64,000 nucleotides of DNA from Candidatus Bathyarchaeia archaeon (GTDB taxonomy: Archaea > Thermoproteota > Bathyarchaeia > Bathyarchaeales > Bathycorpusculaceae), in the NCBI GenBank assembly GCA_049512075.1, contig JBEKXL010000009.1, forward strand, positions 27,967 through 91,966, written 5' to 3'. Numbering within the stretch: the stretch's first letter is position 1; each line of letters starts with the position of its first letter. The notes under the pieces are model-generated. The model ran no database searches and was not told where the DNA came from. It saw only the letters and a program-made list of their open reading frames with translations. The position numbers and the translations under genes are program-made. This document shows, one piece after another, positions 1 through 64,000 of the stretch.

Positions 1-840
1 GCTGGGGAAGTGGTTGAAGTCGGTGAGGGCCTTGAGTGGCCGCGGAGCGGAATGCGCGTGCGTGCGGGTAACAGTGCGCCGTGTTTACACTGTGTGATGT
101 GTCAGAGAGGCAAGTACAATCTCTGCGAGAACATGATTTGGCTGTGGGGAGCGTACGCTGAGTACGTCAAGGTGCCGGCCCGCATGGTGTTGGTGAACAT
201 GCAGGAGGTTCCCCAAAATGTTTCCTACTTAGAAGCTGCTGTAACGGAGCCGTTGGCGTGTGTTTTGCACGGAGTTGAGGATGCAGGGGTGAAGCTCGGC
301 GACACGGTTGCCATAATTGGGGCGGGGCCTATCGGGCTGCTGCATCTACTAACCGTCAAGAGGATGGGTGCTGAAAAGGCGATATTGATTGACCTTGTGG
401 ACGAAAGACTGGAAGCTGCGGCGAAACTCGGCGCGGACGAGACGATTAACGGTGGAAAAGAGGACGTTGTTGAAAGGGTGCGGAGCTTAACTGGCGGGTA
501 CGGTGCGGATGTGGTGATAGAGGCGATAGGGTTGGCTGCCACTTGGGAACAGGCTCTGAAGCTCGCGAGGAAGGGCGGTGTTGTCCTCGAGTTCGGCGGA
601 TGTCCTCCAGGAACTGAAATCAGAGTCAACGCTGAACAGGTTCATTATGGGGAGTTGACGGTTCTGGGTACTTTTCACACGACCCCGTTGCATTTCGGAA
701 GGGCGCTTGATTTCATAGCCTCGCGAACCATAGACGTGAGGCCCCTCATAACGCGCGAAATTGGGTTGGAAGATATTCGTAAGGCGTTCGATGTGCTCTC
801 AACTTCCAAGAACGAAATAAAGATAGGAATAATCCCCTAG
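1..840 (+). CDS. Zn-dependent medium-chain alcohol dehydrogenase (sorbitol/threonine DH-like), 5' end outside the window
   Basis: Structural-Zn motif CLHCVMC-x7-C, EPLACV, Rossmann GAGPIG, GADVVIEAIG. Confidence 0.9.
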   Translation, partial: AGEVVEVGEGLEWPRSGMRVRAGNSAPCLHCVMCQRGKYNLCENMIWLWGAYAEYVKVPARMVLVNMQEVPQNVSYLEAAVTEPLACVLHGVEDAGVKLGDTVAIIGAGPIGLLHLLTVKRMGAEKAILIDLVDERLEAAAKLGADETINGGKEDVVERVRSLTGGYGADVVIEAIGLAATWEQALKLARKGGVVLEFGGCPPGTEIRVNAEQVHYGELTVLGTFHTTPLHFGRALDFIASRTIDVRPLITREIGLEDIRKAFDVLSTSKNEIKIGIIP

Positions 841-958
841 GTTTCACCGTGTCACGTTGTTTCCTGTTCCTGGAGAGTATCAGTACATCCCTTTCGCATG
901 TGCGTTCAAATCCTTCTTCAAGCAATGCCATCCGTCCGTCTTCTCTTGATTGCGCGTG

Positions 959-1119
959 CTAGCGTGTTGCTAAATTCGGGGAATTGACCTGAACTTGTTT
1001 GATAACGTTGGGCTTGGATAGACACACATGATATAGTACATAGATTTGCGATGGGAACCGTGCATGCTTGGAAGTTGAGCAGAAATTGACACAAACAATT
1101 CGATTTAGCAACGCCCTAG
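959..1119. mobile_element. MITE-like element, copy 1
   Basis: Imperfect terminal inverted repeats GCGTGTTGCTAAAT (962-975) / ATTTAGCAACGCCC (1103-1116), CTAG at both ends; same TIR family as 41003-41148. Confidence 0.55.
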
Positions 1120-1230
1120 CGCACTTGGCGTGCACGTAGGCGAAAGACATTCTTTCAGAAAGAATCTGGTTCTGTCGTAGTCACTGTTTGGGTTCCTCTG
1201 GAGCTCAGTCGTGTCAATTCTTTCCCAATG

Positions 1231-1515
1231 TCAATCGGCGCTTTTGCCTTGCGTTCTCTTTCTTAGGATAAGTGCCAGGATGCCGAACAGGATCCACCAC
1301 GCTACTGCATCGTATACGAAGTTCTGCCAGGAGAACCAACCAGTCAGAGGTGGGCTGTTTGGATAGGCATATCCCTGTTCTCCGTGCCAATTGACCGGAA
1401 TGCCGTAGCGGATGTCTATCTTGCCTGCTGTGCCATGATCCCGTCCGTAAAATCCAGAGAGCAGTGTGACAAGCAAGCCTAGCACGAGAACCAAGAAGAC
1501 TAGAGCTCCCCTCAT
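1231..1515 (-). CDS. Small membrane protein
   Basis: N- and C-terminal hydrophobic helices, upstream GGTGA-type SD. Confidence 0.6.
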   Translation of the reverse strand: MRGALVFLVLVLGLLVTLLSGFYGRDHGTAGKIDIRYGIPVNWHGEQGYAYPNSPPLTGWFSWQNFVYDAVAWWILFGILALILRKRTQGKSAD

Positions 1516-1679
1516 TTCAGCTTCACCGGTTTCAATTTAGCAACTGAAGTTCTTATAATGTTCTGTTTTCTTCGAAATTCACAGCGCGCTATGTTTCCGC
1601 TTCTGGCTCCCGAAACGTTGGTGTCCAAGAGCGTGAGGTTGTGCCGCGAGAGAACTCCGTGACCGGCGGATGCTTCAAC

Positions 1680-2030
1680 GTTGGCCCCCCTATCTTCATT
1701 TGCAAGGTCAGTTGCAATGTCGTGATGTAATGTTGTGTTGTCGGCCCCCCCCCCGCCTTTTTTTGTTTACGTTTTTTGTAATGTTGAATTGTAAAAGTGT
1801 ATTATTGCGTTGGCGACCCCCATTTTTTGTTTGTAATGTCAGATGTAATGCTGTATTGTACTGTTTTGTCGTTGACGCGTCGTTTTGTCGGCTACGTCGG
1901 ATGTAATATTGTTTGGTAACAGTTCTTGAAGGAGCGTTGCGGCAGGGTTTGCGGAGGCTGCGGGGAGTGGGGTGGGGGCTTCCAGTGTTTGTTTTTACGT
2001 TTTTTGTGATGTTGTTTTGTGAAAAAACAA
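1680..2030. repeat. G/T-skewed non-coding tract with short TGTAATG(T) repeats and C-runs
   Basis: TGTAATG-like units near 1726, 1777, 1831, 1844, 1902, 2005; near-duplicate TTTACGTTTTTTGT(A/G)ATGTTG near 1766 and 1995. Confidence 0.5.
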
Positions 2031-2390
2031 CATGGAGCAGATGCGGGTTGGCGCAGTATCTGCGGGCTTTGTTCTCTTCTTTCCCGGTTCTGCGTTTGGC
2101 TTTTTCGAGTGACAATTGAATAGCCAGACTCAAGCTATGAATTGTAGATTCATAACTCTTTTCTAGCATGAGGCTTCTGATATGGCATAAGTGAGAAAAT
2201 GAAAGTACATGGGTACAAGCGAAGTAAACCAGGCGGAAAACACAAGATAGTGCATGTAAAGAGCTATGTGAGAAGAAAGTAGTGCTGGCGCTTCCTTCCA
2301 TATCCTGCATGATCCCCTATTCTTGAACTAAAGACAACCCTATACCGCACGCTATGTACTGAGGTAGGCTTCTGGCATGAAAGGTTAGGA

Positions 2391-2645
2391 TTAATCCGTT
2401 GGTGGAGTGTTGTATGCGCGCCTTGAGTATACTTCAATACACCTTCCAATCTCAACTCCGCCAAGAAGACCAAGAAGAATCATGCCCAATCCAAGCCACG
2501 CGTGCGTGCTAAGAAACAGAAAACCATATTCGTCGACACCAAAGATTATTACAAGCGCAATTGCAATGAAAAGCACAATGATCCCAGCAACAAAATCTTT
2601 TGTGCTCGCTGGTTTGTATGCATATTCCCAGGGCATTTCCCTCAC
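2391..2645 (-). CDS. Small membrane protein (2 TM)
   Basis: Two hydrophobic segments, 84 aa ORF. Confidence 0.55.
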   Translation of the reverse strand: MREMPWEYAYKPASTKDFVAGIIVLFIAIALVIIFGVDEYGFLFLSTHAWLGLGMILLGLLGGVEIGRCIEVYSRRAYNTPPTD

Positions 2646-2830
2646 CTGTGGAGCATCTGAAGGCAGAACTGTTTAAGTCAGAATCGAAACTGCCCATCCT
2701 CCTGTGTCAAATGTTCCGATAGAGCGCCCCGGAAAAAATCAATAAAATACACGGAGATCGGCCCGTGAACGACTGTCGCTGACAAGAGCTTTTATAGCGA
2801 TGCATTCATGATAATCTAGCGAAAAGTCTC

Positions 2831-3118
2831 ATGTCTCAAGTTGAAGGCTACATTCTCAGAATTGCTACTAGGGAGTGGGTCAATCAAGTCTTCAGCATGG
2901 CGATTTATTATACGAACCTGCGTAGAACGTGGAGGAGGGGACAAACCGTACTGTTTGTGCACAAGACCAGCGTAGGCGACGCTCTGGTAGGTTATGGGCT
3001 AATAGAGAAGGCTTGGGAGAAAGATGAGCTGTGTGAACAGGACAAGTGTGAATGTGAGAAAGGCGGCTGGACAAGAGCAATTGAATTCACATATGTGAAA
3101 CAGTTTGATAAGCCACTA
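2831..3118 (+). pseudogene. 5' part of an EVE/PUA-like gene interrupted by the integrated element
   Basis: EVE-like pattern (GQTVLFVHK..GDALVGYG..IEFTYVKQFDKPL) ends 4 codons after CCACTA; continues in frame at 36531. Confidence 0.75.
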
Positions 3119-3265
3119 TCTAACGCTTACTGATAAGTGATAAACTACATTTTGAAAGCCAGTTCATGCGCGCGCACACTCACTATCTCCAAAGCTGAAT
3201 GCTATCTAGTCGTGAAAACTAAGCTTCGTTTGTCTTCCGTTTCTTCTGTCCCTGGGGGACATTCC

Positions 3266-3529
3266 TTAATGGGCTTCCTTTCCTTTGACATAATCAACGC
3301 CGAACTTGGAAAGAGACACAACATCTCGACTTTTGCCATGGAAGTCTACATAACCTTTTGAATGAAGGTTTCCAAGAACCGTTGCAAAACTCTTTCTGAT
3401 GCCATACTTCTTCGCGATTGTCTGCCATTTGATGATGGACGCAACCTTCTCAACAGCGTAATAGCTCATCGCGATTATCTTATTGTCAAACATCCGGAAC
3501 AAAATCTCTTCTTCGTAGTCTTTCAGCAT
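3266..3529 (-). CDS. Small winged-helix protein
   Basis: C-terminal wing pattern LHSKGYVD...VVSLSKFG; ATG at 3529 after GGAG. Confidence 0.6.
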   Translation of the reverse strand: MLKDYEEEILFRMFDNKIIAMSYYAVEKVASIIKWQTIAKKYGIRKSFATVLGNLHSKGYVDFHGKSRDVVSLSKFGVDYVKGKEAH

Positions 3530-3676
3530 TTTCTCCTGACTTAGTAGACTTGAGGTACTATATAATAATTTAGTACAACTATGCAACAACGTTTATATAA
3601 CAATACTACCTGTTAGGATATTAATAATAATAAAATAAAATCGATATATCGAAAAACAAGCGGAGGGGGAAAAGTA

Positions 3677-4192
3677 ATGCAATCGAACAGAACGAGCTTT
3701 CCAGAAGCTGTCAAAACAGTACTTGACACGATGGAAAAGAAGAGAACGCTTTCGGTGAATGCCTTATCACACGAAACAGGCCTTAACAGAAGAACAGTAG
3801 AGAAAACTTTGAGGCTTCTTCTAGATGTCCAACCATATTTTCTCCACAGATCCTTGAGACTTGTCGAAATGAACCACTCAAAATTGATAGAGATAAACGA
3901 GAAATCGGGACTGCTTGACCTTCCAGAAAACATACAGAACCTGATAATAAGGACGGTATATTATCCGAACCCTTCAAAAGAAGAAACAATCTTAACCCAC
4001 ATCCTCTTGAAAGAAGCATTTTCACCGGAAAAGGCTATCTCCCTAGAGAAAGATGCGACAGTCCGAAAACTTGTGAAGCAAGGACAAGTTCTGGAAGAGC
4101 GCGCGCTCTTCTATTTGTCTGACGAAGGGAAGATAGTGGCAGAGGGAGCCTTGAAGCTATACCCTGAACTGAAAGAATTAGCCTACGCATAA
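3677..4192 (+). CDS. HTH / winged-helix transcriptional regulator
   Basis: LSVNALSHETGLNRRTVEKTL HTH; second wHTH-like LVKQGQV..FYLSDEG. Confidence 0.7.
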   Translation: MQSNRTSFPEAVKTVLDTMEKKRTLSVNALSHETGLNRRTVEKTLRLLLDVQPYFLHRSLRLVEMNHSKLIEINEKSGLLDLPENIQNLIIRTVYYPNPSKEETILTHILLKEAFSPEKAISLEKDATVRKLVKQGQVLEERALFYLSDEGKIVAEGALKLYPELKELAYA

Positions 4193-4310
4193 CGAGAGGA
4201 CAAACCAACCCCCAGCTATCACTCGCCGAGACCTGCCAAGGAAGAATTTTCTTCCGTAGCCCGCAACAAGCGCATTCACTGCCAAAGCTCGGCGTGCTCA
4301 ACATTCTCAA
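4193..4310 (-). pseudogene. Degenerate Zn-ribbon module paralogous to the N-terminus of 11582-12136
   Basis: PSFGSECACCGLRKKILPWQVSASDSWGLVCP versus PQFGTECVLCKFWRRVLPWQISANGDWGAVCPEC. Confidence 0.55.
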
Positions 4311-4322
4311 GTCGAGTTTCAG

Positions 4323-4598
4323 TCATTCTTGTTCAGTCTCTTGTCCATACATCTGATCATAGGCTGACTCTATTGCAGCCTCTTCCTGGTTTCCTATGTC
4401 CTTGGTTCTGCATTTTTCCTGTCCCAAGCAATCTTTGCAGTATTCAAAGGGCAGGTCTTTGTCATTGGGATTAGCCGACCAACCCGCGTGGCCAAACCAT
4501 TCGCATTCTAGAGGAAGACTTAGCCGGGCTAAGTCGTGCTGTATCTTTGTCTGTGTTGCTTTTCTCTGAGTTTCCTCTTTCTTCATGGTTTTAGGCAA
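4323..4598 (-). CDS. Hypothetical Cys-containing protein
   Basis: Part of a tightly packed minus-strand operon; CKDC motif. Confidence 0.5.
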   Translation of the reverse strand: MPKTMKKEETQRKATQTKIQHDLARLSLPLECEWFGHAGWSANPNDKDLPFEYCKDCLGQEKCRTKDIGNQEEAAIESAYDQMYGQETEQE

Positions 4599-5005
4599 GT
4601 TTGTTCTCCCTCTTCAATCACCCTGAAAATGTTGGGAATAGACTCGAGAAACTTTTCCTTCTCTCCGTAGGAGAGCTTCTCAATGATTTCAATTAGGCCG
4701 TTGATAGTGACCCGGTAAACTTTAGTGACATCCTTGAGCTTCCACTCGAGGGCTTCGTGAAGGAAGGTCTGCCAGGCGTCTTCCTCAGCCTGGTCGAACA
4801 GGAAGAGCGTGTTAGAAGATGGTTCTATGAGGCCGTGTTTGTCTCGGCCAGGGTCAGGCGTCCAACAGACTTTCAAGGGAAGACCCAGCCGGTCCAGACA
4901 CTGCTGCATCTTTGCCTGCACTCGCGATTCCTCAAGACTGCGAGTGGGCCCGTGCGATTCATCACCCGACTTTCCACTTTTTGACCGACTTTCACCTGGA
5001 CCCAT
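4583..5005 (-). CDS. Hypothetical protein with zincin-like HExxE motif
   Basis: TFLHEALE; ATG preceded by GGAGG. Confidence 0.6.
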   Translation of the reverse strand: MGPGESRSKSGKSGDESHGPTRSLEESRVQAKMQQCLDRLGLPLKVCWTPDPGRDKHGLIEPSSNTLFLFDQAEEDAWQTFLHEALEWKLKDVTKVYRVTINGLIEIIEKLSYGEKEKFLESIPNIFRVIEEGEQTCLKP

Positions 5006-5351
5006 TCAGTGCCCTCCAAAGAAGCACGGGTCTGTTCGAGAACTCCCAAGCGCGTGTCGCAGCGGGAGATTTGGGAAGATGTTCCGGGCTTGTCGAAAGC
5101 ATAAACAAGCACCTCCCAGTTTCCGGATTCGAGGCTGAATCGAAGATGTTTGGTGGAGGCATCCCTTTCCCTCCTGCTGAACCGCACGCGCGATTGTTTG
5201 CGGGCGGGGTGGCCTGGGCGGCAAGCCCAACTTCCCGTTTTGCCACTTTGCGTGAACCAATGTCGATAGACAGAAGAAGCCCACTCTCCGCTTCTTTCGC
5301 GCGCGCTGTTTCGCGGCGATACAACATCTCATAAAAACCACGGCAAGGCAT

Positions 5352-5927
5352 TTAGACCACTCCTGAAGACTTTTCACTTGACCGCTTTTGTTGTCCCAAG
5401 ACTGTTTCGCGGAGCATCTCCTCGAGCTCTTCCCTGGAATGAGACAGAAGCGCAGTCATGGTTTTGCTCAGGTATCGTCTTTTGATCTTGGTCTTCCCAC
5501 CTTTCTTTCCCTTTTTGTTTGAGTAGTAGTGAAGATAAGGGTAGGGTCCGTGAAGAGCCCCGCCGTTTTGGCAGTGGCAGCCCCGTCCTCCACAACAAAC
5601 TCTTTCCATAACCACGCTGCCCTTGAATCCTTTGAGTTTTAGGGCTTTTTGAATCGACTTTTTGCCTGGAGTCTTGGGACAACCTGCTTTTGAGGGTTTA
5701 GTGACTGGCTTATCGTCCCCTTTCAGTGATGTGGCCACGTGAGAGGGCCCTACCTCAGCTTTGCTTGTCCCAAGACCTTTTTCATGGAACCCCTCGCAAC
5801 CCGGATCGTCAGGTAGGTTTCTGGGAATCTCAGCCAACAGCCAGTTGCAGAAGCGAGGATTTCCTTCTGTGAGCTTATCACATTTTGAGCAACTGGCCTC
5901 TTTGCGCGCTTCATTCATCCCTGGCAA
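5352..5927 (-). CDS. DUF6788-like Zn-binding protein of mobile elements
   Basis: GSVV..RVCCGGRGCHC..GALHGPYPYL motif; N-terminal CxxC. Confidence 0.65.
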   Translation of the reverse strand: MPGMNEARKEASCSKCDKLTEGNPRFCNWLLAEIPRNLPDDPGCEGFHEKGLGTSKAEVGPSHVATSLKGDDKPVTKPSKAGCPKTPGKKSIQKALKLKGFKGSVVMERVCCGGRGCHCQNGGALHGPYPYLHYYSNKKGKKGGKTKIKRRYLSKTMTALLSHSREELEEMLRETVLGQQKRSSEKSSGVV

Positions 5928-6486
5928 GCCTCCCGTTTTGGCTGAGTGTGTGAATGGTTGAAGGTAGCAACGCGGGAAACGAGGGTTTGCCCGGAGCCGC
6001 TTCTCTTGGCGCAGCGGCGGAAAAAGCTGTAGGAGAAAGACCTTTCCCAGCCGGTGTGTGCGGCACTGCCTGTTTTCCGAGTTTCAAGGACTGTTCGCTG
6101 TGGCAGACAAAACCTTTCTCGCCCGCTCGTTGCCTCACCGTTGCGCGCGCGCTGAAGGCAGCGGAAATCGAGGGCTTGCCTGGACCCTGTTGGGGCAGAG
6201 ACTGCCCATTCCCAGGCTTAGAAAGTGTTTGAGGAATTGTTTTGTGGCAGAGGCCTTTCTCGTCCACATGCCTTTCAACCTGCACCGTTGAGTCTTGCAG
6301 GATTTCGCCACAATTAGCACAAAAGGAACGCCCTGAGTGTGTGATGAAGCCGTATGCAGCGACCTCGCCTAATCTTCGGCCGCATCGTCGGCAAAGCGTC
6401 GCCCGGTTTCGTGAGCCCACATTCACTTTCAGCATTTCAGTCACTCCTGAGCTTTTCGTCTTGCTCGACGCTGCTCGCGCCGACAA
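5911..6486 (-). CDS. Zn-finger hypothetical protein
   Basis: CRRC...CANC followed by a low-complexity Pro/Ala tail. Confidence 0.45.
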   Translation of the reverse strand: MSARAASSKTKSSGVTEMLKVNVGSRNRATLCRRCGRRLGEVAAYGFITHSGRSFCANCGEILQDSTVQVERHVDEKGLCHKTIPQTLSKPGNGQSLPQQGPGKPSISAAFSARATVRQRAGEKGFVCHSEQSLKLGKQAVPHTPAGKGLSPTAFSAAAPREAAPGKPSFPALLPSTIHTLSQNGRLARDE

Positions 6487-9247
6487 AGTTGGGTTTTTTG
6501 CAGTTTTTAGGCATGGCTACTCTGTGCAGTTTTTCGGGTTTTGTTCCCGCTAGCCTGTTAAGAATGTATTCTGCAGCCTCATCCCTTGCCTTTGGATCCT
6601 TGAACGTGGTTTCGACGTATGAGCTGACTTGCTGTTGAATAATCTCTCTCCACCCGTCAAAAGGAAAGGTCTTCAGGGTTTCGTCAAGAGGCTGTCTTAA
6701 GTCCAACGTGTCAAGAGATTTTTGCTTAACGATTAGGGTTTTCCACTGGTCAACAGCTTTTTGGCCTCCGAACATCGTGAACATCAAGTCTTTAATGTAC
6801 TGGTCAAGGGCTCCGTCTATTCGTTGCTGTGTTTCCACATTGAGAACATCATCGGGAGGTCTGACTTTCCGTTTCGTGCCTTGTGCCTCAATCTTCTTAG
6901 TTATCCAGTTGAGAAACTCTTCAGGAGTGAAGGCGTTAAGTTCGATTCTATAGTGAACTTCGATAGGCTTCAACAAGTCGTCGCCTTTCAAGTGGGTTAG
7001 CGCGAAAAGTTCCTCTTGAGACAGATACTCCAAGACGTTCTTAGGTATCCTCTTAGGCTTTTTCAGCACAACCTTCTCTGGCTTGAACCCAAGCTCCATT
7101 CCTTCCAAAATTGAGAGGCCCAAATCAACAACCTGAATCCGGTTGTCCTTCATTCGTTTACTTTCCCTAGACAAGCCTAAGTATATGCTAGTGCCGAAAA
7201 CATCACCATCATGAACGGCGTATATGGGAATCTGTTCATTCCATTCCTTAGCTGTCTGTTCGATACGGTGTAACAGCCTACGCACCGAAAAAGTGCTTTG
7301 CCCTTGTCCGCCTACCGTAAGTGCGTCTAACTTGTCCTGCAGCCGGTCAGCTCGAACTACGCGTTGAAGACCCTTCTTTTCAAATACCCAAACCTGACCG
7401 TACAGCCATTTAGGTATCTCATAACTTGCCTCACCCTCAGTGCTGAGATAAACAATATTGTCGTTCCGAGGTTCACATAGAATAGAGTTCGCTTGCAACA
7501 GCAAACCGTTAAGATCCACGCCTCTCTTTTTGCACTCGTCAAGAATGAGAGGGAAATACTTGTACTCAGGAGCGAAAGCACTCAGACCTTTCTTTTCAAG
7601 AAGATTGCAGACGGTATAAAATAACATTCTCTGTTCGAAATATGGATATTGGCCGTCGCTCGTTTCATGCTTTTTTGCTTCCTCTATAATCTCATAAACA
7701 GCTTCCATCTGTCCTTCCGGAACCTCAATTTCGCCAGTAGAGTTTCTGAGTAGCTCAAACCGTTTTTTTGCTCTTTTGTAGAATTTGGTTGCTCTGTCGA
7801 TTGTGTCTCCTATGTTGAATACATCAGTGTTTATCTCTGTCTTGCCCGGGTCCTTGTATGGAATGTTCGGACAGGTTATGTGAACGAGTACTGTGACGGG
7901 TTGATCACGTCCAATCCCGTTCTTCTCGCAGACACCTTTGACGCCGGGCCAATCTCGGTTGCGCTCTTGGAAGAAAACGAGTCTGCCGAAGGGGTCTTCC
8001 ATTTTAATGCTCCGGTTCAGGCCGACGTGGATACGTCGCCCAGGTATGCCAGTAACTCCGACGGCCACTTCAAGCACGTACGGAATTTGAACTTCGCTTT
8101 CTCCTTGCCTGAGAATTGAAGTATTCTTGTAGCATTTGTAGACAAAGCTCTTGGCTGAGTTTAATAATCCGTCAATTTCTTCAATTCTATACCCGAGGTT
8201 TGTTCTTCCGATTTTGCCTAGAATGTTCGGGCTTGGAGCATTACACACTTCCTTCATGGCCCTATGGAGTCTAATGATGAGTTCTGGCTTGCCTAGAAGT
8301 TGCTCTTCAAGGCAGTTCTCCATGCTAGCTCTTTTCAGAATTTCCTTGACCTGTTCATCACGGCTTGCCCCCCAAAACTGGCGAATAAAGCTGTCTAGTT
8401 TGAAATGTTCTCCGCGTTCTACGTGATCTCTGACTTGCGTTTCATATCTCTCTACGTACTCGTTTTCGCTGAAATGATGAGGGCTCTCCCTCAGTTCTTT
8501 TGTCTTGGTTCTTGACACGTGACTGTCTGCCACTATGGCTCCTTGGAAAGTGATTCTTGCTTGTGGATTGAAACAGGCGAAGGATTCAATGTCATGCCGA
8601 TAACGTTCTGGGTCGCCCCATTTTTCTCCATAGATAGGCAGAAAAACTATGACGGTTGTGCCGATTCTCTTCTTAATTTCCTGCTGAACAGGCGGAGGGA
8701 CCACAACTTCACCGTTGACGTATTCGCCATGAATTTCGTACCTTGTATTCCCACTCAGGATAAAAATGGGAATTTGCTCTGTCTGCTTCGCATGGAACAG
8801 GGCGAAGTTTGCTCCAATAATGGCTTTCCAAGCGTTTCCCAGCGCGCCTCGGCTCGCATATTTATAGTGAAAACGGCTGCTGTAGAAACGTTTGAAGTCT
8901 CGGATATTGTTGATTTTTTCTTCGTCCATGCCTGATCCGTTGTCGTCAACCTGAAGCATCATGGTCGAGTCATTGCTTTTTTTGACATCGACCGAAACTG
9001 TTGGAGTCCGTAGATTATCGGTTTCGTCACAGATGTCTAAGGCGTTGTCTACGAGTTCCTTGAGTATTAATTTGTCCAAGTTCGCTGGGATTGTTGCAGT
9101 CAGACGTTGTAACCCTTCGAGGCTAAAATAGTCAGCTTCTTTAGTTCTAGGCAACATTCGCCGAGGAACGAAGTCAAGACCATGACTAAGTCCAGGTTTG
9201 ATTGTGTCTGCAAGGGCAGCCATGATGATGCCTCTAAGTTCCCTCAC
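6437..9247 (-). CDS. Fused type IIB topoisomerase (Top6B-like GHKL ATPase + Top6A/Spo11-like WHD-TOPRIM), topoisomerase VIII-like
   Basis: GHKL boxes ELVDNALD, DDNGSG, SRGALGNAWK, GTTV; putative catalytic Tyr in QRMLFY; TOPRIM VFEKKG and HDGD; RIELNAF. Confidence 0.85.
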   Translation of the reverse strand: MRELRGIIMAALADTIKPGLSHGLDFVPRRMLPRTKEADYFSLEGLQRLTATIPANLDKLILKELVDNALDICDETDNLRTPTVSVDVKKSNDSTMMLQVDDNGSGMDEEKINNIRDFKRFYSSRFHYKYASRGALGNAWKAIIGANFALFHAKQTEQIPIFILSGNTRYEIHGEYVNGEVVVPPPVQQEIKKRIGTTVIVFLPIYGEKWGDPERYRHDIESFACFNPQARITFQGAIVADSHVSRTKTKELRESPHHFSENEYVERYETQVRDHVERGEHFKLDSFIRQFWGASRDEQVKEILKRASMENCLEEQLLGKPELIIRLHRAMKEVCNAPSPNILGKIGRTNLGYRIEEIDGLLNSAKSFVYKCYKNTSILRQGESEVQIPYVLEVAVGVTGIPGRRIHVGLNRSIKMEDPFGRLVFFQERNRDWPGVKGVCEKNGIGRDQPVTVLVHITCPNIPYKDPGKTEINTDVFNIGDTIDRATKFYKRAKKRFELLRNSTGEIEVPEGQMEAVYEIIEEAKKHETSDGQYPYFEQRMLFYTVCNLLEKKGLSAFAPEYKYFPLILDECKKRGVDLNGLLLQANSILCEPRNDNIVYLSTEGEASYEIPKWLYGQVWVFEKKGLQRVVRADRLQDKLDALTVGGQGQSTFSVRRLLHRIEQTAKEWNEQIPIYAVHDGDVFGTSIYLGLSRESKRMKDNRIQVVDLGLSILEGMELGFKPEKVVLKKPKRIPKNVLEYLSQEELFALTHLKGDDLLKPIEVHYRIELNAFTPEEFLNWITKKIEAQGTKRKVRPPDDVLNVETQQRIDGALDQYIKDLMFTMFGGQKAVDQWKTLIVKQKSLDTLDLRQPLDETLKTFPFDGWREIIQQQVSSYVETTFKDPKARDEAAEYILNRLAGTKPEKLHRVAMPKNCKKPNFVGASSVEQDEKLRSD

Positions 9248-9546
9248 TCAATGGGCCGGGTTTCCTGCGCCCTTGCCTCAGCCTCCCGTGAAAGCTCCGT
9301 CTGCTCGCCGTCGACTTCGTGCGCGCGCGCTTCTGTTTTCTGCTGCATTTCCAAGGCATGCTCGAAGTCGGCCAACAAAATTCTGAGAGATTTTACGATG
9401 TCGGCCAATGATGCTTTTTCTGGGTAGACGACAGCTGAGACTCGGTTACCTACAAGTTTCAAATTGAGCCCAAGGGCGTCGACGACTTCACGTGGAATAT
9501 AGGCCACGTGCTGTTTCTCGTTGATTTTTATTTCAAACTCAACCAT
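9244..9546 (-). CDS. AbrB/MazE-like DNA-binding protein, overlapping the topoisomerase start
   Basis: EIKINEKQHVAYIPREVVDALG swapped-hairpin pattern; 4-bp overlap with 6437-9247. Confidence 0.6.
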   Translation of the reverse strand: MVEFEIKINEKQHVAYIPREVVDALGLNLKLVGNRVSAVVYPEKASLADIVKSLRILLADFEHALEMQQKTEARAHEVDGEQTELSREAEARAQETRPIE

Positions 9547-9627
9547 GTTGACGCCTATGTTTTTCCTATGGAAACCATAAGCTTATATCACGAGTTTACA
9601 TCTTATAAACTCTCGTCAAGGCGTTAG

Positions 9628-10698
9628 GTGCTGGTCTTGGTCAGAAGATTGAAAAACAAGAGAGATAAATGGCAAGCAGCTCGATGGGACAAAAATCACC
9701 AAATCATCAAGAAAATAATCGACGAAAGATATCTTAGGCATGCTTTTTCAGTTTCCGACATCATGGAGTCACTGAAGGAGAAAGTTGAGGGGACCAATCG
9801 CAATCATGCAGCCGATGAAGGATGGATTGATGAGGGGGTTCCAAGTCGACAAACAGTTCACGCACACCTGAAACAGTTTGTTAGCGAGGGAGAAATAACA
9901 TGGATTAGAAGAGGTGAATACTCATCGAAAACCGTATCCGAAGCCCTAAAAGAGCACCTTGGCAGGGACTCGTATGACTTACTTGACTGGTTCATGGATC
10001 AATTACAAAGCTATAATGTTCCACCTGAACTTCTGGCTGAGGGCAGGACCCTACTACAGAAGCATCTACTGTTCCTAGGCGGCGTACATATTTTCCTTGA
10101 AGATTTTCTCTTTAAGGAATTAGAAAGCCAGTTACCATTGGCCAGTGCGTTAATCATGGTGCTAGGAACTAAAGGAGAAACTGGAGAGAGGCAAGACATA
10201 AGGAGGCTTGCCAGCCTTGGTGTTCCCTCCAACTTGACTATACGTATGCACGCGAGCTATGGAAGACCTGAACCTCTAAAAGTTGGAAATGGGACAGTGT
10301 ATGGCGAGACTTGGAAGGACGCGGCTGCCAGCCTCAATCCCGTCATTTTTAACGTCACTATCGCTGCTTGTTGCGCGGAAATATCTCTTGGAAGACTGTA
10401 TGAAAGAGTCGGCAAAGAAGCGCCTAGGCTTTTCCTAGGCAGGATGGTGATGGGTGAAGGAAGAGAAGCCCTTCAAAAAACAGCGAATGACGTACTCAAA
10501 ATCGCGTCATGGTGGATTAATGAAATCTCTAGCTATATACCTGCAAGTGGAGTGCTCCAGCTCCTGACTGTTCTCTTGATCTACAACACACGAACGTTCA
10601 AACAAGCGTTGGCGAAGATACCCCCAGACTGCAATATCCACGCGCCCCTCAATGTGGGACCGCAAGAAAAGGTTCAAAAAAGAGGCGAGAAAGAATGA
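9628..10698 (+). CDS. Protein with N-terminal winged-helix domain (putative regulator)
   Basis: PSRQTVHAHLKQFVSEGEITWIRRGEY; divergent from the AbrB-topoisomerase operon. Confidence 0.6.
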   Translation: MLVLVRRLKNKRDKWQAARWDKNHQIIKKIIDERYLRHAFSVSDIMESLKEKVEGTNRNHAADEGWIDEGVPSRQTVHAHLKQFVSEGEITWIRRGEYSSKTVSEALKEHLGRDSYDLLDWFMDQLQSYNVPPELLAEGRTLLQKHLLFLGGVHIFLEDFLFKELESQLPLASALIMVLGTKGETGERQDIRRLASLGVPSNLTIRMHASYGRPEPLKVGNGTVYGETWKDAAASLNPVIFNVTIAACCAEISLGRLYERVGKEAPRLFLGRMVMGEGREALQKTANDVLKIASWWINEISSYIPASGVLQLLTVLLIYNTRTFKQALAKIPPDCNIHAPLNVGPQEKVQKRGEKE

Positions 10699-10755
10699 AG
10701 AGACAGTCTTACAATCCAATACGAGGGCACATGGTGGTGGGACCTGTTCTGGGGG

Positions 10756-11157
10756 CTATTGAGGCATGGGTTCAGGTTTAGGTTTCAATCCTTCGGCCTC
10801 AACCTTCTTTGTCAATTCTTCTTGGGCAATTCTTCCAGAGTCATGCTTGGCTATTTGAAAGGCGAGTTCCCAGAGGGCCTTGGCGATGGGACTTTCAGTG
10901 TTCAGTTTGACCATCACAGCCCTTCCTATCCGTCTGGTTTTGACGGCTAAACCATACTCTTCCAGTATCGGCCAGGCCCTGTAGAGCGTCTTCCAGGCTA
11001 CGCCGCTGTTTCTGCTTATCTCAACCTTTGAATAGTCAAAGTCTTTGTACAGGGTTAAGAAATCCAGAAGCTTTGCTGTTGCTGAATCCGGGAAAAGCTT
11101 GCGTAACGTGGCTGGGTTCGCCTCTTCCGACTCTTTGATTCTTTCCATTAATTTCAC
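10756..11157 (-). CDS. Winged-helix (ArsR/MarR-like) regulator
   Basis: LLDFL..FDYSKVEISRNSGVAWKTLY...LEEYGLAVKTRRIGRA..KLN. Confidence 0.7.
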   Translation of the reverse strand: MKLMERIKESEEANPATLRKLFPDSATAKLLDFLTLYKDFDYSKVEISRNSGVAWKTLYRAWPILEEYGLAVKTRRIGRAVMVKLNTESPIAKALWELAFQIAKHDSGRIAQEELTKKVEAEGLKPKPEPMPQ

Positions 11158-11293
11158 CTTTAGACTTGATTACTAGCGCGCGCTACTAACTAACTATTAA
11201 CTACTCATTTGACATATTTAAAGTTTATTTTTGACACATCAATGTGTCATGCATTCACAACGCTTAAATCCACAGGAAAGAGAAGGAAAGTTG

Positions 11294-11539
11294 ATGGACA
11301 AAATCGCAAAAACGGTTCTTGAAAAGCTCCTCAGACACGGATACGTCGGCGGCCGTCATACGGCGTTGGAGAACCTACCGAAAGGTTTTCCAAGACATGA
11401 TTACGGAGAAGTTATGGAGACAGCTGAGGACTTGATAAGACAAGGCCTAATAATTCTTAAACCAACAGGCTATGGCACGCAAGTTTCACTGGATCCTCAT
11501 AGAATGGCCGAGATAGAGAGAATAATAAACGACCCATGA
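11294..11539 (+). CDS. Small archaeal winged-helix protein (GGRHT..KGFP..KPTGYG family)
   Basis: Motif pattern recalled from small archaeal wHTH proteins; divergent partner of 10756-11157. Confidence 0.6.
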   Translation: MDKIAKTVLEKLLRHGYVGGRHTALENLPKGFPRHDYGEVMETAEDLIRQGLIILKPTGYGTQVSLDPHRMAEIERIINDP

Positions 11540-11581
11540 TATGGTGGCGCGGGCGCTCAACCTTCAGCGTTTTGCACCCCT

Positions 11582-12136
11582 TCACCATCTCAATCTTTCA
11601 TGGATTTTCGCCGCTTCTTTGAAAGTCACGGTTTCAATCTTGTCCTCTTGATTCTTACCCACCCTTCCTGAAGGTTTTGGCTCCTCTCGACTGCGAATTT
11701 CCCGCGCCAATTTGACACATCGCAAGAAAATTTCTTCCCCGGTTTTCTTTCGGAACCTACGTCTAGAACGAGGCCTCAACCTGACGGCTACGCCCAAAGA
11801 CTCAACAACCTCACTGGACCCTTCCCAGAAGAGCCCGGCCGCAGTTTCGAGAATTGATTCTTTCATAAGGTCGCCGATCAGCAACTCAGCTTCACGCTTG
11901 TTTACACCGAAACATAAGAGAGCCTCAACTAACTCGACCTTCTTGAATGAGCCAAGCAGCCTCGAGCGCAGTTGTCGAACCAGCATACTTTTTCCACATT
12001 CTGGGCAGACAGCTCCCCAGTCGCCGTTCGCCGAAATCTGCCAAGGAAGAACCCTTCTCCAGAACTTACAAAGTACGCATTCGGTGCCAAACTGAGGCGG
12101 GTTTAGAGCCATCAACTGACTCTCTTCAAAACTCAT
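11582..12136 (-). CDS. Zn-ribbon / wHTH-like hypothetical protein
   Basis: CVLC...CPEC; ATGA overlap with the NTPase stop codon. Confidence 0.6.
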   Translation of the reverse strand: MSFEESQLMALNPPQFGTECVLCKFWRRVLPWQISANGDWGAVCPECGKSMLVRQLRSRLLGSFKKVELVEALLCFGVNKREAELLIGDLMKESILETAAGLFWEGSSEVVESLGVAVRLRPRSRRRFRKKTGEEIFLRCVKLAREIRSREEPKPSGRVGKNQEDKIETVTFKEAAKIHERLRW

Positions 12137-13833
12137 GTTGAACGACCTCCTGTTGATGGCTCCGGTCCGTTTCCAGGCCTCTGCAGCTTCTTCCCGAGCT
12201 CCAGGCCACAGCGGTCGCATAGGAACCCCCATGAATTGTCGAATTTGTTGATTTGCCAGTCCATGCGTCCTTGAAAGCCGCATACGATACATTTGTCCTC
12301 AAACAGTCCGGTGAGGGGCTTCAGTGATAGAGTTTCTTTAGCTAATCCTTCCAGATTAACGCCACTTACGTCACTTACGCCACTTTTCACAGTGTTTTGA
12401 CTCTCTCCAGTATCTGGCATAGAAAGCTTTTCGCCACTAACGCCACTGGAAACCTCTTCCTTCTGTACCTCTTTTTCCGTAAGTAGGGGCGTTAGTTGCG
12501 TTTGTGGCGTTTGTGGCGTTGTTTTAGGAGTCAAGTATCTGTTTTTGAGTCTTTCTATAAGGTCAACGTTCCAGTAGAAGCCTCTGAGCCCACCGGTCAA
12601 CTTGCATTTTTCAAACCCAAGAGCTGAGACTCGACGACCTATGAATCTGGCTGTAACCTGCTCTTTTTCTGGCAATCCCACATTAAACCTTTCAGTCACG
12701 GTTCTGACGCTGAGTTTTCCGCTGTCAACCTGGTCCGCGCTGTTGAGAATGGCCTCAAACACTTGCGCTTCTATGCTCACTTGTTCCTCATCGAACCTGG
12801 TTTGAGTGATGCTCTTCATACATTGAATCAGCCAATCCCGGATCTCTTGAGTAGGAGCTACCTCGAGGAGAGAGACGAAAAGCTCTACAACCCGGCTGTT
12901 GGTGAACTGGCCATTCAACGTTTGAACGTCAAACTCAGATTTTACGCCCAAGTTTCTGAACCGGTAGAACAGCAGTTTGTTTCTGAGGTCCTGAGCCCTT
13001 TTCTCATCAATGAACAAGGGCATATGCTTCACGTTTCTGCTCATACTGGTTAAGATGTTGCGGCTCTGAAGAGTAGCAGCCAGCTCCTCTGTTCCAGCAA
13101 GGATTTTGGCTCCAAACGTGTCAAACATGGCTATTTGAGGCACTTCTCCCTCGAGTTTTTCAATGCGAATAGCATATTGGCCTCGTCGGTATCCAGCGTT
13201 CAGAAGTGCCAAGACCTCAATCATGCTTTCCCGATTATAGATTTCACTTTCATCAAGCAATAGGGTGCAGCGCCATGCTTCAAGAGTTCTGAAGATTGAT
13301 GCGGCACTCATACTTGAGGCCATGAGAGCTCTATAACAAAGAAAAGCGAAGCACTCTAAGGCTCTCGTTTTACCACTGCTTAACGGTCCGAGAAAGAACA
13401 AGTATGGCACAACCTTAAAATCCTCGATTCTCCAGCTCATCAACACAAACGCTGTGTAGACGTCGTAGAGTAGAGGACTTCTGACGTCAAGATGGTCGAC
13501 AAAGAAGGCTTTAACCTCATTGTAGAGCTCTTCAATTGTTCCATACTCTCCCTGGAACTGTTCAGCCTTGAGTTTTTCGATGAGCTGCTGTTTTGTCAAC
13601 GGATCCTCTGATTCTACAGTTTTCGGGAGAGAACAGAGTCTCCAGGGAATTTTAAGCAAGGGTGCATAGCCTTTTCCATCATAAACAACCAGTCCTTGCG
13701 TTGAAATTTTGCGGTCTATTCGGTCATAAAAAAGAAACTGGAAACCGTCTATTTGCTCGAATATAACGTCGTCACGTGTCAGGCCAGGCGTTGGGATCGG
13801 CTTTTCCTTTTCCTCATCATCACCCTTAGTCAT
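12133..13833 (-). CDS. P-loop NTPase, replication helicase-like (DUF3631-type) with C-terminal Zn ribbon
   Basis: Walker A GPLSSGKT, Walker B LLLDESE, LLNAGYRRG, C-terminal CIVC..CDRC. Confidence 0.75.
   Translation of the reverse strand: MTKGDDEEKEKPIPTPGLTRDDVIFEQIDGFQFLFYDRIDRKISTQGLVVYDGKGYAPLLKIPWRLCSLPKTVESEDPLTKQQLIEKLKAEQFQGEYGTIEELYNEVKAFFVDHLDVRSPLLYDVYTAFVLMSWRIEDFKVVPYLFFLGPLSSGKTRALECFAFLCYRALMASSMSAASIFRTLEAWRCTLLLDESEIYNRESMIEVLALLNAGYRRGQYAIRIEKLEGEVPQIAMFDTFGAKILAGTEELAATLQSRNILTSMSRNVKHMPLFIDEKRAQDLRNKLLFYRFRNLGVKSEFDVQTLNGQFTNSRVVELFVSLLEVAPTQEIRDWLIQCMKSITQTRFDEEQVSIEAQVFEAILNSADQVDSGKLSVRTVTERFNVGLPEKEQVTARFIGRRVSALGFEKCKLTGGLRGFYWNVDLIERLKNRYLTPKTTPQTPQTQLTPLLTEKEVQKEEVSSGVSGEKLSMPDTGESQNTVKSGVSDVSGVNLEGLAKETLSLKPLTGLFEDKCIVCGFQGRMDWQINKFDNSWGFLCDRCGLELGKKLQRPGNGPEPSTGGRST
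12358..12521. repeat. Iteron cluster 1 (9-bp AACGCCAC(A/T) units) inside the 3' part of the NTPase gene
   Basis: Three forward units 12358-12384, two forward 12431-12447, four reverse 12488-12521. Confidence 0.8.
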
Positions 13834-13882
13834 AGGGACTTGTCACCTCCCGGAAGGTCAGAATGAGTGTGGCTTCTCCAGG

Positions 13883-13973
13883 CAACGCCACAAACGCCAC
13901 AAACGCAACTAACGCCACTATTCATGGAAAATAATGAATAGAAACAACAGTTACCGAGTGGCGTTAGTGACGA
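13883..13973. repeat. Iteron cluster 2, inverted copy of 12431-12521, putative replication origin
   Basis: 13883-13916 is the exact 34-bp reverse complement of 12488-12521; 13957-13973 matches 12431-12447 at 16/17; AT-rich 40-bp spacer. Confidence 0.8.
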
Positions 13974-14017
13974 AATGCCCTCTCCAGCGCCCGCGCTATA
14001 ATTTTCCTTGTCAGACA

Positions 14018-14278
14018 TTACGCACGCCTCGCCTTAGCTTCCTTCTTTCCCTTCAATGGGCAAACATAACCGTCTTGTTGGGGCTCGAAGTTCAGCTCTT
14101 CTTTCTCAGCCTTTTCTAAAACTCGCAACCGCTGTTCGCCATGATGCGTTCCGTGACACCGACAGCGACACCGCTTCTTATCGGATTTTGCGCGATAGCA
14201 ACGAGCGCAACAGAATCCTTTCCAAAGCCTCTCTTGAATTGGCAGTTGTTTGTTTTCCAAGGTTGCTTGAACTTGCAT
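14018..14278 (-). CDS. Small Cys/His-rich Zn-binding protein
   Basis: CCARCYRA..RCRCRCHGTHHG. Confidence 0.55.
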   Translation of the reverse strand: MQVQATLENKQLPIQERLWKGFCCARCYRAKSDKKRCRCRCHGTHHGEQRLRVLEKAEKEELNFEPQQDGYVCPLKGKKEAKARRA

Positions 14279-14280
14279 GG

Positions 14281-14628
14281 TTAAGCCTTCTTTCGCTGTC
14301 GATAGATTTTACCCGAACCGTAAAGCCAATAGGTAAACTCATATTCTGGCCCATAGTACCGAGCGTTTATTGTTGCATTGCTCTGCTGCAGGATGTTGCG
14401 AGCAGTGTTGAATTTTTCGGGAATGTTGTTTTTTTCATAGGCAACCTGGTATGAGCCAATTTTAGCCCCCTCTTGATCCTCAAATTTCAAAGTCGTCAAC
14501 GTTTCTTCCTTCACAGCTAATGTCTGCCTTGCCTCTTTTGGACCCAGCTTTTCTAATCGCTCCTGACAAGCATCTGCAATCATCGTGGCGCCATCCCGGA
14601 CCTTGACGAGAAAATCGATTTCACTCAT
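14281..14628 (-). CDS. Hypothetical protein of the element's replication operon
   Basis: Operon-packed ORF, ATG at 14628. Confidence 0.6.
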   Translation of the reverse strand: MSEIDFLVKVRDGATMIADACQERLEKLGPKEARQTLAVKEETLTTLKFEDQEGAKIGSYQVAYEKNNIPEKFNTARNILQQSNATINARYYGPEYEFTYWLYGSGKIYRQRKKA

Positions 14629-14890
14629 GCGTTTCACTTTCCTGGTTGACTGGTTCAAAACATAGAAACAATCCTGCAAAGCTGTCATACCGCCACACCG
14701 CGGCCAGCTTCTTCAATGCTTCAGCAAATGTTAATCCTTGGCGTCGGGCTTCTCTCTCCACAACCTCTCTCGGAATGCTTGTTTCAACTGTTCGCCCATC
14801 CTTGCCAGTCACTCGCAGCTTGTAGCGTTTGATGATCAGATTTAGATCCTTGGGGTCGAACAATACTTTTTCTTCTTTTGGGGTAATCAT
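14621..14890 (-). CDS. AbrB-like DNA-binding protein
   Basis: YKLRVTGKDGRTVETSIPREVVEREA. Confidence 0.55.
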   Translation of the reverse strand: MITPKEEKVLFDPKDLNLIIKRYKLRVTGKDGRTVETSIPREVVEREARRQGLTFAEALKKLAAVWRYDSFAGLFLCFEPVNQESETHE

Positions 14891-15068
14891 TTATCCCACA
14901 TAGAACAAATATCAACCTTGTACCGGCAATTTGCCTTGAAAACAGAATTTGAAGAGGCTATTGAAACAATTTTTCATGGGAGGAGCCTGTTTTTCAACAT
15001 GCCCACCCGAGAGTATATGAGAAACTCGTTTCGCATGGAAAAACAGATATACTAACGATACGGTATAT

Positions 15069-15857
15069 TTGAGCAGGCGGTCGAATTTGAAAGCGGAGAA
15101 GATACAGGCGGCCAAAAAGAGGATTCTTGCTCTTCTTGGGGAGCTTCCGTATTGGAAAGCAACAACGCTTGAACAGTTCCTTGTACGGAAACAACACGTG
15201 ATGAGCAGAGGAGTCTACGTCAAAGCGATTCTGGATCTGTTGCAATCAGAGGATTTGGTGCAACCTCGTGCTGGTGTCATCTGCCGTTGCGCAGAAAGAC
15301 GCTGCCTCATAGCGCCTGCGCGTTCTGAGGAGCTTTGTGAGGAGAGAAGGGTCGACCTGCTCCTAAATGGAGAACCCATATCATCGCCCGTTGTGACGAA
15401 GACTTGCCGGCACCATTGGGAACTGATTCTGAATGACGGAATGTTTGCGCTAACCTGTTCAGAATGTGAGGGCTCGGTTAGGGCTTGGTGTTCGATGCCA
15501 ACTTGCCTTTCTGACGTCTTGACAGCTGTGGCTCAGCTTCCGGAGGGAAGCGTCAACGAGGAAACAATCAAACAAGCCGCTCAATCAGTCCATCCTCACG
15601 ACAAAGCCTCTGCCTGGGACACGTTCGCAACTATTAAAACGGTTCTCGCCATGAAAAGCGGGCAGCCGAACGAAGCCTTATGGATAAAGTCGAAAATCCT
15701 GTCTAAGTTCCTGGAGATATACAAAAACGAAAGCGGATCCAAAGTGGCTCCGCCCACTACGACCAACTCCTTGGCTATGCTTTCGCGGTCAACTCAGCGC
15801 CGTTTTGGCTTTGCGGTACGTGCCCTGCAGGACCTTCCAGTGTGGTTTCAACCTTGA
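15069..15857 (+). CDS. Hypothetical Cys-rich, possibly DNA-binding protein
   Basis: 262 aa ORF divergent from the replication operon; CRHH..CSEC. Confidence 0.5.
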   Translation: MSRRSNLKAEKIQAAKKRILALLGELPYWKATTLEQFLVRKQHVMSRGVYVKAILDLLQSEDLVQPRAGVICRCAERRCLIAPARSEELCEERRVDLLLNGEPISSPVVTKTCRHHWELILNDGMFALTCSECEGSVRAWCSMPTCLSDVLTAVAQLPEGSVNEETIKQAAQSVHPHDKASAWDTFATIKTVLAMKSGQPNEALWIKSKILSKFLEIYKNESGSKVAPPTTTNSLAMLSRSTQRRFGFAVRALQDLPVWFQP

Positions 15858-17855
15858 AGGCTCTCGACGTCTTCTCCGATCTCTTCAGCGTTATCATTAT
15901 GGGCTGCCCAAAACTCAGACTTCCAATCTCAACAGGTTTGCCGCCCTCGAGTTTCCTGATTTCATCTTCTTCCAACAACACGCGAATTTCATAGACTCCT
16001 GGGATTTTTCTCGCCACTTCTTCATTCCCACACAAGAAATATCGCACTGTAAATATTTCTGAAAAATACTCCATAGCCTCTATGGATGAAATCAATTTCC
16101 GAGAAATAATCTACAGCCTCGTTTGGGGCTTTTGTAGCGAAAAAAACCTCTTTTTTATTTGATCTGCAGCTTGAAGTGTTAGGAATCGTAGAAGCTTGTT
16201 CCAAACGTGCGTTTGTTGAAAAATCCCTCAGTTTGATGTAGTTGTCTCATCTGCCTCGCCTTGTGCACGCGCGTGTTCTTCAGGCTCCGTCATGCATGTT
16301 TTTCGCGTCTTGATTTAGAAAAAGTTTAACTTCTAATTAATTTGGAGCCTAGAATGTTGCTGAAACATGACTCTGCATGCCTCTCACGTATTTCTACCAG
16401 TACACTGATTATTCCAAATTTATTCAGTGCCCTCTATTTGGGCTTGTGTGGACCGTTTTTCGTTCTTTTCTGAAGCTGCGCGTCTGCAGAACACTGATTT
16501 CAGGGAAGATTTTCCACCTTCGGACATTGTTAACCATGCTAACATTGCTAAGTCCGTCAAGGAGTCCCTGCCTCAAACCCTAAGACAGACCACTTTGCGT
16601 CCTAAATCCTGAGCTCAATTTAATCTGAAAAATAAAAGCCTCGTTCAAGTGCCCCAGAATGCCTCTTCCAGTCGAGAAAACACATTGCGAAGGCGTTCAA
16701 AGACTGCAAAATAAGCCTATACACAAGTCTGACCATGTGGTTGATTTTCCTCGAAAAATGTTGGAGATGCACAAGCTTGCAGCTGAGCCCATAGACATCG
16801 TAGTGACAAGCATTCTAACCCCTCAGGAATATTCGGGATTTTATTCTTCCATCCTTTTCCAGCGATTAGAAGACATTTTGATTTTTCCAATTTTATTCCC
16901 GCCATTAATTTGAGGGGCACGCGCCCTCGTTTAGACCGTTTTTCTTCAATTCAAGTATGTGTAGTCAGTCAGCGCTCCCTTCAATCTCGGAATTTCCCTA
17001 TAGAAACCTCGCTCTTCAATCAGGGTCCCTTTGGAGAGCACGACTTTTCCGCTCTCTTCAAACAGAGTTTCCCGTTGAAGGGCACGAAAAACGGCTCCTT
17101 TGAATCAGGAAAATCCCCGTTTTATTTTTGTTGAAAAATCAAACAGTCCTTTCCCCAGCTCCAGACGTCACTTGAGAACTATAATACTTCTTTAGGTCGA
17201 TAGACAACAATCTTTCCGAATGGGGATCCTTTGTCGCGACCCTACCGTGCAGTCAAACTTGTCTTTGAAGTTGTCAACAATAGGCGAAACAGTCGCTTGG
17301 TATGTCATTTGGCGCTCCCTTGGATCCAAAAAAGAAACTGCTGCGTCCTATAGTTTCGCATTGCCTTGGGACAACTTCGAGGAAGAAGCGCGCGCGGTAC
17401 GTCCAAACATTTTCGAGAGGAAAATCAAATCCAGTTCCAAGTCGTGCATGTGTGCAGGTGAGCTGCGGAAGCAGTCGATAGACCTCCAGATCCAATGGAC
17501 GAAGAGTAGAAGACTCAAATAATAGAGAGTCACGCGTACGCTAAAGCCGAAGACCCGAAGGGGCAGGGTCCAAAGAGAATTGAAATGAATCGAAGGTTCA
17601 GAGACACGAGAGAGCATGGAAACAGCGCACGCATATGGACTGAGAAAGACCCTCAGGCGATGGACTGAAAGCATGGCTAGCCTTAGAATCGTGGCTAACG
17701 TGGCTTGCTTGAGCTCTGAAGAAAGAAGTTCTAGGATTCTGCAACGTGCCTTTGGGAAGAATGGATTCAATGTTCTGTTATTGCAGCACGATATTTATTT
17801 AGTGTGGAAGGAGCTTGTATGGTCGTTTTTTCCAGGTTCTGGGGGACGATGAATT

Positions 17856-18107
17856 TTGCATAAGGCCGGGTTCACAGAGCGCGAAATGAAGCTGCTAGAG
17901 ACGTTTGAAGAGCTCATCGAAAGTGGTATGCGAGAGAACTTCATCAACGCGGCTGCCGTCGAGCTGAAGCTGAGTCCTGTGACCATAAGGACCCGGCTTT
18001 CCAGGATGAGGAGTAAATACAACCAATGCAAGGAGTTTATGGCCGAGTACCGGGGGTGGCAACAGCGACTCTATCAGAAAACAGGCGGCAGATTCCATAA
18101 TCTCTAA
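17856..18107 (+). CDS. Small HTH protein
   Basis: INAAAVELKLSPVTIRTRLSR. Confidence 0.65.
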   Translation: MHKAGFTEREMKLLETFEELIESGMRENFINAAAVELKLSPVTIRTRLSRMRSKYNQCKEFMAEYRGWQQRLYQKTGGRFHNL

Positions 18108-18565
18108 TGCTCATGAAGGCCAACAGCACAATGACTCTGCATGATTTAGCTATCCAATGGGTAGCGGAAAGGACTCGCGGCATCATAACTCATAGACGCG
18201 TTGGCGAAAGGAGAGTAGTTGCAAAGAGTGACTGCGCCAGTGATGACTATCCATTGACATGGAATTTCGCGCCTCCGTTACTTGCTTCTTTTGAAATTGG
18301 ACACCTTGAGCCTGATGTGATTCAGACCAACCGACAAGGACAGGGTCGGACCTTGCATGAAGTCGAAGTCTTGGGATTACGCGAACAGAAAATTCATCAA
18401 TATGGCTCTGCTAAAAAGGACAAGGTTCTTTGGATCGTTTTGCCCAGAGGCACATCTGATGTCTTCAACATTCATTTTATAGAGCCAACTGATGGAGAAG
18501 GTACGTTCAAGGAACTTGGGACAGTGAAGAAAAAACAGACTCTTGATGAGTTGATTGAAGAATGA
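18107..18565 (+). CDS. Putative PD-(D/E)xK-fold nuclease
   Basis: EPDVI-x-LHEVE motif; coupled to the HTH gene. Confidence 0.5.
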   Translation: MLMKANSTMTLHDLAIQWVAERTRGIITHRRVGERRVVAKSDCASDDYPLTWNFAPPLLASFEIGHLEPDVIQTNRQGQGRTLHEVEVLGLREQKIHQYGSAKKDKVLWIVLPRGTSDVFNIHFIEPTDGEGTFKELGTVKKKQTLDELIEE

Positions 18566-20137
18566 CTCAACTCCTCTGAGTCTTACTTTCACCCGATTAT
18601 TATTCGGCAATAATTCCGAACATGAGTCCTCAGGTCGACGCTACGCATCTGTTCAACGTGAGTCTTCTATTCGCCGGCCGCAATCGCGACAATAATAATG
18701 CGAGAGAGAAAACTCACGGCATTTCAGAAGCGAAAAGGGGTCACCTGATTTTTCCGAAATAATTCCAACGACCTTTCCAAGATGAAAAACGAGGCAGGCC
18801 GGCGTGTTAACATCTTTCTAGCCCTGCCCACTGAAACAGTAGGCTCATGCTTCTGCCACGCTTGCGTTGTAGCGTCATGGTACTCTATTGTGTTCTTTGT
18901 CAACCTCTGGCCAAAGGCGTCATTAAAGAACGGGATCCACGGCCTGCCGGGGCTTCTTGTCTGCTTTTTGATGTCTTGAATTAATTTGGAAAAATAATTA
19001 GGCTTCTTCTTCCCCTTTCCTAACAAGGAACTCATGAAAGCAACGCGCGACGGACTTTGTCAGAGGGGAGAGTTCATCAGAGTTCGTCAGGGTTAGCATC
19101 TCAAATGGTGTGGTCTCAGACCAGGAGCTGCCCTGACCCATCATATCATTCTGCGTTTCTGCTTTGCCCGACTGCTGCGAACTCTTCATAAGTCTTTGGC
19201 TATGTATCCAGAGCGTTTCCCTCCTTACAGAATTGCGAAATCATTTTTCAAGAAATATTCCAGGTGGGTTTACTGATAGGTTTTGCCTTGCCTCGGTCCA
19301 GAAAACACGCGCATTACCACACTTCAGCTCTCTCGAGTTGAGTATTGTGCTCGTGGCCTTCGTGGCCGGCAGTGCAGATAGAGATCCTGTATCGAAGGGA
19401 GAGGGTTCCCCTATGACTGATTGCCAGGCTAGTTGCTGGCCTAATCACCGGGACCCGTGTTGAAGAACTGAAGCCGCCTCACTTCCTTGAATGAGTTCTC
19501 CTGGCCAGCGCGCGCCTGGTCCATCAGCAGCCCGGAAGTCCCAACCCCAAGCTGCGCTGCCCTTCTCATATTGTTTCTCGCCCAGTTTCTTGCCCTTCCA
19601 GAGGGTGTTGCATGTTGTGGATTTTTCACCGGAAAATATTTTGGGTTCAGACGCCCTGTCAGCGCCAGGAAAAACTTTGGGCTCGCACTCTTTGACCGCT
19701 TGAAACCCCCGTGAATTTTCTAGTTGCCCAATGTATAAACTATGGAAAACTTGGTCAATATCCGGGTGTATCAACTGCGCTTTTTACGTTAAAAGCGCAT
19801 TTCCATGGTCTTATTTCTAAAAGCGGTTTTCATGGTGGCGGTTTCTCTGCCCTGCTGTTTAATTAAAGATCTATCTATCGATGTGTTCAAACGCGAAAAA
19901 TGCCTGCGGTAATGGTGGGTCGTTCTAAAGGAAAATCGTTAAGAAGGAAGGGCGTGTTTATGCTACGTCGCACGCGCCACGTCATAGGGACCAAGGAGTA
20001 TCAGCGTTCTACTTGTTTGTTTCTTTATTGTTTCTTTTCCTCTCCCTTGCCCTTGAAGAGCGCCCAAACATATTACGGGAAAGGGAGTAGGCAGCCTATG
20101 AACGTCAGATTCCCCGTCTTGGTGCCCCTAAACGTGC

Positions 20138-20503
20138 TTAGGCATGGAGCCCGTGGATTTTGTTTTTCAGCAGCTTGATCTGGGCATCTTCCTTTTGTAT
20201 TTCCGCGTCGATCTGGGGACTCTGTTTTCCTTTCGCCTGCAGCTCAGTTTGCTGTTCCTTTAGTGCCGCTAAACGGTCTTCCGCGGAATGGAACTTGGCT
20301 ATCAAATCCTCCAGGACCTGCGAGCTGTCCCTCACACGGCCGACGACGCCCACACTTTTGAAATCATGCGCATTCTCGACAACCTTCTTCCGATTCAGTT
20401 GAGCAGCAGACTTTGTGATAGGCTTCGTCGTCCCATCTCTATCTCTGTAGAAGCCCACAACCTGGCCGCTCTTCGCCTTATGACTATTGCTCATGTCAAT
20501 CAC
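20138..20503 (-). CDS. Coiled-coil hypothetical protein
   Basis: VGFYRDRDGTTKPIT N-terminus with a C-terminal coiled coil. Confidence 0.55.
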   Translation of the reverse strand: MIDMSNSHKAKSGQVVGFYRDRDGTTKPITKSAAQLNRKKVVENAHDFKSVGVVGRVRDSSQVLEDLIAKFHSAEDRLAALKEQQTELQAKGKQSPQIDAEIQKEDAQIKLLKNKIHGLHA

Positions 20504-20788
20504 AATAAAGAAATAGCTACGTTACTTCTGCCCTTGAACGTAGGGCATTTGGCGCTCATCCTTGTCTCTGATACTTCTCAAGCGCGTCGAGAACCTTGAT
20601 GCGACCGCGCGTGCAAATGATCATTGCAGCCCTAGCAGCGGCAATCGTCCTTTACCTTCTCTATTTTTCAGCATGAACCTTCTCAACTTCAACCCTGTCA
20701 GTGCAGGCACGTCATCGTTGCTGAAACGGCTTCCTTCTCCGAGGCGGAAGAGGCTAGTATATTTCTTCTATGAAGAGGGAAAACGGGA

Positions 20789-23700
20789 ATGAGGTTTAGA
20801 CGGGCTTTCGCGAGTTTCTTAATTGCCATCCTACTTTCAAGTTTTTTCGTGTTTCTACAGATAACCCCGTTTTCTGTTGTTCAGGCTCAACCTAACTCGT
20901 TTCTTTCTGGCTATTCATATTCTCAAAGTTTCGTGGTCAAACAAACCGCCAACGCTAGCACCAACTGGCCAATCGGCCCGATTATAGCGGACAATGATTC
21001 AGGAACCAGCGCAGGTTATCTCATCTATACCAACGGCCATACGCAAAATAATTGGGGAGACATACGCTTTGCAGATGCCAGCGCTAACGTGTTTGGCTAT
21101 TGGGAAGCCAACGATACTGGATGGAACAGCACTTGCGCCATATTCTACATTAACGTGACGGGCAACGTTTCTGCTGGCGATCAAACGGTGTACGCCTATT
21201 ATGGAAATACTACCGCTGCCGCCGGTGTAACGGCTGAGAACATAGCCAACGTAGCGTTCTTCTACGATGAATTTGTCACCAGCGAAAATCTTGCTAACAA
21301 GTGGTATTGCGAAGCTGGTTCGTGGAGTTGCGTCAATGGAGCATTAAATTCAAGCGGCACAGGAACCATACATGTTGTAAGCGGAACTTATGACAATGTT
21401 TCTATTCTTACCCGAATATGCGAAGGCAACACGATATACGAAGCACCAACATGGTATATGGGAAACGGAACCAGAGGCTTGGCAGGAGTAGACAGCCACA
21501 TGGAAATGTTTCCTGAAATAAACAAAGTGTCTGCTTTAAACAGGTACTATCATGGCACATACACTAATCTTGCTCACGGAGCCAATGTTACAAGCAACAA
21601 TCCGCCCAGCCAAACTGTAGGATGGAATGTGTGGCAGATTAACGTTTTCAGCGGCAATGCGACTTCTTTCATAAACTTCAACGTGACGGCAGATTGCAGC
21701 ATTTACGATGCTACAGATCATATTAATTACACTGGATTCTACACTTCAGGCTCATACTGCGCTGCTGATTGGTATGCAATCCTCAACATTACCCAGGTGC
21801 CACCCGTATTGGCGTCGTGGACAAGCGAAGCCCAATCTCCGACTGTCGCGTTGAATACGCCTGTTACCAATGCTGGCTCATATCCCACCGTAAACTTCAC
21901 CTACATCCCCAGCCTCTACGCTCAACCGGCATACAACAGCACACTCTACATCTACAACAGCACCACCCAAGCCATATTTGCGCAGGTTGCCAATTCAACC
22001 CCGATAACAGACGCCGTGGCAAACGGCATTTCTTACACGTTCACCGTTAATGGAACGTACCTGTGGAACGTCGCTGTGAATATCAGTTACGACGTTTTCT
22101 ATGCATCATCCAACTTCACCATAAACGCCTTCGTCAACGGACAGAATCAATATCCGAACAACTACAACACTAAAATAGACCTTGCTTCAGACGTGGGTAC
22201 TCATAGTAACTTTACGGCTCAACAGTCCGCGCCTGACGGTATCTACGACAATTTAACGTCATCGCAGAATTTTGGAGGCAGCAACAGCATCGCATATTGT
22301 AACGCCGCGTCTGGCACAGGCTGGAACAGTGCTGGATATTCTTACGACAATAACACTGGCACCGCCGCTTCTTACGCTGGTTCTACAAGCACATGGACAA
22401 ACGTTTTCCTCATGAATTTTTCTGTACCCGTTGCAGGAAACACCATCCAATACAATATCGGAAATGTGAGTCTATATACGACAATGAATGTTAGCCTTGC
22501 CAACGCGACAGGTTCATGGACGCCTGTTTACAGCAACATCCCGACCTACGACAACGCTTGGCACAACATCACTTTCGCTCAGTCAAACTTCACAGCCATG
22601 AACTTTACTTTTTATTCTGGCGGCATTCAACAGCTTTTCATATATGAAATGCTGGCGTATGGCGATGCTTACTACAACGCTCAACTTCAAGAACAATTCA
22701 TGTTCACCAACTACACGGCACCCATTCGTGAATTAGATGTTTATATGGGAAGCTTCAGCAACGCTTACGCCAATGACACTTTAGGAGTTCGCGCCTATCT
22801 GAACGCTTCTTCAGATGGTTCTCCTTTGCAATGGGTAACCATCATTTCCGTTTTGCAAGCTAATGCTTGGAATAACATTAGTATTCTTAATGGTTCTTCG
22901 GGCATCTTCTTCTATGGAACACCGTCAACTACACTACAAAACTTCACGATAGAATTTTATTGCTATAATTCTGGAACGATTTGCAGTTCATGGAATGTAG
23001 ATTCTGTTGTTCTTGTAACTGCAAGCTGGCCAACAACTCCTATCGCCGCAAGTCACTCTCTCGGATTCAGCGAAGGCATCGGAAACGGCTTCTATTACAA
23101 CGGCACGCACTCCGTGGTCTACTTCGTATACCAGAACAGTTCAGATATTTCAGGCGGCCCAACAACTTGGATGTACTGGATAAGTTGTTATGACATTAAC
23201 GCTTCCACATGGTACAGTGTTAACACAGGTATAGGCTCGCCTCAGGATGGGCACTATGCTCCGACAATATCCGCTTTGCCGAATGGGTCTTTGATAATAA
23301 TGTATGCTTATGCGAGTGACCTGCAATACTGGACTTCGGTTAATGAAGCCAACTCTACAGTTAGCACATTAACCTTGATTTCCAACTGGAACCCAGAAAA
23401 CGGCGCTAACGGCGGCGTAGGCTTCAACACGCTCAGCTACATTCAACCCATTTGGTTTTCTGACAGGCTTGTAGTGACGATGAGGTATGGTGGTGCCAGC
23501 GGTGGCTACCAAGTTGAAACAACCTTAACGACTGGCAACTTTGGCTCATGGACTCAAATCACGAACTGGACTTCAAACATCGAACTTTATACGAGCATTT
23601 ATTGGGCAGCTAACGTCCAACGATCCACAGGAATCATCGCGATGGCTGCCAGAGGCTACAACGAAACCACAATGGGAAACAATGCCAGTGGCAACACCAA

Positions 23701-25057
23701 CTGCTTTTTCTGTTACTCCGACGACAAGGGTGTTACATGGAGATTCGCAAACGGAACATCCTTCACCCTGCCCATTGAAGGACAGCTTCTACAAGTCGCA
23801 AATCTCAGTGCCAACGTATTTGTAGAATCTCCAGTTTGGGACGAAAACGGCACTATGGTAATTCCTTATGATAGGTATGCTAACGGAACAATCTACACTG
23901 GCATCATAGGAAACGCTTTTGCTGACGGTATGCTTGTGTACAGCAACGCCTTGGGAACAGTTGGAACATGGAGCGACTATAATGCTACCGATGCAACCAC
24001 TGGAAATCAGATAGTGGGATTCCATCAAGACACATTTTCGCAGACGTTTTCTTTCGATTCAAAATATGATGCTTTGGCGTTTTGGACGGCATACGGCGGA
24101 AGTGAATATTACTATATACGAGAACCTTACAGTCCAAACCTCTTCTACCCAGTTATCAATGATTCGTCTCAGAACTATCAGTTCACTTATAACTCGAATG
24201 TTGGTTCATCAGTGACGATTCCGCCGCCAGCATACCAGAACATTCTCGCCCAATACATCCTGTTGGTTGGAAACGCCACTACTGCAAGTTGCACAAACAT
24301 CGACACATCGAACTATTACGAGTTCTGGGGCACCCTGTATACTGCGCCTGTAAATGGCACGGTGACTGTCGGAGATGTCTATACCAACTGCTCCGGCCAC
24401 CAACTCGGCGCGTACTATAACATGGCTATCTATTACGCCAACAACACTGGCGCATACTCATCTCTCAACTGGACGCTCGTAAACAACGGCACGGCAGCCC
24501 CGACAAGCAACGCCTACTCTCAACCTTTCTCATGGGTTCTTCCTTTAGGATTTCCCAACGATGTGCGGGTGTACGGAGGGGTGAAATATTATGTGTGCGC
24601 TCGCTTCTACGGGTTGGTTCCGTCACACGCATATCCGAATCTCATCTACGCCGCAAGTTCTGACTCTCAACAATCATTTAACTTCAGTTATAATGATGGC
24701 GCAGTTGATGGAAATTGGCCTTCCACATTAAACTCTTCCATGACATTTTGGGGCAGAAGTCTCTGCATTGCAATCTATAGCACGCTCTGGACAACGAAAG
24801 GTTGGGGTGTGATGGATTTCAGCAATATTTTTACGAACAACACGAAACCGTCTGCTGGGGACGTGGTATCCTTTACGTTCACTGTAGCCGATGACAACGG
24901 ACTTTCAAGCGCCAACTTCACAGGTTCATGGAGTAACGCAAACTCGACAGCCATATTAACGATTTCCAACACGGTTGCTACTGCTACGTTCAATGTGACT
25001 ATGCCTACGCCGGTGCGTGCGACGCTTCTGGAAACTGGGGATATACAGGACGCCTGA
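20789..25057 (+). CDS. Large secreted surface protein: signal peptide, DUF2341-like domain, BNR/Asp-box repeat
   Basis: Signal peptide; WGDIRFAD...GYW...FYINV...VYAYYGN; YSDDKGVTW; very many N-x-S/T sequons. Confidence 0.8.
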   Translation: MRFRRAFASFLIAILLSSFFVFLQITPFSVVQAQPNSFLSGYSYSQSFVVKQTANASTNWPIGPIIADNDSGTSAGYLIYTNGHTQNNWGDIRFADASANVFGYWEANDTGWNSTCAIFYINVTGNVSAGDQTVYAYYGNTTAAAGVTAENIANVAFFYDEFVTSENLANKWYCEAGSWSCVNGALNSSGTGTIHVVSGTYDNVSILTRICEGNTIYEAPTWYMGNGTRGLAGVDSHMEMFPEINKVSALNRYYHGTYTNLAHGANVTSNNPPSQTVGWNVWQINVFSGNATSFINFNVTADCSIYDATDHINYTGFYTSGSYCAADWYAILNITQVPPVLASWTSEAQSPTVALNTPVTNAGSYPTVNFTYIPSLYAQPAYNSTLYIYNSTTQAIFAQVANSTPITDAVANGISYTFTVNGTYLWNVAVNISYDVFYASSNFTINAFVNGQNQYPNNYNTKIDLASDVGTHSNFTAQQSAPDGIYDNLTSSQNFGGSNSIAYCNAASGTGWNSAGYSYDNNTGTAASYAGSTSTWTNVFLMNFSVPVAGNTIQYNIGNVSLYTTMNVSLANATGSWTPVYSNIPTYDNAWHNITFAQSNFTAMNFTFYSGGIQQLFIYEMLAYGDAYYNAQLQEQFMFTNYTAPIRELDVYMGSFSNAYANDTLGVRAYLNASSDGSPLQWVTIISVLQANAWNNISILNGSSGIFFYGTPSTTLQNFTIEFYCYNSGTICSSWNVDSVVLVTASWPTTPIAASHSLGFSEGIGNGFYYNGTHSVVYFVYQNSSDISGGPTTWMYWISCYDINASTWYSVNTGIGSPQDGHYAPTISALPNGSLIIMYAYASDLQYWTSVNEANSTVSTLTLISNWNPENGANGGVGFNTLSYIQPIWFSDRLVVTMRYGGASGGYQVETTLTTGNFGSWTQITNWTSNIELYTSIYWAANVQRSTGIIAMAARGYNETTMGNNASGNTNCFFCYSDDKGVTWRFANGTSFTLPIEGQLLQVANLSANVFVESPVWDENGTMVIPYDRYANGTIYTGIIGNAFADGMLVYSNALGTVGTWSDYNATDATTGNQIVGFHQDTFSQTFSFDSKYDALAFWTAYGGSEYYYIREPYSPNLFYPVINDSSQNYQFTYNSNVGSSVTIPPPAYQNILAQYILLVGNATTASCTNIDTSNYYEFWGTLYTAPVNGTVTVGDVYTNCSGHQLGAYYNMAIYYANNTGAYSSLNWTLVNNGTAAPTSNAYSQPFSWVLPLGFPNDVRVYGGVKYYVCARFYGLVPSHAYPNLIYAASSDSQQSFNFSYNDGAVDGNWPSTLNSSMTFWGRSLCIAIYSTLWTTKGWGVMDFSNIFTNNTKPSAGDVVSFTFTVADDNGLSSANFTGSWSNANSTAILTISNTVATATFNVTMPTPVRATLLETGDIQDA

Positions 25058-25116
25058 CTATTAACCTGCAATTCACAATTAATGAATCCTGGCCATCGTC
25101 GCAAGGCTGGAGTCAA

Positions 25117-26079
25117 ATGAGTCAAAATACGTTCAGGCTTCAGCATTCCTTCATAACAACAATCACATACAACCAATCAGGACACACAGCCTATCACATC
25201 ACAATACTATATGCCAGTCTCCAGCAATACCTTGAAAAACAGCAAGATTCTTTCAAAACTCAAACCACATTCATAACAAGCACTACGTATACCAAATTAG
25301 GAAAAGAGACCTATCATCTTGTCACCCAATATCCGAGCCTAACCCAATATCTTCTGTCTCTCAAGAGCAATTTCGGACAAACCCTGATTATGAACACGAC
25401 CTGGGCAAGCTCCTTCAAATATGTCTTCAACGCAACCGTGCAGTATCATACAACTATGCTGCTTAATTCTTCAGAGTTTTTCATAGCGAACATAAAAGCA
25501 ACATTCAACGTTCACGAATTGTTTCCTGCAAACTTTAACTTCACTGTTCCAGTTCCGGCGCCTGAACAATACCGCGGAAGTCGTCTCATAATCGGGCCAG
25601 GCAACTTCATCAACGTGCAGAACAACCCTGCTGTTGATTTTCTGACAGCGCTCCTCACGATGAGTGTGCATCAGAATATTCTGGTCACGTACGTTCCTCC
25701 TCCTGCGGCTTCTCGCGCTGTCATCACGTTAACCGTGCCCGATCTAAAAATCAATCAAACAATTACACGGTCGCTCCTTCTCAACGTGACTCCGCCTATG
25801 TTTGAAGAGCAACTTGAGATGTCCATGCCTATCTTTGGAGGGCAATATCAGTATCACGTCACAATCGATTACTACGCAAGCAACGGAATTTTGTTAGGAA
25901 CCTCTAGTCAGGATGGCACGACGAATGTTACTTATTGGCTGAAGTACGTTTGGATAGGGCTGGTAGTTTCGCTAATCGCCCTTATTTCAGTGGCCTTGTT
26001 TATTGTAAAGCAGGTTCGAGACATCAAGAAACGAAGCAAGGTCGCATTGTTGTTGGCTGCCACAGCAAAAAGGCGCTGA
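25117..26079 (+). CDS. C-terminally membrane-anchored protein
   Basis: Thr-rich body, TM helix VWIGLVVSLIALISVALFIV then a basic tail. Confidence 0.65.
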   Translation: MSQNTFRLQHSFITTITYNQSGHTAYHITILYASLQQYLEKQQDSFKTQTTFITSTTYTKLGKETYHLVTQYPSLTQYLLSLKSNFGQTLIMNTTWASSFKYVFNATVQYHTTMLLNSSEFFIANIKATFNVHELFPANFNFTVPVPAPEQYRGSRLIIGPGNFINVQNNPAVDFLTALLTMSVHQNILVTYVPPPAASRAVITLTVPDLKINQTITRSLLLNVTPPMFEEQLEMSMPIFGGQYQYHVTIDYYASNGILLGTSSQDGTTNVTYWLKYVWIGLVVSLIALISVALFIVKQVRDIKKRSKVALLLAATAKRR

Positions 26080-26660
26080 GCCTTCGGCTTCCATCCGTGT
26101 TGTCTGCGAGTCTCCCATGACTGTTTTCCTGCTCGGGAGGCCTCTGCAGATCCGGTGTATTCCGCGCGTTTCATGTGTTTCCTCCTCTTCACCGCAGGAA
26201 CTTCTTTGATTGCATTGGATTTGGGCGGGGGTTCAGAGTACCGGGTGACAGTCAACCCTGGTTTTCCAACGCGACTTGGCTCGACGTACTTGAGCAGAAT
26301 TTTGTAATGTTTGGTTGTACGCTCATATAGTTTTGTGGTTTTCTGTAGCACCTGCTTGCCATGATACGAGATCTTTCCGCATTTTGGACACTTGCGTAAG
26401 CTGCTCAATTTCCAGTCGTGTTTCACCCATTTATGGCAGACACGGCATTTGTATCCCTGCACGTACTTTCTCTTTATGAGTTTGACCTTGGACTTGCAGA
26501 TCTTCAGCTTCACAATTTTGATTCTGATCTGTATGGTCCGCGGCTTCTCTCCAGAAGAAGTGAAAAGGCGCCCATGAGAATCTTCGACACTTCCAAGCCA
26601 AGGTGCGTACATAACGACGTTACTGTTTCTTCTTGCCTGCTGAATTTGCAGCTGCGTCAT
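25932..26660 (-). CDS. Basic Zn-ribbon protein
   Basis: CRVC...CPKC, very Lys/Arg-rich; 3' end overlaps the convergent gene. Confidence 0.5.
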   Translation of the reverse strand: MTQLQIQQARRNSNVVMYAPWLGSVEDSHGRLFTSSGEKPRTIQIRIKIVKLKICKSKVKLIKRKYVQGYKCRVCHKWVKHDWKLSSLRKCPKCGKISYHGKQVLQKTTKLYERTTKHYKILLKYVEPSRVGKPGLTVTRYSEPPPKSNAIKEVPAVKRRKHMKRAEYTGSAEASRAGKQSWETRRQHGWKPKAQRLFAVAANNNATLLRFLMSRTCFTINKATEIRAISETTSPIQTYFSQ

Positions 26661-26662
26661 TT

Positions 26663-26983
26663 TTAATGACCTGCCCTGTTAGAGCTCGCATCGGCCATGG
26701 TCCTTTCATCGTTAAGTATCGCACGGAAAACTGGACCTAAACCGCTCCATTCTATGATCTCTTCACTACTAAGGGCTTCTAAGTCTGCCTTGATGTGGTC
26801 GACCACACTGTATTCAAGATAGGCAACCGGGCTAGAACCGTAGCCACCAGGCGTTCTTCTTAAGAAGTCCATTAGTCTCTTTGGGATCCGTAAGGTGACG
26901 TTTTCAAACTCGATTTTAGCAAGTTCCTTCTGTCTCTGTCGGTTCCGAGTTTGCTGATGAGTTTCTACATTCTCAGTTTCCAA
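26663..26983 (-). CDS. Ribbon-helix-helix regulator
   Basis: FENVTLRIPKRLMDFL. Confidence 0.65.
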   Translation of the reverse strand: METENVETHQQTRNRQRQKELAKIEFENVTLRIPKRLMDFLRRTPGGYGSSPVAYLEYSVVDHIKADLEALSSEEIIEWSGLGPVFRAILNDERTMADASSNRAGH

Positions 26984-27132
26984 GCTTTCTCCTCCTTAAC
27001 ACGCGCTAGAAAACGCCGGTGTCCAAGATTTCGCGCATGTTTTTGTGGACGTCGGGAATTGTCATGGAGTAAACGCGGCGTAGCCTCTCGGCAATTTGTC
27101 GAAACTCGTTGGCAAGTGACTCGCGCTCATCA

Positions 27133-27345
27133 TCAGGAAGACGCTTGACCATTTTTCCGCACCTCCTTTTTGTTCAGTTCCTTCAGAATGGCCACGGATT
27201 CTTTGAATCTGGCAAATCGTTCGTCCGGCAGTTCTGACACAGAAAACGAACCATCGATAACATTGAACGAAAAAAAACTCGAAGAATACTTCTGGATCCC
27301 TCTCGAAGAGCTTGGCGTTTTATCAACGGCCACTGGTTTCGACAT
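27133..27345 (-). CDS. Small hypothetical protein
   Basis: 70 aa ORF heading the RHH operon. Confidence 0.4.
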   Translation of the reverse strand: MSKPVAVDKTPSSSRGIQKYSSSFFSFNVIDGSFSVSELPDERFARFKESVAILKELNKKEVRKNGQASS

Positions 27346-27420
27346 AGGCGAAGAATTGTAGCTGTTTCCTTAAAAGCCTTTCTAAAAGGGGCTTGTAAAA
27401 CAGGTGTTTTGCTAAAATAG

Positions 27421-27462
27421 CTTGTAATACCACTTAGTTTCGCAGAAGGACGGTATTACAAG
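27421..27462. promoter_or_regulatory. Perfect 11-bp inverted repeat, candidate operator
   Basis: CTTGTAATACC (27421-27431) / GGTATTACAAG (27452-27462), 20-nt spacer, upstream of 27133-27345. Confidence 0.5.
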
Positions 27463-27582
27463 GGATTACCCGTAAAGAGAGGTAGCGGAAACCTTTACGA
27501 TAAGATGCGTGAAGGTTTTAATGGTCATAGCGCGCGCGCTCTTGCCGTTCATATTCAATTTGGATGAGATTAGGACCAAGAC

Positions 27583-28383
27583 TCACTTTTTCTTAATCTC
27601 TATAGGTGCTTTAATTTCCTTCATTCCCCAACTATTTTCAGAAAATACGTAGACAGTCACCATACCTTTTTGCATGTTTTTTGGTGTTCGCACTATGTTT
27701 TGAAATACGAATACTTCTTGTGGGGGAATAGTTTGAAAGTTATCCGATGGAGCAAACACAACGCCACAATGGGTTTTCTGTCTTGAGAATTTCCTAGGGA
27801 AATCTAAACGAGTGTATTTTGGGTCATCTGAAGGCACTACTTCAAAACCGTCGCCAAAATATATTTCAACCGCTACATTCTTCAATGTAGTGAAACCCAA
27901 GTTTTGAACACGTGTGTTTACGATGTTCTCTTTCTCAGGGTCCAGCACGACCTTATCAACATAATCCTCTTCTGCAATAGCGTTTCCATCGTCAACCCCG
28001 AAAGTAACGAATATATCAACTTTTGTTAAGAGTGGCAATTCAACAACCCAAAAGACTGTAATGGATAACCCCAAGGCGACCAACGTTGGAAGTTGTTCTA
28101 TTGTGAAAGAAGTACCAAGAATTAAATCAAGAATCAAGGAAAACATCAAAGGTAACAAAAACAGCAATATCTGTCGAAAGATTACAAGAATATTTAACCG
28201 TTTTCTGAACCAATCTTTGCTCCTGAGATTGCGGCTTTTTTTAGCATATACAAGAAAAATAGAGACTGCTAAAAACGGCACATAATAAAGAAGTACTAAA
28301 TAAAGCACGTTACACAGCCACAACATAGTGGTTGTCTTCTGTTGCTGTGCCGATTTAAGATTTCTGTCTTCTTCGTACGGCAT
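27583..28383 (-). CDS. AT-rich membrane protein (3 TM plus Ig-like domain), cargo
   Basis: Hydrophobic helices; bracketed by TAG(CG)4C at 27528 and 28408. Confidence 0.7.
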   Translation of the reverse strand: MPYEEDRNLKSAQQQKTTTMLWLCNVLYLVLLYYVPFLAVSIFLVYAKKSRNLRSKDWFRKRLNILVIFRQILLFLLPLMFSLILDLILGTSFTIEQLPTLVALGLSITVFWVVELPLLTKVDIFVTFGVDDGNAIAEEDYVDKVVLDPEKENIVNTRVQNLGFTTLKNVAVEIYFGDGFEVVPSDDPKYTRLDFPRKFSRQKTHCGVVFAPSDNFQTIPPQEVFVFQNIVRTPKNMQKGMVTVYVFSENSWGMKEIKAPIEIKKK

Positions 28384-28532
28384 GGGAAAGGCTGGAAAAA
28401 CAAGTTTTAGCGCGCGCGCCATCAAACCGCTTCCACGACACAAATGTGCAGAATCATTCTTGCCTTCGCGCTCTCCAGCAGTGGAAAAGTCTTTTGAGCA
28501 ACATTGTCCCCTCAATTACAGAGCGGCGCACT

Positions 28533-30179
28533 ATGAAAATAAATAGAAAGATTGTTTCCGCAGCCATCCTCATTGCGATAGTTGTGCTCATCGTTGCCAC
28601 GACATTTTCCTACTATGCTTTCTATCCCAATGTCTTCCAGGTCAATGGGAGGTTTTCAGTGCGGGGACTTGATTTGAGCAAGTCTTTCGAGGGCTCGACA
28701 ATGGCGACTTCATTCTTAGTCCTCAAGACTTTCGATAACGAGCAACTCAACGCGAGTCTCGAGGCGAACAACGGTTGGACCGCTGAATCATTAACGCTTT
28801 ATAACATATCCTCCCAAGAAGACACAATCCTTTTTCAGACAAATGGCTCAGTGTCGCTTACCATTAGCCAACCCACTTTTTTGTTCATAAGCCTACAGAA
28901 CCTGAGTGTTTCAGTGCTAACGGGACCGGCCGATGGCGCTTTCTTCTTGGATGAAGCAGGAGGAAGCCTGCTGCTGACCAACGTAACCATCGCCTCCGTT
29001 CCTTTTCCCGAAGGAACCATCCCTATCGATCTTCAAGTGGCAGGTGGCAGCATATCAATTTCTGGCAACTCTTCTTCAGTCAGTTTGGACAACTCTGGCC
29101 ATGGTGTGGACATAAGACTCATTGCAAGAATCCTTAAGCAAACAAATCTTGTCGCAGCAGGCAGATTTCAAGTTGAAAGTAACATCTTTTCGTCGGTTGA
29201 GGTCGATTGCTGGTCTTCTCCCATTGACACGTATTTCACGTTTGCAGATGGCTTTTTGTCGTATTCAGGGATTTCCCAGAAGATTTCGGGAAGCCAGAAT
29301 TTGAACCTCACAGGTTTCAAGGGTGCAATCACTCTCCTCAATCCTCAGCCGCCTCACGACATCATAATACAGGGCAGTGTCACGAAGATACAGTTGGGTG
29401 AGAGTGAAGTCACCGCACCTACCCCGTTCAGAGACTTGGTTCAAACTCTCACCCCCTACTCGGGTTTCATACTGATTGTCGCGTCGGTAGGTCTTTCCCA
29501 GCTTGTCGAAATGTGGAAAGACAGGCGAAAGGAAAGGAAAGAAAAAGCGAGGGAACTCTCGAAAGAAGTCAAGGACGACCTCTGCGCACCTTTGCTCCAA
29601 AATCTGGAAGACTATTTCGAGCCTCAGATCAGGCTTCGCGAGCTGGGAGCGTGGGTATTTCTCGGCGGGTTTGTCTCTCACAATGAGAACGCTGTTGAAG
29701 TGTCTCGTCTGGAGCTTAACGTCAGCAAACGATTGTTAGTGGAAGCAGAAAGTAGTCTTCCGGACCTGCATACGAAGGTCGAGAAGTTCGCGCTGTTGTT
29801 GAGAGAGTATAACGAAGCATACAAGAGACTTGCAAAGACTGCTGAACCTTTGATCAAGGACGCTGATTTCACTTTGGAGCCAAATCTGATGGCAAGAGCA
29901 GGGCGTTCAATAGCGGCTCCGAAAGATAAAGGTGGGGCTTACGAATGGGCTTTCATGTCGTTGTTGGGTGCGAGTGAAGATGACTTGGAGGGCAGGCTTG
30001 ATGGAAAACAAAAGGATTTAGGGCAAAAAATACTTGGCGAGCTTCAAAAGCATGACGGTGTCATGGACGAAGTTAGGGCCTTCGGCGAAATAGTCGAAAA
30101 GCTGCAAACCTCACTAGCAGATCTCAAGGTCAATCTTGAAGAGCTTATGAAATCCCAAACGATTCCATGGGAGACTTGA
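28533..30179 (+). CDS. Membrane protein with extracellular N-terminal and helical cytoplasmic C-terminal domains
   Basis: N-terminal signal/TM, second TM (GFILIVASVGLS) then a charged coiled region. Confidence 0.7.
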   Translation: MKINRKIVSAAILIAIVVLIVATTFSYYAFYPNVFQVNGRFSVRGLDLSKSFEGSTMATSFLVLKTFDNEQLNASLEANNGWTAESLTLYNISSQEDTILFQTNGSVSLTISQPTFLFISLQNLSVSVLTGPADGAFFLDEAGGSLLLTNVTIASVPFPEGTIPIDLQVAGGSISISGNSSSVSLDNSGHGVDIRLIARILKQTNLVAAGRFQVESNIFSSVEVDCWSSPIDTYFTFADGFLSYSGISQKISGSQNLNLTGFKGAITLLNPQPPHDIIIQGSVTKIQLGESEVTAPTPFRDLVQTLTPYSGFILIVASVGLSQLVEMWKDRRKERKEKARELSKEVKDDLCAPLLQNLEDYFEPQIRLRELGAWVFLGGFVSHNENAVEVSRLELNVSKRLLVEAESSLPDLHTKVEKFALLLREYNEAYKRLAKTAEPLIKDADFTLEPNLMARAGRSIAAPKDKGGAYEWAFMSLLGASEDDLEGRLDGKQKDLGQKILGELQKHDGVMDEVRAFGEIVEKLQTSLADLKVNLEELMKSQTIPWET

Positions 30180-30332
30180 CAGCCGTCAGTTAATGTTCTG
30201 TATTCACAGGTGGAAGAGATTACTTAAGCAGACCTGGTGAAAGGATGCCCTCCATTCAATAGACTCCCTCTAATGCCCTGCCTGGACAAGAGTTATAACA
30301 GAGCACAGGAGAGAGCTGACTTGTGAAAGCTC

Positions 30333-30890
30333 ATGCAGAAACCTGACCTAAGTAGGATGTGGGAAACTTTCGTAAAACTTCAAGTCGAACCAGGAAGAAC
30401 CACGACAGATTCTATCCTTAACACTGTCCGGATAAAGATACCTCCGCTTATATCGAGAATTAATGGATTGATTGACTGGTACTGCTTTCTGGTGCATGGG
30501 AGAAAAAGCGGCGTTCCAACTTCTGAAAATGACGGCAATGCGTATTTGCATATTAGACTTTCACTCAAGCAAAACGTTAACCCCGAAGATTTCCTAGAAT
30601 CGCTTCCAACCTACTGTCTTATGACAAGAAAAGTAGAGCGAGAATGGGTCAAAGACATTTCTACCGGTGAAGGGACAAAGTTTGACACATCGTCATTGAA
30701 GGACGAGAAGATTGAAGAAGCTTGGAGAATTATTGGGGAACAATCTGAATGGCTCTTGAACATGTTGAGCATCTACAGAAACGACGTCCAAATACCGCTC
30801 CAGCACATCGGACAATGGTTTCATTATTTCTTTAACATGACTGGCCTGTCGATCGTGTGTCCTAACTGCGGAAATCCTATTTCAATCTGA
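30333..30890 (+). CDS. Hypothetical protein with weak resemblance to the lantibiotic dehydratase C-terminal domain
   Basis: WYCFLVH..YLHIRL..HYFFNM pattern; C-terminal CPNC. Confidence 0.5.
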   Translation: MQKPDLSRMWETFVKLQVEPGRTTTDSILNTVRIKIPPLISRINGLIDWYCFLVHGRKSGVPTSENDGNAYLHIRLSLKQNVNPEDFLESLPTYCLMTRKVEREWVKDISTGEGTKFDTSSLKDEKIEEAWRIIGEQSEWLLNMLSIYRNDVQIPLQHIGQWFHYFFNMTGLSIVCPNCGNPISI

Positions 30891-30894
30891 AGCG

Positions 30895-31599
30895 TCATAT
30901 GCGCTCCTGGCCTTGCCACCAAGCCCTTCGAATCGTCTTGGCTCTCAGATCTGTTATCTTGCTCAGCTTTTTCATGAGAACTTCAACCTTGGCAAGTTCA
31001 GGCTCTGGCAAATAGTTCTTCTTGCTGTCATATCCTACGTAGCAGACTTCAGGTCCTATCTCACGAACCCACTTTTCCATGGTTTCAACGTCAAAGTCTA
31101 TGACCGGCTCCATCGTGACAATCTTCTTTGGATGGCGAAGATTCAACATCGCCTTGTACCTCTGCGAAGGGAGAGGCGCTTTGGACATTCCGCTGTAGAG
31201 GTCATCCCTGTTGGTTTCAAGTGTTGTCCCAAGAAGAACGTTTTCTGGAAAACGGTAATCGCTGAACACGCTTGGATTCTTGGACTGTATCAAGAACGTT
31301 CTATCGTGCAGCTGCTCGATTCTTGCGAGTATTTGCTCCATCCATTCAGGCTCGCAGAAAGCAACGTCCCCCATGTCGCAGCAAAATATGAAGTCGTTTT
31401 TGTTTGTTCTCGGCAAGGACCTGATCAGTCTTTCAGGGTGAAAGTGCGGCGTGAAATTGTAGCAGTCCAAGCAGTGTTTTTTTCGACGCTTCATCTGTCT
31501 CTTAAAACTCGACTCGCAATAGACACAGTCATGCTCACAGCCCACAAACGGATTCCACGATTCAACAGACTGCCTGTACATGTTGTTGTTCATTGTCAT
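30895..31599 (-). CDS. DUF5131 / phage Gp37Gp68 radical-SAM-like protein
   Basis: SWNPFVGCEHDCVYC (CxxxCxxC), FCCDMGD, FLIQSKNP, LGTTLET, TMEPVIDFD. Confidence 0.8.
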   Translation of the reverse strand: MTMNNNMYRQSVESWNPFVGCEHDCVYCESSFKRQMKRRKKHCLDCYNFTPHFHPERLIRSLPRTNKNDFIFCCDMGDVAFCEPEWMEQILARIEQLHDRTFLIQSKNPSVFSDYRFPENVLLGTTLETNRDDLYSGMSKAPLPSQRYKAMLNLRHPKKIVTMEPVIDFDVETMEKWVREIGPEVCYVGYDSKKNYLPEPELAKVEVLMKKLSKITDLRAKTIRRAWWQGQERI

Positions 31600-31613
31600 T
31601 GTTCCTCACCGGG

Positions 31614-31979
31614 TCAAGGGAAGCTCCATGATACGAGTTCCCAGTCGATGCCTTTCGGCCTGTTCTTTCCCTCGGTAACCCCTTGGTCTATCATTTCTCC
31701 AATCTTTGTCCAGTCCCTCACGGTCATCTTAATTTTAGCTCTGCGAATAATCAGCTTCATTAACGCCTCTGGTTCGTCAACGTAGTCGACGGAAACGATT
31801 TTGACGTTTTTCCTGTTCAACTGCTCCTTCATCAGTGGACCATCTAACACGATGAGGTCGTTGGTGACTGAGAGCAGGCGACCCGACACCGTTGTTTCTT
31901 CCTGTGCTGGACTGACGTAGTTTATCTGCACTTTCTTGCCGATGAGATGTTTCAAGTCTGTGTTGTTGGCTGATTCCAT
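31614..31979 (-). CDS. Sm/LSm-fold-like small protein
   Basis: LIGKKVQINY..VSGRLLSVTNDLIVLD. Confidence 0.45.
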   Translation of the reverse strand: MESANNTDLKHLIGKKVQINYVSPAQEETTVSGRLLSVTNDLIVLDGPLMKEQLNRKNVKIVSVDYVDEPEALMKLIIRRAKIKMTVRDWTKIGEMIDQGVTEGKNRPKGIDWELVSWSFP

Positions 31980-32282
31980 ATTCTCACTCCTGTAATGCAA
32001 TACGTCATGTTCATTGTGTATAAAGGTTTAATCTAAAATTGCATCAATGACAAATCCATTTTTGAAGCCACTGAACTTCTTCTGAGAAACATACGGGCAA
32101 CACTCGAGGGCGGCGTCGGCAAAGCTTGAACACAAATCTCCTGACACCATGGACAAGACCGAGCAAAAGTGAAGCGTTTAGCCCTGCCTTGACAACCTGA
32201 AATGCCTAGTCAGTCATCCATTAACAAATATGAGCAAGTTTATCTCCCTGAAAGATCGAGATAGTCTGAGGGGAAGCTCAAG

Positions 32283-33710
32283 ATGGAAATAACGGATATC
32301 CTACAACTATTGACTAACCCTCAAGCATGGCCCTTGTTTCTGACCTTCCTGGGCGGCTACGTAATGATGAACGTATTCTTTGAACGTGCTAAGGTCAAAG
32401 GCTTCACTGAACTCGAGAGAGTACTCATAGCCTTTGGAATAGGTGTTCTGTTTGAATATTTCCTATTCTATCCGCTGGTCACGTTGGCAAGCTTCTGGTG
32501 GCCTTTTTTCGGTAATGACAATCTGATATTCTCGGCTTTCGTATTCTGTGCAGTTTCAGCATCCGCCCTGTTCCTCACAATTCATAACGAGCCAAAACTC
32601 AGGATAGTCGGCGCTGCAAAGCGGGTTCTGAGTTTTTCAATAATTGTGCTGTTAGCAGTTGTGATTCTTGTGTGCAGCATCTACTTGGGTGTTGCGACAT
32701 GGTATCAACCGCATACTCTGCGTCTCATTTCCGGCAGTTGGAATGCATTCACAGGCTCGACTATCTTCACTCTGGTCTGGTTCGAGATTGGGGTCTTTTT
32801 CGTCTGGTCCTATATCCTGAAAACGTCGCTCAATGAAACCATCGACATCGCGGGCGCGATTCGAGGTGCTCTTAAAAAGCACCACATTCTGCCGATCGTT
32901 GCACTTGTCGCCTTGCCGCTAATCGCGGGCATCATAATAGTCCCAATAGACACTAGGGCTGTTCTCTTCACACCCCACGTGGAAACTGGGGGTCAAATGC
33001 TCTCCTCGATCATGCAAGCATCGAAAGGCTTTGAGAAAGTCGTTTTCATAAACGCGACAAGAGGACCGCGAAACAACGTTTCTGCAACGTACCATTACTA
33101 TGCCCTCATGAACACAAAATACAACATTGCGCTTCCCACCCTTTGGCGGCTTCTCTCATCGGTCTACGTCGACAATCCAAGCAACACAAGCTTCACGATG
33201 GGACAGTATTATCCAGGTCTTCCAAGTGCCACAGATACCTGGAAACTCTACGTTGCTGCCCCAGACAACGTGACGTACAATCCGATTCTCAAACAGACAC
33301 CAACCTTCGGAACCAGCGTTACAGGGCTGATTTTCGATTTTGGAAACTACACCGGCAACAACTCTCTCACAGTGACTCTGACCTACTGGCAAGAAATAGA
33401 CCCCCTCGACAAAGTGAAAATAAACTACGGCAACCTGACCTTTACCGACCTAGGAAACGGCACATGGACAGAAACACATAGTATCATGATCACAAACAAC
33501 TCCAACGACACCCTTATCATTCCAGCCATGGATTACGACCGCTTCAACGACTACGCCATAAGGAACAGCACTAACGCCTACTTGAATGGAAACTTAATTC
33601 CCTGGGCTCAACTTGTCTGGGAAACCAGGTTGTCGCTAGGTATTTGGGTGCAGCCTCAAACAATGTCCAACGTGACTATCGCTTTTCAGACCACAAGGAA
33701 CCCAGAATAG
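32283..33710 (+). CDS. Multi-pass membrane protein with glycosylated extracellular C-terminal domain
   Basis: About 6 TM helices, then an N-x-S/T-rich domain. Confidence 0.75.
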   Translation: MEITDILQLLTNPQAWPLFLTFLGGYVMMNVFFERAKVKGFTELERVLIAFGIGVLFEYFLFYPLVTLASFWWPFFGNDNLIFSAFVFCAVSASALFLTIHNEPKLRIVGAAKRVLSFSIIVLLAVVILVCSIYLGVATWYQPHTLRLISGSWNAFTGSTIFTLVWFEIGVFFVWSYILKTSLNETIDIAGAIRGALKKHHILPIVALVALPLIAGIIIVPIDTRAVLFTPHVETGGQMLSSIMQASKGFEKVVFINATRGPRNNVSATYHYYALMNTKYNIALPTLWRLLSSVYVDNPSNTSFTMGQYYPGLPSATDTWKLYVAAPDNVTYNPILKQTPTFGTSVTGLIFDFGNYTGNNSLTVTLTYWQEIDPLDKVKINYGNLTFTDLGNGTWTETHSIMITNNSNDTLIIPAMDYDRFNDYAIRNSTNAYLNGNLIPWAQLVWETRLSLGIWVQPQTMSNVTIAFQTTRNPE

Positions 33711-33728
33711 ATCCTGGGAGATATTCTC

Positions 33729-34379
33729 ATGCCTGGGCGCTTGAAACCTCCACCACCTGGTAACTATAGCATTGCTTGTCCGTACTGTCGAGATTCGAAT
33801 CTGCTTGCAGTTTCAATTGATCTTAGCGAAGTCCGATGTCCTAGCTGTGGTCAGACCATTCGCGTGTTAATTGCTACTGTGAGAGCAAAAAGAGGTCGAG
33901 CAAGCGGTCCGCAGCGAGAATATGTGATAAGAACTATAACGCACTCAGGAGAAGGCGTGCTCAGGTTTGTGGATGCAGGAGGGTCGGACCTTGATCTACG
34001 ATCTGGCGACATAATGTACGTCGTCTACAAAATGAAGGAAAACAGAACATACGACGAAACTCCATCCCTTCTGTGCAATGTCACCACACACCAAGGCACG
34101 ATTATTAAACCTCGCAAGTCGGGTTGCTTCATTGCTACGGTTGCTTGCGGATACGGTTCTTGGGAGGTGAAAGTATTATCAGGTTTCCGCGATGATATTC
34201 TATCAAAAAGCGAGATCGGTTCTCTGTTCATAGCACTGTATTACACGTTCTCTCCGTTTTTTGCGTCGTTCATCGTCAAGAGAGAAAACCTGAAGAAGAA
34301 CATTCGAAGATTCATAATATTCCCGGCTGCTGCCCTAGCTTCAAGGATGTTTAAGATAAAGTGTGCATGGAGCTCATAA
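33729..34379 (+). CDS. Zn-ribbon + CFI-box-CTERM domain protein
   Basis: CPYC..CPSC; GCFIATVACG..EVKVLSGFRDDIL..LYYTFSP. Confidence 0.8.
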   Translation: MPGRLKPPPPGNYSIACPYCRDSNLLAVSIDLSEVRCPSCGQTIRVLIATVRAKRGRASGPQREYVIRTITHSGEGVLRFVDAGGSDLDLRSGDIMYVVYKMKENRTYDETPSLLCNVTTHQGTIIKPRKSGCFIATVACGYGSWEVKVLSGFRDDILSKSEIGSLFIALYYTFSPFFASFIVKRENLKKNIRRFIIFPAAALASRMFKIKCAWSS

Positions 34380-34491
34380 TCAAGCTCAGAGCTCAGATTC
34401 GAGCACGTTTGTTTTTTTTGGGGTAAAGTTTTATCTCAAACCCAGACCCTTTATATATTCACATATGTAGAACTGTCTAAGGGGCTTTTCT

Positions 34492-34890
34492 ATGGAAATC
34501 AATCCTGACTTACTTTTTTTGATTGTTGGCTGGGCTGTTGGTTTGTTTTCTGGGTTTCTTGGCACTATTGGATTCGACATTTGGAAGCAACATCAAGAAA
34601 GAAGAAAACTGAAAAATCTGGTGAAACAAGAACTGACGGAAATCAGGAGTGAACTAGACTTGCAGCTAAAGAATACAAAGGGAGACGTGGTTCAAGGCAG
34701 GGGACATAGACTTTCTGTATTCAATGAGCTTAGGGGCGACGTACTGCGCAAATTGAACGTGAAGATTTCCCGACAAATCGAGATCACTTATTCACAAATA
34801 AACAATCTGGGTGCAAATCGCTTACGTAAAGAATGTGAAGAAGTATTGGGTTCCATCGATGACACGATAAGAATTTTGGACGACTGTTGA
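34492..34890 (+). CDS. Small protein with N-terminal TM helix
   Basis: TM helix then coiled coil; TTTATATA box upstream near 34450. Confidence 0.65.
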   Translation: MEINPDLLFLIVGWAVGLFSGFLGTIGFDIWKQHQERRKLKNLVKQELTEIRSELDLQLKNTKGDVVQGRGHRLSVFNELRGDVLRKLNVKISRQIEITYSQINNLGANRLRKECEEVLGSIDDTIRILDDC

Positions 34891-35142
34891 CCGCGCTCGC
34901 GAGGAAACCGAAACAAACTAAAGCCTCCAGCGCAGCCAGCTGGCCGGCCCTTGATTTTCTGTAATATAATATGAGGAAGAAGGCTATTTCTGCGCAGCCT
35001 AGCTTTTCGACGCAACTTTGCCCTGTCTTGTTCATGCTTCTTAGATTCTATGCGTTTCTGATTTGGTTATGCTCACTATCAATGAACAGCGGCAGGTAGG
35101 CTAGCTCAAATGCCCCGCGCGCGCAGGGAAAAGAAAAGGACC

Positions 35143-35170
35143 AAAAAAATGGGTCAGTCTTTCTTGACCC
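35143..35170 (-). terminator. Hairpin plus T-tract after the integrase stop
   Basis: GGGTCA (35151-35156) / TGACCC (35165-35170) followed by T7 on the minus strand. Confidence 0.5.
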
Positions 35171-35171
35171 G

Positions 35172-36461
35172 TTAGGCTTTCTCGAGGAGATATTTGTCAT
35201 GGTTCAAGGCTTGGACCATGCGCCAGCCGTCATGCAGTCTTTGAATCATTTCGTCCTCGCCCTTGGCTACTAGGTACTTTCCGTTTCCGTCGTGCATGGT
35301 TCTAGGCTTTGCCAGGGGCTCTTCCTGTAGCCTTCTGAACTCGGTTATTCCTTCGTCAACGGTTTTAGACCTTGCCAGGACCTCTTCAAGTTTGCGGATC
35401 TCGCTTTCAGGTGTTCCTTGCAGTCTTGCGAAGTCAACGAGCATTTTGGACCGCATCCTCTTTTCTTCGATAACTGTGGTGTAGACGGTTAAGTGTGGAA
35501 TGGCCTTTCGGTACTCAGCCAAGTGTTTTTCTTCTTCAGCTCGGAAGTACGATTCGTCTAGGTACTTGCCTTTGTGTCCCATCCATGATTCTCTGTAGGA
35601 TTCGTCGACGCCTACACAGTTGGAGCGGAAGAACTTGCGAAGGGTGTGGAGGTGGAGTTTGTACCATTTTTGAGACTTATCGGCAAGGCCGGACCGCTTC
35701 AGAATCCTCTGCCACACCTGTTCGAAATCTACGACGCTTGTAAATCTGCCCTTGTGATAGGCGTCACCTATCAATGGCGATTTGGCCGTTAATTTCTCAC
35801 CGGCGTTTTCTCTTTCTTTCAAGTATTGCTGCAAGACCTGTTTTGCCTCTGGCGTTGTGAAGGTGCTGAAGAACCTTCCGACGCTGCTGTTTCCTTTGCC
35901 CATGAACTTGCGTCCCATCCTGCTTTCAACCTTCATCCTTGCCACGTCGGGATAGTCAAAGCTGACATCACCTATCGTCAGGCTCAATAGTGTTCCAATC
36001 CTCAGGCCACTGCTTGCCAGAACCAATATGGCTGCTCTGTCCCTTGCACCGTTGGCATGATTAAGCAGAGTTTTCAGTTCTTCCTTGCTCGGTGCCCTGT
36101 CCTCTTCCTGCTTGGCCGCGCTCGTCGGCATGTCAATCTTTGGCCATTCAACCTTAACACCGTTCAAGTCAAGCCACTTCTTGATCCCTCGAAGCTGGCC
36201 TAAAACCGTCTTGTGCGCATGCGCCTTCAGATAATAATCGATGAACTTGTCAACCTGAACGGTAGCATTCAACTTTCCACTCGCCAGGTCCTGCAGAGCG
36301 GCCTCTGGATCCTTCGCTCCCAAGAACTGAACGAACTTTCTCACCGCAAAAATGTATAGTTCAACAGTGCCAGGACTTCCCATTCTACGCGGTCCAGTAA
36401 TAGCCTCATTCAACCTTGCTATGCTAGGATACTTCATCCATTCTTCTGCATAATTACGCAT
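35172..36461 (-). CDS. Tyrosine recombinase / integrase
   Basis: SSGLRIG (R), HLHTLRKFF (HxxR), WMGH, YLDESY (catalytic Y); next to attR. Confidence 0.92.
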   Translation of the reverse strand: MRNYAEEWMKYPSIARLNEAITGPRRMGSPGTVELYIFAVRKFVQFLGAKDPEAALQDLASGKLNATVQVDKFIDYYLKAHAHKTVLGQLRGIKKWLDLNGVKVEWPKIDMPTSAAKQEEDRAPSKEELKTLLNHANGARDRAAILVLASSGLRIGTLLSLTIGDVSFDYPDVARMKVESRMGRKFMGKGNSSVGRFFSTFTTPEAKQVLQQYLKERENAGEKLTAKSPLIGDAYHKGRFTSVVDFEQVWQRILKRSGLADKSQKWYKLHLHTLRKFFRSNCVGVDESYRESWMGHKGKYLDESYFRAEEEKHLAEYRKAIPHLTVYTTVIEEKRMRSKMLVDFARLQGTPESEIRKLEEVLARSKTVDEGITEFRRLQEEPLAKPRTMHDGNGKYLVAKGEDEMIQRLHDGWRMVQALNHDKYLLEKA

Positions 36462-36530
36462 CCCAAACCACCAAAATACAGTGTGTGAGAACCTCTATAT
36501 ATGGTTTATCACACGTCAACCCATGTCAAA

Positions 36531-36653
36531 CCACTAGCTGTCAGAGACACGTTTCTGAAGGGTTCAAAACTTCGAGGAAGATATTTTCACGGTTTGAGAC
36601 TGGACGAAGACGAGCTGAGAGCCATAGTCACCCAAGCTGAAGCCCAAAGGTAG
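36531..36653 (+). pseudogene. 3' part of the EVE/PUA-like gene split by the element
   Basis: PLAVRDTFLKGSKLRGRYFHGLRLDEDELRAIVTQAEAQR*, no start codon of its own, in frame with 2831 via CCACTA. Confidence 0.75.
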
Positions 36654-36944
36654 TGACATGAACATCATGGTCGGCAGTTAGAGCGCGCCCTTCGACCATC
36701 GCTGCAACTCATCAATTCTTTTTGGCTTCCGACGTGACGGCAGATCAAGTATGCCGGAAATTACGAAAGTCCCGGAAGATGGCATGTATGGTGAATCTCA
36801 TGAGGTGAACTCTGCTTCTGGCCTGTGATATTGCTGGTGCTGTTCTCTTGTGTGTTTATTTTGCGCCCGCGCTAGGTCGAGATGTGTAAAAGAGTTTAAA
36901 TGCCGATTGTGGCTTTATGGTTGTGTCATTGCAGGGGGAGCTGC

Positions 36945-38594
36945 TTGGTCAAGTACGTTTTTGTTACCGGCGGGGTTCTGAGTTCGGTTGGTAAGGGGAT
37001 TTTGACTTCTTCGATTGGTAAGATGCTTCAAGTGAGGGGCCTGAAAGTCACGGTTGTTAAAATTGATCCTTATGTGAACGTCGACGCTGGGACGATGAAT
37101 CCTTACATGCATGGCGAAGTGTACGTTACTGATGATGGTGGCGAAACGGACCTAGACTTGGGATGGTATGAGCGCTTTCTCGATTTGGACTTGCGGAAGG
37201 AGAACAACATTACCACGGGTTTGGTCTATAAGGCGGTCATCGAGAAGGAGAGGCGTGGGGATTTTCTTGGAAGATGTGTACAGATTGTTCCGCATGTGAC
37301 TAACGAGATTAAACATCGTATACGCACCGTTGCCAAAGACTCGGGCGCTGACGTGGTCTTGACAGAGGTCGGCGGCACAGTTGGAGACATTGAAGGCCTG
37401 CCCTTCCTTGAGGCGATTCGCCAGATGCGATTGGAGGAGGGCATGGAAAACACATTGTACGTGCACGTGGCTCTCGTGCCCATCTTGGACGTCACTCAGG
37501 AAATGAAGACGAAGCCTTTGCAACACAGCGTCAATGAACTGCGCCGCATCGGCATACAGCCGGACACGATCGTGGCTAGAAGTCCAGAAATGATAAACGC
37601 TGAAGCCCTGAGGAAAATAGCCTTGTTCGGGACGATACCCGAAAGCGCTGTCTTCTGCTCCTACAACGTTGAGTCAGTTTACAAAGTTCCCCTCATCCTC
37701 GACGAGCAAGGCATGGGCGACTTCGTTTGCAAGAGATTCGGATTCTCAGAGGGCAAGAAAGACTTCAAAGAATGGAAAGAGTTCGTTGACGCGGTCTTGA
37801 AACCGGAGCACGAAGTGAAAATCGCGTTGGTCGGCAAGTACGCCGGGTTGACTGATAGCTACGTGAGCATGGGCGAAGCCTTGCGACACGCAGGAGCCGC
37901 GTGCCACACGCGAGTCTGCGTCAGTTACTTTGAAGCTGAAAAGCTTGAACAAAATCCAAATTGCGCAGACTTGCTGAACGGATTTGACGGGATTTTCGTG
38001 CCTTACGGTTTCGGTCCTCGGGGCACTGAAGGAAAGATAATGGCCATCAGGTTCGCGAGAGAGAGCAACACTCCCTTCCTGGGGATATGCTACGGTTTTC
38101 AACTTGCCGTGATAGAATTTGCTCGACACGTGTGTAACTTGAAGGAGGCGAACAGCACCGAGATCAACCCGGACTCGCCCAACCCCGTGATTGATCTGAT
38201 GCCTGAACAGCGGGGGATAGAAATCAAAGGAGCCACCATGCGGTTGGGGGCTCACAAGATAGTCGTGGAGCCCAACACTCTGGGAGGTAGGTTGTACAAG
38301 AACGGGGAGATTTATGAACGCCACCGCCACAGGTTCGAGGTCAACCTTGACTACTCGGAAACGCTTAGGAAAAACGGTTTGGTTTTCTCGGGGAAAAGCA
38401 CTGATGGCAGAAGGATGGAACTCTTGGAGTTGCCTGATCGTTTCTTCTTTTTTGCCTCGCAGTTTCATGGAGAATTCAAGAGCCGGCCGGGGAGACCCGA
38501 CCCTGAATACTATGGTTTCATAAAAGCTTGTTTAGACAAGAAGCAGGGCAAATGCAAACCCGTGTTCGGCCAGGATATCGAGGTGCCCGCCTAA
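36945..38594 (+). CDS. pyrG: CTP synthase
   Basis: KYVFVTGGVLSSVGKG, DPYVNVDAGTMNP, GETDLDLG, GICYGFQ, ERHRHRFE. Confidence 0.98.
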   Translation: MVKYVFVTGGVLSSVGKGILTSSIGKMLQVRGLKVTVVKIDPYVNVDAGTMNPYMHGEVYVTDDGGETDLDLGWYERFLDLDLRKENNITTGLVYKAVIEKERRGDFLGRCVQIVPHVTNEIKHRIRTVAKDSGADVVLTEVGGTVGDIEGLPFLEAIRQMRLEEGMENTLYVHVALVPILDVTQEMKTKPLQHSVNELRRIGIQPDTIVARSPEMINAEALRKIALFGTIPESAVFCSYNVESVYKVPLILDEQGMGDFVCKRFGFSEGKKDFKEWKEFVDAVLKPEHEVKIALVGKYAGLTDSYVSMGEALRHAGAACHTRVCVSYFEAEKLEQNPNCADLLNGFDGIFVPYGFGPRGTEGKIMAIRFARESNTPFLGICYGFQLAVIEFARHVCNLKEANSTEINPDSPNPVIDLMPEQRGIEIKGATMRLGAHKIVVEPNTLGGRLYKNGEIYERHRHRFEVNLDYSETLRKNGLVFSGKSTDGRRMELLELPDRFFFFASQFHGEFKSRPGRPDPEYYGFIKACLDKKQGKCKPVFGQDIEVPA

Positions 38595-38613
38595 ACAGAA
38601 GTGCATGTGGTCA

Positions 38614-39048
38614 TCAAGAGTTTGGGAAAAACTTGCTGTGTTCCTGCATCATGCACCTATTCATTACTACTATTATTCCTGCTTGCCTCGCCATTTCCGC
38701 AGCTTGTTCATTGATTATTCCGAGTTGCATCCAGACTACGTAGGGCTTATCATAGCGTTCCTTGAGCTTGACCGCCTGTTCCACTATGGCAGGTGTGTCT
38801 GATGAAGGTCTGAAAACGTCAACGATCTCGATAGTTTTCTGAACATCAGCGGGCATTTCCAAGAGGCTCTTGTAACACTTTTCACCCAGAACCTCGTCCG
38901 CCGTGGGGTTCACAGGTATGATGCGGAATCCTTGGCCTTGCAGGTACTTGGCCACGCGATTACTGTCTTTAGAGGGGTCGCGAGATGCTCCCACGACCGC
39001 GACGGTTTTGTACTTGGTGAGAATTTCTTTCACATCGTCCTTCGTCAA
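38614..39048 (-). CDS. CoA-binding protein (YccU-like)
   Basis: VAVVGASRDPSKDS, IIPVNP, VDVFRPS, WMQLGI, MNRC. Confidence 0.92.
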   Translation of the reverse strand: MTKDDVKEILTKYKTVAVVGASRDPSKDSNRVAKYLQGQGFRIIPVNPTADEVLGEKCYKSLLEMPADVQKTIEIVDVFRPSSDTPAIVEQAVKLKERYDKPYVVWMQLGIINEQAAEMARQAGIIVVMNRCMMQEHSKFFPNS

Positions 39049-39130
39049 GGCTCCAGCCTCTTCGAACTCTGAAGAGCTGTTTCTGGTACTTAAAGGCTCC
39101 AGTGTCCGGATACTGACTTTATGAAAGACG

Positions 39131-39277
39131 CCTCCTAAACTTTGTTGGCTGGTGTGCCCGGACTTAACATGGTCCTTTGCGACCGAGATACTGACTGGGC
39201 TAAACCTGAGCTGCTAAAATAGTGGGCTATTGACGCCCGGATGAGTGAATGCAGCCTGACGCCAACAAACAAGGAGG
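39131..39277 (+). ncRNA. Predicted bridge RNA / seekRNA of the IS110 element
   Basis: Outer stem TTTGTTGGC/GCCAACAAA; two hairpins with internal loops whose strands match the target flanks and the donor junction. Confidence 0.8.
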
Positions 39278-39287
39278 TGCAATAAGA

Positions 39288-40332
39288 ATGGTGTATGTTG
39301 GAGTTGACGTTGGAAAGAGCAAGTGCAGAGCGGCGATGATGAGCCAGGAAGGTAAGATAACTGAGGAGTTTGACTTCAAGAATGATTCTGAAGGGGATAT
39401 CGCGTTTGGCCTCGATGCTTACGGTGGATGACCGGGTTGTGATGGAGTCTACAGGAGCTTATTGGCTGAACCTGTACAATCATTTAGATGAGCTGCATAT
39501 TCCTGTGGTGTTGGCGAATCCGTTGCAGACCAAGGCTATAGCGCATGGAAGAATCAAGAGCGACAGAGTGGACGCTAGGATACTGGCTCATCTGTTGAGG
39601 GCTGATCTGATTCCGGAGTGTTACGTGCCGCCTAAGGAAATGCGGGAAATAAGAAGCCTAGTTCGTCATAGGCTTTCCACAGTGAAACTGCGTACCATGA
39701 CAAAGAACAAGGTTCACGCGTTGGTGGATCGGAACGGGGTGAAGCATGAATTCTCGGATCTGTTCGGCAAGTCAGGAGTGCAGTGGCTCAAATCGCTGGA
39801 GCTTTCTTCGTTGGATAGGCTGATGCTGGATAACCATCTTTTGCTTTTAGAGAGTCTTAACGTGCAGATTGAAAGGGTTGATGATGAGATTACGGCGAGA
39901 GCTACTTTGGATGGGGATGTTCGGTTGCTCTTGAGCTTGACGGGTGTGAGCGTTTATACGGCGTTGCTGATCAAGTCGGAGATTGGTACCATCGGTAGGT
40001 TTCCAAACTATAAGAAGCTGGTTTCGTGGGCTGGTTTGGCGCCTTCGCTGCATCAATCTGGAAACGTGGAGTATCATGGGAACATTACTAGGCAGGGTAG
40101 TCGGATGTTGCGTTGGATTATGGTGGAGTCTGCGCGTGTGGCGTCTGTTCGTGATGCTAGGCTTAGGGTTTTCTATGAGAGGGTGAAGGCGAGGCGTGGG
40201 GATCAGAAGGCTGTGGTTGCTTTGGCGTGTAAGATGCTTAAGATAGTCTGGTTCATGTTGACGAAGCGGGAACCGTATGAATCTGCGAATGAGAAAGGAT
40301 ATTGGAAAAAGCTTAATTCGTTAAACAGCTAG
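39288..40332 (+). pseudogene. IS110 transposase/recombinase with a frameshift at GGGG 39393-39396
   Basis: YVGVDVGK, VMESTG, KSDRVDA, AGLAPSLHQSG, ITRQG; N-terminal 36 codons are in a different frame from the rest. Confidence 0.88.
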
Positions 40333-40418
40333 AGGAGGAATGCTGGCAGCAGGTAGGCTTTAGGTAGCCAGCCACAAAGCGTCTTTCATGAGTGTTAAGT
40401 TATTTGTGGTGAAGTAAC

Positions 40419-40992
40419 CTACTTTCTTTCGCCCCATTGTCTCTTCGTGATATTTGATTTTAAGATGGTATGATACTCAGGTCGATTGGCAAATTTTGGA
40501 TTGGGGATGATTTGCTCTTCCAATTCAATAAGGTCGATATTAAGTCCCTTCACGTTCTTAGCTCGTAATGCCTCTTCATATGCAGGCTTACTGAAGGAAA
40601 AGGCAACAAATAGTCCTTCCTTTGATTTCTGTTTTTCAATGGTTGTTTCAAATCGTTCAATTTCGGAATACCCTATGCCTTCCGAACCTTTGATTTGAAT
40701 GGGAATTGTACTCATAATCCATCCGTCTACGTTACCATCCGCTCTTGGTCCCGCTCCCTTTGGGGTTGTGGAAACCGCACCTAATTTTTCGCACACCCAA
40801 TTCTGGAACTCAATCGGGTCCAAGTCTATCATCTTCTTGATTTCATTAATGCGTCTCGGTAAATCAATTATGTCATCAATGCTAGTCTTGACATTTTGTC
40901 TCTGTAGCCTTTTTACCATAATTTTGCAGGCGGTAGGGGAAATGTCGATACCCCCCCATTTTCTAATTTGAGTATTAGCTGCCACAAGAGCG
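40419..40992 (-). pseudogene. 5'-truncated DNA methyltransferase / Mrr-like endonuclease fusion
   Basis: LVAA..RKWGGIDISP (end of an N6/N4-MTase), then FQNWV..DGNVDG..IQIK (Mrr-type nuclease motif); cut at GCGCGCGC 40993. Confidence 0.75.
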
Positions 40993-41002
40993 GCGCGCGC
41001 TA

Positions 41003-41148
41003 GCGTGTTCCTAAATTCCCTTTTTTGGGCGTGACGAGTTGGTTAATGTCCTGCAGACGATACTTCTCGCGTCAATAGTCACACGGTCATCCTCGAACCA
41101 AGCGAGCCTGTAACAAAAACCAGCTCGCGAATGAATTTAGGAACAGGC
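41003..41148. mobile_element. MITE-like element, copy 2
   Basis: GCGTGTTCCTAAATTC (41003-41018) / GAATTTAGGAACAGGC (41133-41148), 15/16 complementary. Confidence 0.65.
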
Positions 41149-41303
41149 ATGCGCGCTATTTTGCAATAAATTATGCATGATCTGACTACTATGATAGGCG
41201 CTTTCTTCGCTCTCTGGATTCAACACAAATAACTTAACAGTATCCAGTGTCCGTACTCCATATAAGATTCAAGTGGACCTAATTCTCGTTGAGGAGCGGC
41301 TTC

Positions 41304-41813
41304 ATGGGCGAAAGCGAGCCTTCGGAGGTTGAGGATTATCGTAAGCGGTTGGAAACTGCAGCGAGTTACGGTGAGGTCTGGGAGATCGTGAAGGGCACCG
41401 TGGAATTCGCTTTGCACAAACGCAGGAGCGGTATCATGCTTTTCTTGGACGATTTGCCTATTCAATTAGGGGCTTATCATCCCGTGGGTACGAACAACAT
41501 CGTTTTGAATCGTGTTTTGGTCCAGATAGTCGAGGCCGCGGTTGGGTCCAAACGCGTGGTAAACGCTCTGGTTTACAATCTGTTGGTACATGAATATCTG
41601 CACGCGCTAGGCGAATTCTCTGAAGTGGCTGTTAGAAACTTGGTGGTCGAGGTTGCTCGGAAATGCTTCGGCGAGGACTACATTGTCACGCAAGTTGCAG
41701 TGAAAAGCCCTTGGTCTTTGCTTAAAGGAATACCCCTAGAAGGTGTCAGTGTCCCGAAGCGATTCATGGAAATTGTTAAGGACTTTGAAAAGACGGACAA
41801 ATATGTTGTGTGA
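41304..41813 (+). CDS. Conserved archaeal HExxH zinc-metallopeptidase-like protein
   Basis: LGAYHPVGTNNIVLN, LVHEYLHALG. Confidence 0.75.
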   Translation: MGESEPSEVEDYRKRLETAASYGEVWEIVKGTVEFALHKRRSGIMLFLDDLPIQLGAYHPVGTNNIVLNRVLVQIVEAAVGSKRVVNALVYNLLVHEYLHALGEFSEVAVRNLVVEVARKCFGEDYIVTQVAVKSPWSLLKGIPLEGVSVPKRFMEIVKDFEKTDKYVV

Positions 41814-41998
41814 AGCAATTCTCAACAATTTGAACCATTAGCACGCAGGATCGCAAAGCTGTCCTACAAGAAAAGAAAATTGTCGGGTTTCTAACTTTGA
41901 GAATTCAAGCAAGAACACGAATCGAGTTCCATGCGATGGTGCCCTGAGCCAAAGACCAACAAGAATTTCACGTGATCATGCGGAAGCTCCTGAGGAAA

Positions 41999-43000
41999 TC
42001 ACTTCACTTTTTCAAATCGAATTATGTAAACGAGTTGATCGTCGTCCCATTGTCCATTAGTTTCCTTCCATTTCTTCTTAAACTGGGTGAGCGTGCAACC
42101 ACCTTCTCTCTTGGCATCTTCTTCATTGAAATATTTCAGCTTCTTTCTTTCCACGGAAGTGATGTGCAAGTCCGCAATGTGCGGTTCCCAGATTGCTGCA
42201 TGAACCAATGCTCCAATCTTGACTTTTGGATCAGGCACTTCTGTCATGGAAGTCTGAGTTTTTGTGCCATCGATAATGCTTTTCTTGTCTTCTGTATTGA
42301 AGTGCAAGGTACAAGGTGATTCAGCTACTTCTTCGATTACTTCGTCAACAGATTTTTCCGGTTCCAGCAGGACTCTCTCGATGACTTGACTTCTATCTTT
42401 GACAGGGAGTCGTTTTTCCGCAAGCTTCTTTATGACCTCAACCCGCTTTTCAGGGTCTTGGATTGATCTTCCGACTCTGACGGCAGTTTGGTAATCGATT
42501 TTTCCCTCGGGCACCTCCCCAGAAATTGTTGCGGGAGCAATGTAGCTTTGTGCTTCTTCTGGAACGACTTCAGCCGTTCGCAACCATGTGGAAACAGCTT
42601 CAGGACTCACGCCGATCTTCTCAGCTACCGCCCTTTGTGAAGGATACTTGACTGGGCATTCTTCGAGCAAATACTTGCATACCTTTCCCTTTTCGATTGC
42701 GCTGAGTTCTTCTCTCTGCACGTTTTCTATTAGGTTCAGTTGCACAACCTCATCGTCGGTGTATTCCCGCACGACTGCGGGCACCTTTTCAAGACCGGCC
42801 TGCTGGGAAGCCCTGTAACGTCTCTCACCCAACACGACCTCAAACTCTCCATTTACGGGTCTGACAATTATCGGTTCAAGGAGGCCAACCTCCCTAATGC
42901 TGGCAGCCAGTTCATTGAGGCGCTCTATGTTGACTTCCAGCCTAGGGTTAAGTTTGCTTGGGCGAATTTGTCTGATGTCAATTTCTCTGAAAGTTTCCAT
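41999..43000 (-). CDS. ParB/Spo0J N-terminal domain fused to a C-terminal ASCH domain
   Basis: GLLEPIIVRP, GERRYRA, ENVQREEL, HTH; C-terminal IIDGTKTQT..EDAKREG..VYIIRF. Confidence 0.85.
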   Translation of the reverse strand: METFREIDIRQIRPSKLNPRLEVNIERLNELAASIREVGLLEPIIVRPVNGEFEVVLGERRYRASQQAGLEKVPAVVREYTDDEVVQLNLIENVQREELSAIEKGKVCKYLLEECPVKYPSQRAVAEKIGVSPEAVSTWLRTAEVVPEEAQSYIAPATISGEVPEGKIDYQTAVRVGRSIQDPEKRVEVIKKLAEKRLPVKDRSQVIERVLLEPEKSVDEVIEEVAESPCTLHFNTEDKKSIIDGTKTQTSMTEVPDPKVKIGALVHAAIWEPHIADLHITSVERKKLKYFNEEDAKREGGCTLTQFKKKWKETNGQWDDDQLVYIIRFEKVK

Positions 43001-43235
43001 TACGGTCCTCCGTCTTGACCGTTTAATCAGTGATTTTTCTATTTAAGAATTGCAGGTGCATATTTGACCAGCGTTCATGGGGCACAGAGGAATCTTGTAT
43101 CCATTCTTGCTTTTTGCGTGTGTTATTCTGCAGTACAGTGGGGAAGTTGGCAAGACTGTGTGTTGAGGAGGGAGGATTGGCAAACTATATGAGGATACGC
43201 ATTCTCATGTTTCTGTTAGCCGAGGCCTGAGGCTT

Positions 43236-44309
43236 TTGACTCAGCCCAAGTATGCAATAACGTGGAAGACCCTGATTCTGATACCGATAGGGCTCATAGC
43301 CTTTCTTGCGTACATATATATTTTCAGGGTTGACATCCAAGATATTGTTGCAAATGTTCAGGGCATCAACCTTGACTTCTACGCGTTGGCTACGGTAGCA
43401 GCTGTGCTCGACACGTTGTTTTTCACTTTTGCCTGGCATTCGTTGCTCAGATTTCTTAAGGTGAAAGTCTCGCTGTTCAAGTCGTTTCTTTTCGTGTGGA
43501 TTGGAATATTCATTGACGGCCTGATCCCTGCGGAATCAGTGAGCGGAGAAGTCGCCAAGATCTACTTGGTGAACAAGGAGCATGATGGGACTGCAGGGGC
43601 AGCTACAGCTTCAGTCGTTGCGCAGAGGCTGATTGGCATGGGCTTAAACGTTACAACCTTATTGGTGGGCGCCTTCCTGCTGTTGGTTGAGAGCTTGCTC
43701 TACGGCATCATGCTTGCCCTGATATTGTTTTTGGTTGCTGTGACATTCGTTTTTCTTGCCCTAATCCTCCTCTTGTGGGTCAAACAGAACTGGACCTTTA
43801 GACTCGTTGGTGCAGTAACAGGGTTTGTTGAGCGTGTAAGTAGGGGCCGCTGGAAGTTGTCAAGGCTTAGAGAAGAATTGGTTGAAGTCGCTAGGTCTTT
43901 TCACTCGGCAATGAGGGACTATGCGCACGCTCCGAAGACGTTGCTGACAGCTTCCGTTTTTTCGACGGCATCGTGGGCGTTCAGTCTAGCTGTGTTCTTT
44001 CTTACGTTTCTGGCCATCCCGAATGCAAAAATAAGCTGGAGTGCAATATTGGTTACCTCTGCGATTTTCGTAGCTGTAAAATCTGTACCTGTGGGTGTTC
44101 CGTTTGAAGTTGGCCTGCCAGAAATAGCCCTTTCATCGCTTTTGATGATTTTCGGTGTTCCAAGAGAAATCAGTTTCACCGCGACGATCCTGATAAGACT
44201 TCCAACATTTTGGTTAAGGTTCTTCGTAGGCTTTGGAGCCGAGCAGTGGCTTGGGATAAAAGCCTTTATGACGAGAACAAAAGGCCAGACTGAGCTTCCC
44301 AGGAACTGA
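43236..44309 (+). CDS. Flippase-like membrane protein (UPF0104 / LPG synthase TM family)
   Basis: Multi-TM; IPAESVSGE, P..VGLPE, ATILIR. Confidence 0.85.
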   Translation: MTQPKYAITWKTLILIPIGLIAFLAYIYIFRVDIQDIVANVQGINLDFYALATVAAVLDTLFFTFAWHSLLRFLKVKVSLFKSFLFVWIGIFIDGLIPAESVSGEVAKIYLVNKEHDGTAGAATASVVAQRLIGMGLNVTTLLVGAFLLLVESLLYGIMLALILFLVAVTFVFLALILLLWVKQNWTFRLVGAVTGFVERVSRGRWKLSRLREELVEVARSFHSAMRDYAHAPKTLLTASVFSTASWAFSLAVFFLTFLAIPNAKISWSAILVTSAIFVAVKSVPVGVPFEVGLPEIALSSLLMIFGVPREISFTATILIRLPTFWLRFFVGFGAEQWLGIKAFMTRTKGQTELPRN

Positions 44310-44348
44310 AAAGCCTAAATTTCACGCTTTTCCTTAATTTAGAAGGAT

Positions 44349-44807
44349 GTGCTCATGACTGTAACCGTGCAAGACGCATCAGTGAAGTGCCTGGAAAGGC
44401 TGTACGAAATCGAAAAAGAATGCTTCGTAGAAGAAGCTTTCACGAAGAAGCAGATTGCTCTGCTTCTGACAGATTACAATTCAATAAGCTTGACTGCCAG
44501 CGAAAACGAGGAGATTGTCGGATTCATCGTGGGCATGGTATATCCTGACGGAAAAGCAGTCAACGGCCATATACTCACAATAGACGTTTCACCTTCGTAT
44601 CGTCGGAAAGGTATCGGACAAATGCTTCTACAGGAAATGGAGAGCATCTTCCTCCAGAAGGGCGTTCAAGCCTGTCTTCTCGAGGTGAGGGAAGGCAACG
44701 CCATAGCCATAAGCCTCTACCACAAATTGGGGTACGAAGAGATCGGGAGGCTTGAAAACTACTATGGAAACGCTCACGGGATATACTTGAAGAAGATCCT
44801 AGCTTAG
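44349..44807 (+). CDS. rimI: RimI-like GNAT N-acetyltransferase
   Basis: HILTIDVSPSYRRKGIG, LEVREGN, LYHKLGY, NYY. Confidence 0.88.
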   Translation: MLMTVTVQDASVKCLERLYEIEKECFVEEAFTKKQIALLLTDYNSISLTASENEEIVGFIVGMVYPDGKAVNGHILTIDVSPSYRRKGIGQMLLQEMESIFLQKGVQACLLEVREGNAIAISLYHKLGYEEIGRLENYYGNAHGIYLKKILA

Positions 44808-45227
44808 TTTCCAAAGCTTCAACTTCGTTTTCTCATCATAAACTCTCTGAGCCTCCACACCGGCAGCTTCAACCATGATCAACTCGGCTGTTGCACCAAC
44901 TTCTGAACCTTTCATCAGATGGCCCCCGAAGGCCTCCCCTTTCTCGTTCGAAACAACAACATGCGCATGAATCACAACTTCGCCTTTCTCGTCAACAGCA
45001 ACATTACCAGTGCATGATGCTACCTCCAAAGGGCCTTCCAAACGAGTTGTCTCGTACTTACCGTCCTTGTAGTATCCAAGCGCTGCATGCTTCACGCTTC
45101 CGATGAGAATAAAAAACCCAGCCCGAATTCTGCCTGTCTCAGCTCTATTCTTTATAGATTCAAGTAAGTCTTCACCTTCAAGCAACCGCGAGAAAACCGT
45201 TTTTCCAGCTTTTCCCATCAATATCAT
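44799..45227 (-). CDS. PPC/DUF296 domain protein
   Basis: RLLEGEDL, IGSV, LEVASCTGN, HAHVVVS, FGGHL. Confidence 0.9.
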   Translation of the reverse strand: MILMGKAGKTVFSRLLEGEDLLESIKNRAETGRIRAGFFILIGSVKHAALGYYKDGKYETTRLEGPLEVASCTGNVAVDEKGEVVIHAHVVVSNEKGEAFGGHLMKGSEVGATAELIMVEAAGVEAQRVYDEKTKLKLWKLS

Positions 45228-45322
45228 TTCATCTTCCCCTTTTCACAGCAATTCAAGGCTTATTGGTTTCGAGCACAAACCCTAATAACTTTTCCCACGT
45301 ATGTTATTGTCGTGGAGAAGCT

Positions 45323-45586
45323 TTGAACGGAAAGAAAAACGGTGACACTCAGAGGCTTATCAAAGCTATCGTGGTGCTGATCCGCAACACCACGTGGAGA
45401 TGTGGAAAACTCGAAAGGCTGATAGTGAACAACCTCTACAGGAGGAACGTCAATTTCGGAGGTCCAGGAATGCCTGTGACAGAAATGATACAAACCTTCA
45501 AGCTGACTGGCAAGAAGAGAAACGAGTTCTTGGACGCTATAAGAAGACTGGAAAGAAGGAACATTGTAAGAGTTTTGATGATTTAG
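45323..45586 (+). CDS. Small wHTH-like hypothetical protein
   Basis: EFLDAIRRLERRNIV; TTG start after GGAG. Confidence 0.55.
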   Translation: MNGKKNGDTQRLIKAIVVLIRNTTWRCGKLERLIVNNLYRRNVNFGGPGMPVTEMIQTFKLTGKKRNEFLDAIRRLERRNIVRVLMI

Positions 45587-45607
45587 AGACTCGGCTGAGG
45601 TGCCTTC

Positions 45608-46138
45608 CTAGGGTTTCTGTCCGATTTCCTTTGCGCTTTCAATCCATTTGTCGGTGATTTTCGGTGAGATGTTCAGTTTTGCGGCCAAGTCTTTTGCTGA
45701 CGCTTTTGCTAGGTCTTCAACGCTGGTTATTCCCAGAGCTCTGATTTGTGCGGCCCGTTTTTCTCCGATTCCCTTGACGTCAGTGAGTCTCCCTATTGGA
45801 GATTGAAGCGGCTGAACGGCGGGTTTGGCCTCCTCCAATTTCACCACGTTCGTAACTATCGGCTGTGAGGGCGCGGTAGTGACTTCCGGCGCTTGTTGTT
45901 GCTGTTCCTGCTGTCGTTGGGGCTGAGAAGGTGGAGGTGGAAGAACGCTAGTTGTCACTGGCGGGGCTACTGCTGGTCTGGGCCTTTGAGTGTAGCCGAG
46001 TCCGATGAACGCGATGCCTATCACAACGGTTGTAACGACCCAAACTTGCTGTTGTTGTTCGGACGAGTAGACGGCTGCTGCGAGTGTTACGATGAAGAAT
46101 ACTATTGCAACTGCGTACGATACATAATCTAGTCGCAT
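45608..46138 (-). CDS. Membrane-anchored helix-hairpin-helix protein (DUF4332-like)
   Basis: 2 TM, Pro/Gln linker, LTDVKGIGEKRA..GITSVEDLA. Confidence 0.8.
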   Translation of the reverse strand: MRLDYVSYAVAIVFFIVTLAAAVYSSEQQQQVWVVTTVVIGIAFIGLGYTQRPRPAVAPPVTTSVLPPPPSQPQRQQEQQQQAPEVTTAPSQPIVTNVVKLEEAKPAVQPLQSPIGRLTDVKGIGEKRAAQIRALGITSVEDLAKASAKDLAAKLNISPKITDKWIESAKEIGQKP

Positions 46139-46251
46139 GTTGTTTTTCTCCCCTCTCTATGTTCTGTGGAAGTGTTTAAATAATTTTCTGAATTCTAAAC
46201 GTAAAAAAGGGAGAATTTGGCATGTTTGCTGCTATGATCTTATTTCTTTCG

Positions 46252-47634
46252 CTACTTTAGTAGTTTGTCTTCTGGGGGCATTGGTTTGATTAAGCCATGT
46301 TTCATCAGAACTTTGACTGATTCCCGTGCGTTTTGAATTATCGCTGTGGCTTTGTCGTAGAGTTCCTTCCTGCTCGGTTTGATCCTTGCAACTCCTTCGT
46401 CTATGGACTTCAACGCACATGCTACTGCTTCACGTGGGAAAACTTCCCATTCTTCCATTCTGGGCAGGATGTCTTCTTCGTGCATTCCGCGTTCTTCCGC
46501 GAATTTCGCCAGTTCTTGGGCTGCTGCGATGCACATGTCATCCGTTACGGTTTTTGCTCTGACATCCAATACTCCTCTGAATATGGCTGGAAATCCAAGG
46601 CTGTTGTTAACTTGGTTAGGAAAGTCGCTTCTGCCTGTGGCTATGATGCGAGCGCCGGCTTCCTTCGCCTCCCATGGCCATATTTCAGGTATCGGGTTTG
46701 CACACGCAAAGATTATGGAATCGTCGGCCATCGTTTTTATCCATTCCTTCTTTATTGTGTCTGGTCCCGGCTTTGATGCTGCCACGACAGCATCTACGCC
46801 TTTGAAGGCCTCAGCTATCGTGCCTTTTCTGCCCTCTGCATTTGTCTTCTGAGCTAACTCAAATTTCCACGGGTCTTCGTCCTTTGTGATGTCTTTTCTT
46901 CCAGGGTAGACGGTGCCCTTGGTGTCTACCATGATTATGTTTCCGGGCTTGATTCCCCATCTTATTAGGACATACGCAGTTCTCAGGTTCGCTGAACCCG
47001 CGCCGATCAAGGTTATCAACGCTTTCTTTGGGTCTTTACCCACGATTTTGAAGGAGTTCATCAGTCCTGCAAGAATCACGGTAGCGGTTCCCTGCTGGTC
47101 ATCATGCCAGACTGGAATCTGAAGGCGTTCTCTGGCTTTTTCGAGGACGTAAAAGCATTTTGGTTTTTCTATGTCTTCTAGGTTTATTCCTCCGAAAGTC
47201 GGCTGGATAAGCTCGCATGTTCTGATGATCTCTTCCTGGTTCTTGGTTTTCAAGCAGATTGGAAAAGCGTCAACACCGCCTAGGTATTTGAACAGTAGGG
47301 CTTTTCCCTCCATGACGGGCAGCCCTGCTTCAGGCCCTATGTCGCCTAGGCCGAGCACACGGGTTCCGTCTGATACGACAGCCACGTAGTTCCAACGATT
47401 TGTAAGTTCAAATGACTTGTCCGCGTTCGCTTGAATTTCCTTGCATGCAGCGGCTACGCCCGGAGTGTACCATATTGCAAAATCGGCGGGGCTTGACACT
47501 GCGCATTTGGGCATTATCTGCACTTTTCCTTCATAGAATCTGTGCAAGGGCGGTGACAGCATTGAGGGTTTCTTTGCCTTTGCCAGTAACTCTTCCACTG
47601 TAGGTTTTCTTTCTTCCTTCTTGGTTTGAGACAT
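46252..47634 (-). CDS. NAD(P)-dependent malic enzyme
   Basis: YTPGVA, DGTRVLGLG, MEGKALLFK, INLEDI, HDDQQGT, ANPIPEI, TGRSDFPNQVNN. Confidence 0.95.
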   Translation of the reverse strand: MSQTKKEERKPTVEELLAKAKKPSMLSPPLHRFYEGKVQIMPKCAVSSPADFAIWYTPGVAAACKEIQANADKSFELTNRWNYVAVVSDGTRVLGLGDIGPEAGLPVMEGKALLFKYLGGVDAFPICLKTKNQEEIIRTCELIQPTFGGINLEDIEKPKCFYVLEKARERLQIPVWHDDQQGTATVILAGLMNSFKIVGKDPKKALITLIGAGSANLRTAYVLIRWGIKPGNIIMVDTKGTVYPGRKDITKDEDPWKFELAQKTNAEGRKGTIAEAFKGVDAVVAASKPGPDTIKKEWIKTMADDSIIFACANPIPEIWPWEAKEAGARIIATGRSDFPNQVNNSLGFPAIFRGVLDVRAKTVTDDMCIAAAQELAKFAEERGMHEEDILPRMEEWEVFPREAVACALKSIDEGVARIKPSRKELYDKATAIIQNARESVKVLMKHGLIKPMPPEDKLLK

Positions 47635-47809
47635 CATAATCTTCTCCTTTGAAGAAGCGGTTGATGTTTCGAGACATAGACCTTTAAATGTTACGGTGGG
47701 CTTGCATGAAAATGCACAGTGGCAATTGCCCTTCAATCTCTCTATTAGACAAAAAGAAAATCAAGAAAAATGAAGCTGGAAAGGTATTAAGACAAGCTGT
47801 TCTGTGTGT

Positions 47810-48328
47810 CTAATATCTTCTTTGTCTGTAGCCGCCGCCTCTTCTGTCCCTGTCGCGCCCGCCGCCGTATCCTCCTCTTCCGCCACCGCCACCGCCGAAG
47901 CCTCTTCCACCGCCGCCTCCGAACGATCTTCTAGGCTGTTCATACACCTTGCTTGACACGTTGTTTTCAGTGTTAACTTCACCTGCGATTGCTTGCTCCG
48001 CAACTTCCAGAGTGCCATATCTGCCGACGTTTAAGCGCATGTTGCCTCTGAACAGGTTTATGTAGCCGTTCTTGACGTTCACGGTGTCTCCTTCCTTCAC
48101 TTTTTCAATGTTGTCATCCCATAGAGTCAGGTAGATGCAGCCTGTTTCGTCGCCTACTAGAGCATCGCTCACTTTGTGGGCTTCGCCATCTCTTCCGGCT
48201 GTGATGTTTCTGACTTCGCTCTTGGATACAATTTTTGCCAAGACGTTCACAGCTCGAGACGAGGGACTTAGTTCGCCAACTTTAGCGTCTACAGGTTGTC
48301 TGTTTCCAGTAAAACCTTCAACTGCCAA
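47810..48328 (-). CDS. ssb: Single-stranded DNA-binding protein (single OB fold with Gly/Arg tail)
   Basis: VGDETG.I.LTLW, LNVGRYG, RGG-rich C-terminus. Confidence 0.9.
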   Translation of the reverse strand: MAVEGFTGNRQPVDAKVGELSPSSRAVNVLAKIVSKSEVRNITAGRDGEAHKVSDALVGDETGCIYLTLWDDNIEKVKEGDTVNVKNGYINLFRGNMRLNVGRYGTLEVAEQAIAGEVNTENNVSSKVYEQPRRSFGGGGGRGFGGGGGGRGGYGGGRDRDRRGGGYRQRRY

Positions 48329-48505
48329 TCTTCTTCAACACCTTGCATGTTTAACGATTCAACCATAACATTATGAACACACTTAAGGCTTTTGGTGGGG
48401 GCTGTTTTACCTCTAAGCGCTACATGCTCACGTTAAAGCGCGCGTGCAGTCGATCCGTCCACCGTTGTCATGCCAGTCAAGCAATACGGACGACACTGCC
48501 CATAG

Positions 48506-50692
48506 TTAGTTTCTATTCTCAGTTATGATAGAATGTCTTCTTTTGGTCATGATTGCAAACAGCGTTACTATCATGAATAGTGGCCAAATGAGATTTTGTG
48601 AAAATTCTGGAACAGCTTGAATGTCCACTTTGCCTCCGGTGCATATTTGTGATTCGGTGCTTCCTGCTGTGATGTATTCGAGGCGAAAGTTTGGAAAACT
48701 AGTGACATAAGCTCCTGCTGGGCTTGAAACATTGAGAGTGTTTGATACTAGCGACACTGTCAAAGGGTTCGACCAGTTGATGCTGGCTATTTTGCAGCCC
48801 CCTGCGCAGTTGAAATCGTGTAAAACGATGTCGAGGTAACTATTGTTGTATTCAACGATTTGGATTGAGAGACTAGTGTTTGAAACTAGGTTCGAATAGA
48901 ATCCCTGTTCGACTCGGGGGTTATCCGATTTCTGCCATTGAATGGTGTTGTTCATGGTGGCAGTCCAATTGCCAAGCAACGGAATCGCCGTGAGATTTGT
49001 TTCTACAGATGTCTGGTTATAATTCGTGGTAGGAAATGAAATGTCAAGTGATTTTTTTGTGCCGTTTACTGATTCTTGTGAGTGCGCGATCTGTTCTATC
49101 AGTGCGTTATCATCTGCGAGGAGAGTGAATGCTGTAGTTTCGCCGTTTGCAGTTCCGACTGGTTCGCCAGAAATATCGTCAACTGCTGTGATTCCGCCGA
49201 CTTCGGATCCGCTGGATTTTTGAGCGTTCCAGAGTTGTTTTTCTATTCCGGTTAGGTTTACGCTTAAGTTCAAGACTTTCGCTCCGAAAACGAGCAGTGC
49301 AAGCTTCATGTTGTCATATTGACCCGTATTGTTGAAGTGGGCATCCCTCACTCCTGTTCCGTCAAACATGTTGTAAGCCTCCATGTACAACCCTTTGCAC
49401 CAGTCAAACGGATATCCCTGAACGTAATAGTTCACGGCTTCGTAGACTAATGCGTCCCCGCATGTTGTATAGTCAAGATATGTGGTAAAATTGATCGTGC
49501 CGTTGTACAGGTTCAAAGCTATGACGTGGTCTGAGGTGTTTTCCAGGACGCAAGTGTTGGGGGTGTGAAGTGTTAGAGGGATAGGCATCCCCTGCATTAT
49601 CTGGTATGGATAGTAGGAACCGTTGTAAAACGTGCGACAGGTTGGTTAATCTGTTCTGAAAGTGTCAAATTGTAACTCGTTAAGGCTTATCGATTCCAGG
49701 TAATTGTCGCTTGCTATCCAGTAGGTTTCATTCGTGTAACGCAGGTATACTGTTCCATTCGAAGCGGTGATGTTGTGAAGTTCTCCGACCAAGGTTTCTT
49801 CACACAATCCTACTGAAGGATTGTATAGTCTCTCTAAGAAATCTGCAGCCTGCCCGAGCCCTTCGCTGAACGAAAAGTTTGATAAATCTCCACTATACGG
49901 AACCGCCTCACACGCTATTCCGCGCGCTCGCAAATATCCTCCTCCCCAGGCGTCTATGAGAATAATCAAGCTGTCGTCCACACAATTAGATGGATCAGTG
50001 CGGCTACCTTGCCAACTAAACGCTGCGCTTTGTGTCAGATATTTGTCTGGATACTGAGAACTATAGTTTACGTAAGATACAACTTCTCCTTTGATTCGGG
50101 CAACTCTTTTAGTTGTGTCGTAGTACCATTCTATGCTTTGCCCATCATAAGGAGACGTGAAATTGATTCTATACGTGGGGGTTGATGCATACATTGACTT
50201 AAACCAAGTGACAAGTCCTTCGTAAGTCCATAAGTCGTTGGGATAGGTTGAATTTAAGGCAGTTATCCACTCTTTTACAGCGTCAAGGTCACCCGCAGAT
50301 TCTGTCGTAGACCATTCAAACTGGAAATTAACAAACCCGAATGGCTGAGAACCCGCAAAGGTGTGGGATATCATCGACATGAAATAGTTTTTTGCAGTAG
50401 AAGTGCTATTACCGTAAATTTTCTTGATTAAATTAAGTGGGTGCAACTGCAAGTTCTGACCTGCTAACGGTTGTGATGTAAAACTAGACACCCAGTCCCA
50501 CGTACTATGTGGAAGAACTACCATGCCTTCACCTGTGCTGCTCGGGACCAAAATGTTGGCAGAACTAGCATAATAGGGCATTTGCCAGCCTCCGCGCTCT
50601 GACATGTAATCTACGGCATATTGGTCAAAGCAGTATCCCTGATAATATTCTACACCTTTTGTTAACAGATTTAATGAATGTTTAACATGCAT
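48506..50692 (-). pseudogene. Broken extracellular protein with PEF-CTERM anchor, in two frames and truncated at the 5' end
   Basis: AVPEF + TM + KRR at the C-terminus; 49646-50692 and 48506-49597 abut in different frames; no signal peptide remains. Confidence 0.65.
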
Positions 50693-50756
50693 TAAATTAA
50701 ACTTTGATTAAGCTAGCAGCGCTGAAAGAGTTATTTCTAGACTGAAAGAAGAGTTT

Positions 50757-51062
50757 ATGGAAGACAACAATTCTAGCTCTTGGTCTCGGTTCTGCATAGT
50801 AGAAAATTGCCTATGGAAAAGCAAAAATCTCAGAACCGTGACTGCACTCAAGAGTCACTTTGATACTAGATGTCCAAAATGTTTATACCTTATGTCTTTG
50901 CCTATCCTCTCTTCAATGGTGCAATTGTCAAAAACTCATGAAAAAGATGGTCCTCCAACTGGTTTGAGTGGAGACCCAGAATATGAAACCACATGTCCTT
51001 CATGCCACACAACATGGCATGCTGTGCAGATTCAAGATTTCATGTCTTTGATGCTTTGCTAG
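50757..51062 (+). CDS. Small Zn-ribbon protein
   Basis: CPKC...CPSC. Confidence 0.45.
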   Translation: MEDNNSSSWSRFCIVENCLWKSKNLRTVTALKSHFDTRCPKCLYLMSLPILSSMVQLSKTHEKDGPPTGLSGDPEYETTCPSCHTTWHAVQIQDFMSLMLC

Positions 51063-51131
51063 TGCCTTTCGAACGGCATTTGAAAGAAAAAGGGATTTAT
51101 CCCTTGTTTTACATTTTAAGAAGAGGATTCA

Positions 51132-52046
51132 ATGAGCAAAGCTAAAAGTTACTTTGGAAAAGCTTTCTATCATATTTTCAAGTACTTTGTATGTCCTTTC
51201 TTGACCATTCTAGGTGTCATGTTTCTTCTTTTGGTTTCTCTTAATTTCCTTTCAGAAAATCCCGCTAACACCGACTATTTGTTTCTTGTTGAATTAAGTT
51301 CGATTCTTTCGCTCTTGGTCGCAATACCGCTTTTTCTAATAGAGAGTATGACCTTACTTCCACCTGCCTTAAGAAGAAATGAAAGAATAAATCTTCTTTT
51401 TGAACAGCATTTTCCTAGGATAGGGCGAATTTCGATTAAAACGAGAATTGAACTGAAACCCTATTTGCTTGCACTCGCCTTAAGTTCGTTTTCCATATTT
51501 ATCGCTGTTATGATTAAAGCTAACCAGACAAATACTTCTCTTAAGTTCCCTTCGTTGGATTTCTGGATATTCTTTGTCTCTTACATGGGTTTACCCTTAT
51601 TTTTTGTCACATATTTGAGGCTCTACAATAAAGAAGAAAAAGCCATATTTCTTCTTGACAGATTCTTCCGAAGAATTGATTTTTGTCTGAACGAACCTAG
51701 AAGTGGACTGAGTGCCGTTGATTTTGAAAATGCATTGAAGTCGTATCAGAAAACTCTACCTTCTTTCTATTCTCTAAATAATCTGAAAGAAAGAGTAAGA
51801 CAGGTACAGTTGATTCTTGACAGGGGGACAAGAGATGAAATTACAAAAATGCAATACCTTGTGTTTTCTCTGTCTAGTTCGATAAAGATGCACGATGCCC
51901 CCTCCTTCGACAATCATTTCCAAGAATTGTGCCAATTTTTGGAACAGAAAGAAAATGAAGAAAGGAACGTACTCACAATCAGTCAGTCAAACAAAGATAG
52001 GTTGCTGATTCAGGAGCTGCCGCGGCTTGGTCAGGAGTTGACCTAA
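51132..52046 (+). CDS. AT-rich 4-TM membrane protein, C-terminus possibly truncated
   Basis: Four hydrophobic helices; abrupt compositional switch near 52000. Confidence 0.65.
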   Translation: MSKAKSYFGKAFYHIFKYFVCPFLTILGVMFLLLVSLNFLSENPANTDYLFLVELSSILSLLVAIPLFLIESMTLLPPALRRNERINLLFEQHFPRIGRISIKTRIELKPYLLALALSSFSIFIAVMIKANQTNTSLKFPSLDFWIFFVSYMGLPLFFVTYLRLYNKEEKAIFLLDRFFRRIDFCLNEPRSGLSAVDFENALKSYQKTLPSFYSLNNLKERVRQVQLILDRGTRDEITKMQYLVFSLSSSIKMHDAPSFDNHFQELCQFLEQKENEERNVLTISQSNKDRLLIQELPRLGQELT

Positions 52047-52216
52047 CTTCCCATTGTGCCGCTTTGCCAAGTGTGCATGAGAAGGTGGAAGAGCAGTTTC
52101 TCCATCGGCCTTTTTGGACATTGAATATGGTTCACCTCTCTACGTAATCTCTGAAAATCTTCAGGTTACTCAAACGCGCGCGCTAAACCATTGCTCATAA
52201 ATGGAAAAATCGACGG

Positions 52217-53068
52217 TTAATGGCTAATTCCTGCTAGTAAACCAATTACCATAGAGTATGATTTTACGCATAAGAGAACTGCACATCCGATAACTACGGA
52301 AGGAGAATTCCGAGAGTTCTTTAAAACCTTTTGGAAAGTTAACAATGCATATTCAGGTATCGCTGGAAAAATCTGCTGTTTAGTTTGCTGTACAAAGACA
52401 GGCATGGACTTTCCATAACGAAGATTTTTGATCAAGGCATCTCTGATAGACGTAAGCTCATAATGGTAAATTTTGGATTTACATTCGGCTTCTCTAACAT
52501 TTGCTTTCTTTAGTTTTCTGTAAAGGTCATAATCTTCTCCCCAAAGCAGGGAATTATCAAGCATCCCTACATGAGTTATTTCTTCTTTGATAAAAAAGCG
52601 TGGCTCGTTATGGATTATGTCTCTTCTATCTCCATATAGTCGCGCAACCTCTTCGAAACAGTTTTTCCATGCAGCAGAACAAGAGCTCCAGAAACCTTTT
52701 CCAATGAAAACTTCGGGAATTACTACCATCCCAATCTTTTCATTCTTGCATCTTTCAACACACTCTTTAACAACTGTCGGCGACAGAACCTGATCGGAAT
52801 CTAGAAAAAGCACGTATTTGCCAGCTGAATTATCTACCCCGATATTTCTAGCCTGAGCCGGATTACATTTTTGCTGTATTGTTTTAGCACCAAGGTTCTT
52901 CGCCATTTCTAAAGTGTTATCGTTACTGAAATTATCAACAACTATGACCTCATATAAAGGATAGTCTTGACCCTGAATACTCCTAAGACATTCTTCAATG
53001 GTTTCTCCAGAGTTGTTAGTGGGTATTATTATTGATACACGCGACTTTTCCAAACTCTCCTCCATCAA
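52217..53068 (-). CDS. GT2 glycosyltransferase
   Basis: VSIIIPT, EVIVVDNFSND, ARNIG, LFLDSD, GEDYDL. Confidence 0.92.
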   Translation of the reverse strand: MMEESLEKSRVSIIIPTNNSGETIEECLRSIQGQDYPLYEVIVVDNFSNDNTLEMAKNLGAKTIQQKCNPAQARNIGVDNSAGKYVLFLDSDQVLSPTVVKECVERCKNEKIGMVVIPEVFIGKGFWSSCSAAWKNCFEEVARLYGDRRDIIHNEPRFFIKEEITHVGMLDNSLLWGEDYDLYRKLKKANVREAECKSKIYHYELTSIRDALIKNLRYGKSMPVFVQQTKQQIFPAIPEYALLTFQKVLKNSRNSPSVVIGCAVLLCVKSYSMVIGLLAGISH

Positions 53069-53069
53069 T

Positions 53070-55598
53070 TTACCCCAAAGGTGTAGAAGTGATCGTAATA
53101 TTGCCTACGTAAGCAACGTTCGGAATGCCATCAAAATCCAAGTTCACAAGTTCCAAGATCAAGGTGCTAGGCAAGGATGAATCGAACATTTGACGCCAGC
53201 ACGCGCTTAAACTGTAAGGACCAAAGGCGCCTTCTGAACTACCCAATGGAATGGTATTCGTGTAATTCTCATATACACTGTTTGGAGTCGCAATTATCAT
53301 AGACTGGTTACGGTAAACATTGGATACAAAGACTGCAAAAGTGTCTTTGCCATGAAAGCCCTCAGTTGCGTTTAAATAGAAAGAAAGGGTGACATCTGAA
53401 TTGTTTTGCACATAAATTTCTCTAGAAACATACTGCCCATACATCCATTCCAATGGGTCAGGTATGACTTGAGCTGTTATTTTCAAGCATCTCCCTGAAT
53501 TGCCTCCGGAGTTAGTTGCTATCGTAACGTTTGACACCCCATTGCCAAAAGCGTAACTTTGCCATCCATCATCGTACCAATCTGCATGTTCGAAATTATC
53601 TTGAAAAACAATGTTTGAATTCGTATAATTGAATTGGAAGAGGTAAGCATCACTAAAGTTTTTCACTAACTCAAAGTTTGGATTGCCAAGAAACAGTTCA
53701 GGATTCCACTGATGTTCTGAATTATCAAAGGGGCTAACTCCTGATCCCACGTAAATGTCTGTTATGTTGAAGTGTTTCATCAAATCCATAGCCGTTACAT
53801 TTAGACTGTTTTGCTCCAGTAAGGTTTGAAGCTCTTGGTAGGAGACAGAATAAGAACTAGCAAAATCAGGATAGATAACCTTGCGATTTGCAAGGCTTGG
53901 TATGAAAGTTCCGCTCTGATAGTTATTGACCAATATTGTAGCGTTTTTAGCTAGATTTTCTTTAATCCACATCATTAACTGAAGATCTTGCTCTGTTGTC
54001 GCAGCAAAAACAGCGTAACTGCCATGGATCCCTCCGACGTCAAGAACTATGCTTTGATACAAGAAAGGAGAATAGATTCCAACGAGCAACATAACTGAAA
54101 TTGCAGAAACTAGAAGTTTCCTTGACTTAAGTTTGGTCTCATCTGTCTTTGCTAGAATTTTTCTGGATAAATAGGAAGAGAAAAGGTAGAACAAGTAAAA
54201 ATTAGCGGCCGCAATGAAGAAATAAAGAAGAAAATACAGGAACAATGGATTGCTGTAAAATGGCAAATTTACGTAGTCAATTGCGGCAAGGAGAAAAATG
54301 AGTGACTCTCCTAGAAACGAGGCTATTCCTAACTTGATAAGCCAACTTGCCCCACTGAAAGATTTATCCTTTCGAAAATGTACCGCAAGTAAAACGCTCA
54401 CAAAAAATAGAGCGAGTGAAGCGATTGTTAGCAACATATTGCTGCCAGCCAAATTATCAAAAAGCCATACGGCGTTAGTCTGGAAAATAGAAAGGGTGGG
54501 ATGAGCAAGCGGAATCTGTATGTCAAGCGCAACCCCTACGTTATGATCAGGAGACTGATACCAAATTAATGTCCTGTAGAGAAATGGGCTCAGAACTAGA
54601 AGGCTTAGACCAAAAATCAATGCAAGACTTAACAATCTGCCCCATGCACCCTCACGCCTTTTTATTGCGGTATACAGCCACACCACGAACAAAGTGCCAA
54701 TTAACATTTCATAAACCTCAAGATGTAAGACCGCCAAATAGCCAAAAAGAAAACCAATCGCCAAGATTGTCCCTACGTTCAATTTTTCCTTTGTTAAAAA
54801 TGGGAAAAGACTTAAACAGACAAAAAACAACGGAAAACTAGCAATCATCGCGTTGCTTCCCCACGTAAGATATTTCGGCCAAAAGGCCACAAAAGCAAAC
54901 ACGAACGCCAAACTTAAGCCCACGTATCCCTTCCTAGACAACGATAATGTCTTGCCCAGGAAATAGACGCCTAGTATCGTAAAGGCATTAAAAAAGGCCG
55001 TTAAGTAAAAAACAGCCTCAGGAGGAGAATAATTTGAGATCAACACAGAGTAGGCAACCATCGGAGTAAAACCTTGCGGATAAACGATCCCCTCACTCAA
55101 ATAAGGCTGCAAAGTCATTGGTACTTGTTTATTCTTCAGAAGAACCTGAACAAAAAGCGAGTGCATGGAAGTATCACGGATGCTTCCGAAAATAAGACCG
55201 TTAAGCGCCAAAGTTTGTACAACAAGACCAAACAAGAAAATCAATACAATCAGCAGCAAGGGTTCAGAGAACAGATGGTTTCTGAACGAAAACCTCTTAA
55301 GATTTAACCGTAGGTTTCGGGCAACACTCCTGAGTCCTTCTCTATAAAACCATAAGACAATCAGAGTTGACACTAAGGTGATTGCATACAACACATATGC
55401 GGAAAAAAGATGTAAAGGAATAATAGCGATAATATACAACAAAAAACCGCCGAGATAAACATCGAGTACCAATATCTGCAGAACATCTAAATTCTTAAAG
55501 ACATCAACGAATTTTCGAAGGCCAAGTCTCCACGGTTCACCTAATATAAAGAAACAGAACATAAAGAACAAAAGCTGAAGAATCACTTCAACGAGCAT
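53070..55598 (-). CDS. Multi-pass membrane protein, GT-C-like (DUF6541-type)
   Basis: Many TM helices, DTSMH..YPQGF..WG pattern, extracellular C-terminal domain. Confidence 0.7.
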   Translation of the reverse strand: MLVEVILQLLFFMFCFFILGEPWRLGLRKFVDVFKNLDVLQILVLDVYLGGFLLYIIAIIPLHLFSAYVLYAITLVSTLIVLWFYREGLRSVARNLRLNLKRFSFRNHLFSEPLLLIVLIFLFGLVVQTLALNGLIFGSIRDTSMHSLFVQVLLKNKQVPMTLQPYLSEGIVYPQGFTPMVAYSVLISNYSPPEAVFYLTAFFNAFTILGVYFLGKTLSLSRKGYVGLSLAFVFAFVAFWPKYLTWGSNAMIASFPLFFVCLSLFPFLTKEKLNVGTILAIGFLFGYLAVLHLEVYEMLIGTLFVVWLYTAIKRREGAWGRLLSLALIFGLSLLVLSPFLYRTLIWYQSPDHNVGVALDIQIPLAHPTLSIFQTNAVWLFDNLAGSNMLLTIASLALFFVSVLLAVHFRKDKSFSGASWLIKLGIASFLGESLIFLLAAIDYVNLPFYSNPLFLYFLLYFFIAAANFYLFYLFSSYLSRKILAKTDETKLKSRKLLVSAISVMLLVGIYSPFLYQSIVLDVGGIHGSYAVFAATTEQDLQLMMWIKENLAKNATILVNNYQSGTFIPSLANRKVIYPDFASSYSVSYQELQTLLEQNSLNVTAMDLMKHFNITDIYVGSGVSPFDNSEHQWNPELFLGNPNFELVKNFSDAYLFQFNYTNSNIVFQDNFEHADWYDDGWQSYAFGNGVSNVTIATNSGGNSGRCLKITAQVIPDPLEWMYGQYVSREIYVQNNSDVTLSFYLNATEGFHGKDTFAVFVSNVYRNQSMIIATPNSVYENYTNTIPLGSSEGAFGPYSLSACWRQMFDSSLPSTLILELVNLDFDGIPNVAYVGNITITSTPLG

Positions 55599-55728
55599 TG
55601 AAACTTAGTTCTCCACAACACACACGTTATAAAAATGACTTATCTATAACCTTTTTCCTTAATAACAGAGGGGTGCGTAATAAACGTATAGCACGTATAA
55701 CAGAATCCGAGCATACTTATTCAGGCTT

Positions 55729-56358
55729 ATGAACGCAAGAGTCGGGACTGAAATTGAAAGGATGAAATATTTTTCCTCGTTCATCTCCAATTATGACTCT
55801 AGTTTTCTTCTCGATTTAGGTTGCGGAAAAGGATTGCTTTTTGATAATATCGTCGGTTCTGACGAATCTGAGCTAGTGGGTGTTGACCTAATAAAGAATC
55901 GCAAAGAGAATTATCATCATGTTGTTGCATCGGCAATAAGGCTACCCTTCAAGAATAATGCTTTTTCTTTGGTGACAGCTTTCAGCATTTTAGAGCATAT
56001 TCCCAAAGCCGAAAGGAAGGTGTTCTATAAAGAAGCGAAGAGAGTGCTAAGAGGCAAAGGAATATTCGCAATTCAATTACCAAACAGATACTTTATCATT
56101 GAAAGCCACACGTACTTTCCCTTTTTTGGTTTCCTTCCCTCTCGTATACATTCATTTGCTTATAGAGGAGGATATGTTGCAGTACCTTCCTTAAAAAATG
56201 TCATTCACTCCTTGAAAGGATCTGGTTTCGAGGTATTTAATGTTAAAAAATATGAGGCCCCATTTTTGCCTTTTGGATATTTTCTCGGTAAAATTGGCCT
56301 TTTTCATCTATTTCCTATGGGATATATCATATGTGCACGATTAGTAAAAGGAGGCTAG
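55729..56358 (+). CDS. Class I SAM-dependent methyltransferase
   Basis: LLDLGCGKG, LPFKNNAF, ILEHI, RVLRGKG, PNRYF.IE.H. Confidence 0.9.
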   Translation: MNARVGTEIERMKYFSSFISNYDSSFLLDLGCGKGLLFDNIVGSDESELVGVDLIKNRKENYHHVVASAIRLPFKNNAFSLVTAFSILEHIPKAERKVFYKEAKRVLRGKGIFAIQLPNRYFIIESHTYFPFFGFLPSRIHSFAYRGGYVAVPSLKNVIHSLKGSGFEVFNVKKYEAPFLPFGYFLGKIGLFHLFPMGYIICARLVKGG

Positions 56359-56812
56359 CGCGCGCGCTTTGGGTTTGGGATGAAACTCTACCCTCCAACC
56401 TTGGCAAGCACGTTCTCATTCAGAACGAGACCTGTGAATAGGTAGTTCCAGTTAATTTTTTGAGACATGAAAGTAGCTCTTGTTAGGAGACACGTATGCG
56501 CTGGCACCATACACCCAGCTGACCGTTGAAATCAGAACAAGCGTAGGTGCAGCCCTGATGATCATGAGAGAGATGCCCGGTAGCTTGCCCCCAGACTCGA
56601 TCGTCGACCTCGGCTGATTAACTGTAATACACGCCCCTCGATTTCTAAACAAGACTGTTATGAAACCAAAATCCATGTCGAAATATGCAGCACCGTTCAG
56701 TCCAAGACACGTTTAATGCGTGAACATGCTGCCTTTCTGTTTCTTGAACTGTTCAGAGAATCTGTCGCTTCTTTGTTCCATTTCGGACTTCTTCCGTTAA
56801 GAACAAACTCGT

Positions 56813-57418
56813 CTAACCCCTCACTTTCTCTCGGACCGAGTTCACGTCTTCGGTCGTTACCTCGTCCGCAACAATCTTCAATTTATGGTTAGCAATAAAA
56901 ACGTCCGGCATATATTGCCCGATCTTCTCATTGAACTTCACCTCACCATTGTTTGACCAGAAGATCGTCGTGATTTTCTTCACGCTCTGCTCATGTACAG
57001 CCTGGCCAGTTCTGGCCTCGCCAAGCTCTTCCAACTGAACCCTGAGCGGGTCACGCTCAAGCTCATCTGACTTCTGTCTCAAACTCTTCATCTCTTCGCG
57101 CATTAATGCGTGATCTTTCTGCTCAAGCAACTTGAATGATGACTCAAGCCGTTCAGTTATGCTGGCCAACTGTCTTGCGGCCTGTCTGTACACGTCAGCA
57201 TCTTTGTCCGCAAGCTCTCTGAACGTATTCGCGGTCGTCTCACTCATCTTCTCGTAGGTCTCTCGTAGTAAATCTATTGCACCTTGGAGCTTCTGGGAGT
57301 ATTCGCCGTAAAGGCTCTCACGTATCTCTCTGGAGTCAGTGTCCTGTTTGTTTCTGATTCCTTCAATTTTCCCCTCAAGACTTTGAAGATATCTCGTCCT
57401 TTCTTCAAGTGTAGCCAA
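56813..57418 (-). pseudogene. Fragment of a coiled-coil protein with a possible PD-(D/E)xK tail
   Basis: Long coiled coil, YMPDVFI..DEV; appears cut at both ends. Confidence 0.45.
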
Positions 57419-57505
57419 CTGTGTTAAGACCTTGGCAGCGTCATCCTTTGGCTGGGAGAGTCTCCAGTGAAATGCTTGCGACGGTAGATGTAAAATGATA
57501 CTCCA

Positions 57506-57814
57506 ATGACTGCAGGCTTTAGTGGAAAAGACACCTTTGCTGCCATTGTCTCAAATCTCTACGGCAACCAAACTTTCGTGTTTACAACTCCAAACGGTAT
57601 TTACGAGAACTACAACAATTCGAGATCTTTGACAGTATCTGAAGGCTTCTTCGAGTTCAAGGGTAACAGCAGCCTGAGCACTCTTTGGCGTCAAGCATAT
57701 GGTTCAGCCCTACCGAATCCTTTCATTCTGGAGTTTGTGAACTGGGATTTTGACGGCAACCAAAACGTTGCTTATCTTGGCAACGTGACGGTTACAACGA
57801 CGCCTACTGGATGA
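57506..57814 (+). pseudogene. Fragment paralogous to the C-terminal domain of 53070-55598
   Basis: GFSGKDTFAAIVSNLYGNQ..TPNGIYENY..LEFVNWDFDG versus GFHGKDTFAVFVSNVYRNQ..TPNSVYENY..LELVNLDFDG. Confidence 0.75.
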
Positions 57815-57909
57815 TTCACGTGTGAGGGTAGGATATGCCTGGAACTAATTCATCAAATTTGTTGGTCAAACCTGCCAGAAGGCTATCAACTGCTATTGAT
57901 TAGCAACTT

Positions 57910-58206
57910 CTACTGTTCTTTGTTCGTCTGTTCGTTTATCTGCTGTTCCATCATGTGCCCGCGGCAATAGACTTGGGCTTTTCTTACGCCGGCGACTTTC
58001 AACGCAGCGTTTTTTATGTCGGTCGCAAGTTTGAAGGCTATTGGACAGAAGGGGCTGGAGGGAACGAATTCAACCTTGAAAACGCCGGGTTCTTCTTCCT
58101 TGACGTTCGTGATCATCTGCATCTCACCAAAGGTCATTCCAGTTTCGGGATCGACCACTTGGCCCACGGCTTCTCGGACCTTATCTTCCAATTCCGTCAA
58201 GTTCAA
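57910..58206 (-). CDS. DUF59 / Fe-S assembly (SufT/PaaD-like) protein
   Basis: VVDPETG, PSSPFCP. Confidence 0.88.
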   Translation of the reverse strand: MNLTELEDKVREAVGQVVDPETGMTFGEMQMITNVKEEEPGVFKVEFVPSSPFCPIAFKLATDIKNAALKVAGVRKAQVYCRGHMMEQQINEQTNKEQ

Positions 58207-58242
58207 GCAACTCTATTAGGGCTCCTTTGTAACAAGGAATGT

Positions 58243-59796
58243 TCACTGTATATAATCGTTGCGCGGATTTCCTGACGTTTCTTCCTTTTTGATGTGCATA
58301 CGCCAACTCAAGGTCATCGTTCTTGGATGCGAGGCTTTAACCTCGTCCAATCGTGAAACGGCAGTGTTGTGCGGTGCCGTCAAAACAAGTTGCGGATTAT
58401 TATATGCTTCCTCGCAGATTCTCCTCAGCGCGTCAACGAATCGGTCAAGTTCTTCCTTCTCGAAAGTTTCCGTGGGTTCGATCATCAATGCTTCATCGAC
58501 AATGAGCGGGAAATAGGTTGTAGGCGCATGCAGACCGAAGTCGAGCAAACGTTTCGCAAGATGCAAGGCTGAGACTCCGGTCTCGTTTTTGAGCGGTTTT
58601 GCACTGATGACGCACTCATGTTTCCGTGGTTTCTTGCCGTCATACGGGACCATCAAGCCCCTAATGTTTTCGAGTTTCTTCATTACGTAGTTCGCGTTCA
58701 GAACTGAGATTTCTGCTGCTTCCTTTAGTCCTTCAAAACCCATGCTCAATATGTAGGTGTAAGCTCTTAACAGAACTGCAACGTTTCCTTGAAAGCTTCG
58801 TATTTTTCCAATGCTGTGCGGCTTGTCATAGTCTAGGCTGTAGCGCTTTCCATCAAAGGCAATGCGCGGCACGGGAAGGAATCGGGTCAAGTCTTTTGAA
58901 ACGCCCACCGGACCTGCGCCAGGTCCGCCTCCACCGTGAGGAGTGCCGAAGGTCTTGTGGATGTTTATGTGAACGATGTCAAAACCCATGTCGCCAGGCC
59001 TTGCTTTGCCCAGGAGAGGGTTAAGATTCGCACCGTCATAGTACAGAAGGCCGCCGACTTCATGAATGATTTTGGCTATTTCTTCGATGTCCTTCTCGAA
59101 GATTCCGAGAGTGTTAGGGTTTGTGAGCATCAGGCCGGCCGTTTTCTCAGACGTAACTGTCTTTAATGCTTCTAGGTCTATGCACCCGTCTGCTGCGGAC
59201 GGGACGATGACAACGTTGAAGCCGGCCATGGCTGCACTCGCCGGGTTGGTTCCATGGGCGGAGTCAGGGACGATTACTTCCGTCCTTTTTCCGCATTGTC
59301 CGTCTTGTTTGAGGCACGCGTGCATCAGCATGGTGCCTAGAAACTCTCCGTGAGCACCGGCAGCCGGGTGTAAACAAACTTCGAACGTGCCTGTTATCTC
59401 GCTGAGCCAACGTTCGAGCTTGTAAAGGATTTCAAGTATGCCCTGCACCGTGCTCTCATCCTGGTACGGGTGAACCATGCTGAGCGTCGGTAGACTTGCG
59501 AGAAGCTCGTTTATCTTGGGGTTGTACTTCATGGTGCAGCTTCCAAGCGGATAGATTCCCGAATCAATTCCGTAGTTCATCTCTGATAATCGTATGAAGT
59601 GGCGTGTGACCTCTACCTCGGAGAGTTCGGGCAGATTGGGTTTCTGCGTGCGCCGCATGTTTTCGGGGAGGAGACCGTTCAAGCTGCCAACGGCCCTGCG
59701 GACTTCATCTTCAGCTTCTGGCATAGAATGTCCGATTCGTCCCTTTTTTCCAAGCTTGAAGATTATTGGCTCGTCCCAAGTTGCCTGTTTGTACAT
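58243..59796 (-). CDS. gcvPB: Glycine dehydrogenase (decarboxylating) subunit 2
   Basis: YPLGSCTMKYNP, SAHGTNPASA, HKTFGTPHGGGGPG. Confidence 0.97.
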   Translation of the reverse strand: MYKQATWDEPIIFKLGKKGRIGHSMPEAEDEVRRAVGSLNGLLPENMRRTQKPNLPELSEVEVTRHFIRLSEMNYGIDSGIYPLGSCTMKYNPKINELLASLPTLSMVHPYQDESTVQGILEILYKLERWLSEITGTFEVCLHPAAGAHGEFLGTMLMHACLKQDGQCGKRTEVIVPDSAHGTNPASAAMAGFNVVIVPSAADGCIDLEALKTVTSEKTAGLMLTNPNTLGIFEKDIEEIAKIIHEVGGLLYYDGANLNPLLGKARPGDMGFDIVHINIHKTFGTPHGGGGPGAGPVGVSKDLTRFLPVPRIAFDGKRYSLDYDKPHSIGKIRSFQGNVAVLLRAYTYILSMGFEGLKEAAEISVLNANYVMKKLENIRGLMVPYDGKKPRKHECVISAKPLKNETGVSALHLAKRLLDFGLHAPTTYFPLIVDEALMIEPTETFEKEELDRFVDALRRICEEAYNNPQLVLTAPHNTAVSRLDEVKASHPRTMTLSWRMHIKKEETSGNPRNDYIQ

Positions 59797-59803
59797 CGTG
59801 TTC

Positions 59804-61213
59804 TCACCTTTCGTCCAGAACCTCTTCCAGAGCGTCTCTTAACCGTTCGATTTCTTGTCTAGAATGGATTTCCGTGACGCAGCAGAGACTGGTCTGACCT
59901 AGCTCTGGAAACTCTTTTGAGACGTCTCTGCCGCCGTGAACCTGATGTTGGAGAAGTTTCCTGTTGACCTCTTCTGCTGTTTGACCAGTTTCGTCAAAGT
60001 TGACTGTGAATTCTTTAAAGTGGGCAGAGTTGAAAACGGGGGTTCTGACGCCTTTTATCCTCGAAAGCAGTTGCATCGCGTAGTTGACCTTGTACATTAT
60101 TGTTTCTCCAAGCTGACGGAAGCCTTCAGGCCCGAGCAGGGCCATGTAGACCGCTGAGGCTACGGCGCATAGGGCTTCGTTGGTGCAGATGTTTGAAGTT
60201 GCTTTTTCGCGTCTGATGTGTTGTTCCCGGGTTTGCAGGGTCATGCAGAATCCCTGTCTGCTGTTGTCCTGCGTCGTTGTCAACCCGATTATTCTGCCAG
60301 GCATTTGGCGGATCAGGCTCATGTCGTCGCGGCAGGCCATGATTCCAAGCAGCGGGCCGCCGAAGTTCATTCCGTTGCCAAGCGGCTGAGCTTCGCCGAC
60401 GACGATGTCTGCGCCATATTCGGCCGGCGGTTTAAGGATCCCAAGGGATGTCGGATCGACTCCAACGATGAAGATTGAACCGTGAGAGTGAGTCTCCTTA
60501 CTTATATCTTCCACTTGTGGTTCGACGTAGCCCAGGTAGGACGGGTTTTCAACGTAAACTGCCGCTGTTTTGTCCGATATCTTGTTTTTCAAATCGTCAA
60601 GGTCCAGCTGTCCGTTTTCAGAGTTGTATCCGACCTGTCTGACCGTGATTCCTGCAGGTTCAGCGTAGACTTGCAGCGTTGCAGCTCTTTCCGGATGAAT
60701 GATTTTCGGAACTAGTATCTCATTTCGTCCCTTAACCCGAGTTGCCATGCGGGCGGCTTCGCCCAGTGCCGAGGCCCAATCGTACATTGAACAGTTGGAC
60801 ACTTCCATGCTTGTCAGTTCACACATCAGGCTCTGATATTCAAAAAGGGCTTGCAGCATACCTTGGGAGACCTCAGGCTGGTAGGGTGTGTAGGAGGTGA
60901 GGAATTCGCTGCGGCTCACGATTTCCTGCACGACCGCGGGCACGTAATGGGGCCAGCATCCCGCCCCAACGAAGACAGGCATGGTGTTGCACGACTTGTT
61001 TTTCGAAAGCAAAGCTTCAACGTGCTTTCTAACTTCAAACTCTGATAGTGATTTTTCTGGGAGATTCAACTGCTTTTTCAGGCGGTATTTTTCCGGCACG
61101 TCCGCGTAGAGTTCATCTATGCTTTTTATGCCCAATTCCAGCATCATTTCCAGTTTGGTGTCAGCCGCTGAATTGGGAATGTAGGGGTGACTGCGCTTGT
61201 CCAAGAGTTTCAC
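59804..61213 (-). CDS. gcvPA: Glycine dehydrogenase (decarboxylating) subunit 1
   Basis: FLTSYTPYQPEVSQG, LQTREQHIRREKATSNICTN. Confidence 0.97.
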   Translation of the reverse strand: MKLLDKRSHPYIPNSAADTKLEMMLELGIKSIDELYADVPEKYRLKKQLNLPEKSLSEFEVRKHVEALLSKNKSCNTMPVFVGAGCWPHYVPAVVQEIVSRSEFLTSYTPYQPEVSQGMLQALFEYQSLMCELTSMEVSNCSMYDWASALGEAARMATRVKGRNEILVPKIIHPERAATLQVYAEPAGITVRQVGYNSENGQLDLDDLKNKISDKTAAVYVENPSYLGYVEPQVEDISKETHSHGSIFIVGVDPTSLGILKPPAEYGADIVVGEAQPLGNGMNFGGPLLGIMACRDDMSLIRQMPGRIIGLTTTQDNSRQGFCMTLQTREQHIRREKATSNICTNEALCAVASAVYMALLGPEGFRQLGETIMYKVNYAMQLLSRIKGVRTPVFNSAHFKEFTVNFDETGQTAEEVNRKLLQHQVHGGRDVSKEFPELGQTSLCCVTEIHSRQEIERLRDALEEVLDER

Positions 61214-61996
61214 CGTTGAGAATGTACACTAACTCACGGTGGCTTCTTTAAGCTTTTTCAAGCAGCGTCAATTCTCATTACAAGAAAACCGAGTGTTCTT
61301 TTGAAGCCTTTTTCCGATTTAGCGCTGGTTTCCCTTTGTTGTGGCCGTTTCCTTTGGATGTCTAATGCCTCAGCTTGCGCTTCCTGCTGCGCCTGTCTCT
61401 CTTGACTGGAGGTTGTTTATGAATCCAAAATTAGACTCCCTGAACCTGGAGGAACTGGTTTTTATGGTCTATTTGATAAAACCTTTGTATAATAAACCGA
61501 GAGATGTAGATGAGTAGGCCAAAAGGTACAGTGGAAAGAACGTAGAACTCTAACAAAGATCCAATACCATCCTTCGCGATCATCTGCAAAAAGAAGATTC
61601 CATAACTCATTGTTTTACCGTCACGGAAATGAAACTTACACTAGTTTCGTCTCTTCACATTCATTACGACAAGTGCAGACAGGAAAAAGGTGAGGCCAAA
61701 CAGGATTGCATTGAACAAGCAATAAGAACGACTGCTAGAACGACTAATGGAACCCCAACTGAAATCGCTACTTTGCTTATCATGTGGTTACTTCAGGTTC
61801 TCTAATGGGTTAATAATGCAGAAATCCCAATATTACTTTTCGGTTGTTGTCTTGTACGGAGTAGCGCGCACGCTAATGCTCATGCGCATGCCCAAGAGAA
61901 ATAAAAGCCCAGGGCGACGGTGATTTATCGGTTCTTGCTATATTCCCCCATTCGAAATAACCATTGATTGTTCCTGAGGAAGATTCAGGTTGTGCG

Positions 61997-62224
61997 ATGA
62001 AAATGGTGAACTGTCCACACTGTGGCATGCCCTTAGTTAGAGATAGCAAATGTAGATATTTCTGCGAAAATGAAGGATGCCCAGTTGTGTTTGTGCACGC
62101 CCCCCATAACCCGTTTGGAAGGAAAGTGGCTTTCGCGTCTTCCGCAACGGGGGAAACAGTTAGAAAGACTCAAGAAGTTATGAGGGCAAGAAATCTCACT
62201 AATTTAGTCACTTCAGCTTCCTAG
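61997..62224 (+). CDS. Small Zn-ribbon protein
   Basis: CPHC...CENEGC. Confidence 0.55.
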   Translation: MKMVNCPHCGMPLVRDSKCRYFCENEGCPVVFVHAPHNPFGRKVAFASSATGETVRKTQEVMRARNLTNLVTSAS

Positions 62225-62438
62225 AAAGACAGTGGAACAAACTTTTAGTACACGTCAAAATTGCAGAAACATTACAAGAAGCATGTAAACTGTTGGAAAT
62301 AGGCTTTGAATAAATCGCGGACAGGGATGGAAAGAAACTGTTTAGAAAGAGAAAGTAACTGTCGATTTTATCCTTCAGGATCTCATTTTATAAGTCTTAA
62401 ATAGGATGGTGCGCCATGTTTCTGTTGAGGAATCTGTC

Positions 62439-62849
62439 TTGGGATACGACTATGAGGAGTTGTTGAAGAGGGCGCGTTCCCAGTTTCCAGAGATAGGTGT
62501 GAAGAGCGAGCGTTTAGAGATTCCTAGGTTGCACTATGCGAGAATAGGAATGCGCACAGTGATTTACAATTTTAAGGAAGTTGCTGACGCTTTGGATCGT
62601 GATCCACAGCACATGCTGAAGTTTTTGACTGGTGAGATGGCTACGGCCGCGACCGTGCAGGGGTCAAGGGTCATTTTTCAGGGGAAGTTTTCAGAAGACA
62701 CTTTTGGAAGGCTCATACACAGGTACTTGGAGAGTTACGTAGTATGTCCCGTTTGCAAGCGTCCGGACACGAAGATAGTGAAGGAGAAACGTCTGTCGTT
62801 TTTGGTGTGCCAAGCGTGTGGAGCAAGATCGTCGATTAAGCAACTTTGA
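62439..62849 (+). CDS. eif2b: Translation initiation factor aIF-2 beta subunit
   Basis: YEELLKRA, NFKEVADALDRDP, CPVCKRPDT..CQACGA. Confidence 0.95.
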   Translation: MGYDYEELLKRARSQFPEIGVKSERLEIPRLHYARIGMRTVIYNFKEVADALDRDPQHMLKFLTGEMATAATVQGSRVIFQGKFSEDTFGRLIHRYLESYVVCPVCKRPDTKIVKEKRLSFLVCQACGARSSIKQL

Positions 62850-63160
62850 GAGCGTCTTCAATATTGGAAGTGTACGTGAACATCAAAAAAATCGGCAGAA
62901 ACGTGTTGCTAGCCATATGCGACGTTGAAATCTTGGGGAGGACGCTGCGGGAGGGGAACATAGTCTTCTGCGTCAAAGAAGACTTTTACAAAGGCGCAAG
63001 AGTAGACGTCGAAGAAGCAGTGCCTATGATCGAAAACTCCAACATCGTGAACATGGTGGGCAGAAACGTCGTAAAGAAGGCGATAGAGAAGGGCTACGTT
63101 CATCCAGAAGCGGTTCTTAAAATAGAAGGGATACCGCACGCCCAAATCGTAAGACTTTGA
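62846..63160 (+). CDS. DUF424 family protein
   Basis: LLAICD.EILG, FYKG, VNMVG, IEGIPHAQ. Confidence 0.9.
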   Translation: MRASSILEVYVNIKKIGRNVLLAICDVEILGRTLREGNIVFCVKEDFYKGARVDVEEAVPMIENSNIVNMVGRNVVKKAIEKGYVHPEAVLKIEGIPHAQIVRL

Positions 63161-63513
63161 CCACACTGTTTTTCCGTGTAAGATCATACTGTTATTGTTT
63201 TCGCCTCTTAGAGTATTGTAGTGCACCCGCTATTACATCCATCGAAGCCAGCAAAGTGATGACCAAGGTAGCGTGGTTGAACTCGGCGCGCGCGCCAGCA
63301 GATGCTCGGAAAATCGCCCTTTTCTCACTACAGGCATAAGTCGTAATACTGTGGCCGTTCGCGGACGTTTGTACGAGCTTATTTGGGTTCAGCGTCGGCC
63401 GAGTCTGGCTTCTGAGTTAGTAGATGCTCTCCTGATTTTGCCTTGTCTTGGCGAACATAGTTTTAAAAGGAAGAAGTATACTTCTTTTAGGCAACTGCGT
63501 CCGGGGTGCTTGG

Positions 63514-63819
63514 TTGGGTAAGAAGAAGGTGCTGAGTGAAGGAGAACTGAACCAACTGGTGGTTCCTTCCGCAAACGATATTTTGGGCGTGGCTATAAAG
63601 TTGCTTGGTTATGACCGTATTCTCGTCAAGTGTCAGGATGGTAAAGAACGTTTGTGTCGCATTCGCGGAAAGATGAAGAGGCGGGTTTGGATACGTGAAG
63701 GAGACGTGGTTTTAGTGTCGCCTTGGGATTTTCAGTCTGACAAGCGTGGGGATGTGTTTTGGCGTTATACAAGAGCGCAGGCAGAAATGCTTCGCAAGAA
63801 GGGTTACATCACAATATAG
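63514..63819 (+). CDS. eif1a: Translation initiation factor aIF-1A
   Basis: CRIRGKMKRRVWIREGDVVLVSPWDFQ. Confidence 0.96.
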   Translation: MGKKKVLSEGELNQLVVPSANDILGVAIKLLGYDRILVKCQDGKERLCRIRGKMKRRVWIREGDVVLVSPWDFQSDKRGDVFWRYTRAQAEMLRKKGYITI

Positions 63820-64000
63820 TTCTTCGCTGACAATAAGCGAGGCGAACCTGATGAGCTATGGTAAACACGTGGATAGCGCGCTGCCTTGTCCCGAAATTGG
63901 TGTAAAATGGTAATAATTCTTGTTTTCGGGTTTAGGGGCAGTTTTGAGGCTCATATGTGTTTTTAGCCCTTCTGTGTGCCTTGACTTTCAAGATGGGCTA

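Follow-up and report, generated by a model that had tools for sequence, protein, structure and literature searches.

A short alternating GC palindrome at IS5-family transposon ends and at indel junctions in a Bathyarchaeia genus

Results

The motif and its setting in the window

The window analysed here is the whole of a 64,000-nucleotide stretch from a Candidatus Bathyarchaeia archaeon (GCA_049512075.1, JBEKXL010000009.1:27967–91966). It contains 15 perfect (GC)4–5 sites, each at the position given in an earlier note on this DNA, and its features are as follows (coordinates count from the first letter of the window; a strand is given where there is one).

952–1124, + strand: MITE-B, with related ends (TAGCGTGTTGCTAAATT) and a decayed GC run on either side (GCGCGTGC at 952–959, GCGCAC at 1119–1124)
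3122–36527: 33.4 kb integrated element, absent in genomes G002, G003 and G004, bounded by a repeat (AAGCCACTA / AAACCACTAG)
3168–3175: solo GCGCGCGC within the 33.4 kb element, 47 bp from its left att junction
4099–4106: solo GCGCGCGC inside the integrated element, in short ORFs
5299–5306: solo GCGCGCGC inside the integrated element
6143–6152: solo (GC)5
9321–9330: solo (GC)5
11176–11183: solo TA-GCGCGCGC-TA in a divergent intergenic region
17388–17395: solo GCGCGCGC
19508–19515: solo GCGCGCGC
27530–27539: solo (GC)5
28410–28419: solo (GC)5
35117–35124: solo GCGCGCGC, 55 bp downstream of the integrase gene
35172–36461, − strand: tyrosine integrase (Phage_integrase, E 8e-11) at the right end of the 33.4 kb element
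39114–40392, + strand: IS110-family element (DEDD_Tnp_IS110 and Transposase_20), missing on its own in runs X6 and X9
40993–41000: left GC run (8 nt) beside MITE-A
41001–41150, + strand: MITE-A core, 150 bp, with ends TAGCGTGTTCCTAAATTC and the reverse complement of ATGCCTGTTCCTAAATTC
41151–41156: right GCGCGC hexamer beside MITE-A
48438–48447: decayed motif GCGCGCGTGC; the segment replaced in G002 has its left end 34 bp away
48551–51365: 2815 bp segment that cuts into two long ORFs, replaced by AGCGCGCGC in one run X5 contig
52176–52183: solo GCGCGCGC, an empty allele of 8 nt
56358–56367: solo (GC)5 overlapping the stop codon of ORF 55729–56358
63286–63295: solo (GC)5

Homology to contig C6 of G003 stops at 56352, next to the (GC)5 at 56358.

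Counted as overlapping 8-mers, the window has 21 matches versus 0.57 ± 0.74 in 100 dinucleotide-preserving shuffles, none of which (0/100) reaches 21; with one mismatch permitted there are 63 matches versus 14.9 expected. The near-matches listed earlier are a mixed set: those at 952, 48438 and 61864 are one-mismatch variants, those at 1584 and 41151 are GCGCGC hexamers only, and that at 63876 exceeds one mismatch. The gene pyrG (36900–38594) indeed lacks any perfect site, and the flanking TA is real, A occupying position −1 in 59% and T position −2 in 36% of flanks genome-wide.

A role of the motif as the border of foreign modules fails for the large islands of the window, which end at integrase or IS110 repeats and not at the motif. 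The 33.4 kb element contains 11 of the 15 window sites, yet the motif closest to its att end lies 47 bp inside. The 2.1 kb insertion at 39112–41231 is bounded by a 10-bp direct repeat, CCAGTGTCCG, and the IS110-family element within it is not associated with the motif. Among the gaps listed, out of 56 chained gaps between G000 (the genome that holds the window) and G002, about 12 are clean large insertions with direct repeats of their own and no motif. The motif as an att or island-border repeat was rejected because the window islands have other direct repeats. Contigs of run X9 depart from the window at 35172 and 35208, and the departing part has GC runs.

An over-represented intergenic unit of eight nucleotides

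G000 (2.73 Mb, 47.5% GC) has 547 (GC)4–5 sites. GCGCGCGC is its most over-represented 8-mer, about 20-fold, and ranks first by z-score at orders 1 and 3. The excess withstands the lower-order Markov models on which the earlier note had made it depend, with 1292 occurrences on both strands versus 56, 60, 63 and 89 expected at orders 0–3; at order 4 and above the sub-words of the motif itself raise the expectation. The unit measures 8 nt and usually reads A-GCGCGCGC-T, with the consensus tA-GCGCGCGC-Ta, and palindromy does not extend further than ±1 from the 8-mer. Of maximal alternating runs there are 284 of 8 nt, 186 of 9, 105 of 10 and only 6 (either phase) of 11 or more; in GC phase there are 4615 runs at 4 nt, 451 at 6, 250 at 8 and 90 at 10. 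GCGCGC hexamers that are not part of a longer run show no enrichment (646 versus ~670 from the order-3 expectation). That these runs are simply a dinucleotide microsatellite or an effect of composition, with no particular process behind them, is hardly credible. A few run-length differences of 1 or 2 nt between G000 and G002 are of the kind a microsatellite would produce, but the length distribution is bimodal, with a second mode at 8–10 nt and a sharp stop, (GC)5 lies below its order 6–8 Markov expectation, changes are mostly whole-unit indels or substitutions, and most related genera have 0–14 matches at similar genome size.

With genes called crudely as greedy ORFs of at least 100 aa, 438 of the 547 sites are intergenic, a density of 0.80 per kb versus 0.047 per kb in genes. 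Selection may be the cause, the motif being kept out of genes because an 8–10 nt insertion or the landing of a transposon would be selected against there. Density is roughly equal in divergent, tandem and convergent spacers, and sites have no preferred distance to gene starts or ends. In the comparison of G000 with its 94%-identical sister G002, retention is 14 of 34 for the G000 sites and 14 of 26 for those of G002, similar to controls (57.8% of non-coding 8-mers, 45.7% of GC-rich ones).

Alternating GC is the classical Z-DNA former, and the run could itself be a selected intergenic element, either a Z-DNA-forming or torsion-absorbing stretch or the site of a lineage-specific protein, whose structure transposons merely prefer. 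The strict intergenic bias, defined length, A/T flanks and even density across spacer types fit such a role. We nonetheless think it very unlikely: the sites keep no distance to gene ends, are conserved no better than controls, occur at deletion junctions within former genes, and have six times the density in DNA specific to a strain (0.387 per kb in the part of G002 that does not align to G000 versus 0.066 per kb where it aligns).

The label HIP1-like, proposed in the earlier note, invites a second selective or mutational explanation. PMC5861425 describes HIPs as GC-rich palindromic octamers, 15- to 300-fold over-represented. GCGCGCGC has over-representation of this order (1292 versus 56–89 expected), and HIP1 itself (GCGATCGC) is not enriched in this genome (30 observed versus 30–72 expected). 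As in the cyanobacterial HIP1 and alternate HIPs described in Elhai 2015 (PMC4390886) and Xu, Lawrence and Durand 2018 (PMC5861425), the top octamer is ~20-fold over-represented and lineage-specific and has a core with weaker flank preference. The octamer might thus be made or kept by methylation-dependent biased mismatch repair, or selected for nucleoid or chromosome structure, with the transposon and breakpoint associations secondary, models of a kind put forward in PMC4390886 and PMC5861425. One-off variants are biased towards transitions (enriched 2.3- to 2.75-fold, transversions 1.0- to 2.1-fold), as would result if a methylated CpG-rich site decayed or were repaired towards consensus. 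HIP1 is also found at rearrangement junctions, a further likeness. We give this explanation very little weight, and the label fails, because the motif is mostly intergenic and is retained at the control level, and no C5 methyltransferase was found in the genus (PF00145 had no match over the cut-off in G000–G004). N4/N6 methyltransferases (PF01555) occur in 28 of 31 relatives and hence do not track the motif, and methyltransferase specificity is not readable from sequence. Unlike HIP1, moreover, the motif differs between genomes by indels in about half of the changes and appears to serve a transposon family as its insertion site.

An IS5-family transposon and its MITEs between GC hexamers

Both window MITEs adjoin a GC-run motif, as had been noted, and they have a common ...TGT..CTAAAT core. 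The claim of a gene cut at 40993 is not borne out; the MITE is inserted at this site, and a 188-aa Mrr-like ORF starts 8 bp downstream of it. Nine near-full-length copies of MITE-A are present in G000 plus 731 kb of G002. A 348-aa ORF at C39:6585–7631 has DDE_Tnp_1 (E 5e-12) and DUF772 domains and lies in an element with inverted ends. This combination of a DDE_Tnp_1 transposase between terminal inverted repeats with shorter non-autonomous copies that share them is that of the IS5 family, so the enzyme that the earlier note left unnamed can now be given at least one family, the IS5-family DDE transposase with its MITEs.

Ends of the IS5-like element read GCGCGC-TGSCTTGTCCCTAAATT and those of the MITEs GCGCGC-TAGCGTGTTSCTAAATT. 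We found 132 such ends in G000, and the elements always lie between two GCGCGC hexamers; the hexamer is intact at 122 ends, with a tip run of exactly 6 nt in 101 of the 122. Outside the hexamer, 94 of 131 ends have A at −1 and 78 have T at −2, but of 9 young MITE-A copies only 3 are flanked by TA left and right, which indicates that the outer TA is no duplication and that any duplication lies inside the GC run. Just inside the hexamers the bases vary from one sub-family to the next and, within a single MITE, from one end to the other (TAG, TGG, ATG, CAG); GCGCGC is invariant.

Empty-site alleles with a single motif copy, envisaged in the earlier note, exist at three loci, where the element-free allele is a solo (GC)4–5. 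At the first, G002 has flank-GCGCGC-[~415 bp MITE]-GCGCGC-flank and G000 has flank-(GC)5-flank. The other two involve strain alleles taken from assembled contigs of metagenome runs: MITE-A in the window lies between runs of 8 and 6 nt, and runs X6 and X9 lack the MITE and have (GC)5 (joint 40996->41151); the window's 8-nt solo at 52176 corresponds to a filled allele in run X5 with 6+6 nt and an IS5-type end (...GGGACAAGGCA) that adjoins 52178, a second contig ending at 52181. Filled minus empty GC-run length is 2, 4 and 4 nt in the three pairs, so the apparent duplication is not constant.

The reading we prefer, to which we give roughly even chances, is that the motif in this genus is both a specific insertion site for IS5-family transposons and MITEs, with a duplication of ~4 bp, and a recurrent indel junction. 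An element would enter the middle of a GC run and duplicate ~4 bp (GCGC), such that each copy would come to lie between two GCGCGC hexamers and the element-free allele would be one run of 8–10 nt. The hexamers would then be target duplication and not transposon tips, and the duplication probably 4 bp long, although in a palindromic repeat of this kind duplication and tip look the same in sequence.

Transposon tips are normally the best-conserved bases, and an invariant GCGCGC beside three variable bases, even within one MITE, speaks against an insertion site and fits the hexamer as the true tip, with solos as scars of excision. On this alternative, which is possible though we doubt it, solos are products and not targets: an element or a two-element composite is cut out, and 4–5 bases of each tip remain (GCGC+GCGC) after end joining. 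The GC runs, 8–10 nt in element-free and 12–14 nt in filled alleles, agree with it. Footprints of Tc1/mariner, hAT and PIF/Harbinger in eukaryotes are likewise small palindromic insertions, in which the last bases of the two inverted repeats stay behind where the element had been, and they vary in length by a few bases; unlike these, the sites here show no flanking target duplication outside the hexamers, as the MITE-A copies illustrate, and a recognisable transposon end adjoins only 17 of the 547 sites. To our knowledge, excision footprints have not been established for prokaryotic IS5-family elements, nor DDE transposon footprints in archaea. PMC11708052 describes the IS5 family as moving both conservatively and replicatively, with adjacent deletions common for IS903, which would favour excision.

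Breakpoints, indels and segment replacement between strains

Homology breakpoints between related genomes are enriched at the motif, in agreement with the earlier note: a site is no more than 15 bp away for 22 of 186 and 24 of 188 block ends, versus 3.64% of random intergenic positions (binomial p 1e-6 and 1e-7). DNA is also inserted and deleted there, as had been supposed. In the comparison with G002, which covered 731 kb or about a third of that genome, 7 of 39 indels of 8–12 nt consist of the motif, clean motif insertions of 6 to 19 nt occur at naive sites, and G000 has GCGCGCGC-109 bp-GCGCGC versus a single GCGCGC in G002. Only 3 of the 547 sites have a paralogous alignment that crosses the motif, and 160 share flank similarity with other sites. 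A bare motif stands in place of segments of 2815 bp and 835 bp in other strains, and also of one of ~265 bp; the ends of these segments have no GC run in the other genome. A 270-bp non-transposon module could be aligned at 5 unrelated loci, its homology beginning and ending exactly at GCGCGCGC.

With the motif as insertion site and junction, strain insertions, deletions and segment replacements would start and stop at the GC run because it is abundant, GC-rich, self-complementary microhomology as well as a transposase target. Use as a target does not explain the origin of solos, however, since these appear at naive sites and in place of segments whose ends have no GC run. On the excision model, clean small insertions of varied length and junction insertions resemble footprints and filler DNA, and the 270-bp module is bounded as if GC runs were minimal ends; yet resection over kilobases should remove the tip remnants first, and a deletion plus a footprint needs several steps. 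A more speculative idea, which we consider improbable, is that several Bathyarchaeia lineages have a putative activity that writes a self-complementary tag, A(GC)4T, into breaks, sealing deletions and simple breaks; tagged ends would anneal, and the tag would serve as an IS5-type landing pad and as a portable end for arbitrary segments. If true, this would amount to a 'junction adaptor' system, defined by its sequence and serving genome plasticity, for which no counterpart has been described. Whatever writes it, the solo (GC)4–5 palindrome is best explained as a short junction element, unstable over evolution, in DNA that is intergenic or accessory.

Distribution among relatives

The motif is lineage-specific, as claimed, being abundant in 5 of 5 genomes of the genus and patchy elsewhere. 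Sites of the same kind in five independent genus assemblies and in contigs of other metagenome runs rule out an assembly artefact, a possibility the earlier note had raised, and G000 and G002 have 14 sites in common at orthologous positions. Outside the genus, and in favour of the insertion-site reading, G018 has 24 solo sites of the same habit in 124 kb, 22 of them intergenic, and G024 has 11 in 240 kb; neither the transposon-end pattern nor the transposase was matched in these two. Co-occurrence of motif and transposon rests essentially on one genus and is therefore phylogenetically confounded.

The same comparison bears on excision and end joining. G000 encodes a complete Ku / LigD primase-polymerase / ligase-phosphoesterase operon, and Ku is found in 4 of 31 relatives, three of which (G000, G002 and G004) have the top motif counts. 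On the other side, G003 has 253 motif matches yet only 4 transposon ends and no Ku match, and in G018 and G024 solos occur where neither this transposon nor Ku was found.

Discussion

The earlier interpretation stands as to lineage specificity, breakpoints, empty sites and insertion/deletion; likeness to HIP1, the borders of large islands and the cut gene at 40993 have been given up. For the preferred reading, that the motif is an IS5/MITE insertion site and junction, the closest precedents are REP-targeting insertion sequences such as IS1397 and IS621. In both cases the targets of a transposon family are palindromes scattered between genes, so that genes are spared, and filled and empty alleles differ by the element and a few duplicated bases. 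Unlike REP targets, the site here is an 8–10 nt pure alternating GC run with no stem-loop. PMC11708052 also mentions insertion of IS481 into a REP sequence. Spread in the manner of REP/BIME by RAYT was rejected, as there is no 20–40 nt hairpin palindrome and no RAYT-like enzyme tracks the motif: Y1_Tnp is present in 4 of 31 relatives (G000, G001, G002 and G014) and was not found in the motif-rich G003, G004, G018 and G024.

A second parallel is with the GC clusters of yeast and fungal mitochondria, which Wu and Hao 2015 (PMC4478555) describe as mobile palindromes of ~30–50 nt (GC42 being 42 nt) in AT-rich organelle genomes. These too are short intergenic GC-rich palindromes, sporadic in distribution, with fast turnover, presence/absence polymorphism and a role in recombination; the motif differs in its unit of 8–10 nt, in its setting in an archaeal chromosome of 47.5% GC and in its tie to a DDE transposon.

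Abundance, form and placement of the motif

The earlier note had counted 15 runs of GCGCGCGC or longer in the window, and each of them was found at its position. The window (G000:C9:27967-91966, on contig C9 of genome G000) holds 21 overlapping GCGCGCGC matches, compared with 0.57 ± 0.74 expected from 100 dinucleotide-preserving shuffles, the highest of which stayed below 21. The whole G000 assembly (2,725,246 bp, 86 contigs, 47.5% GC) contains 547 runs, or ~13 per 64 kb. Counted on both strands, GCGCGCGC occurs 1292 times versus 56, 60, 63 and 89 expected from Markov models of orders 0, 1, 2 and 3, and it is the top 8-mer of the genome (z 160 at order 1, 127 at order 3); the excess thus persists once lower-order words are modelled. 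Expectation climbs at order 4 and above solely because the sub-words consist of the motif itself. In non-coding DNA the order-3 expectation (198) is inflated by the motif's own 4-mers, so we left the observed/expected ratio there unused.

Maximal alternating G/C runs in G000 fall from 4615 at 4 nt to 451 in GC phase at 6 nt, and number 250 GC-phase and 34 CG-phase at 8 nt, 186 at 9 nt, 90 and 15 (GC-phase and CG-phase) at 10 nt and only 6 at 11 nt or more; the (GC)5 count lies under its order 6-8 expectation. Hexamers not part of longer runs (646) are near the ~670 expected at order 3 and run lengths peak again at 8-10 nt, which indicates that the unit of the motif is the 8-mer. The same distribution contradicts a growing microsatellite. 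Runs are preceded by A at -1 in 59% of cases, with T symmetric on the far side, and carry T at -2 in 36%; no extended palindromy of the flanks was found past ±1. In 1.2 Mb of G003, another genome of the genus, there are 127 sites (82 runs of 8 nt, 35 of 9 nt, 9 of 10 nt and 1 of 11 nt), and A is the -1 base in 64%. Among one-off variants of the motif, transitions are enriched 2.3- to 2.75-fold and transversions 1.0- to 2.1-fold, which fits decay of perfect copies.

Using crude gene calls (greedy non-overlapping ORFs of at least 100 aa; n=2444, 79.9% of the genome), 438 of the 547 sites are intergenic, 102 coding and 7 lie across a boundary, corresponding to densities of 0.80 per kb in intergenic and 0.047 per kb in coding DNA. 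Coding sites are spread over all three frames (45, 31, 26), and spacer orientation makes little difference to density, at 0.70 sites per kb in divergent, 0.79 in tandem and 1.08 in convergent spacers. With these crude calls we found no preferred distance from gene starts or stops. The sites cluster, with 104 spacings of 20-300 bp versus ~27 expected under a uniform model.

Among 30 relatives, the other four genomes of the genus have 168, 460, 253 and 447 motif matches (G000 has 646), and other genera mostly 0-14, with G018 (227), G024 (53) and G013 (30) as exceptions. G024 carries 11 runs within 240 kb, of which 8 are intergenic. G018, from another genus and with 41% GC, has 24 alternating runs of 8-13 nt in both phases within 124 kb; 22 of the 24 are intergenic, with A/T flanks and without the IS5-type ends of the window's genus. 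The source genome is a Bathyarchaeia MAG; matches to the window's pyrG, at 88% identity or less, are to Bathyarchaeia records throughout, with Bathycorpusculum at 76-77%.

Structural variation at the motif

Comparison with the nearest sister genome, G002, covered 731 kb (one third of that genome), of which 488 kb could be aligned to G000, forming 96 blocks; blocks of at least 1 kb have a mean identity of 94.3%. The association with synteny breakpoints anticipated in the earlier note is borne out: of the block ends, 186 in G000 and 188 in G002, 22 and 24 respectively fall no more than 15 bp from a site, frequently at distance 0, versus 3.64% of random intergenic positions and 0.66% of positions drawn at random from the whole genome (binomial p ~1e-6 for G000 and ~1e-7 for G002); 77% of all block ends are intergenic. 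The motif sits at an edge of 15 of 114 alignment gaps of at least 5 nt, and 7 of 39 gaps of 8-12 nt consist of it; clean motif-made insertions of 8, 10, 10, 11, 12, 12 and 19 nt occur in otherwise collinear DNA, and one paralogue pair has GC in one member and GCGCGCGC in the other. Within G000, 160 of the 547 sites have flank similarity to other sites, yet a paralogous alignment crosses the motif at only 3, and alignments end at exact motif edges at 22-24 per bp versus ~1 per bp nearby. G002 DNA without an alignment to G000 is rich in sites (95 in 245 kb, 0.387 per kb) compared with aligned DNA (32 in 486 kb, 0.066 per kb). For the outgroup G003 (about half of the genome), an alignment spanning the site was obtained at only 3 of 42 sites; the motif is absent at two polymorphic sites and present at one common to G000 and G002.

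The earlier note had taken the motif as a mark of foreign-module borders. This does not hold for island borders in general. The motif is enriched inside accessory DNA and at some junctions that are smaller or complex, within the window those at 40993, 52176, 56358 and near 35117. Homology to G003:C6 ends at 56352, beside the 56358 site. Window 3122-36527, a 33.4 kb integrated element beside pyrG that is absent from G002, G003 and G004, is bounded by the repeat AAGCCACTA / AAACCACTAG with an att core of ~9 bp; the 3168 site is 47 bp inward of its left end, and the element holds 11 of the 15 window sites. Window 39112-41231, bounded by CCAGTGTCCG, is a composite of an IS110 element (39114-40392), a single-copy Mrr-like ORF and the MITE we call MITE-A. 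In G002, 2.4 kb stand in place of window 48398-57514, with a perfect motif at neither end. By visual reading of those listed among 56 chained G000/G002 gaps, at least about a dozen are clean large insertions with their own direct repeats and without the motif.

Features of the 33.4 kb element:
35172-36461, tyrosine integrase, at the right end
6437-9247, minus strand, 936-aa ORF with GHKL ATPase, Topo VI-B transducer and Topo VI-A/Spo11 Toprim domains

The domains of the 936-aa ORF suggest a topoisomerase VI-like fusion protein on a mobile element. The larger ORFs of the element are mostly without a Pfam match. The IS110-family element was rejected as motif-linked, as its insertion has its own repeat and lacks the motif; strains differ in whether they carry it (metagenome runs X6 and X9 show the joint 39113->40393), and this variation is independent of the adjoining Mrr-like gene and MITE.

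Filled and empty alleles of an IS5-type transposon

Both MITEs of the window have common ends, GCGCGC-TAGCGTGTTSCTAAATT, and a longer element in G000 has ends GCGCGC-TGSCTTGTCCCTAAATT; its DDE_Tnp_1 + DUF772 protein places it in the IS5 family.

Transposon features:
window 952-1124, MITE-B
window, between GC runs 40993-41000 and 41151-41156, MITE-A
G000 C39:6538-7658, 1.1 kb IS5-type element encoding a 348-aa DDE_Tnp_1 + DUF772 protein

A broad pattern finds 132 transposon ends in G000, 122 with an intact hexamer, where the flanking GC run is 6 nt at 101, 7 nt at 7, 8 nt at 11 and longer at 3. Outside this run, A occupies -1 at 94 of 131 ends and T occupies -2 at 78 of 131. Only 17 of the 547 sites adjoin a recognised transposon end. 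A stricter pattern gives 71, 36, 35, 4 and 25 matches in G000 to G004 respectively and none outside the genus (G018, G013 and G024 included) except in G007 (1), G022 (1) and G026 (8). Co-occurrence of motif and transposon is based on one genus. Transposase homologues at 83-100% identity are present in G000, G001, G003 and G004; the best in G002 has 44%, and six other genomes have only distant homologues (23-44%).

Empty-site alleles with a single motif copy, which the earlier note had suggested looking for, exist as three filled/empty pairs. At the first locus, G002 (C1) reads flank-GCGCGC-[~415 bp IS5-type MITE]-GCGCGC-flank and G000 (C14) flank-GCGCGCGCGC-flank; this clean case was obtained by chaining blocks, strict empty-site searches for MITEs between G000 and G002 having yielded one complex case among 13 elements and none of 53 in a second search. 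At the second, contigs of X6 and X9 join 40996 to 41151 and so read (GC)5, in contrast to the 8 nt, MITE-A and 6 nt of the window. At the third, window 52176, one contig of run X5 stops at 52181 and another begins at 52178 after ...GGGACAAGGCA, an IS5-type end, which indicates a filled allele of 6+6 nt versus the solo 8-mer (a run without transposon) of the window. Filled and empty GC-run lengths therefore differ by 2, 4 and 4 nt. Target duplication in the IS5 group is 4 bp. TA is found on both sides of only 3 of 9 young MITE-A copies, and thus the TA outside the hexamers cannot be the duplication. Strain evidence here comes from assembled metagenome contigs, which lose rare variants, and concerns the parts of the window with contig cover; 14 public metagenomes contain 50% or more of the words sampled from a 9.9-kb window stretch.

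These alleles suggest that the solo run may be a specific landing site. An IS5-type element would land in a solo (GC)4-5 run, its insertion would duplicate bases within the GC run itself, and the run would also act as a recurrent junction of indels; judged from sequence comparison, this is the best-supported reading, and we consider it about equally likely to be right or wrong. Insertion sequences that target REP sequences are known. Solo runs might instead be leftovers of departed transposons. The hexamer is invariant while the inner bases vary, solos emerge as small variable insertions and at deletion junctions, and G000 has a complete operon of Ku, LigD primase-polymerase and ligase-phosphoesterase, Ku being present in only 4 of 31 relatives, 3 of them genomes with top motif counts. 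We nevertheless regard leftovers as less probable and favour a target because of the 4-nt filled/empty differences at 2 of 3 loci, the discordant TA flanks of MITE-A copies, and the presence of solos in G003, G018 and G024, genomes with few or none of these elements. Neither the target nor the leftovers explain the first writing of the 8-mer at naive sites. A landing site would make a testable case of a transposon family restricted to a tiny intergenic target, and would account for the tolerance of an uncultured archaeon for >100 transposon ends.

Motif in place of longer DNA

In run X5, window 48551-51365 (2815 bp) is replaced by AGCGCGCGC. The ends of this segment in the window are without a GC run and lie within ORFs of 363 and 304 aa, so that the short form, on this sequence evidence, looks derived and the motif newly arisen at the junction. 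G002 has GCGCGCGC exactly at the place of 835 bp in G000, and a ~21-nt stretch with CGCGCGCG versus ~280 bp of open CxxC-encoding frame in G000; at another place, G000 has GCGCGCGC-109 bp-GCGCGC versus one GCGCGC in G002. One locus can thus hold a solo motif, a transposon-split motif, or the motif instead of kilobases of genes, and these allelic states are traceable in public peat and sediment metagenomes. The motif is a simple sequence marker of structural variation in Bathyarchaeia genomes and of contig breaks in assemblies. If a dedicated activity does write it at breaks, this would amount to a DNA-repair or mobility signature of a new kind.

Upstream of pyrG, 198 bp (window 36677-36876) are replaced in X6 and X9 by 40 nt whose first bases are related to (GC)5: in X6 GCACGCGTGC, which is perfectly palindromic and two symmetric transitions away from (GC)5, and in X9 GCATGCGTGC; these may reflect strand-symmetric decay of (GC)5. 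A 270-bp module without inverted repeats also occurs, and in five aligned loci its homology begins and stops exactly at GCGCGCGC on both sides.

Copies of the 270-bp module in G000:
C13:8732-9011
C6:79187-79457
C8:6408-6686
C26:22422-22700
C3:152456-152730

One end of the module is the last ~25 codons of dockerin-type genes (DVDGNGEVSLPDLTILALYHGQHY), without an upstream ORF; intact dockerin genes (C2:63003, C2:64172, C4:148021, C19:28613) have AACGCCAACGCG at the place matching the module edge.

Conservation and candidate enzymes

Within G000/G002 blocks, 14 sites are common and 9 more were too close to block edges for scoring; 20 are G000-only (11 by substitution, 9 by indel) and 12 G002-only (6 and 6). 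Retention (14 of 34 in G000, 14 of 26 in G002) is no better than that of control 8-mers in aligned non-coding DNA (57.8%; GC-rich ones 45.7%), so the motif is without sign of conservation. This, together with the lack of a C5 methyltransferase (no PF00145 match above cut-off in the five genomes of the genus, versus matches in 9 of 14 control genomes) and of any enrichment of HIP1 (GCGATCGC; 30 observed, 30-72 expected in G000), contradicts the HIP1-like behaviour proposed in the earlier note. As to the methyltransferase co-occurrence that the note had envisaged, neither C5 nor N4/N6 families follow the motif, and N4/N6 enzymes, in 28 of 31 relatives, have no power to discriminate. In cyanobacteria, hyper-abundant octamer palindromes were recognised about thirty years ago, and we know of no agreed function for them. 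The present motif is an archaeal counterpart with concrete allelic states. A limited literature look-up found no prior description of it, and the terms archaea, GCGCGC and intergenic are all absent from Elhai 2015.

Ku, Y1_Tnp, and C5 and N4/N6 methyltransferases were rejected as motif-tracking genes, their distributions failing to match that of the motif; Ku was not found in G001, G003 or G018. The Mrr-like nuclease beside 40993 is single copy in G000 and was set aside as the motif's enzyme. The end-joining operon of G000 (C16:5124-8191) is complete and of bacterial type, with a LigD primase-polymerase (280 aa), Ku (270 aa) and an ATP-dependent ligase fused to LigD 3'-phosphoesterase (467 aa); the Ku-positive genomes among 31 related ones are G000, G002, G004 and G010.

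Other repeats and gene families

A 188-aa family (8 members) was also considered as motif-linked and rejected: it consists of TBP paralogues, with the motif within 700 bp at only 4 of 9 loci.

TBP paralogues in G000:
C1:104877-105440, and eight more loci on C36, C32, C4, C27, C21, C34, C3 and C39

These eight to nine 188-aa proteins (Pfam TBP, E 6e-61; mutual identity 62-100%) form a family that is unusually large for an archaeon other than haloarchaea. An abundant intergenic repeat at window 1680-1860, with 77 BLAST matches across G000, is built of units in which an A-rich and a G-rich stretch come after ACATTACATCTGACATTACAA, frequently in tandem pairs; TGTAATGT/ACATTACA ranks among the over-represented 8-mers.

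Follow-up and report, generated by a model that had tools for sequence, protein, structure and literature searches.

Does the non-coding end of an archaeal IS110-family element hold an RNA whose loops can be read against the element's own target and its own junction? The question is raised by positions 39116-40392 (+ strand) of the window, i.e. the whole stretch of 64,000 nucleotides analysed here, from a Bathyarchaeia genome. This interval is the body of an IS110-family insertion sequence of 1277 bp, or 1279 bp if one core dinucleotide is included. A preliminary description had read two pairs of guides in the hairpins upstream of the gene, and every string and coordinate that it gave was found in the sequence (Table 1). 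Our conclusion is that the element, taken as IS110 in the broad sense of ISfinder, very probably moves by bridge-RNA-guided recombination.

Table 1. Coordinates of the insertion sequence, its predicted RNA and the element in which it sits
Feature	Position	Strand	Sequence, match or basis
IS including both TG cores	39114-40394		
Core dinucleotide, left copy	39114-39115	+	TG
Core dinucleotide, right copy	40393-40394	+	TG
Segment between left core and left subterminal inverted repeat	39116-39120		ACTTT
Left subterminal inverted repeat, 11 bp	39121-39131	+	ATGAAAGACGC; reverse complement of 40379-40389; kept in relatives
Right subterminal inverted repeat, 11 bp	40379-40389	+	GCGTCTTTCAT; followed by GAG (40390-40392)
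Predicted bridge RNA gene (outer stem, target-binding hairpin, donor-binding hairpin)	39143-39272	+	fold, RNAalifold, covariance model
Loop 1, 5' strand guide	39162-39169	+	ACTTAACA; reverse complement of TGTTAAGT at 40393-40400
Loop 1, 3' strand guide	39187-39196	+	GATACTGACT; identical to left junction 39109-39118
Loop 2, 5' strand guide	39215-39220	+	TAAAAT; pairs with left end ACTTTA, 5/6
Loop 2, 3' strand guide	39241-39248	+	ATGAG-TG-A = ATGAGTGA; right end, core and first base of left end
Recombinase gene (DEDD_Tnp_IS110 and Transposase_20), frame broken	39288-40332	+	Pfam, orthologues
Left target half, first bases of host element's left terminal repeat	39109-39113	+	GATAC; identical to 39187-39191
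Right target half TTAAGT and remainder of host element's left terminal repeat	40395-40415	+	TTAAGTTATTTGTG...
Host element's right terminal repeat	41224-41244	-	contains target GATACTGTTAAGT at 41232-41244
Target-site duplication of host element (9 bp), left copy	39100-39108	+	CAGTGTCCG
Target-site duplication of host element (9 bp), right copy	41245-41253	+	CAGTGTCCG
188-aa ORF of host element	40419-40985	-	weak Mrr_cat restriction-endonuclease-like match, PF04471, E 3.4e-6

Boundaries, target and recombinase gene

The ends of the element, ACTTTATGAAAGACG on the left and CGTCTTTCATGAG on the right, are conserved in relatives of 1272 to 1288 bp. TG precedes the left end in all 14 genome-derived elements and, among the matches listed, in all 70 metagenomic elements (70 of the 80 metagenomic loci listed have a left end); it was also found at 42 of the 43 metagenomic right ends listed. 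An empty site is provided by a contig of an independent metagenome (X7), from a related strain, which joins position 39113 to position 40393 and skips exactly 1279 bases. A single short core is left there, with a 2-base overlap at the joint; the element has no terminal inverted repeats and makes no longer duplication. The TG core proposed at the outset is thus borne out, both by the TG at each end and by the overlap at the empty site.

The predicted target, GATAC-TG-TTAAGT, was recovered in its uninterrupted form at 41232-41244 (- strand; GATACTGTTAAGT), the sole unoccupied exact match in this genome, as well as in the X7 empty site and at a second insertion. The latter lies on a 24.8-kb contig of metagenome X5, where 39109-40402 is found with 22 differences (98% identical) between different flanks, in the identical 13-bp target and with an intact reading frame. 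The site targeted by the IS belongs to another small mobile element, of which it is the terminal inverted repeat; the 188-aa ORF of that element occurs in a single copy in the genome. The X5 contig also runs from 39108 directly into the sequence that follows 41253, with one copy of CAGTGTCCG, which is the host element's own empty site. For the other copies of the 21-nt end motif (C1 twice, C2, C17, C20 twice, C43), no inverted partner is evident nearby, and we therefore call only the pair of the window a terminal repeat.

In the window recombinase, PF02371 matches with E 5.3e-21, and PF01548 matches the second frame piece with E 8.9e-22 and the first with E 5.1e-5 (23.5 bits, for a curated cutoff of 29). 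The break between the two pieces is one extra G in the run 39393-39396; the X5 copy lacks it and is one base shorter at 39393. Because this G shifts the frame, the window copy cannot make the recombinase, and with its ends and RNA intact it would be movable only by a recombinase acting in trans. Its translation still holds VGVDVGK, VMESTG, SDRVDAR and GLAPSLHQSG, that is the catalytic D, E, D, D and the Ser motif (roles of the residues after the available part of PMC11208158), and its stop codon (40330-40332) lies about 60 nt before the right end. Intact orthologues are 347 aa long, and intact alleles were found in L004, L005, L007, L008 and the X5 variant. Orthologue L004 has PDB matches to the transposases of ISCro4 (E 1e-18) and IS621 (E 5e-16, in two partial stretches); in the alignment with ISCro4, VGVDVGK, VMESTG and SDKVDAR line up with their counterparts, and AGLAPSLHQSG is located within the C-terminal part of the alignment. 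This genome yielded no intact recombinase of this family. A second IS110-family gene, on C70, was considered as a source and rejected: it is too distant (35.6% identity) and is cut off on a 1266-nt contig.

A predicted bridge RNA and the guides in its two loops

The segment 39116-39290 folds with an MFE of -58.7 kcal/mol (z = -4.44), and none of 200 shuffled sequences was as stable. As first proposed, an outer stem (TTTGTTGGC, 39141-39149, with GCCAACAAA, 39261-39269) encloses two hairpins that contain internal loops. The inner helices are GCCC/GGGC and GGTC/GACC for loop 1, and GCTGC/GCAGC and GGGC/GCCC for loop 2. Homologous ends fold alike: RNAalifold returned the identical structure of five helices for 13 relatives, and again for the 80 distinct relatives among the matches listed. 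In these 80 relatives, compensatory pairs are seen at columns 20/68 (UA 46, CG 26, UG 8) and 99/116 (GC 52, UA 11, AU 3, GU 10), and G.U pairs are conserved at U34.G54 (78/80), U96.G119 (80/80) and G23.U65 (58/80), so that the RNA fits the + strand only. With the start codon at 39288, the recombinase gene begins downstream of this RNA. The window RNA is matched by a covariance model of the homologous ends with 108.7 bits (E 4e-33), a match that holds by construction, the window sequence being part of the training alignment; in this genome the model found three copies only, all of them in the training set. Rfam 15, searched over 38900-40600 with E up to 10, gave no bridge-RNA family. Four C/D-box snoRNA matches inside the coding region were discarded as chance (12.2-15.4 bits for gathering scores of 40-45, E 1.8-9.7).

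In loop 1, the 5' strand is the complement of the core TG and 6-7 nt of the right flank, and the 3' strand consists of 5 nt of the left flank, TG and the first 3 nt of the element, so that the loop spells the flanks GATAC-TG and TG-TTAAGT. Both matches, the complement of the right flank at 39162-39169 and the copy of the left junction at 39187-39196, stand as they were first reported. The 10-mer GATACTGACT occurs exactly twice in the window for 0.10 expected, a count reached in 0 of 100 shuffles. The 8-mer TGTTAAGT is by itself unremarkable in the window (4 matches for 2.08 expected; 19 of 100 shuffles reach 4), and its weight comes from its position and from the covariation within the family. 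We also observed that loop-1 guides vary between family members, for instance TAAAA/TTTGACCA and GATAC/ACTTAACA.

In loop 2, the string at 39241-39248 matches the predicted circle junction (right end, TG and left-end base), as claimed. It is kept in 12 of 13 relatives, L014 carrying ACGAGTGA; since ATGAGTGA belonged to the metagenome search pattern, the metagenomic sets are uninformative on its conservation. The other strand had been said to match only partly. This holds for the window copy, where 5 of 6 bases pair with ACTTTA, and needs to be completed by the relatives, in which this guide reads TAAAG or TAGAG and changes with the left end. Of the 14 elements whose left end is ACC, 8 carry a G at the fourth guide position; none of the 51 with ACT does. 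The guide complements the left end (C)TTTA without pairing to the core; one of its 6 bases is mismatched in the window copy, and 6 of the 14 ACC-type elements also carry mismatches. No flank-dependent handshake bases were found in loop 2, where A[A/T/G]T is nearly constant in relatives.

The match between guides and flanks was then scored across the family. Scored against their own right flanks, the 5' guides of 13 genome-derived elements match at 6, 6, 5, 7, 7, 4, 6, 6, 2, 7, 6, 2 and 7 of 7 non-core positions (both scores of 2 come from a one-base register shift); against the right flanks of other elements, the average is 2.31 (n=156). The 3' guides match their own left flanks at 5/5 positions in 11 of 14 genome-derived elements and at 4/5 in the remaining 3, for an average of 1.69 on the left flanks of others (n=182). 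In a permutation test on 10 distinct elements (L003, L008 and L011, near-duplicates of L002 and L007, were left out), none of 20000 permutations reached the observed match on either side. Among the metagenomic matches listed, the left guide agrees with the left flank at 5/5 positions in 51 of 63 parsed elements and at 4/5 in 12, and the 40 listed elements with both flanks fall into at least 25 target classes. The longest exact run between target hairpin and own right junction has a median of 7.5, for a mean of 4.2 with other classes. Some right-flank matches are weak, with only 6 contiguous nt in L006 and 9-nt scores of 3-5 in 7 of the 36 metagenomic elements scored, owing in part to the fixed-register parsing.

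All these sequences share a common ancestry, and counts across relatives overstate independence. L015 was kept out of the end and guide tables (only 100 residues matched, and its ends are ambiguous), L013 has no right end because its contig stops, and L019, L022 and L024, being on the same contigs as L009, L005 and L004, were counted once. The metagenome pattern misses the window copy, with its donor guide TAAAAT, so that such variants are under-sampled. With these limits, the covariation between guides and flanks that the first reading had called for is present in 13 genome-derived and 63 listed metagenomic elements. It refutes, together with the discovery of the predicted empty site and the excess of the 10-mer, the idea that the matches are chance repeats in a GC-rich hairpin region preceding an ordinary transposase, an idea with which only the unremarkable frequency of the 8-mer agrees and to which we leave practically no probability.

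By homology with IS621 and ISEc11, the element would be excised as a circle with the predicted junction ...CATGAG-TG-ACTTTATG..., and a + strand RNA would bind the recombinase tetramer, with loop 1 engaging the target GATAC-TG-TTAAGT and loop 2 the circle junction. Among the assembled contigs, no such junction was encountered. Strand exchange would take place at TG, after which the ACT extension of the loop-1 3' guide may pair with the incoming left end, in a handshake-like manner.

The same loops might be features acting at the DNA level, such as copies of a synapsis site or a cis-regulatory mRNA leader, for a protein that reads DNA itself. A protein might bind at the 11-bp subterminal inverted repeats, and the structured region immediately precedes the ribosome-binding site and start codon; both points favour this reading. 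However, the paired internal loops of the conserved hairpins contain counterparts of both target strands and both donor strands, and the compensatory stem pairs and strand-specific G.U pairs indicate a constraint on RNA rather than on duplex DNA. The homologous IS621 and ISCro4 proteins are moreover RNA-guided (available parts of PMC11208160 and PMC11208158), at least 25 target classes served by almost invariant proteins and ends are difficult to attribute to protein recognition, and the fold is retained in copies that have no ORF. We therefore consider a DNA-reading protein highly improbable, and retain the RNA-guided reading.

Relation to IS110-type, IS1111-type and haloarchaeal elements

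With IS621 and other IS110-type elements, as far as the available parts of PMC11208160 and PMC11208158 describe them, the Bathyarchaeia element shares the DEDD RuvC-like and Tnp domains with the catalytic Ser, a bridge RNA (predicted in our case) whose gene occupies the non-coding left part before the recombinase, and two internal loops, target first and donor second. It also shares 5' loop strands pairing over 8-9 nt and 3' strands over about 7 nt, with the 2-nt core included, as well as extra 3' target-loop bases that would pair with the donor after exchange, like handshake bases, and natural reprogramming. It differs from IS621, in what these sources report, by its swapped strand roles, its core (TG, instead of CT), its subterminal inverted repeats (11 bp, instead of 2-3 bp), a donor loop without flank-dependent handshake bases, and a distant protein similarity (E 5e-16). 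In the target loop of IS110-type elements (IS621, ISEc21), the match to the bottom strand lies 5' of the complement of the top strand (PMC11208160, PMC11187229, in the parts available), whereas here the complement of the top strand (39162-39169) comes first and the match to the bottom strand (39187-39196) second, an order shared by all 13 elements in which both flanks are present.

This inverted order is that of the IS1111-type seekRNA elements ISEc11, ISPa11, ISKpn4 and IS4321/IS5075 (PMC11187229, available part). From the same partial source, other shared traits are subterminal inverted repeats in the 7-17 bp range with few bases outside, a protein length of 347 aa here for a range of 330-350, the motif GL-P----SG (here GLAPSLHQSG), and the targeting of repeats, including terminal repeats of transposons (the ends of Tn21-family elements for IS4321/IS5075). 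The assignment to IS110 made initially stands at the level of the ISfinder family, but the guide order and the long subterminal repeats are IS1111-like. Unlike in IS1111-type elements, where the non-coding RNA region is downstream of the transposase, it is upstream here; an upstream non-coding region is mentioned for "a few" IS1111 members, with ISMtsp17 named and the RNA uncharacterised, in the available text of PMC11187229. The association of IS1111-like guide order and repeats with an upstream RNA indicates that where the RNA lies and which way its guides run can be uncoupled. At the protein level, the recombinase is 22.5-22.9% identical to those of IS4321/IS5075 over 96-97% of its length (E 4e-7 to 2e-8), a pairwise similarity weaker than that to ISEc45 (E 3e-18) or to ISCro4 from the PDB (E 1e-18).

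The closest annotated proteins are haloarchaeal IS110-family members, for example that of Halanaeroarchaeum sulfurireducens pHSR2-01 (43.6% identity over 95% of the length). These loci are likewise archaeal and have a non-coding stretch of about 300 nt upstream of the gene; in the locus of haloarchaeal relative L148, the Bathyarchaeia covariance model found no match with E up to 1.

Judged from these sequences, the family would be a fully readable, naturally reprogrammed archaeal bridge-RNA system, in which one conserved RNA scaffold and a near-constant recombinase appear to serve at least 25 natural target specificities. Its intact alleles and its empty and filled sites make it a candidate set for testing RNA-guided recombination outside bacteria. 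The family is also relevant to the connection proposed between IS110 recombinases and archaeal Nop5/C-D box RNPs (bioRxiv 10.1101/2024.06.21.599552, available part).

Short copies without a recombinase

Deletion derivatives, 229-431 bp long, that have lost the recombinase but retain the two ends and the bridge RNA are common. Two of them, of 288 bp, are present in this genome on C19 and C14, and a 297-bp copy is found in G158. Among the 43 listed metagenomic elements with both ends, 19 are short and 24 long, a ratio biased towards the former, which fit more easily on short contigs. The short copies have IS ends and no transposase and are present at several sites, as expected of MITE-like non-autonomous derivatives.

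Such copies might be immobile, i.e. remnants of full-length elements deleted in place. Their origin by internal deletion is clear, the mini of this genome aligning to both ends of L014 (1-156 and 180-288), and the lack of an intact recombinase of the family in this genome is in line with immobility. Against it, the C19 and C14 minis have the same deletion, with 1 nt of difference in 288, yet different right flanks, and sit in members of two different MITE subfamilies. Similarly, the metagenomic elements L059, L095 and L099 (about 300 bp) have one guide in common but different right flanks, and the guides of the minis fit their own flanks (on the left, 7/7 in 15 of the 18 short elements listed). 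CCTAAAA-TG-GTYAAA is the predicted target of a mini. Deletion in place is thus improbable in our view, and the minis appear, from their sequences, to spread on their own and to bring their own target guide.

A comparable case is MITEPpu9 of Pseudomonas putida, a short recombinase-less module with IS110-family ends and a small RNA gene, apparently spread in trans by the transposase of an IS, ISPpu9 (PMC12288879, available part). In the portion of that paper available, however, the Ssr9 RNA of ISPpu9 is downstream, dispensable for transposition and not described as a guide, whereas the Bathyarchaeia minis carry a complete two-loop bridge RNA with guides matching their own insertion sites. We found no description of guide-only minis in the literature as far as it was available to us; the Durrant and Siddiquee supplements may list this family or IS1111 elements with an upstream RNA. 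Surveys that keep only recombinase-adjacent RNAs (e.g. bioRxiv 10.64898/2026.10.21.760802, available part) miss minis by design.

We tentatively propose, with somewhat less than even confidence in the whole, a single reading that combines guide-only minis, a third arrangement of IS110/IS1111 elements and a left-end repeat doubling as a TATA box. Each mini would encode a full bridge RNA, whose target loop is specific to it and whose donor loop is common to the family, and would borrow the recombinase of a resident full-length element but select the landing site itself; in trans, the RNA of the mini could redirect the full-length element too. The third arrangement would combine IS1111 polarity and long subterminal repeats with a crossover site shifted across the RNA gene. 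An archaeal TATA box may coincide with the left-end repeat TTTATGAAAG, which lies about 25-30 nt upstream of the outer stem; in that case integrated copies, minis included, would express the RNA without a circle-junction promoter. The abundance of guide-only minis suggests that bridge RNAs themselves can be the unit of selfish spread. For the target of the mini, 14 exact sites are found unoccupied in this genome.

Anatomy of the element and its empty site

All strings and coordinates of the preliminary description proved correct against the window sequence. The insertion sequence (IS) has the ends TG/ACTTT-ATGAAAGACGC ... GCGTCTTTCAT-GAG/TG (slashes mark its boundaries), with an 11 bp subterminal inverted repeat and a core TG on both sides. 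GATACTGACT, at the left junction (39109-39118), is found again at 39187-39196, and these are the only two copies in the window, against 0.10 expected. The right junction TGTTAAGT (40393-40400) has its reverse complement, ACTTAACA, at 39162-39169; by itself, this 8-mer is unremarkable (4 found in the window, 2.08 expected). ATGAGTGA (39241-39248) corresponds to the right end, TG and the first left-end base. The fold of 39116-39290 (-58.7 kcal/mol, z = -4.44) forms the outer stem and the two hairpins with internal loops that had been claimed, and RNAalifold recovered five helices again, with compensatory pairs, from 80 distinct RNAs. Conserved G.U pairs, which on the opposite strand would give A-C mismatches, indicate that the bridge RNA is read from the recombinase strand. 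We infer its promoter, its transcription, its binding by the recombinase and a circular intermediate; as a speculation, the left-end repeat TTTATGAAAG, some 25-30 nt ahead of the outer stem, might serve as TATA box.

The ORF behind the RNA matches the Pfam families DEDD_Tnp_IS110 and Transposase_20. It is split: the first frame stops at 39431, and the second runs on from the GGGG run at 39393-39396, while orthologous recombinases have 347 aa with an uninterrupted ...NDxEGI... segment. Catalytic motifs are complete in the window copy. The extra G is shared, with 0 differences, by a separately assembled contig of metagenome run X6 covering 38869-39429, and is therefore a genuine allele of the population rather than an assembly slip. 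No intact recombinase of this family was found in a search of the genome. A second IS110-family recombinase gene, cut off, lies on contig C70 (1266 nt) and is 35.6% identical to that of the window over 247 aa; this contig may be contamination of the MAG (estimated at 4.19%). IS110 recombinases have been proposed to be connected with C/D-box RNPs; the Rfam hits to archaeal C/D-box sRNAs within the recombinase coding sequence (39302-39366 and 39913-39972; 12-15 bits, E 1.8-9.7) are weak and at chance level.

Window positions 38700-40700 were compared with contigs from four public metagenome runs. In run X7, which comes from an independent sediment sample, a contig of 958 nt with 98% identity in the flank has 39113 connected to 40393, skipping 1279 bases with a 2-base overlap, and contains exactly the empty site that had been predicted, GATAC-TG-TTAAGT. 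In run X5, a 24.8-kb contig carries the element (39109-40402, 22 differences) between very different flanks, the common sequence ending after GATAC at left and after TTAAGTTA at right. Here the same short target has received a second insertion; with one base fewer at 39393, the frame of this copy is intact. X5 also contains a derivative of some 85 bp that consists of the ends alone (39109-39153 joined to 40346-40412; 38 bp of left end, 47 bp of right end), without RNA or gene; it occupies a target of the same kind, in a related population.

Guides and flanks in related elements

Scanning one genome per species gave 12 loci with relatives at 60-80% best-segment identity, all in archaeal MAGs labelled mostly Bathyarchaeota/Bathyarchaeia, with some Nitrososphaerota and one Promethearchaeati. 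One relative contig also belongs to a genome that shares its GTDB family with the genome of the window, so that the host of the IS is a Bathyarchaeia archaeon. Lengths are 1272-1288 bp and ends are conserved. In the aligned RNAs, stems are near-invariant and both loop-1 strands vary between elements, following the flanks. The 5' strand complements TG and the next 6-7 right-flank bases, matching at 9/9 positions in four relatives (L004, L005, L010, L014) and 8/8 in the window; G.T or U.G wobbles account for several of the mismatches elsewhere. The 3' strand reads the last 5 left-flank bases, TG and ACT, and agrees with the left flank at 5/5 positions in 11 of 14 elements and at 4/5 in the other three. 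The preliminary description had proposed looking for such covariation: when guides were shuffled among 10 distinct elements, the observed agreement was reached in 0 of 20000 trials, on either side.

A degenerate donor-loop pattern, searched in genomes of the class and in metagenome contigs, matched 11 of 401 genomes and at least 120 metagenomic stretches. Among the matches listed for the latter (80 loci), the left end was present in 70, always preceded by TG; of the 63 parsable elements, 51 had a left guide equal to the flank at 5/5 positions and 12 at 4/5, and the 40 elements with both flanks fell into at least 25 target classes. Loop 2 is almost constant across relatives (3' strand ATGAG-TG-A; 5' strand TAAAG/TAGAG, complementary to left-end CTTTA), which is what a loop reading the ends of its own element would be expected to show. 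A matching G in its guide was found in 8 of 14 elements with left end ACC versus 0 of 51 with ACT, among the matches listed. The right end of relative L021 has 4 extra bases, TGAG, between CATGAG and TG-CTCACCA, the latter matching its 5' guide; this may be a short duplication or an imprecise insertion.

Relation to known IS110 elements

Archaeal IS110 recombinases are already known (662 counted, in the available part of bioRxiv 10.1101/2024.06.21.599552), and large surveys, as far as their accessible text goes, cover bridge RNAs adjoining recombinase genes (PMC11208160; bioRxiv 10.64898/2026.10.21.760802); the element as such is a further member of the known RNA-guided IS110 elements. Its anatomy fits the IS621 bridge-RNA model, in which, in the available portions of the reports, two loops read each partner on both strands and across the core, and a few additional 3' target-loop bases pair with the donor after exchange (PMC11208160, PMC11208158). 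Its guide polarity, however, is the mirror image of that of IS621. With IS1111-type elements, as described in the part of PMC11187229 at hand, the family shares the 'top-strand complement first' guide order, the length of subterminal repeats (7-17 bp), the transposase length range (330-350 aa) and the GL-P----S(T)G motif. That text places the IS1111-type RNA normally downstream of the gene, mentioning only 'a few' exceptions with uncharacterised RNA, whereas here it lies upstream. In the literature searched, as far as available, no description was found of an upstream two-loop RNA together with IS1111-like polarity and repeats; supplementary files, outside the search, may bear on this point.

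The L004 orthologue aligned to the ISCro4 transposase with E 1e-18 and to IS621 with E 5e-16, and recombinase identity was 22.5-22.9% with IS4321/IS5075 and 40-44% with haloarchaeal relatives. By protein similarity, the family thus appears about equally distant from the IS110 and IS1111 types, and we assign it no more narrowly than to the broadly defined IS110 family.

Targets in other mobile elements and recombinase-less derivatives

The 21-mer GATACTGTTAAGTTATTTGTG interrupted by the IS is also present, intact and inverted, at 41224-41244, and the direct repeat CAGTGTCCG borders both copies (39100-39108 and 41245-41253). The IS targets a second mobile element, the host element, at its terminal repeat.

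Features around the insertion site (window positions unless a contig is named)
Feature	Position	Strand	Description
Host element	39100-41253		857 bp without the IS; 21-bp terminal inverted repeats GATACTGTTAAGTTATTTGTG; 9-bp target-site duplication CAGTGTCCG
Host-element ORF	40419-40985	minus	188 aa; weak Mrr_cat match
MITE-like repeat family	e.g. about 40993-41157; C1:117510/117643; C7:26492/26653		>50 places in genome; roughly 130-190 bp; terminal repeats begin AGCGCGCATGCGTGTTCCTAAAATGG...

In an X5 contig, 39108 continues straight into the sequence after 41253, revealing a strain without the whole segment and with one 9-mer copy. Together with X7 and this genome, three natural states of the site exist: empty (X5), host element only (X7), and host element with IS. 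Apart from the other terminal repeat of the host element, the genome has no exact unoccupied site; the host-element ORF is single copy in it. Solo 21-nt end motifs (0-4 mismatches, no obvious inverted partner nearby) were seen at C1:243794, C1:243852, C2:150270, C17:14495, C20:6298, C20:6799 and C43:2345 of the same genome (G000), most with 1-2 guide positions that deviate from the IS target.

Two more RNA copies are present in the genome, on contigs C19 and C14, each within a 288-bp element with IS-type ends and no recombinase gene. These minis are internal-deletion derivatives: their left 156 bp and right 109 bp align to opposite ends of the full-length relative L014. Loop 1 of the minis has the sequence TTTGACCA / TAAAA-TG-ACT. 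Their insertion sites, CCTAAAA-TG-GTCAAA and -GTTAAA, fall within the terminal repeat of a MITE-like repeat family that is abundant and has GCGCGC ends. Longer members of that family are the landing sites of both minis, and a short one, roughly 170 bp, is nested in the host element. A 19-mer of the repeat end has 52 matches in the genome, with 14 sites exact and unoccupied. Since the two minis differ by 1 base and lie in different MITE subfamilies, the mini moved after its deletion arose.

Recombinase-less minis with a complete, self-matching bridge RNA were not found in the literature searched, in the portions available; supplementary files lay outside that search and may bear on the question. 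The nearest precedent, MITEPpu9, differs in that the accessible part of PMC12288879 does not describe its RNA as a guide. A 297-bp mini in another genome of the class, closest to relative L009, is of separate origin. Among the matches listed, metagenomic elements with both ends comprised at least 19 of 229-431 bp and at least 24 of 1268-1288 bp, a ratio in which the shortness of the contigs favours short elements. The guides of the C19 and C14 minis are also those of a full-length element, L036. L014, in another MAG, is inserted in a similar ...AAAA-TG-GTTTTTATTC site.
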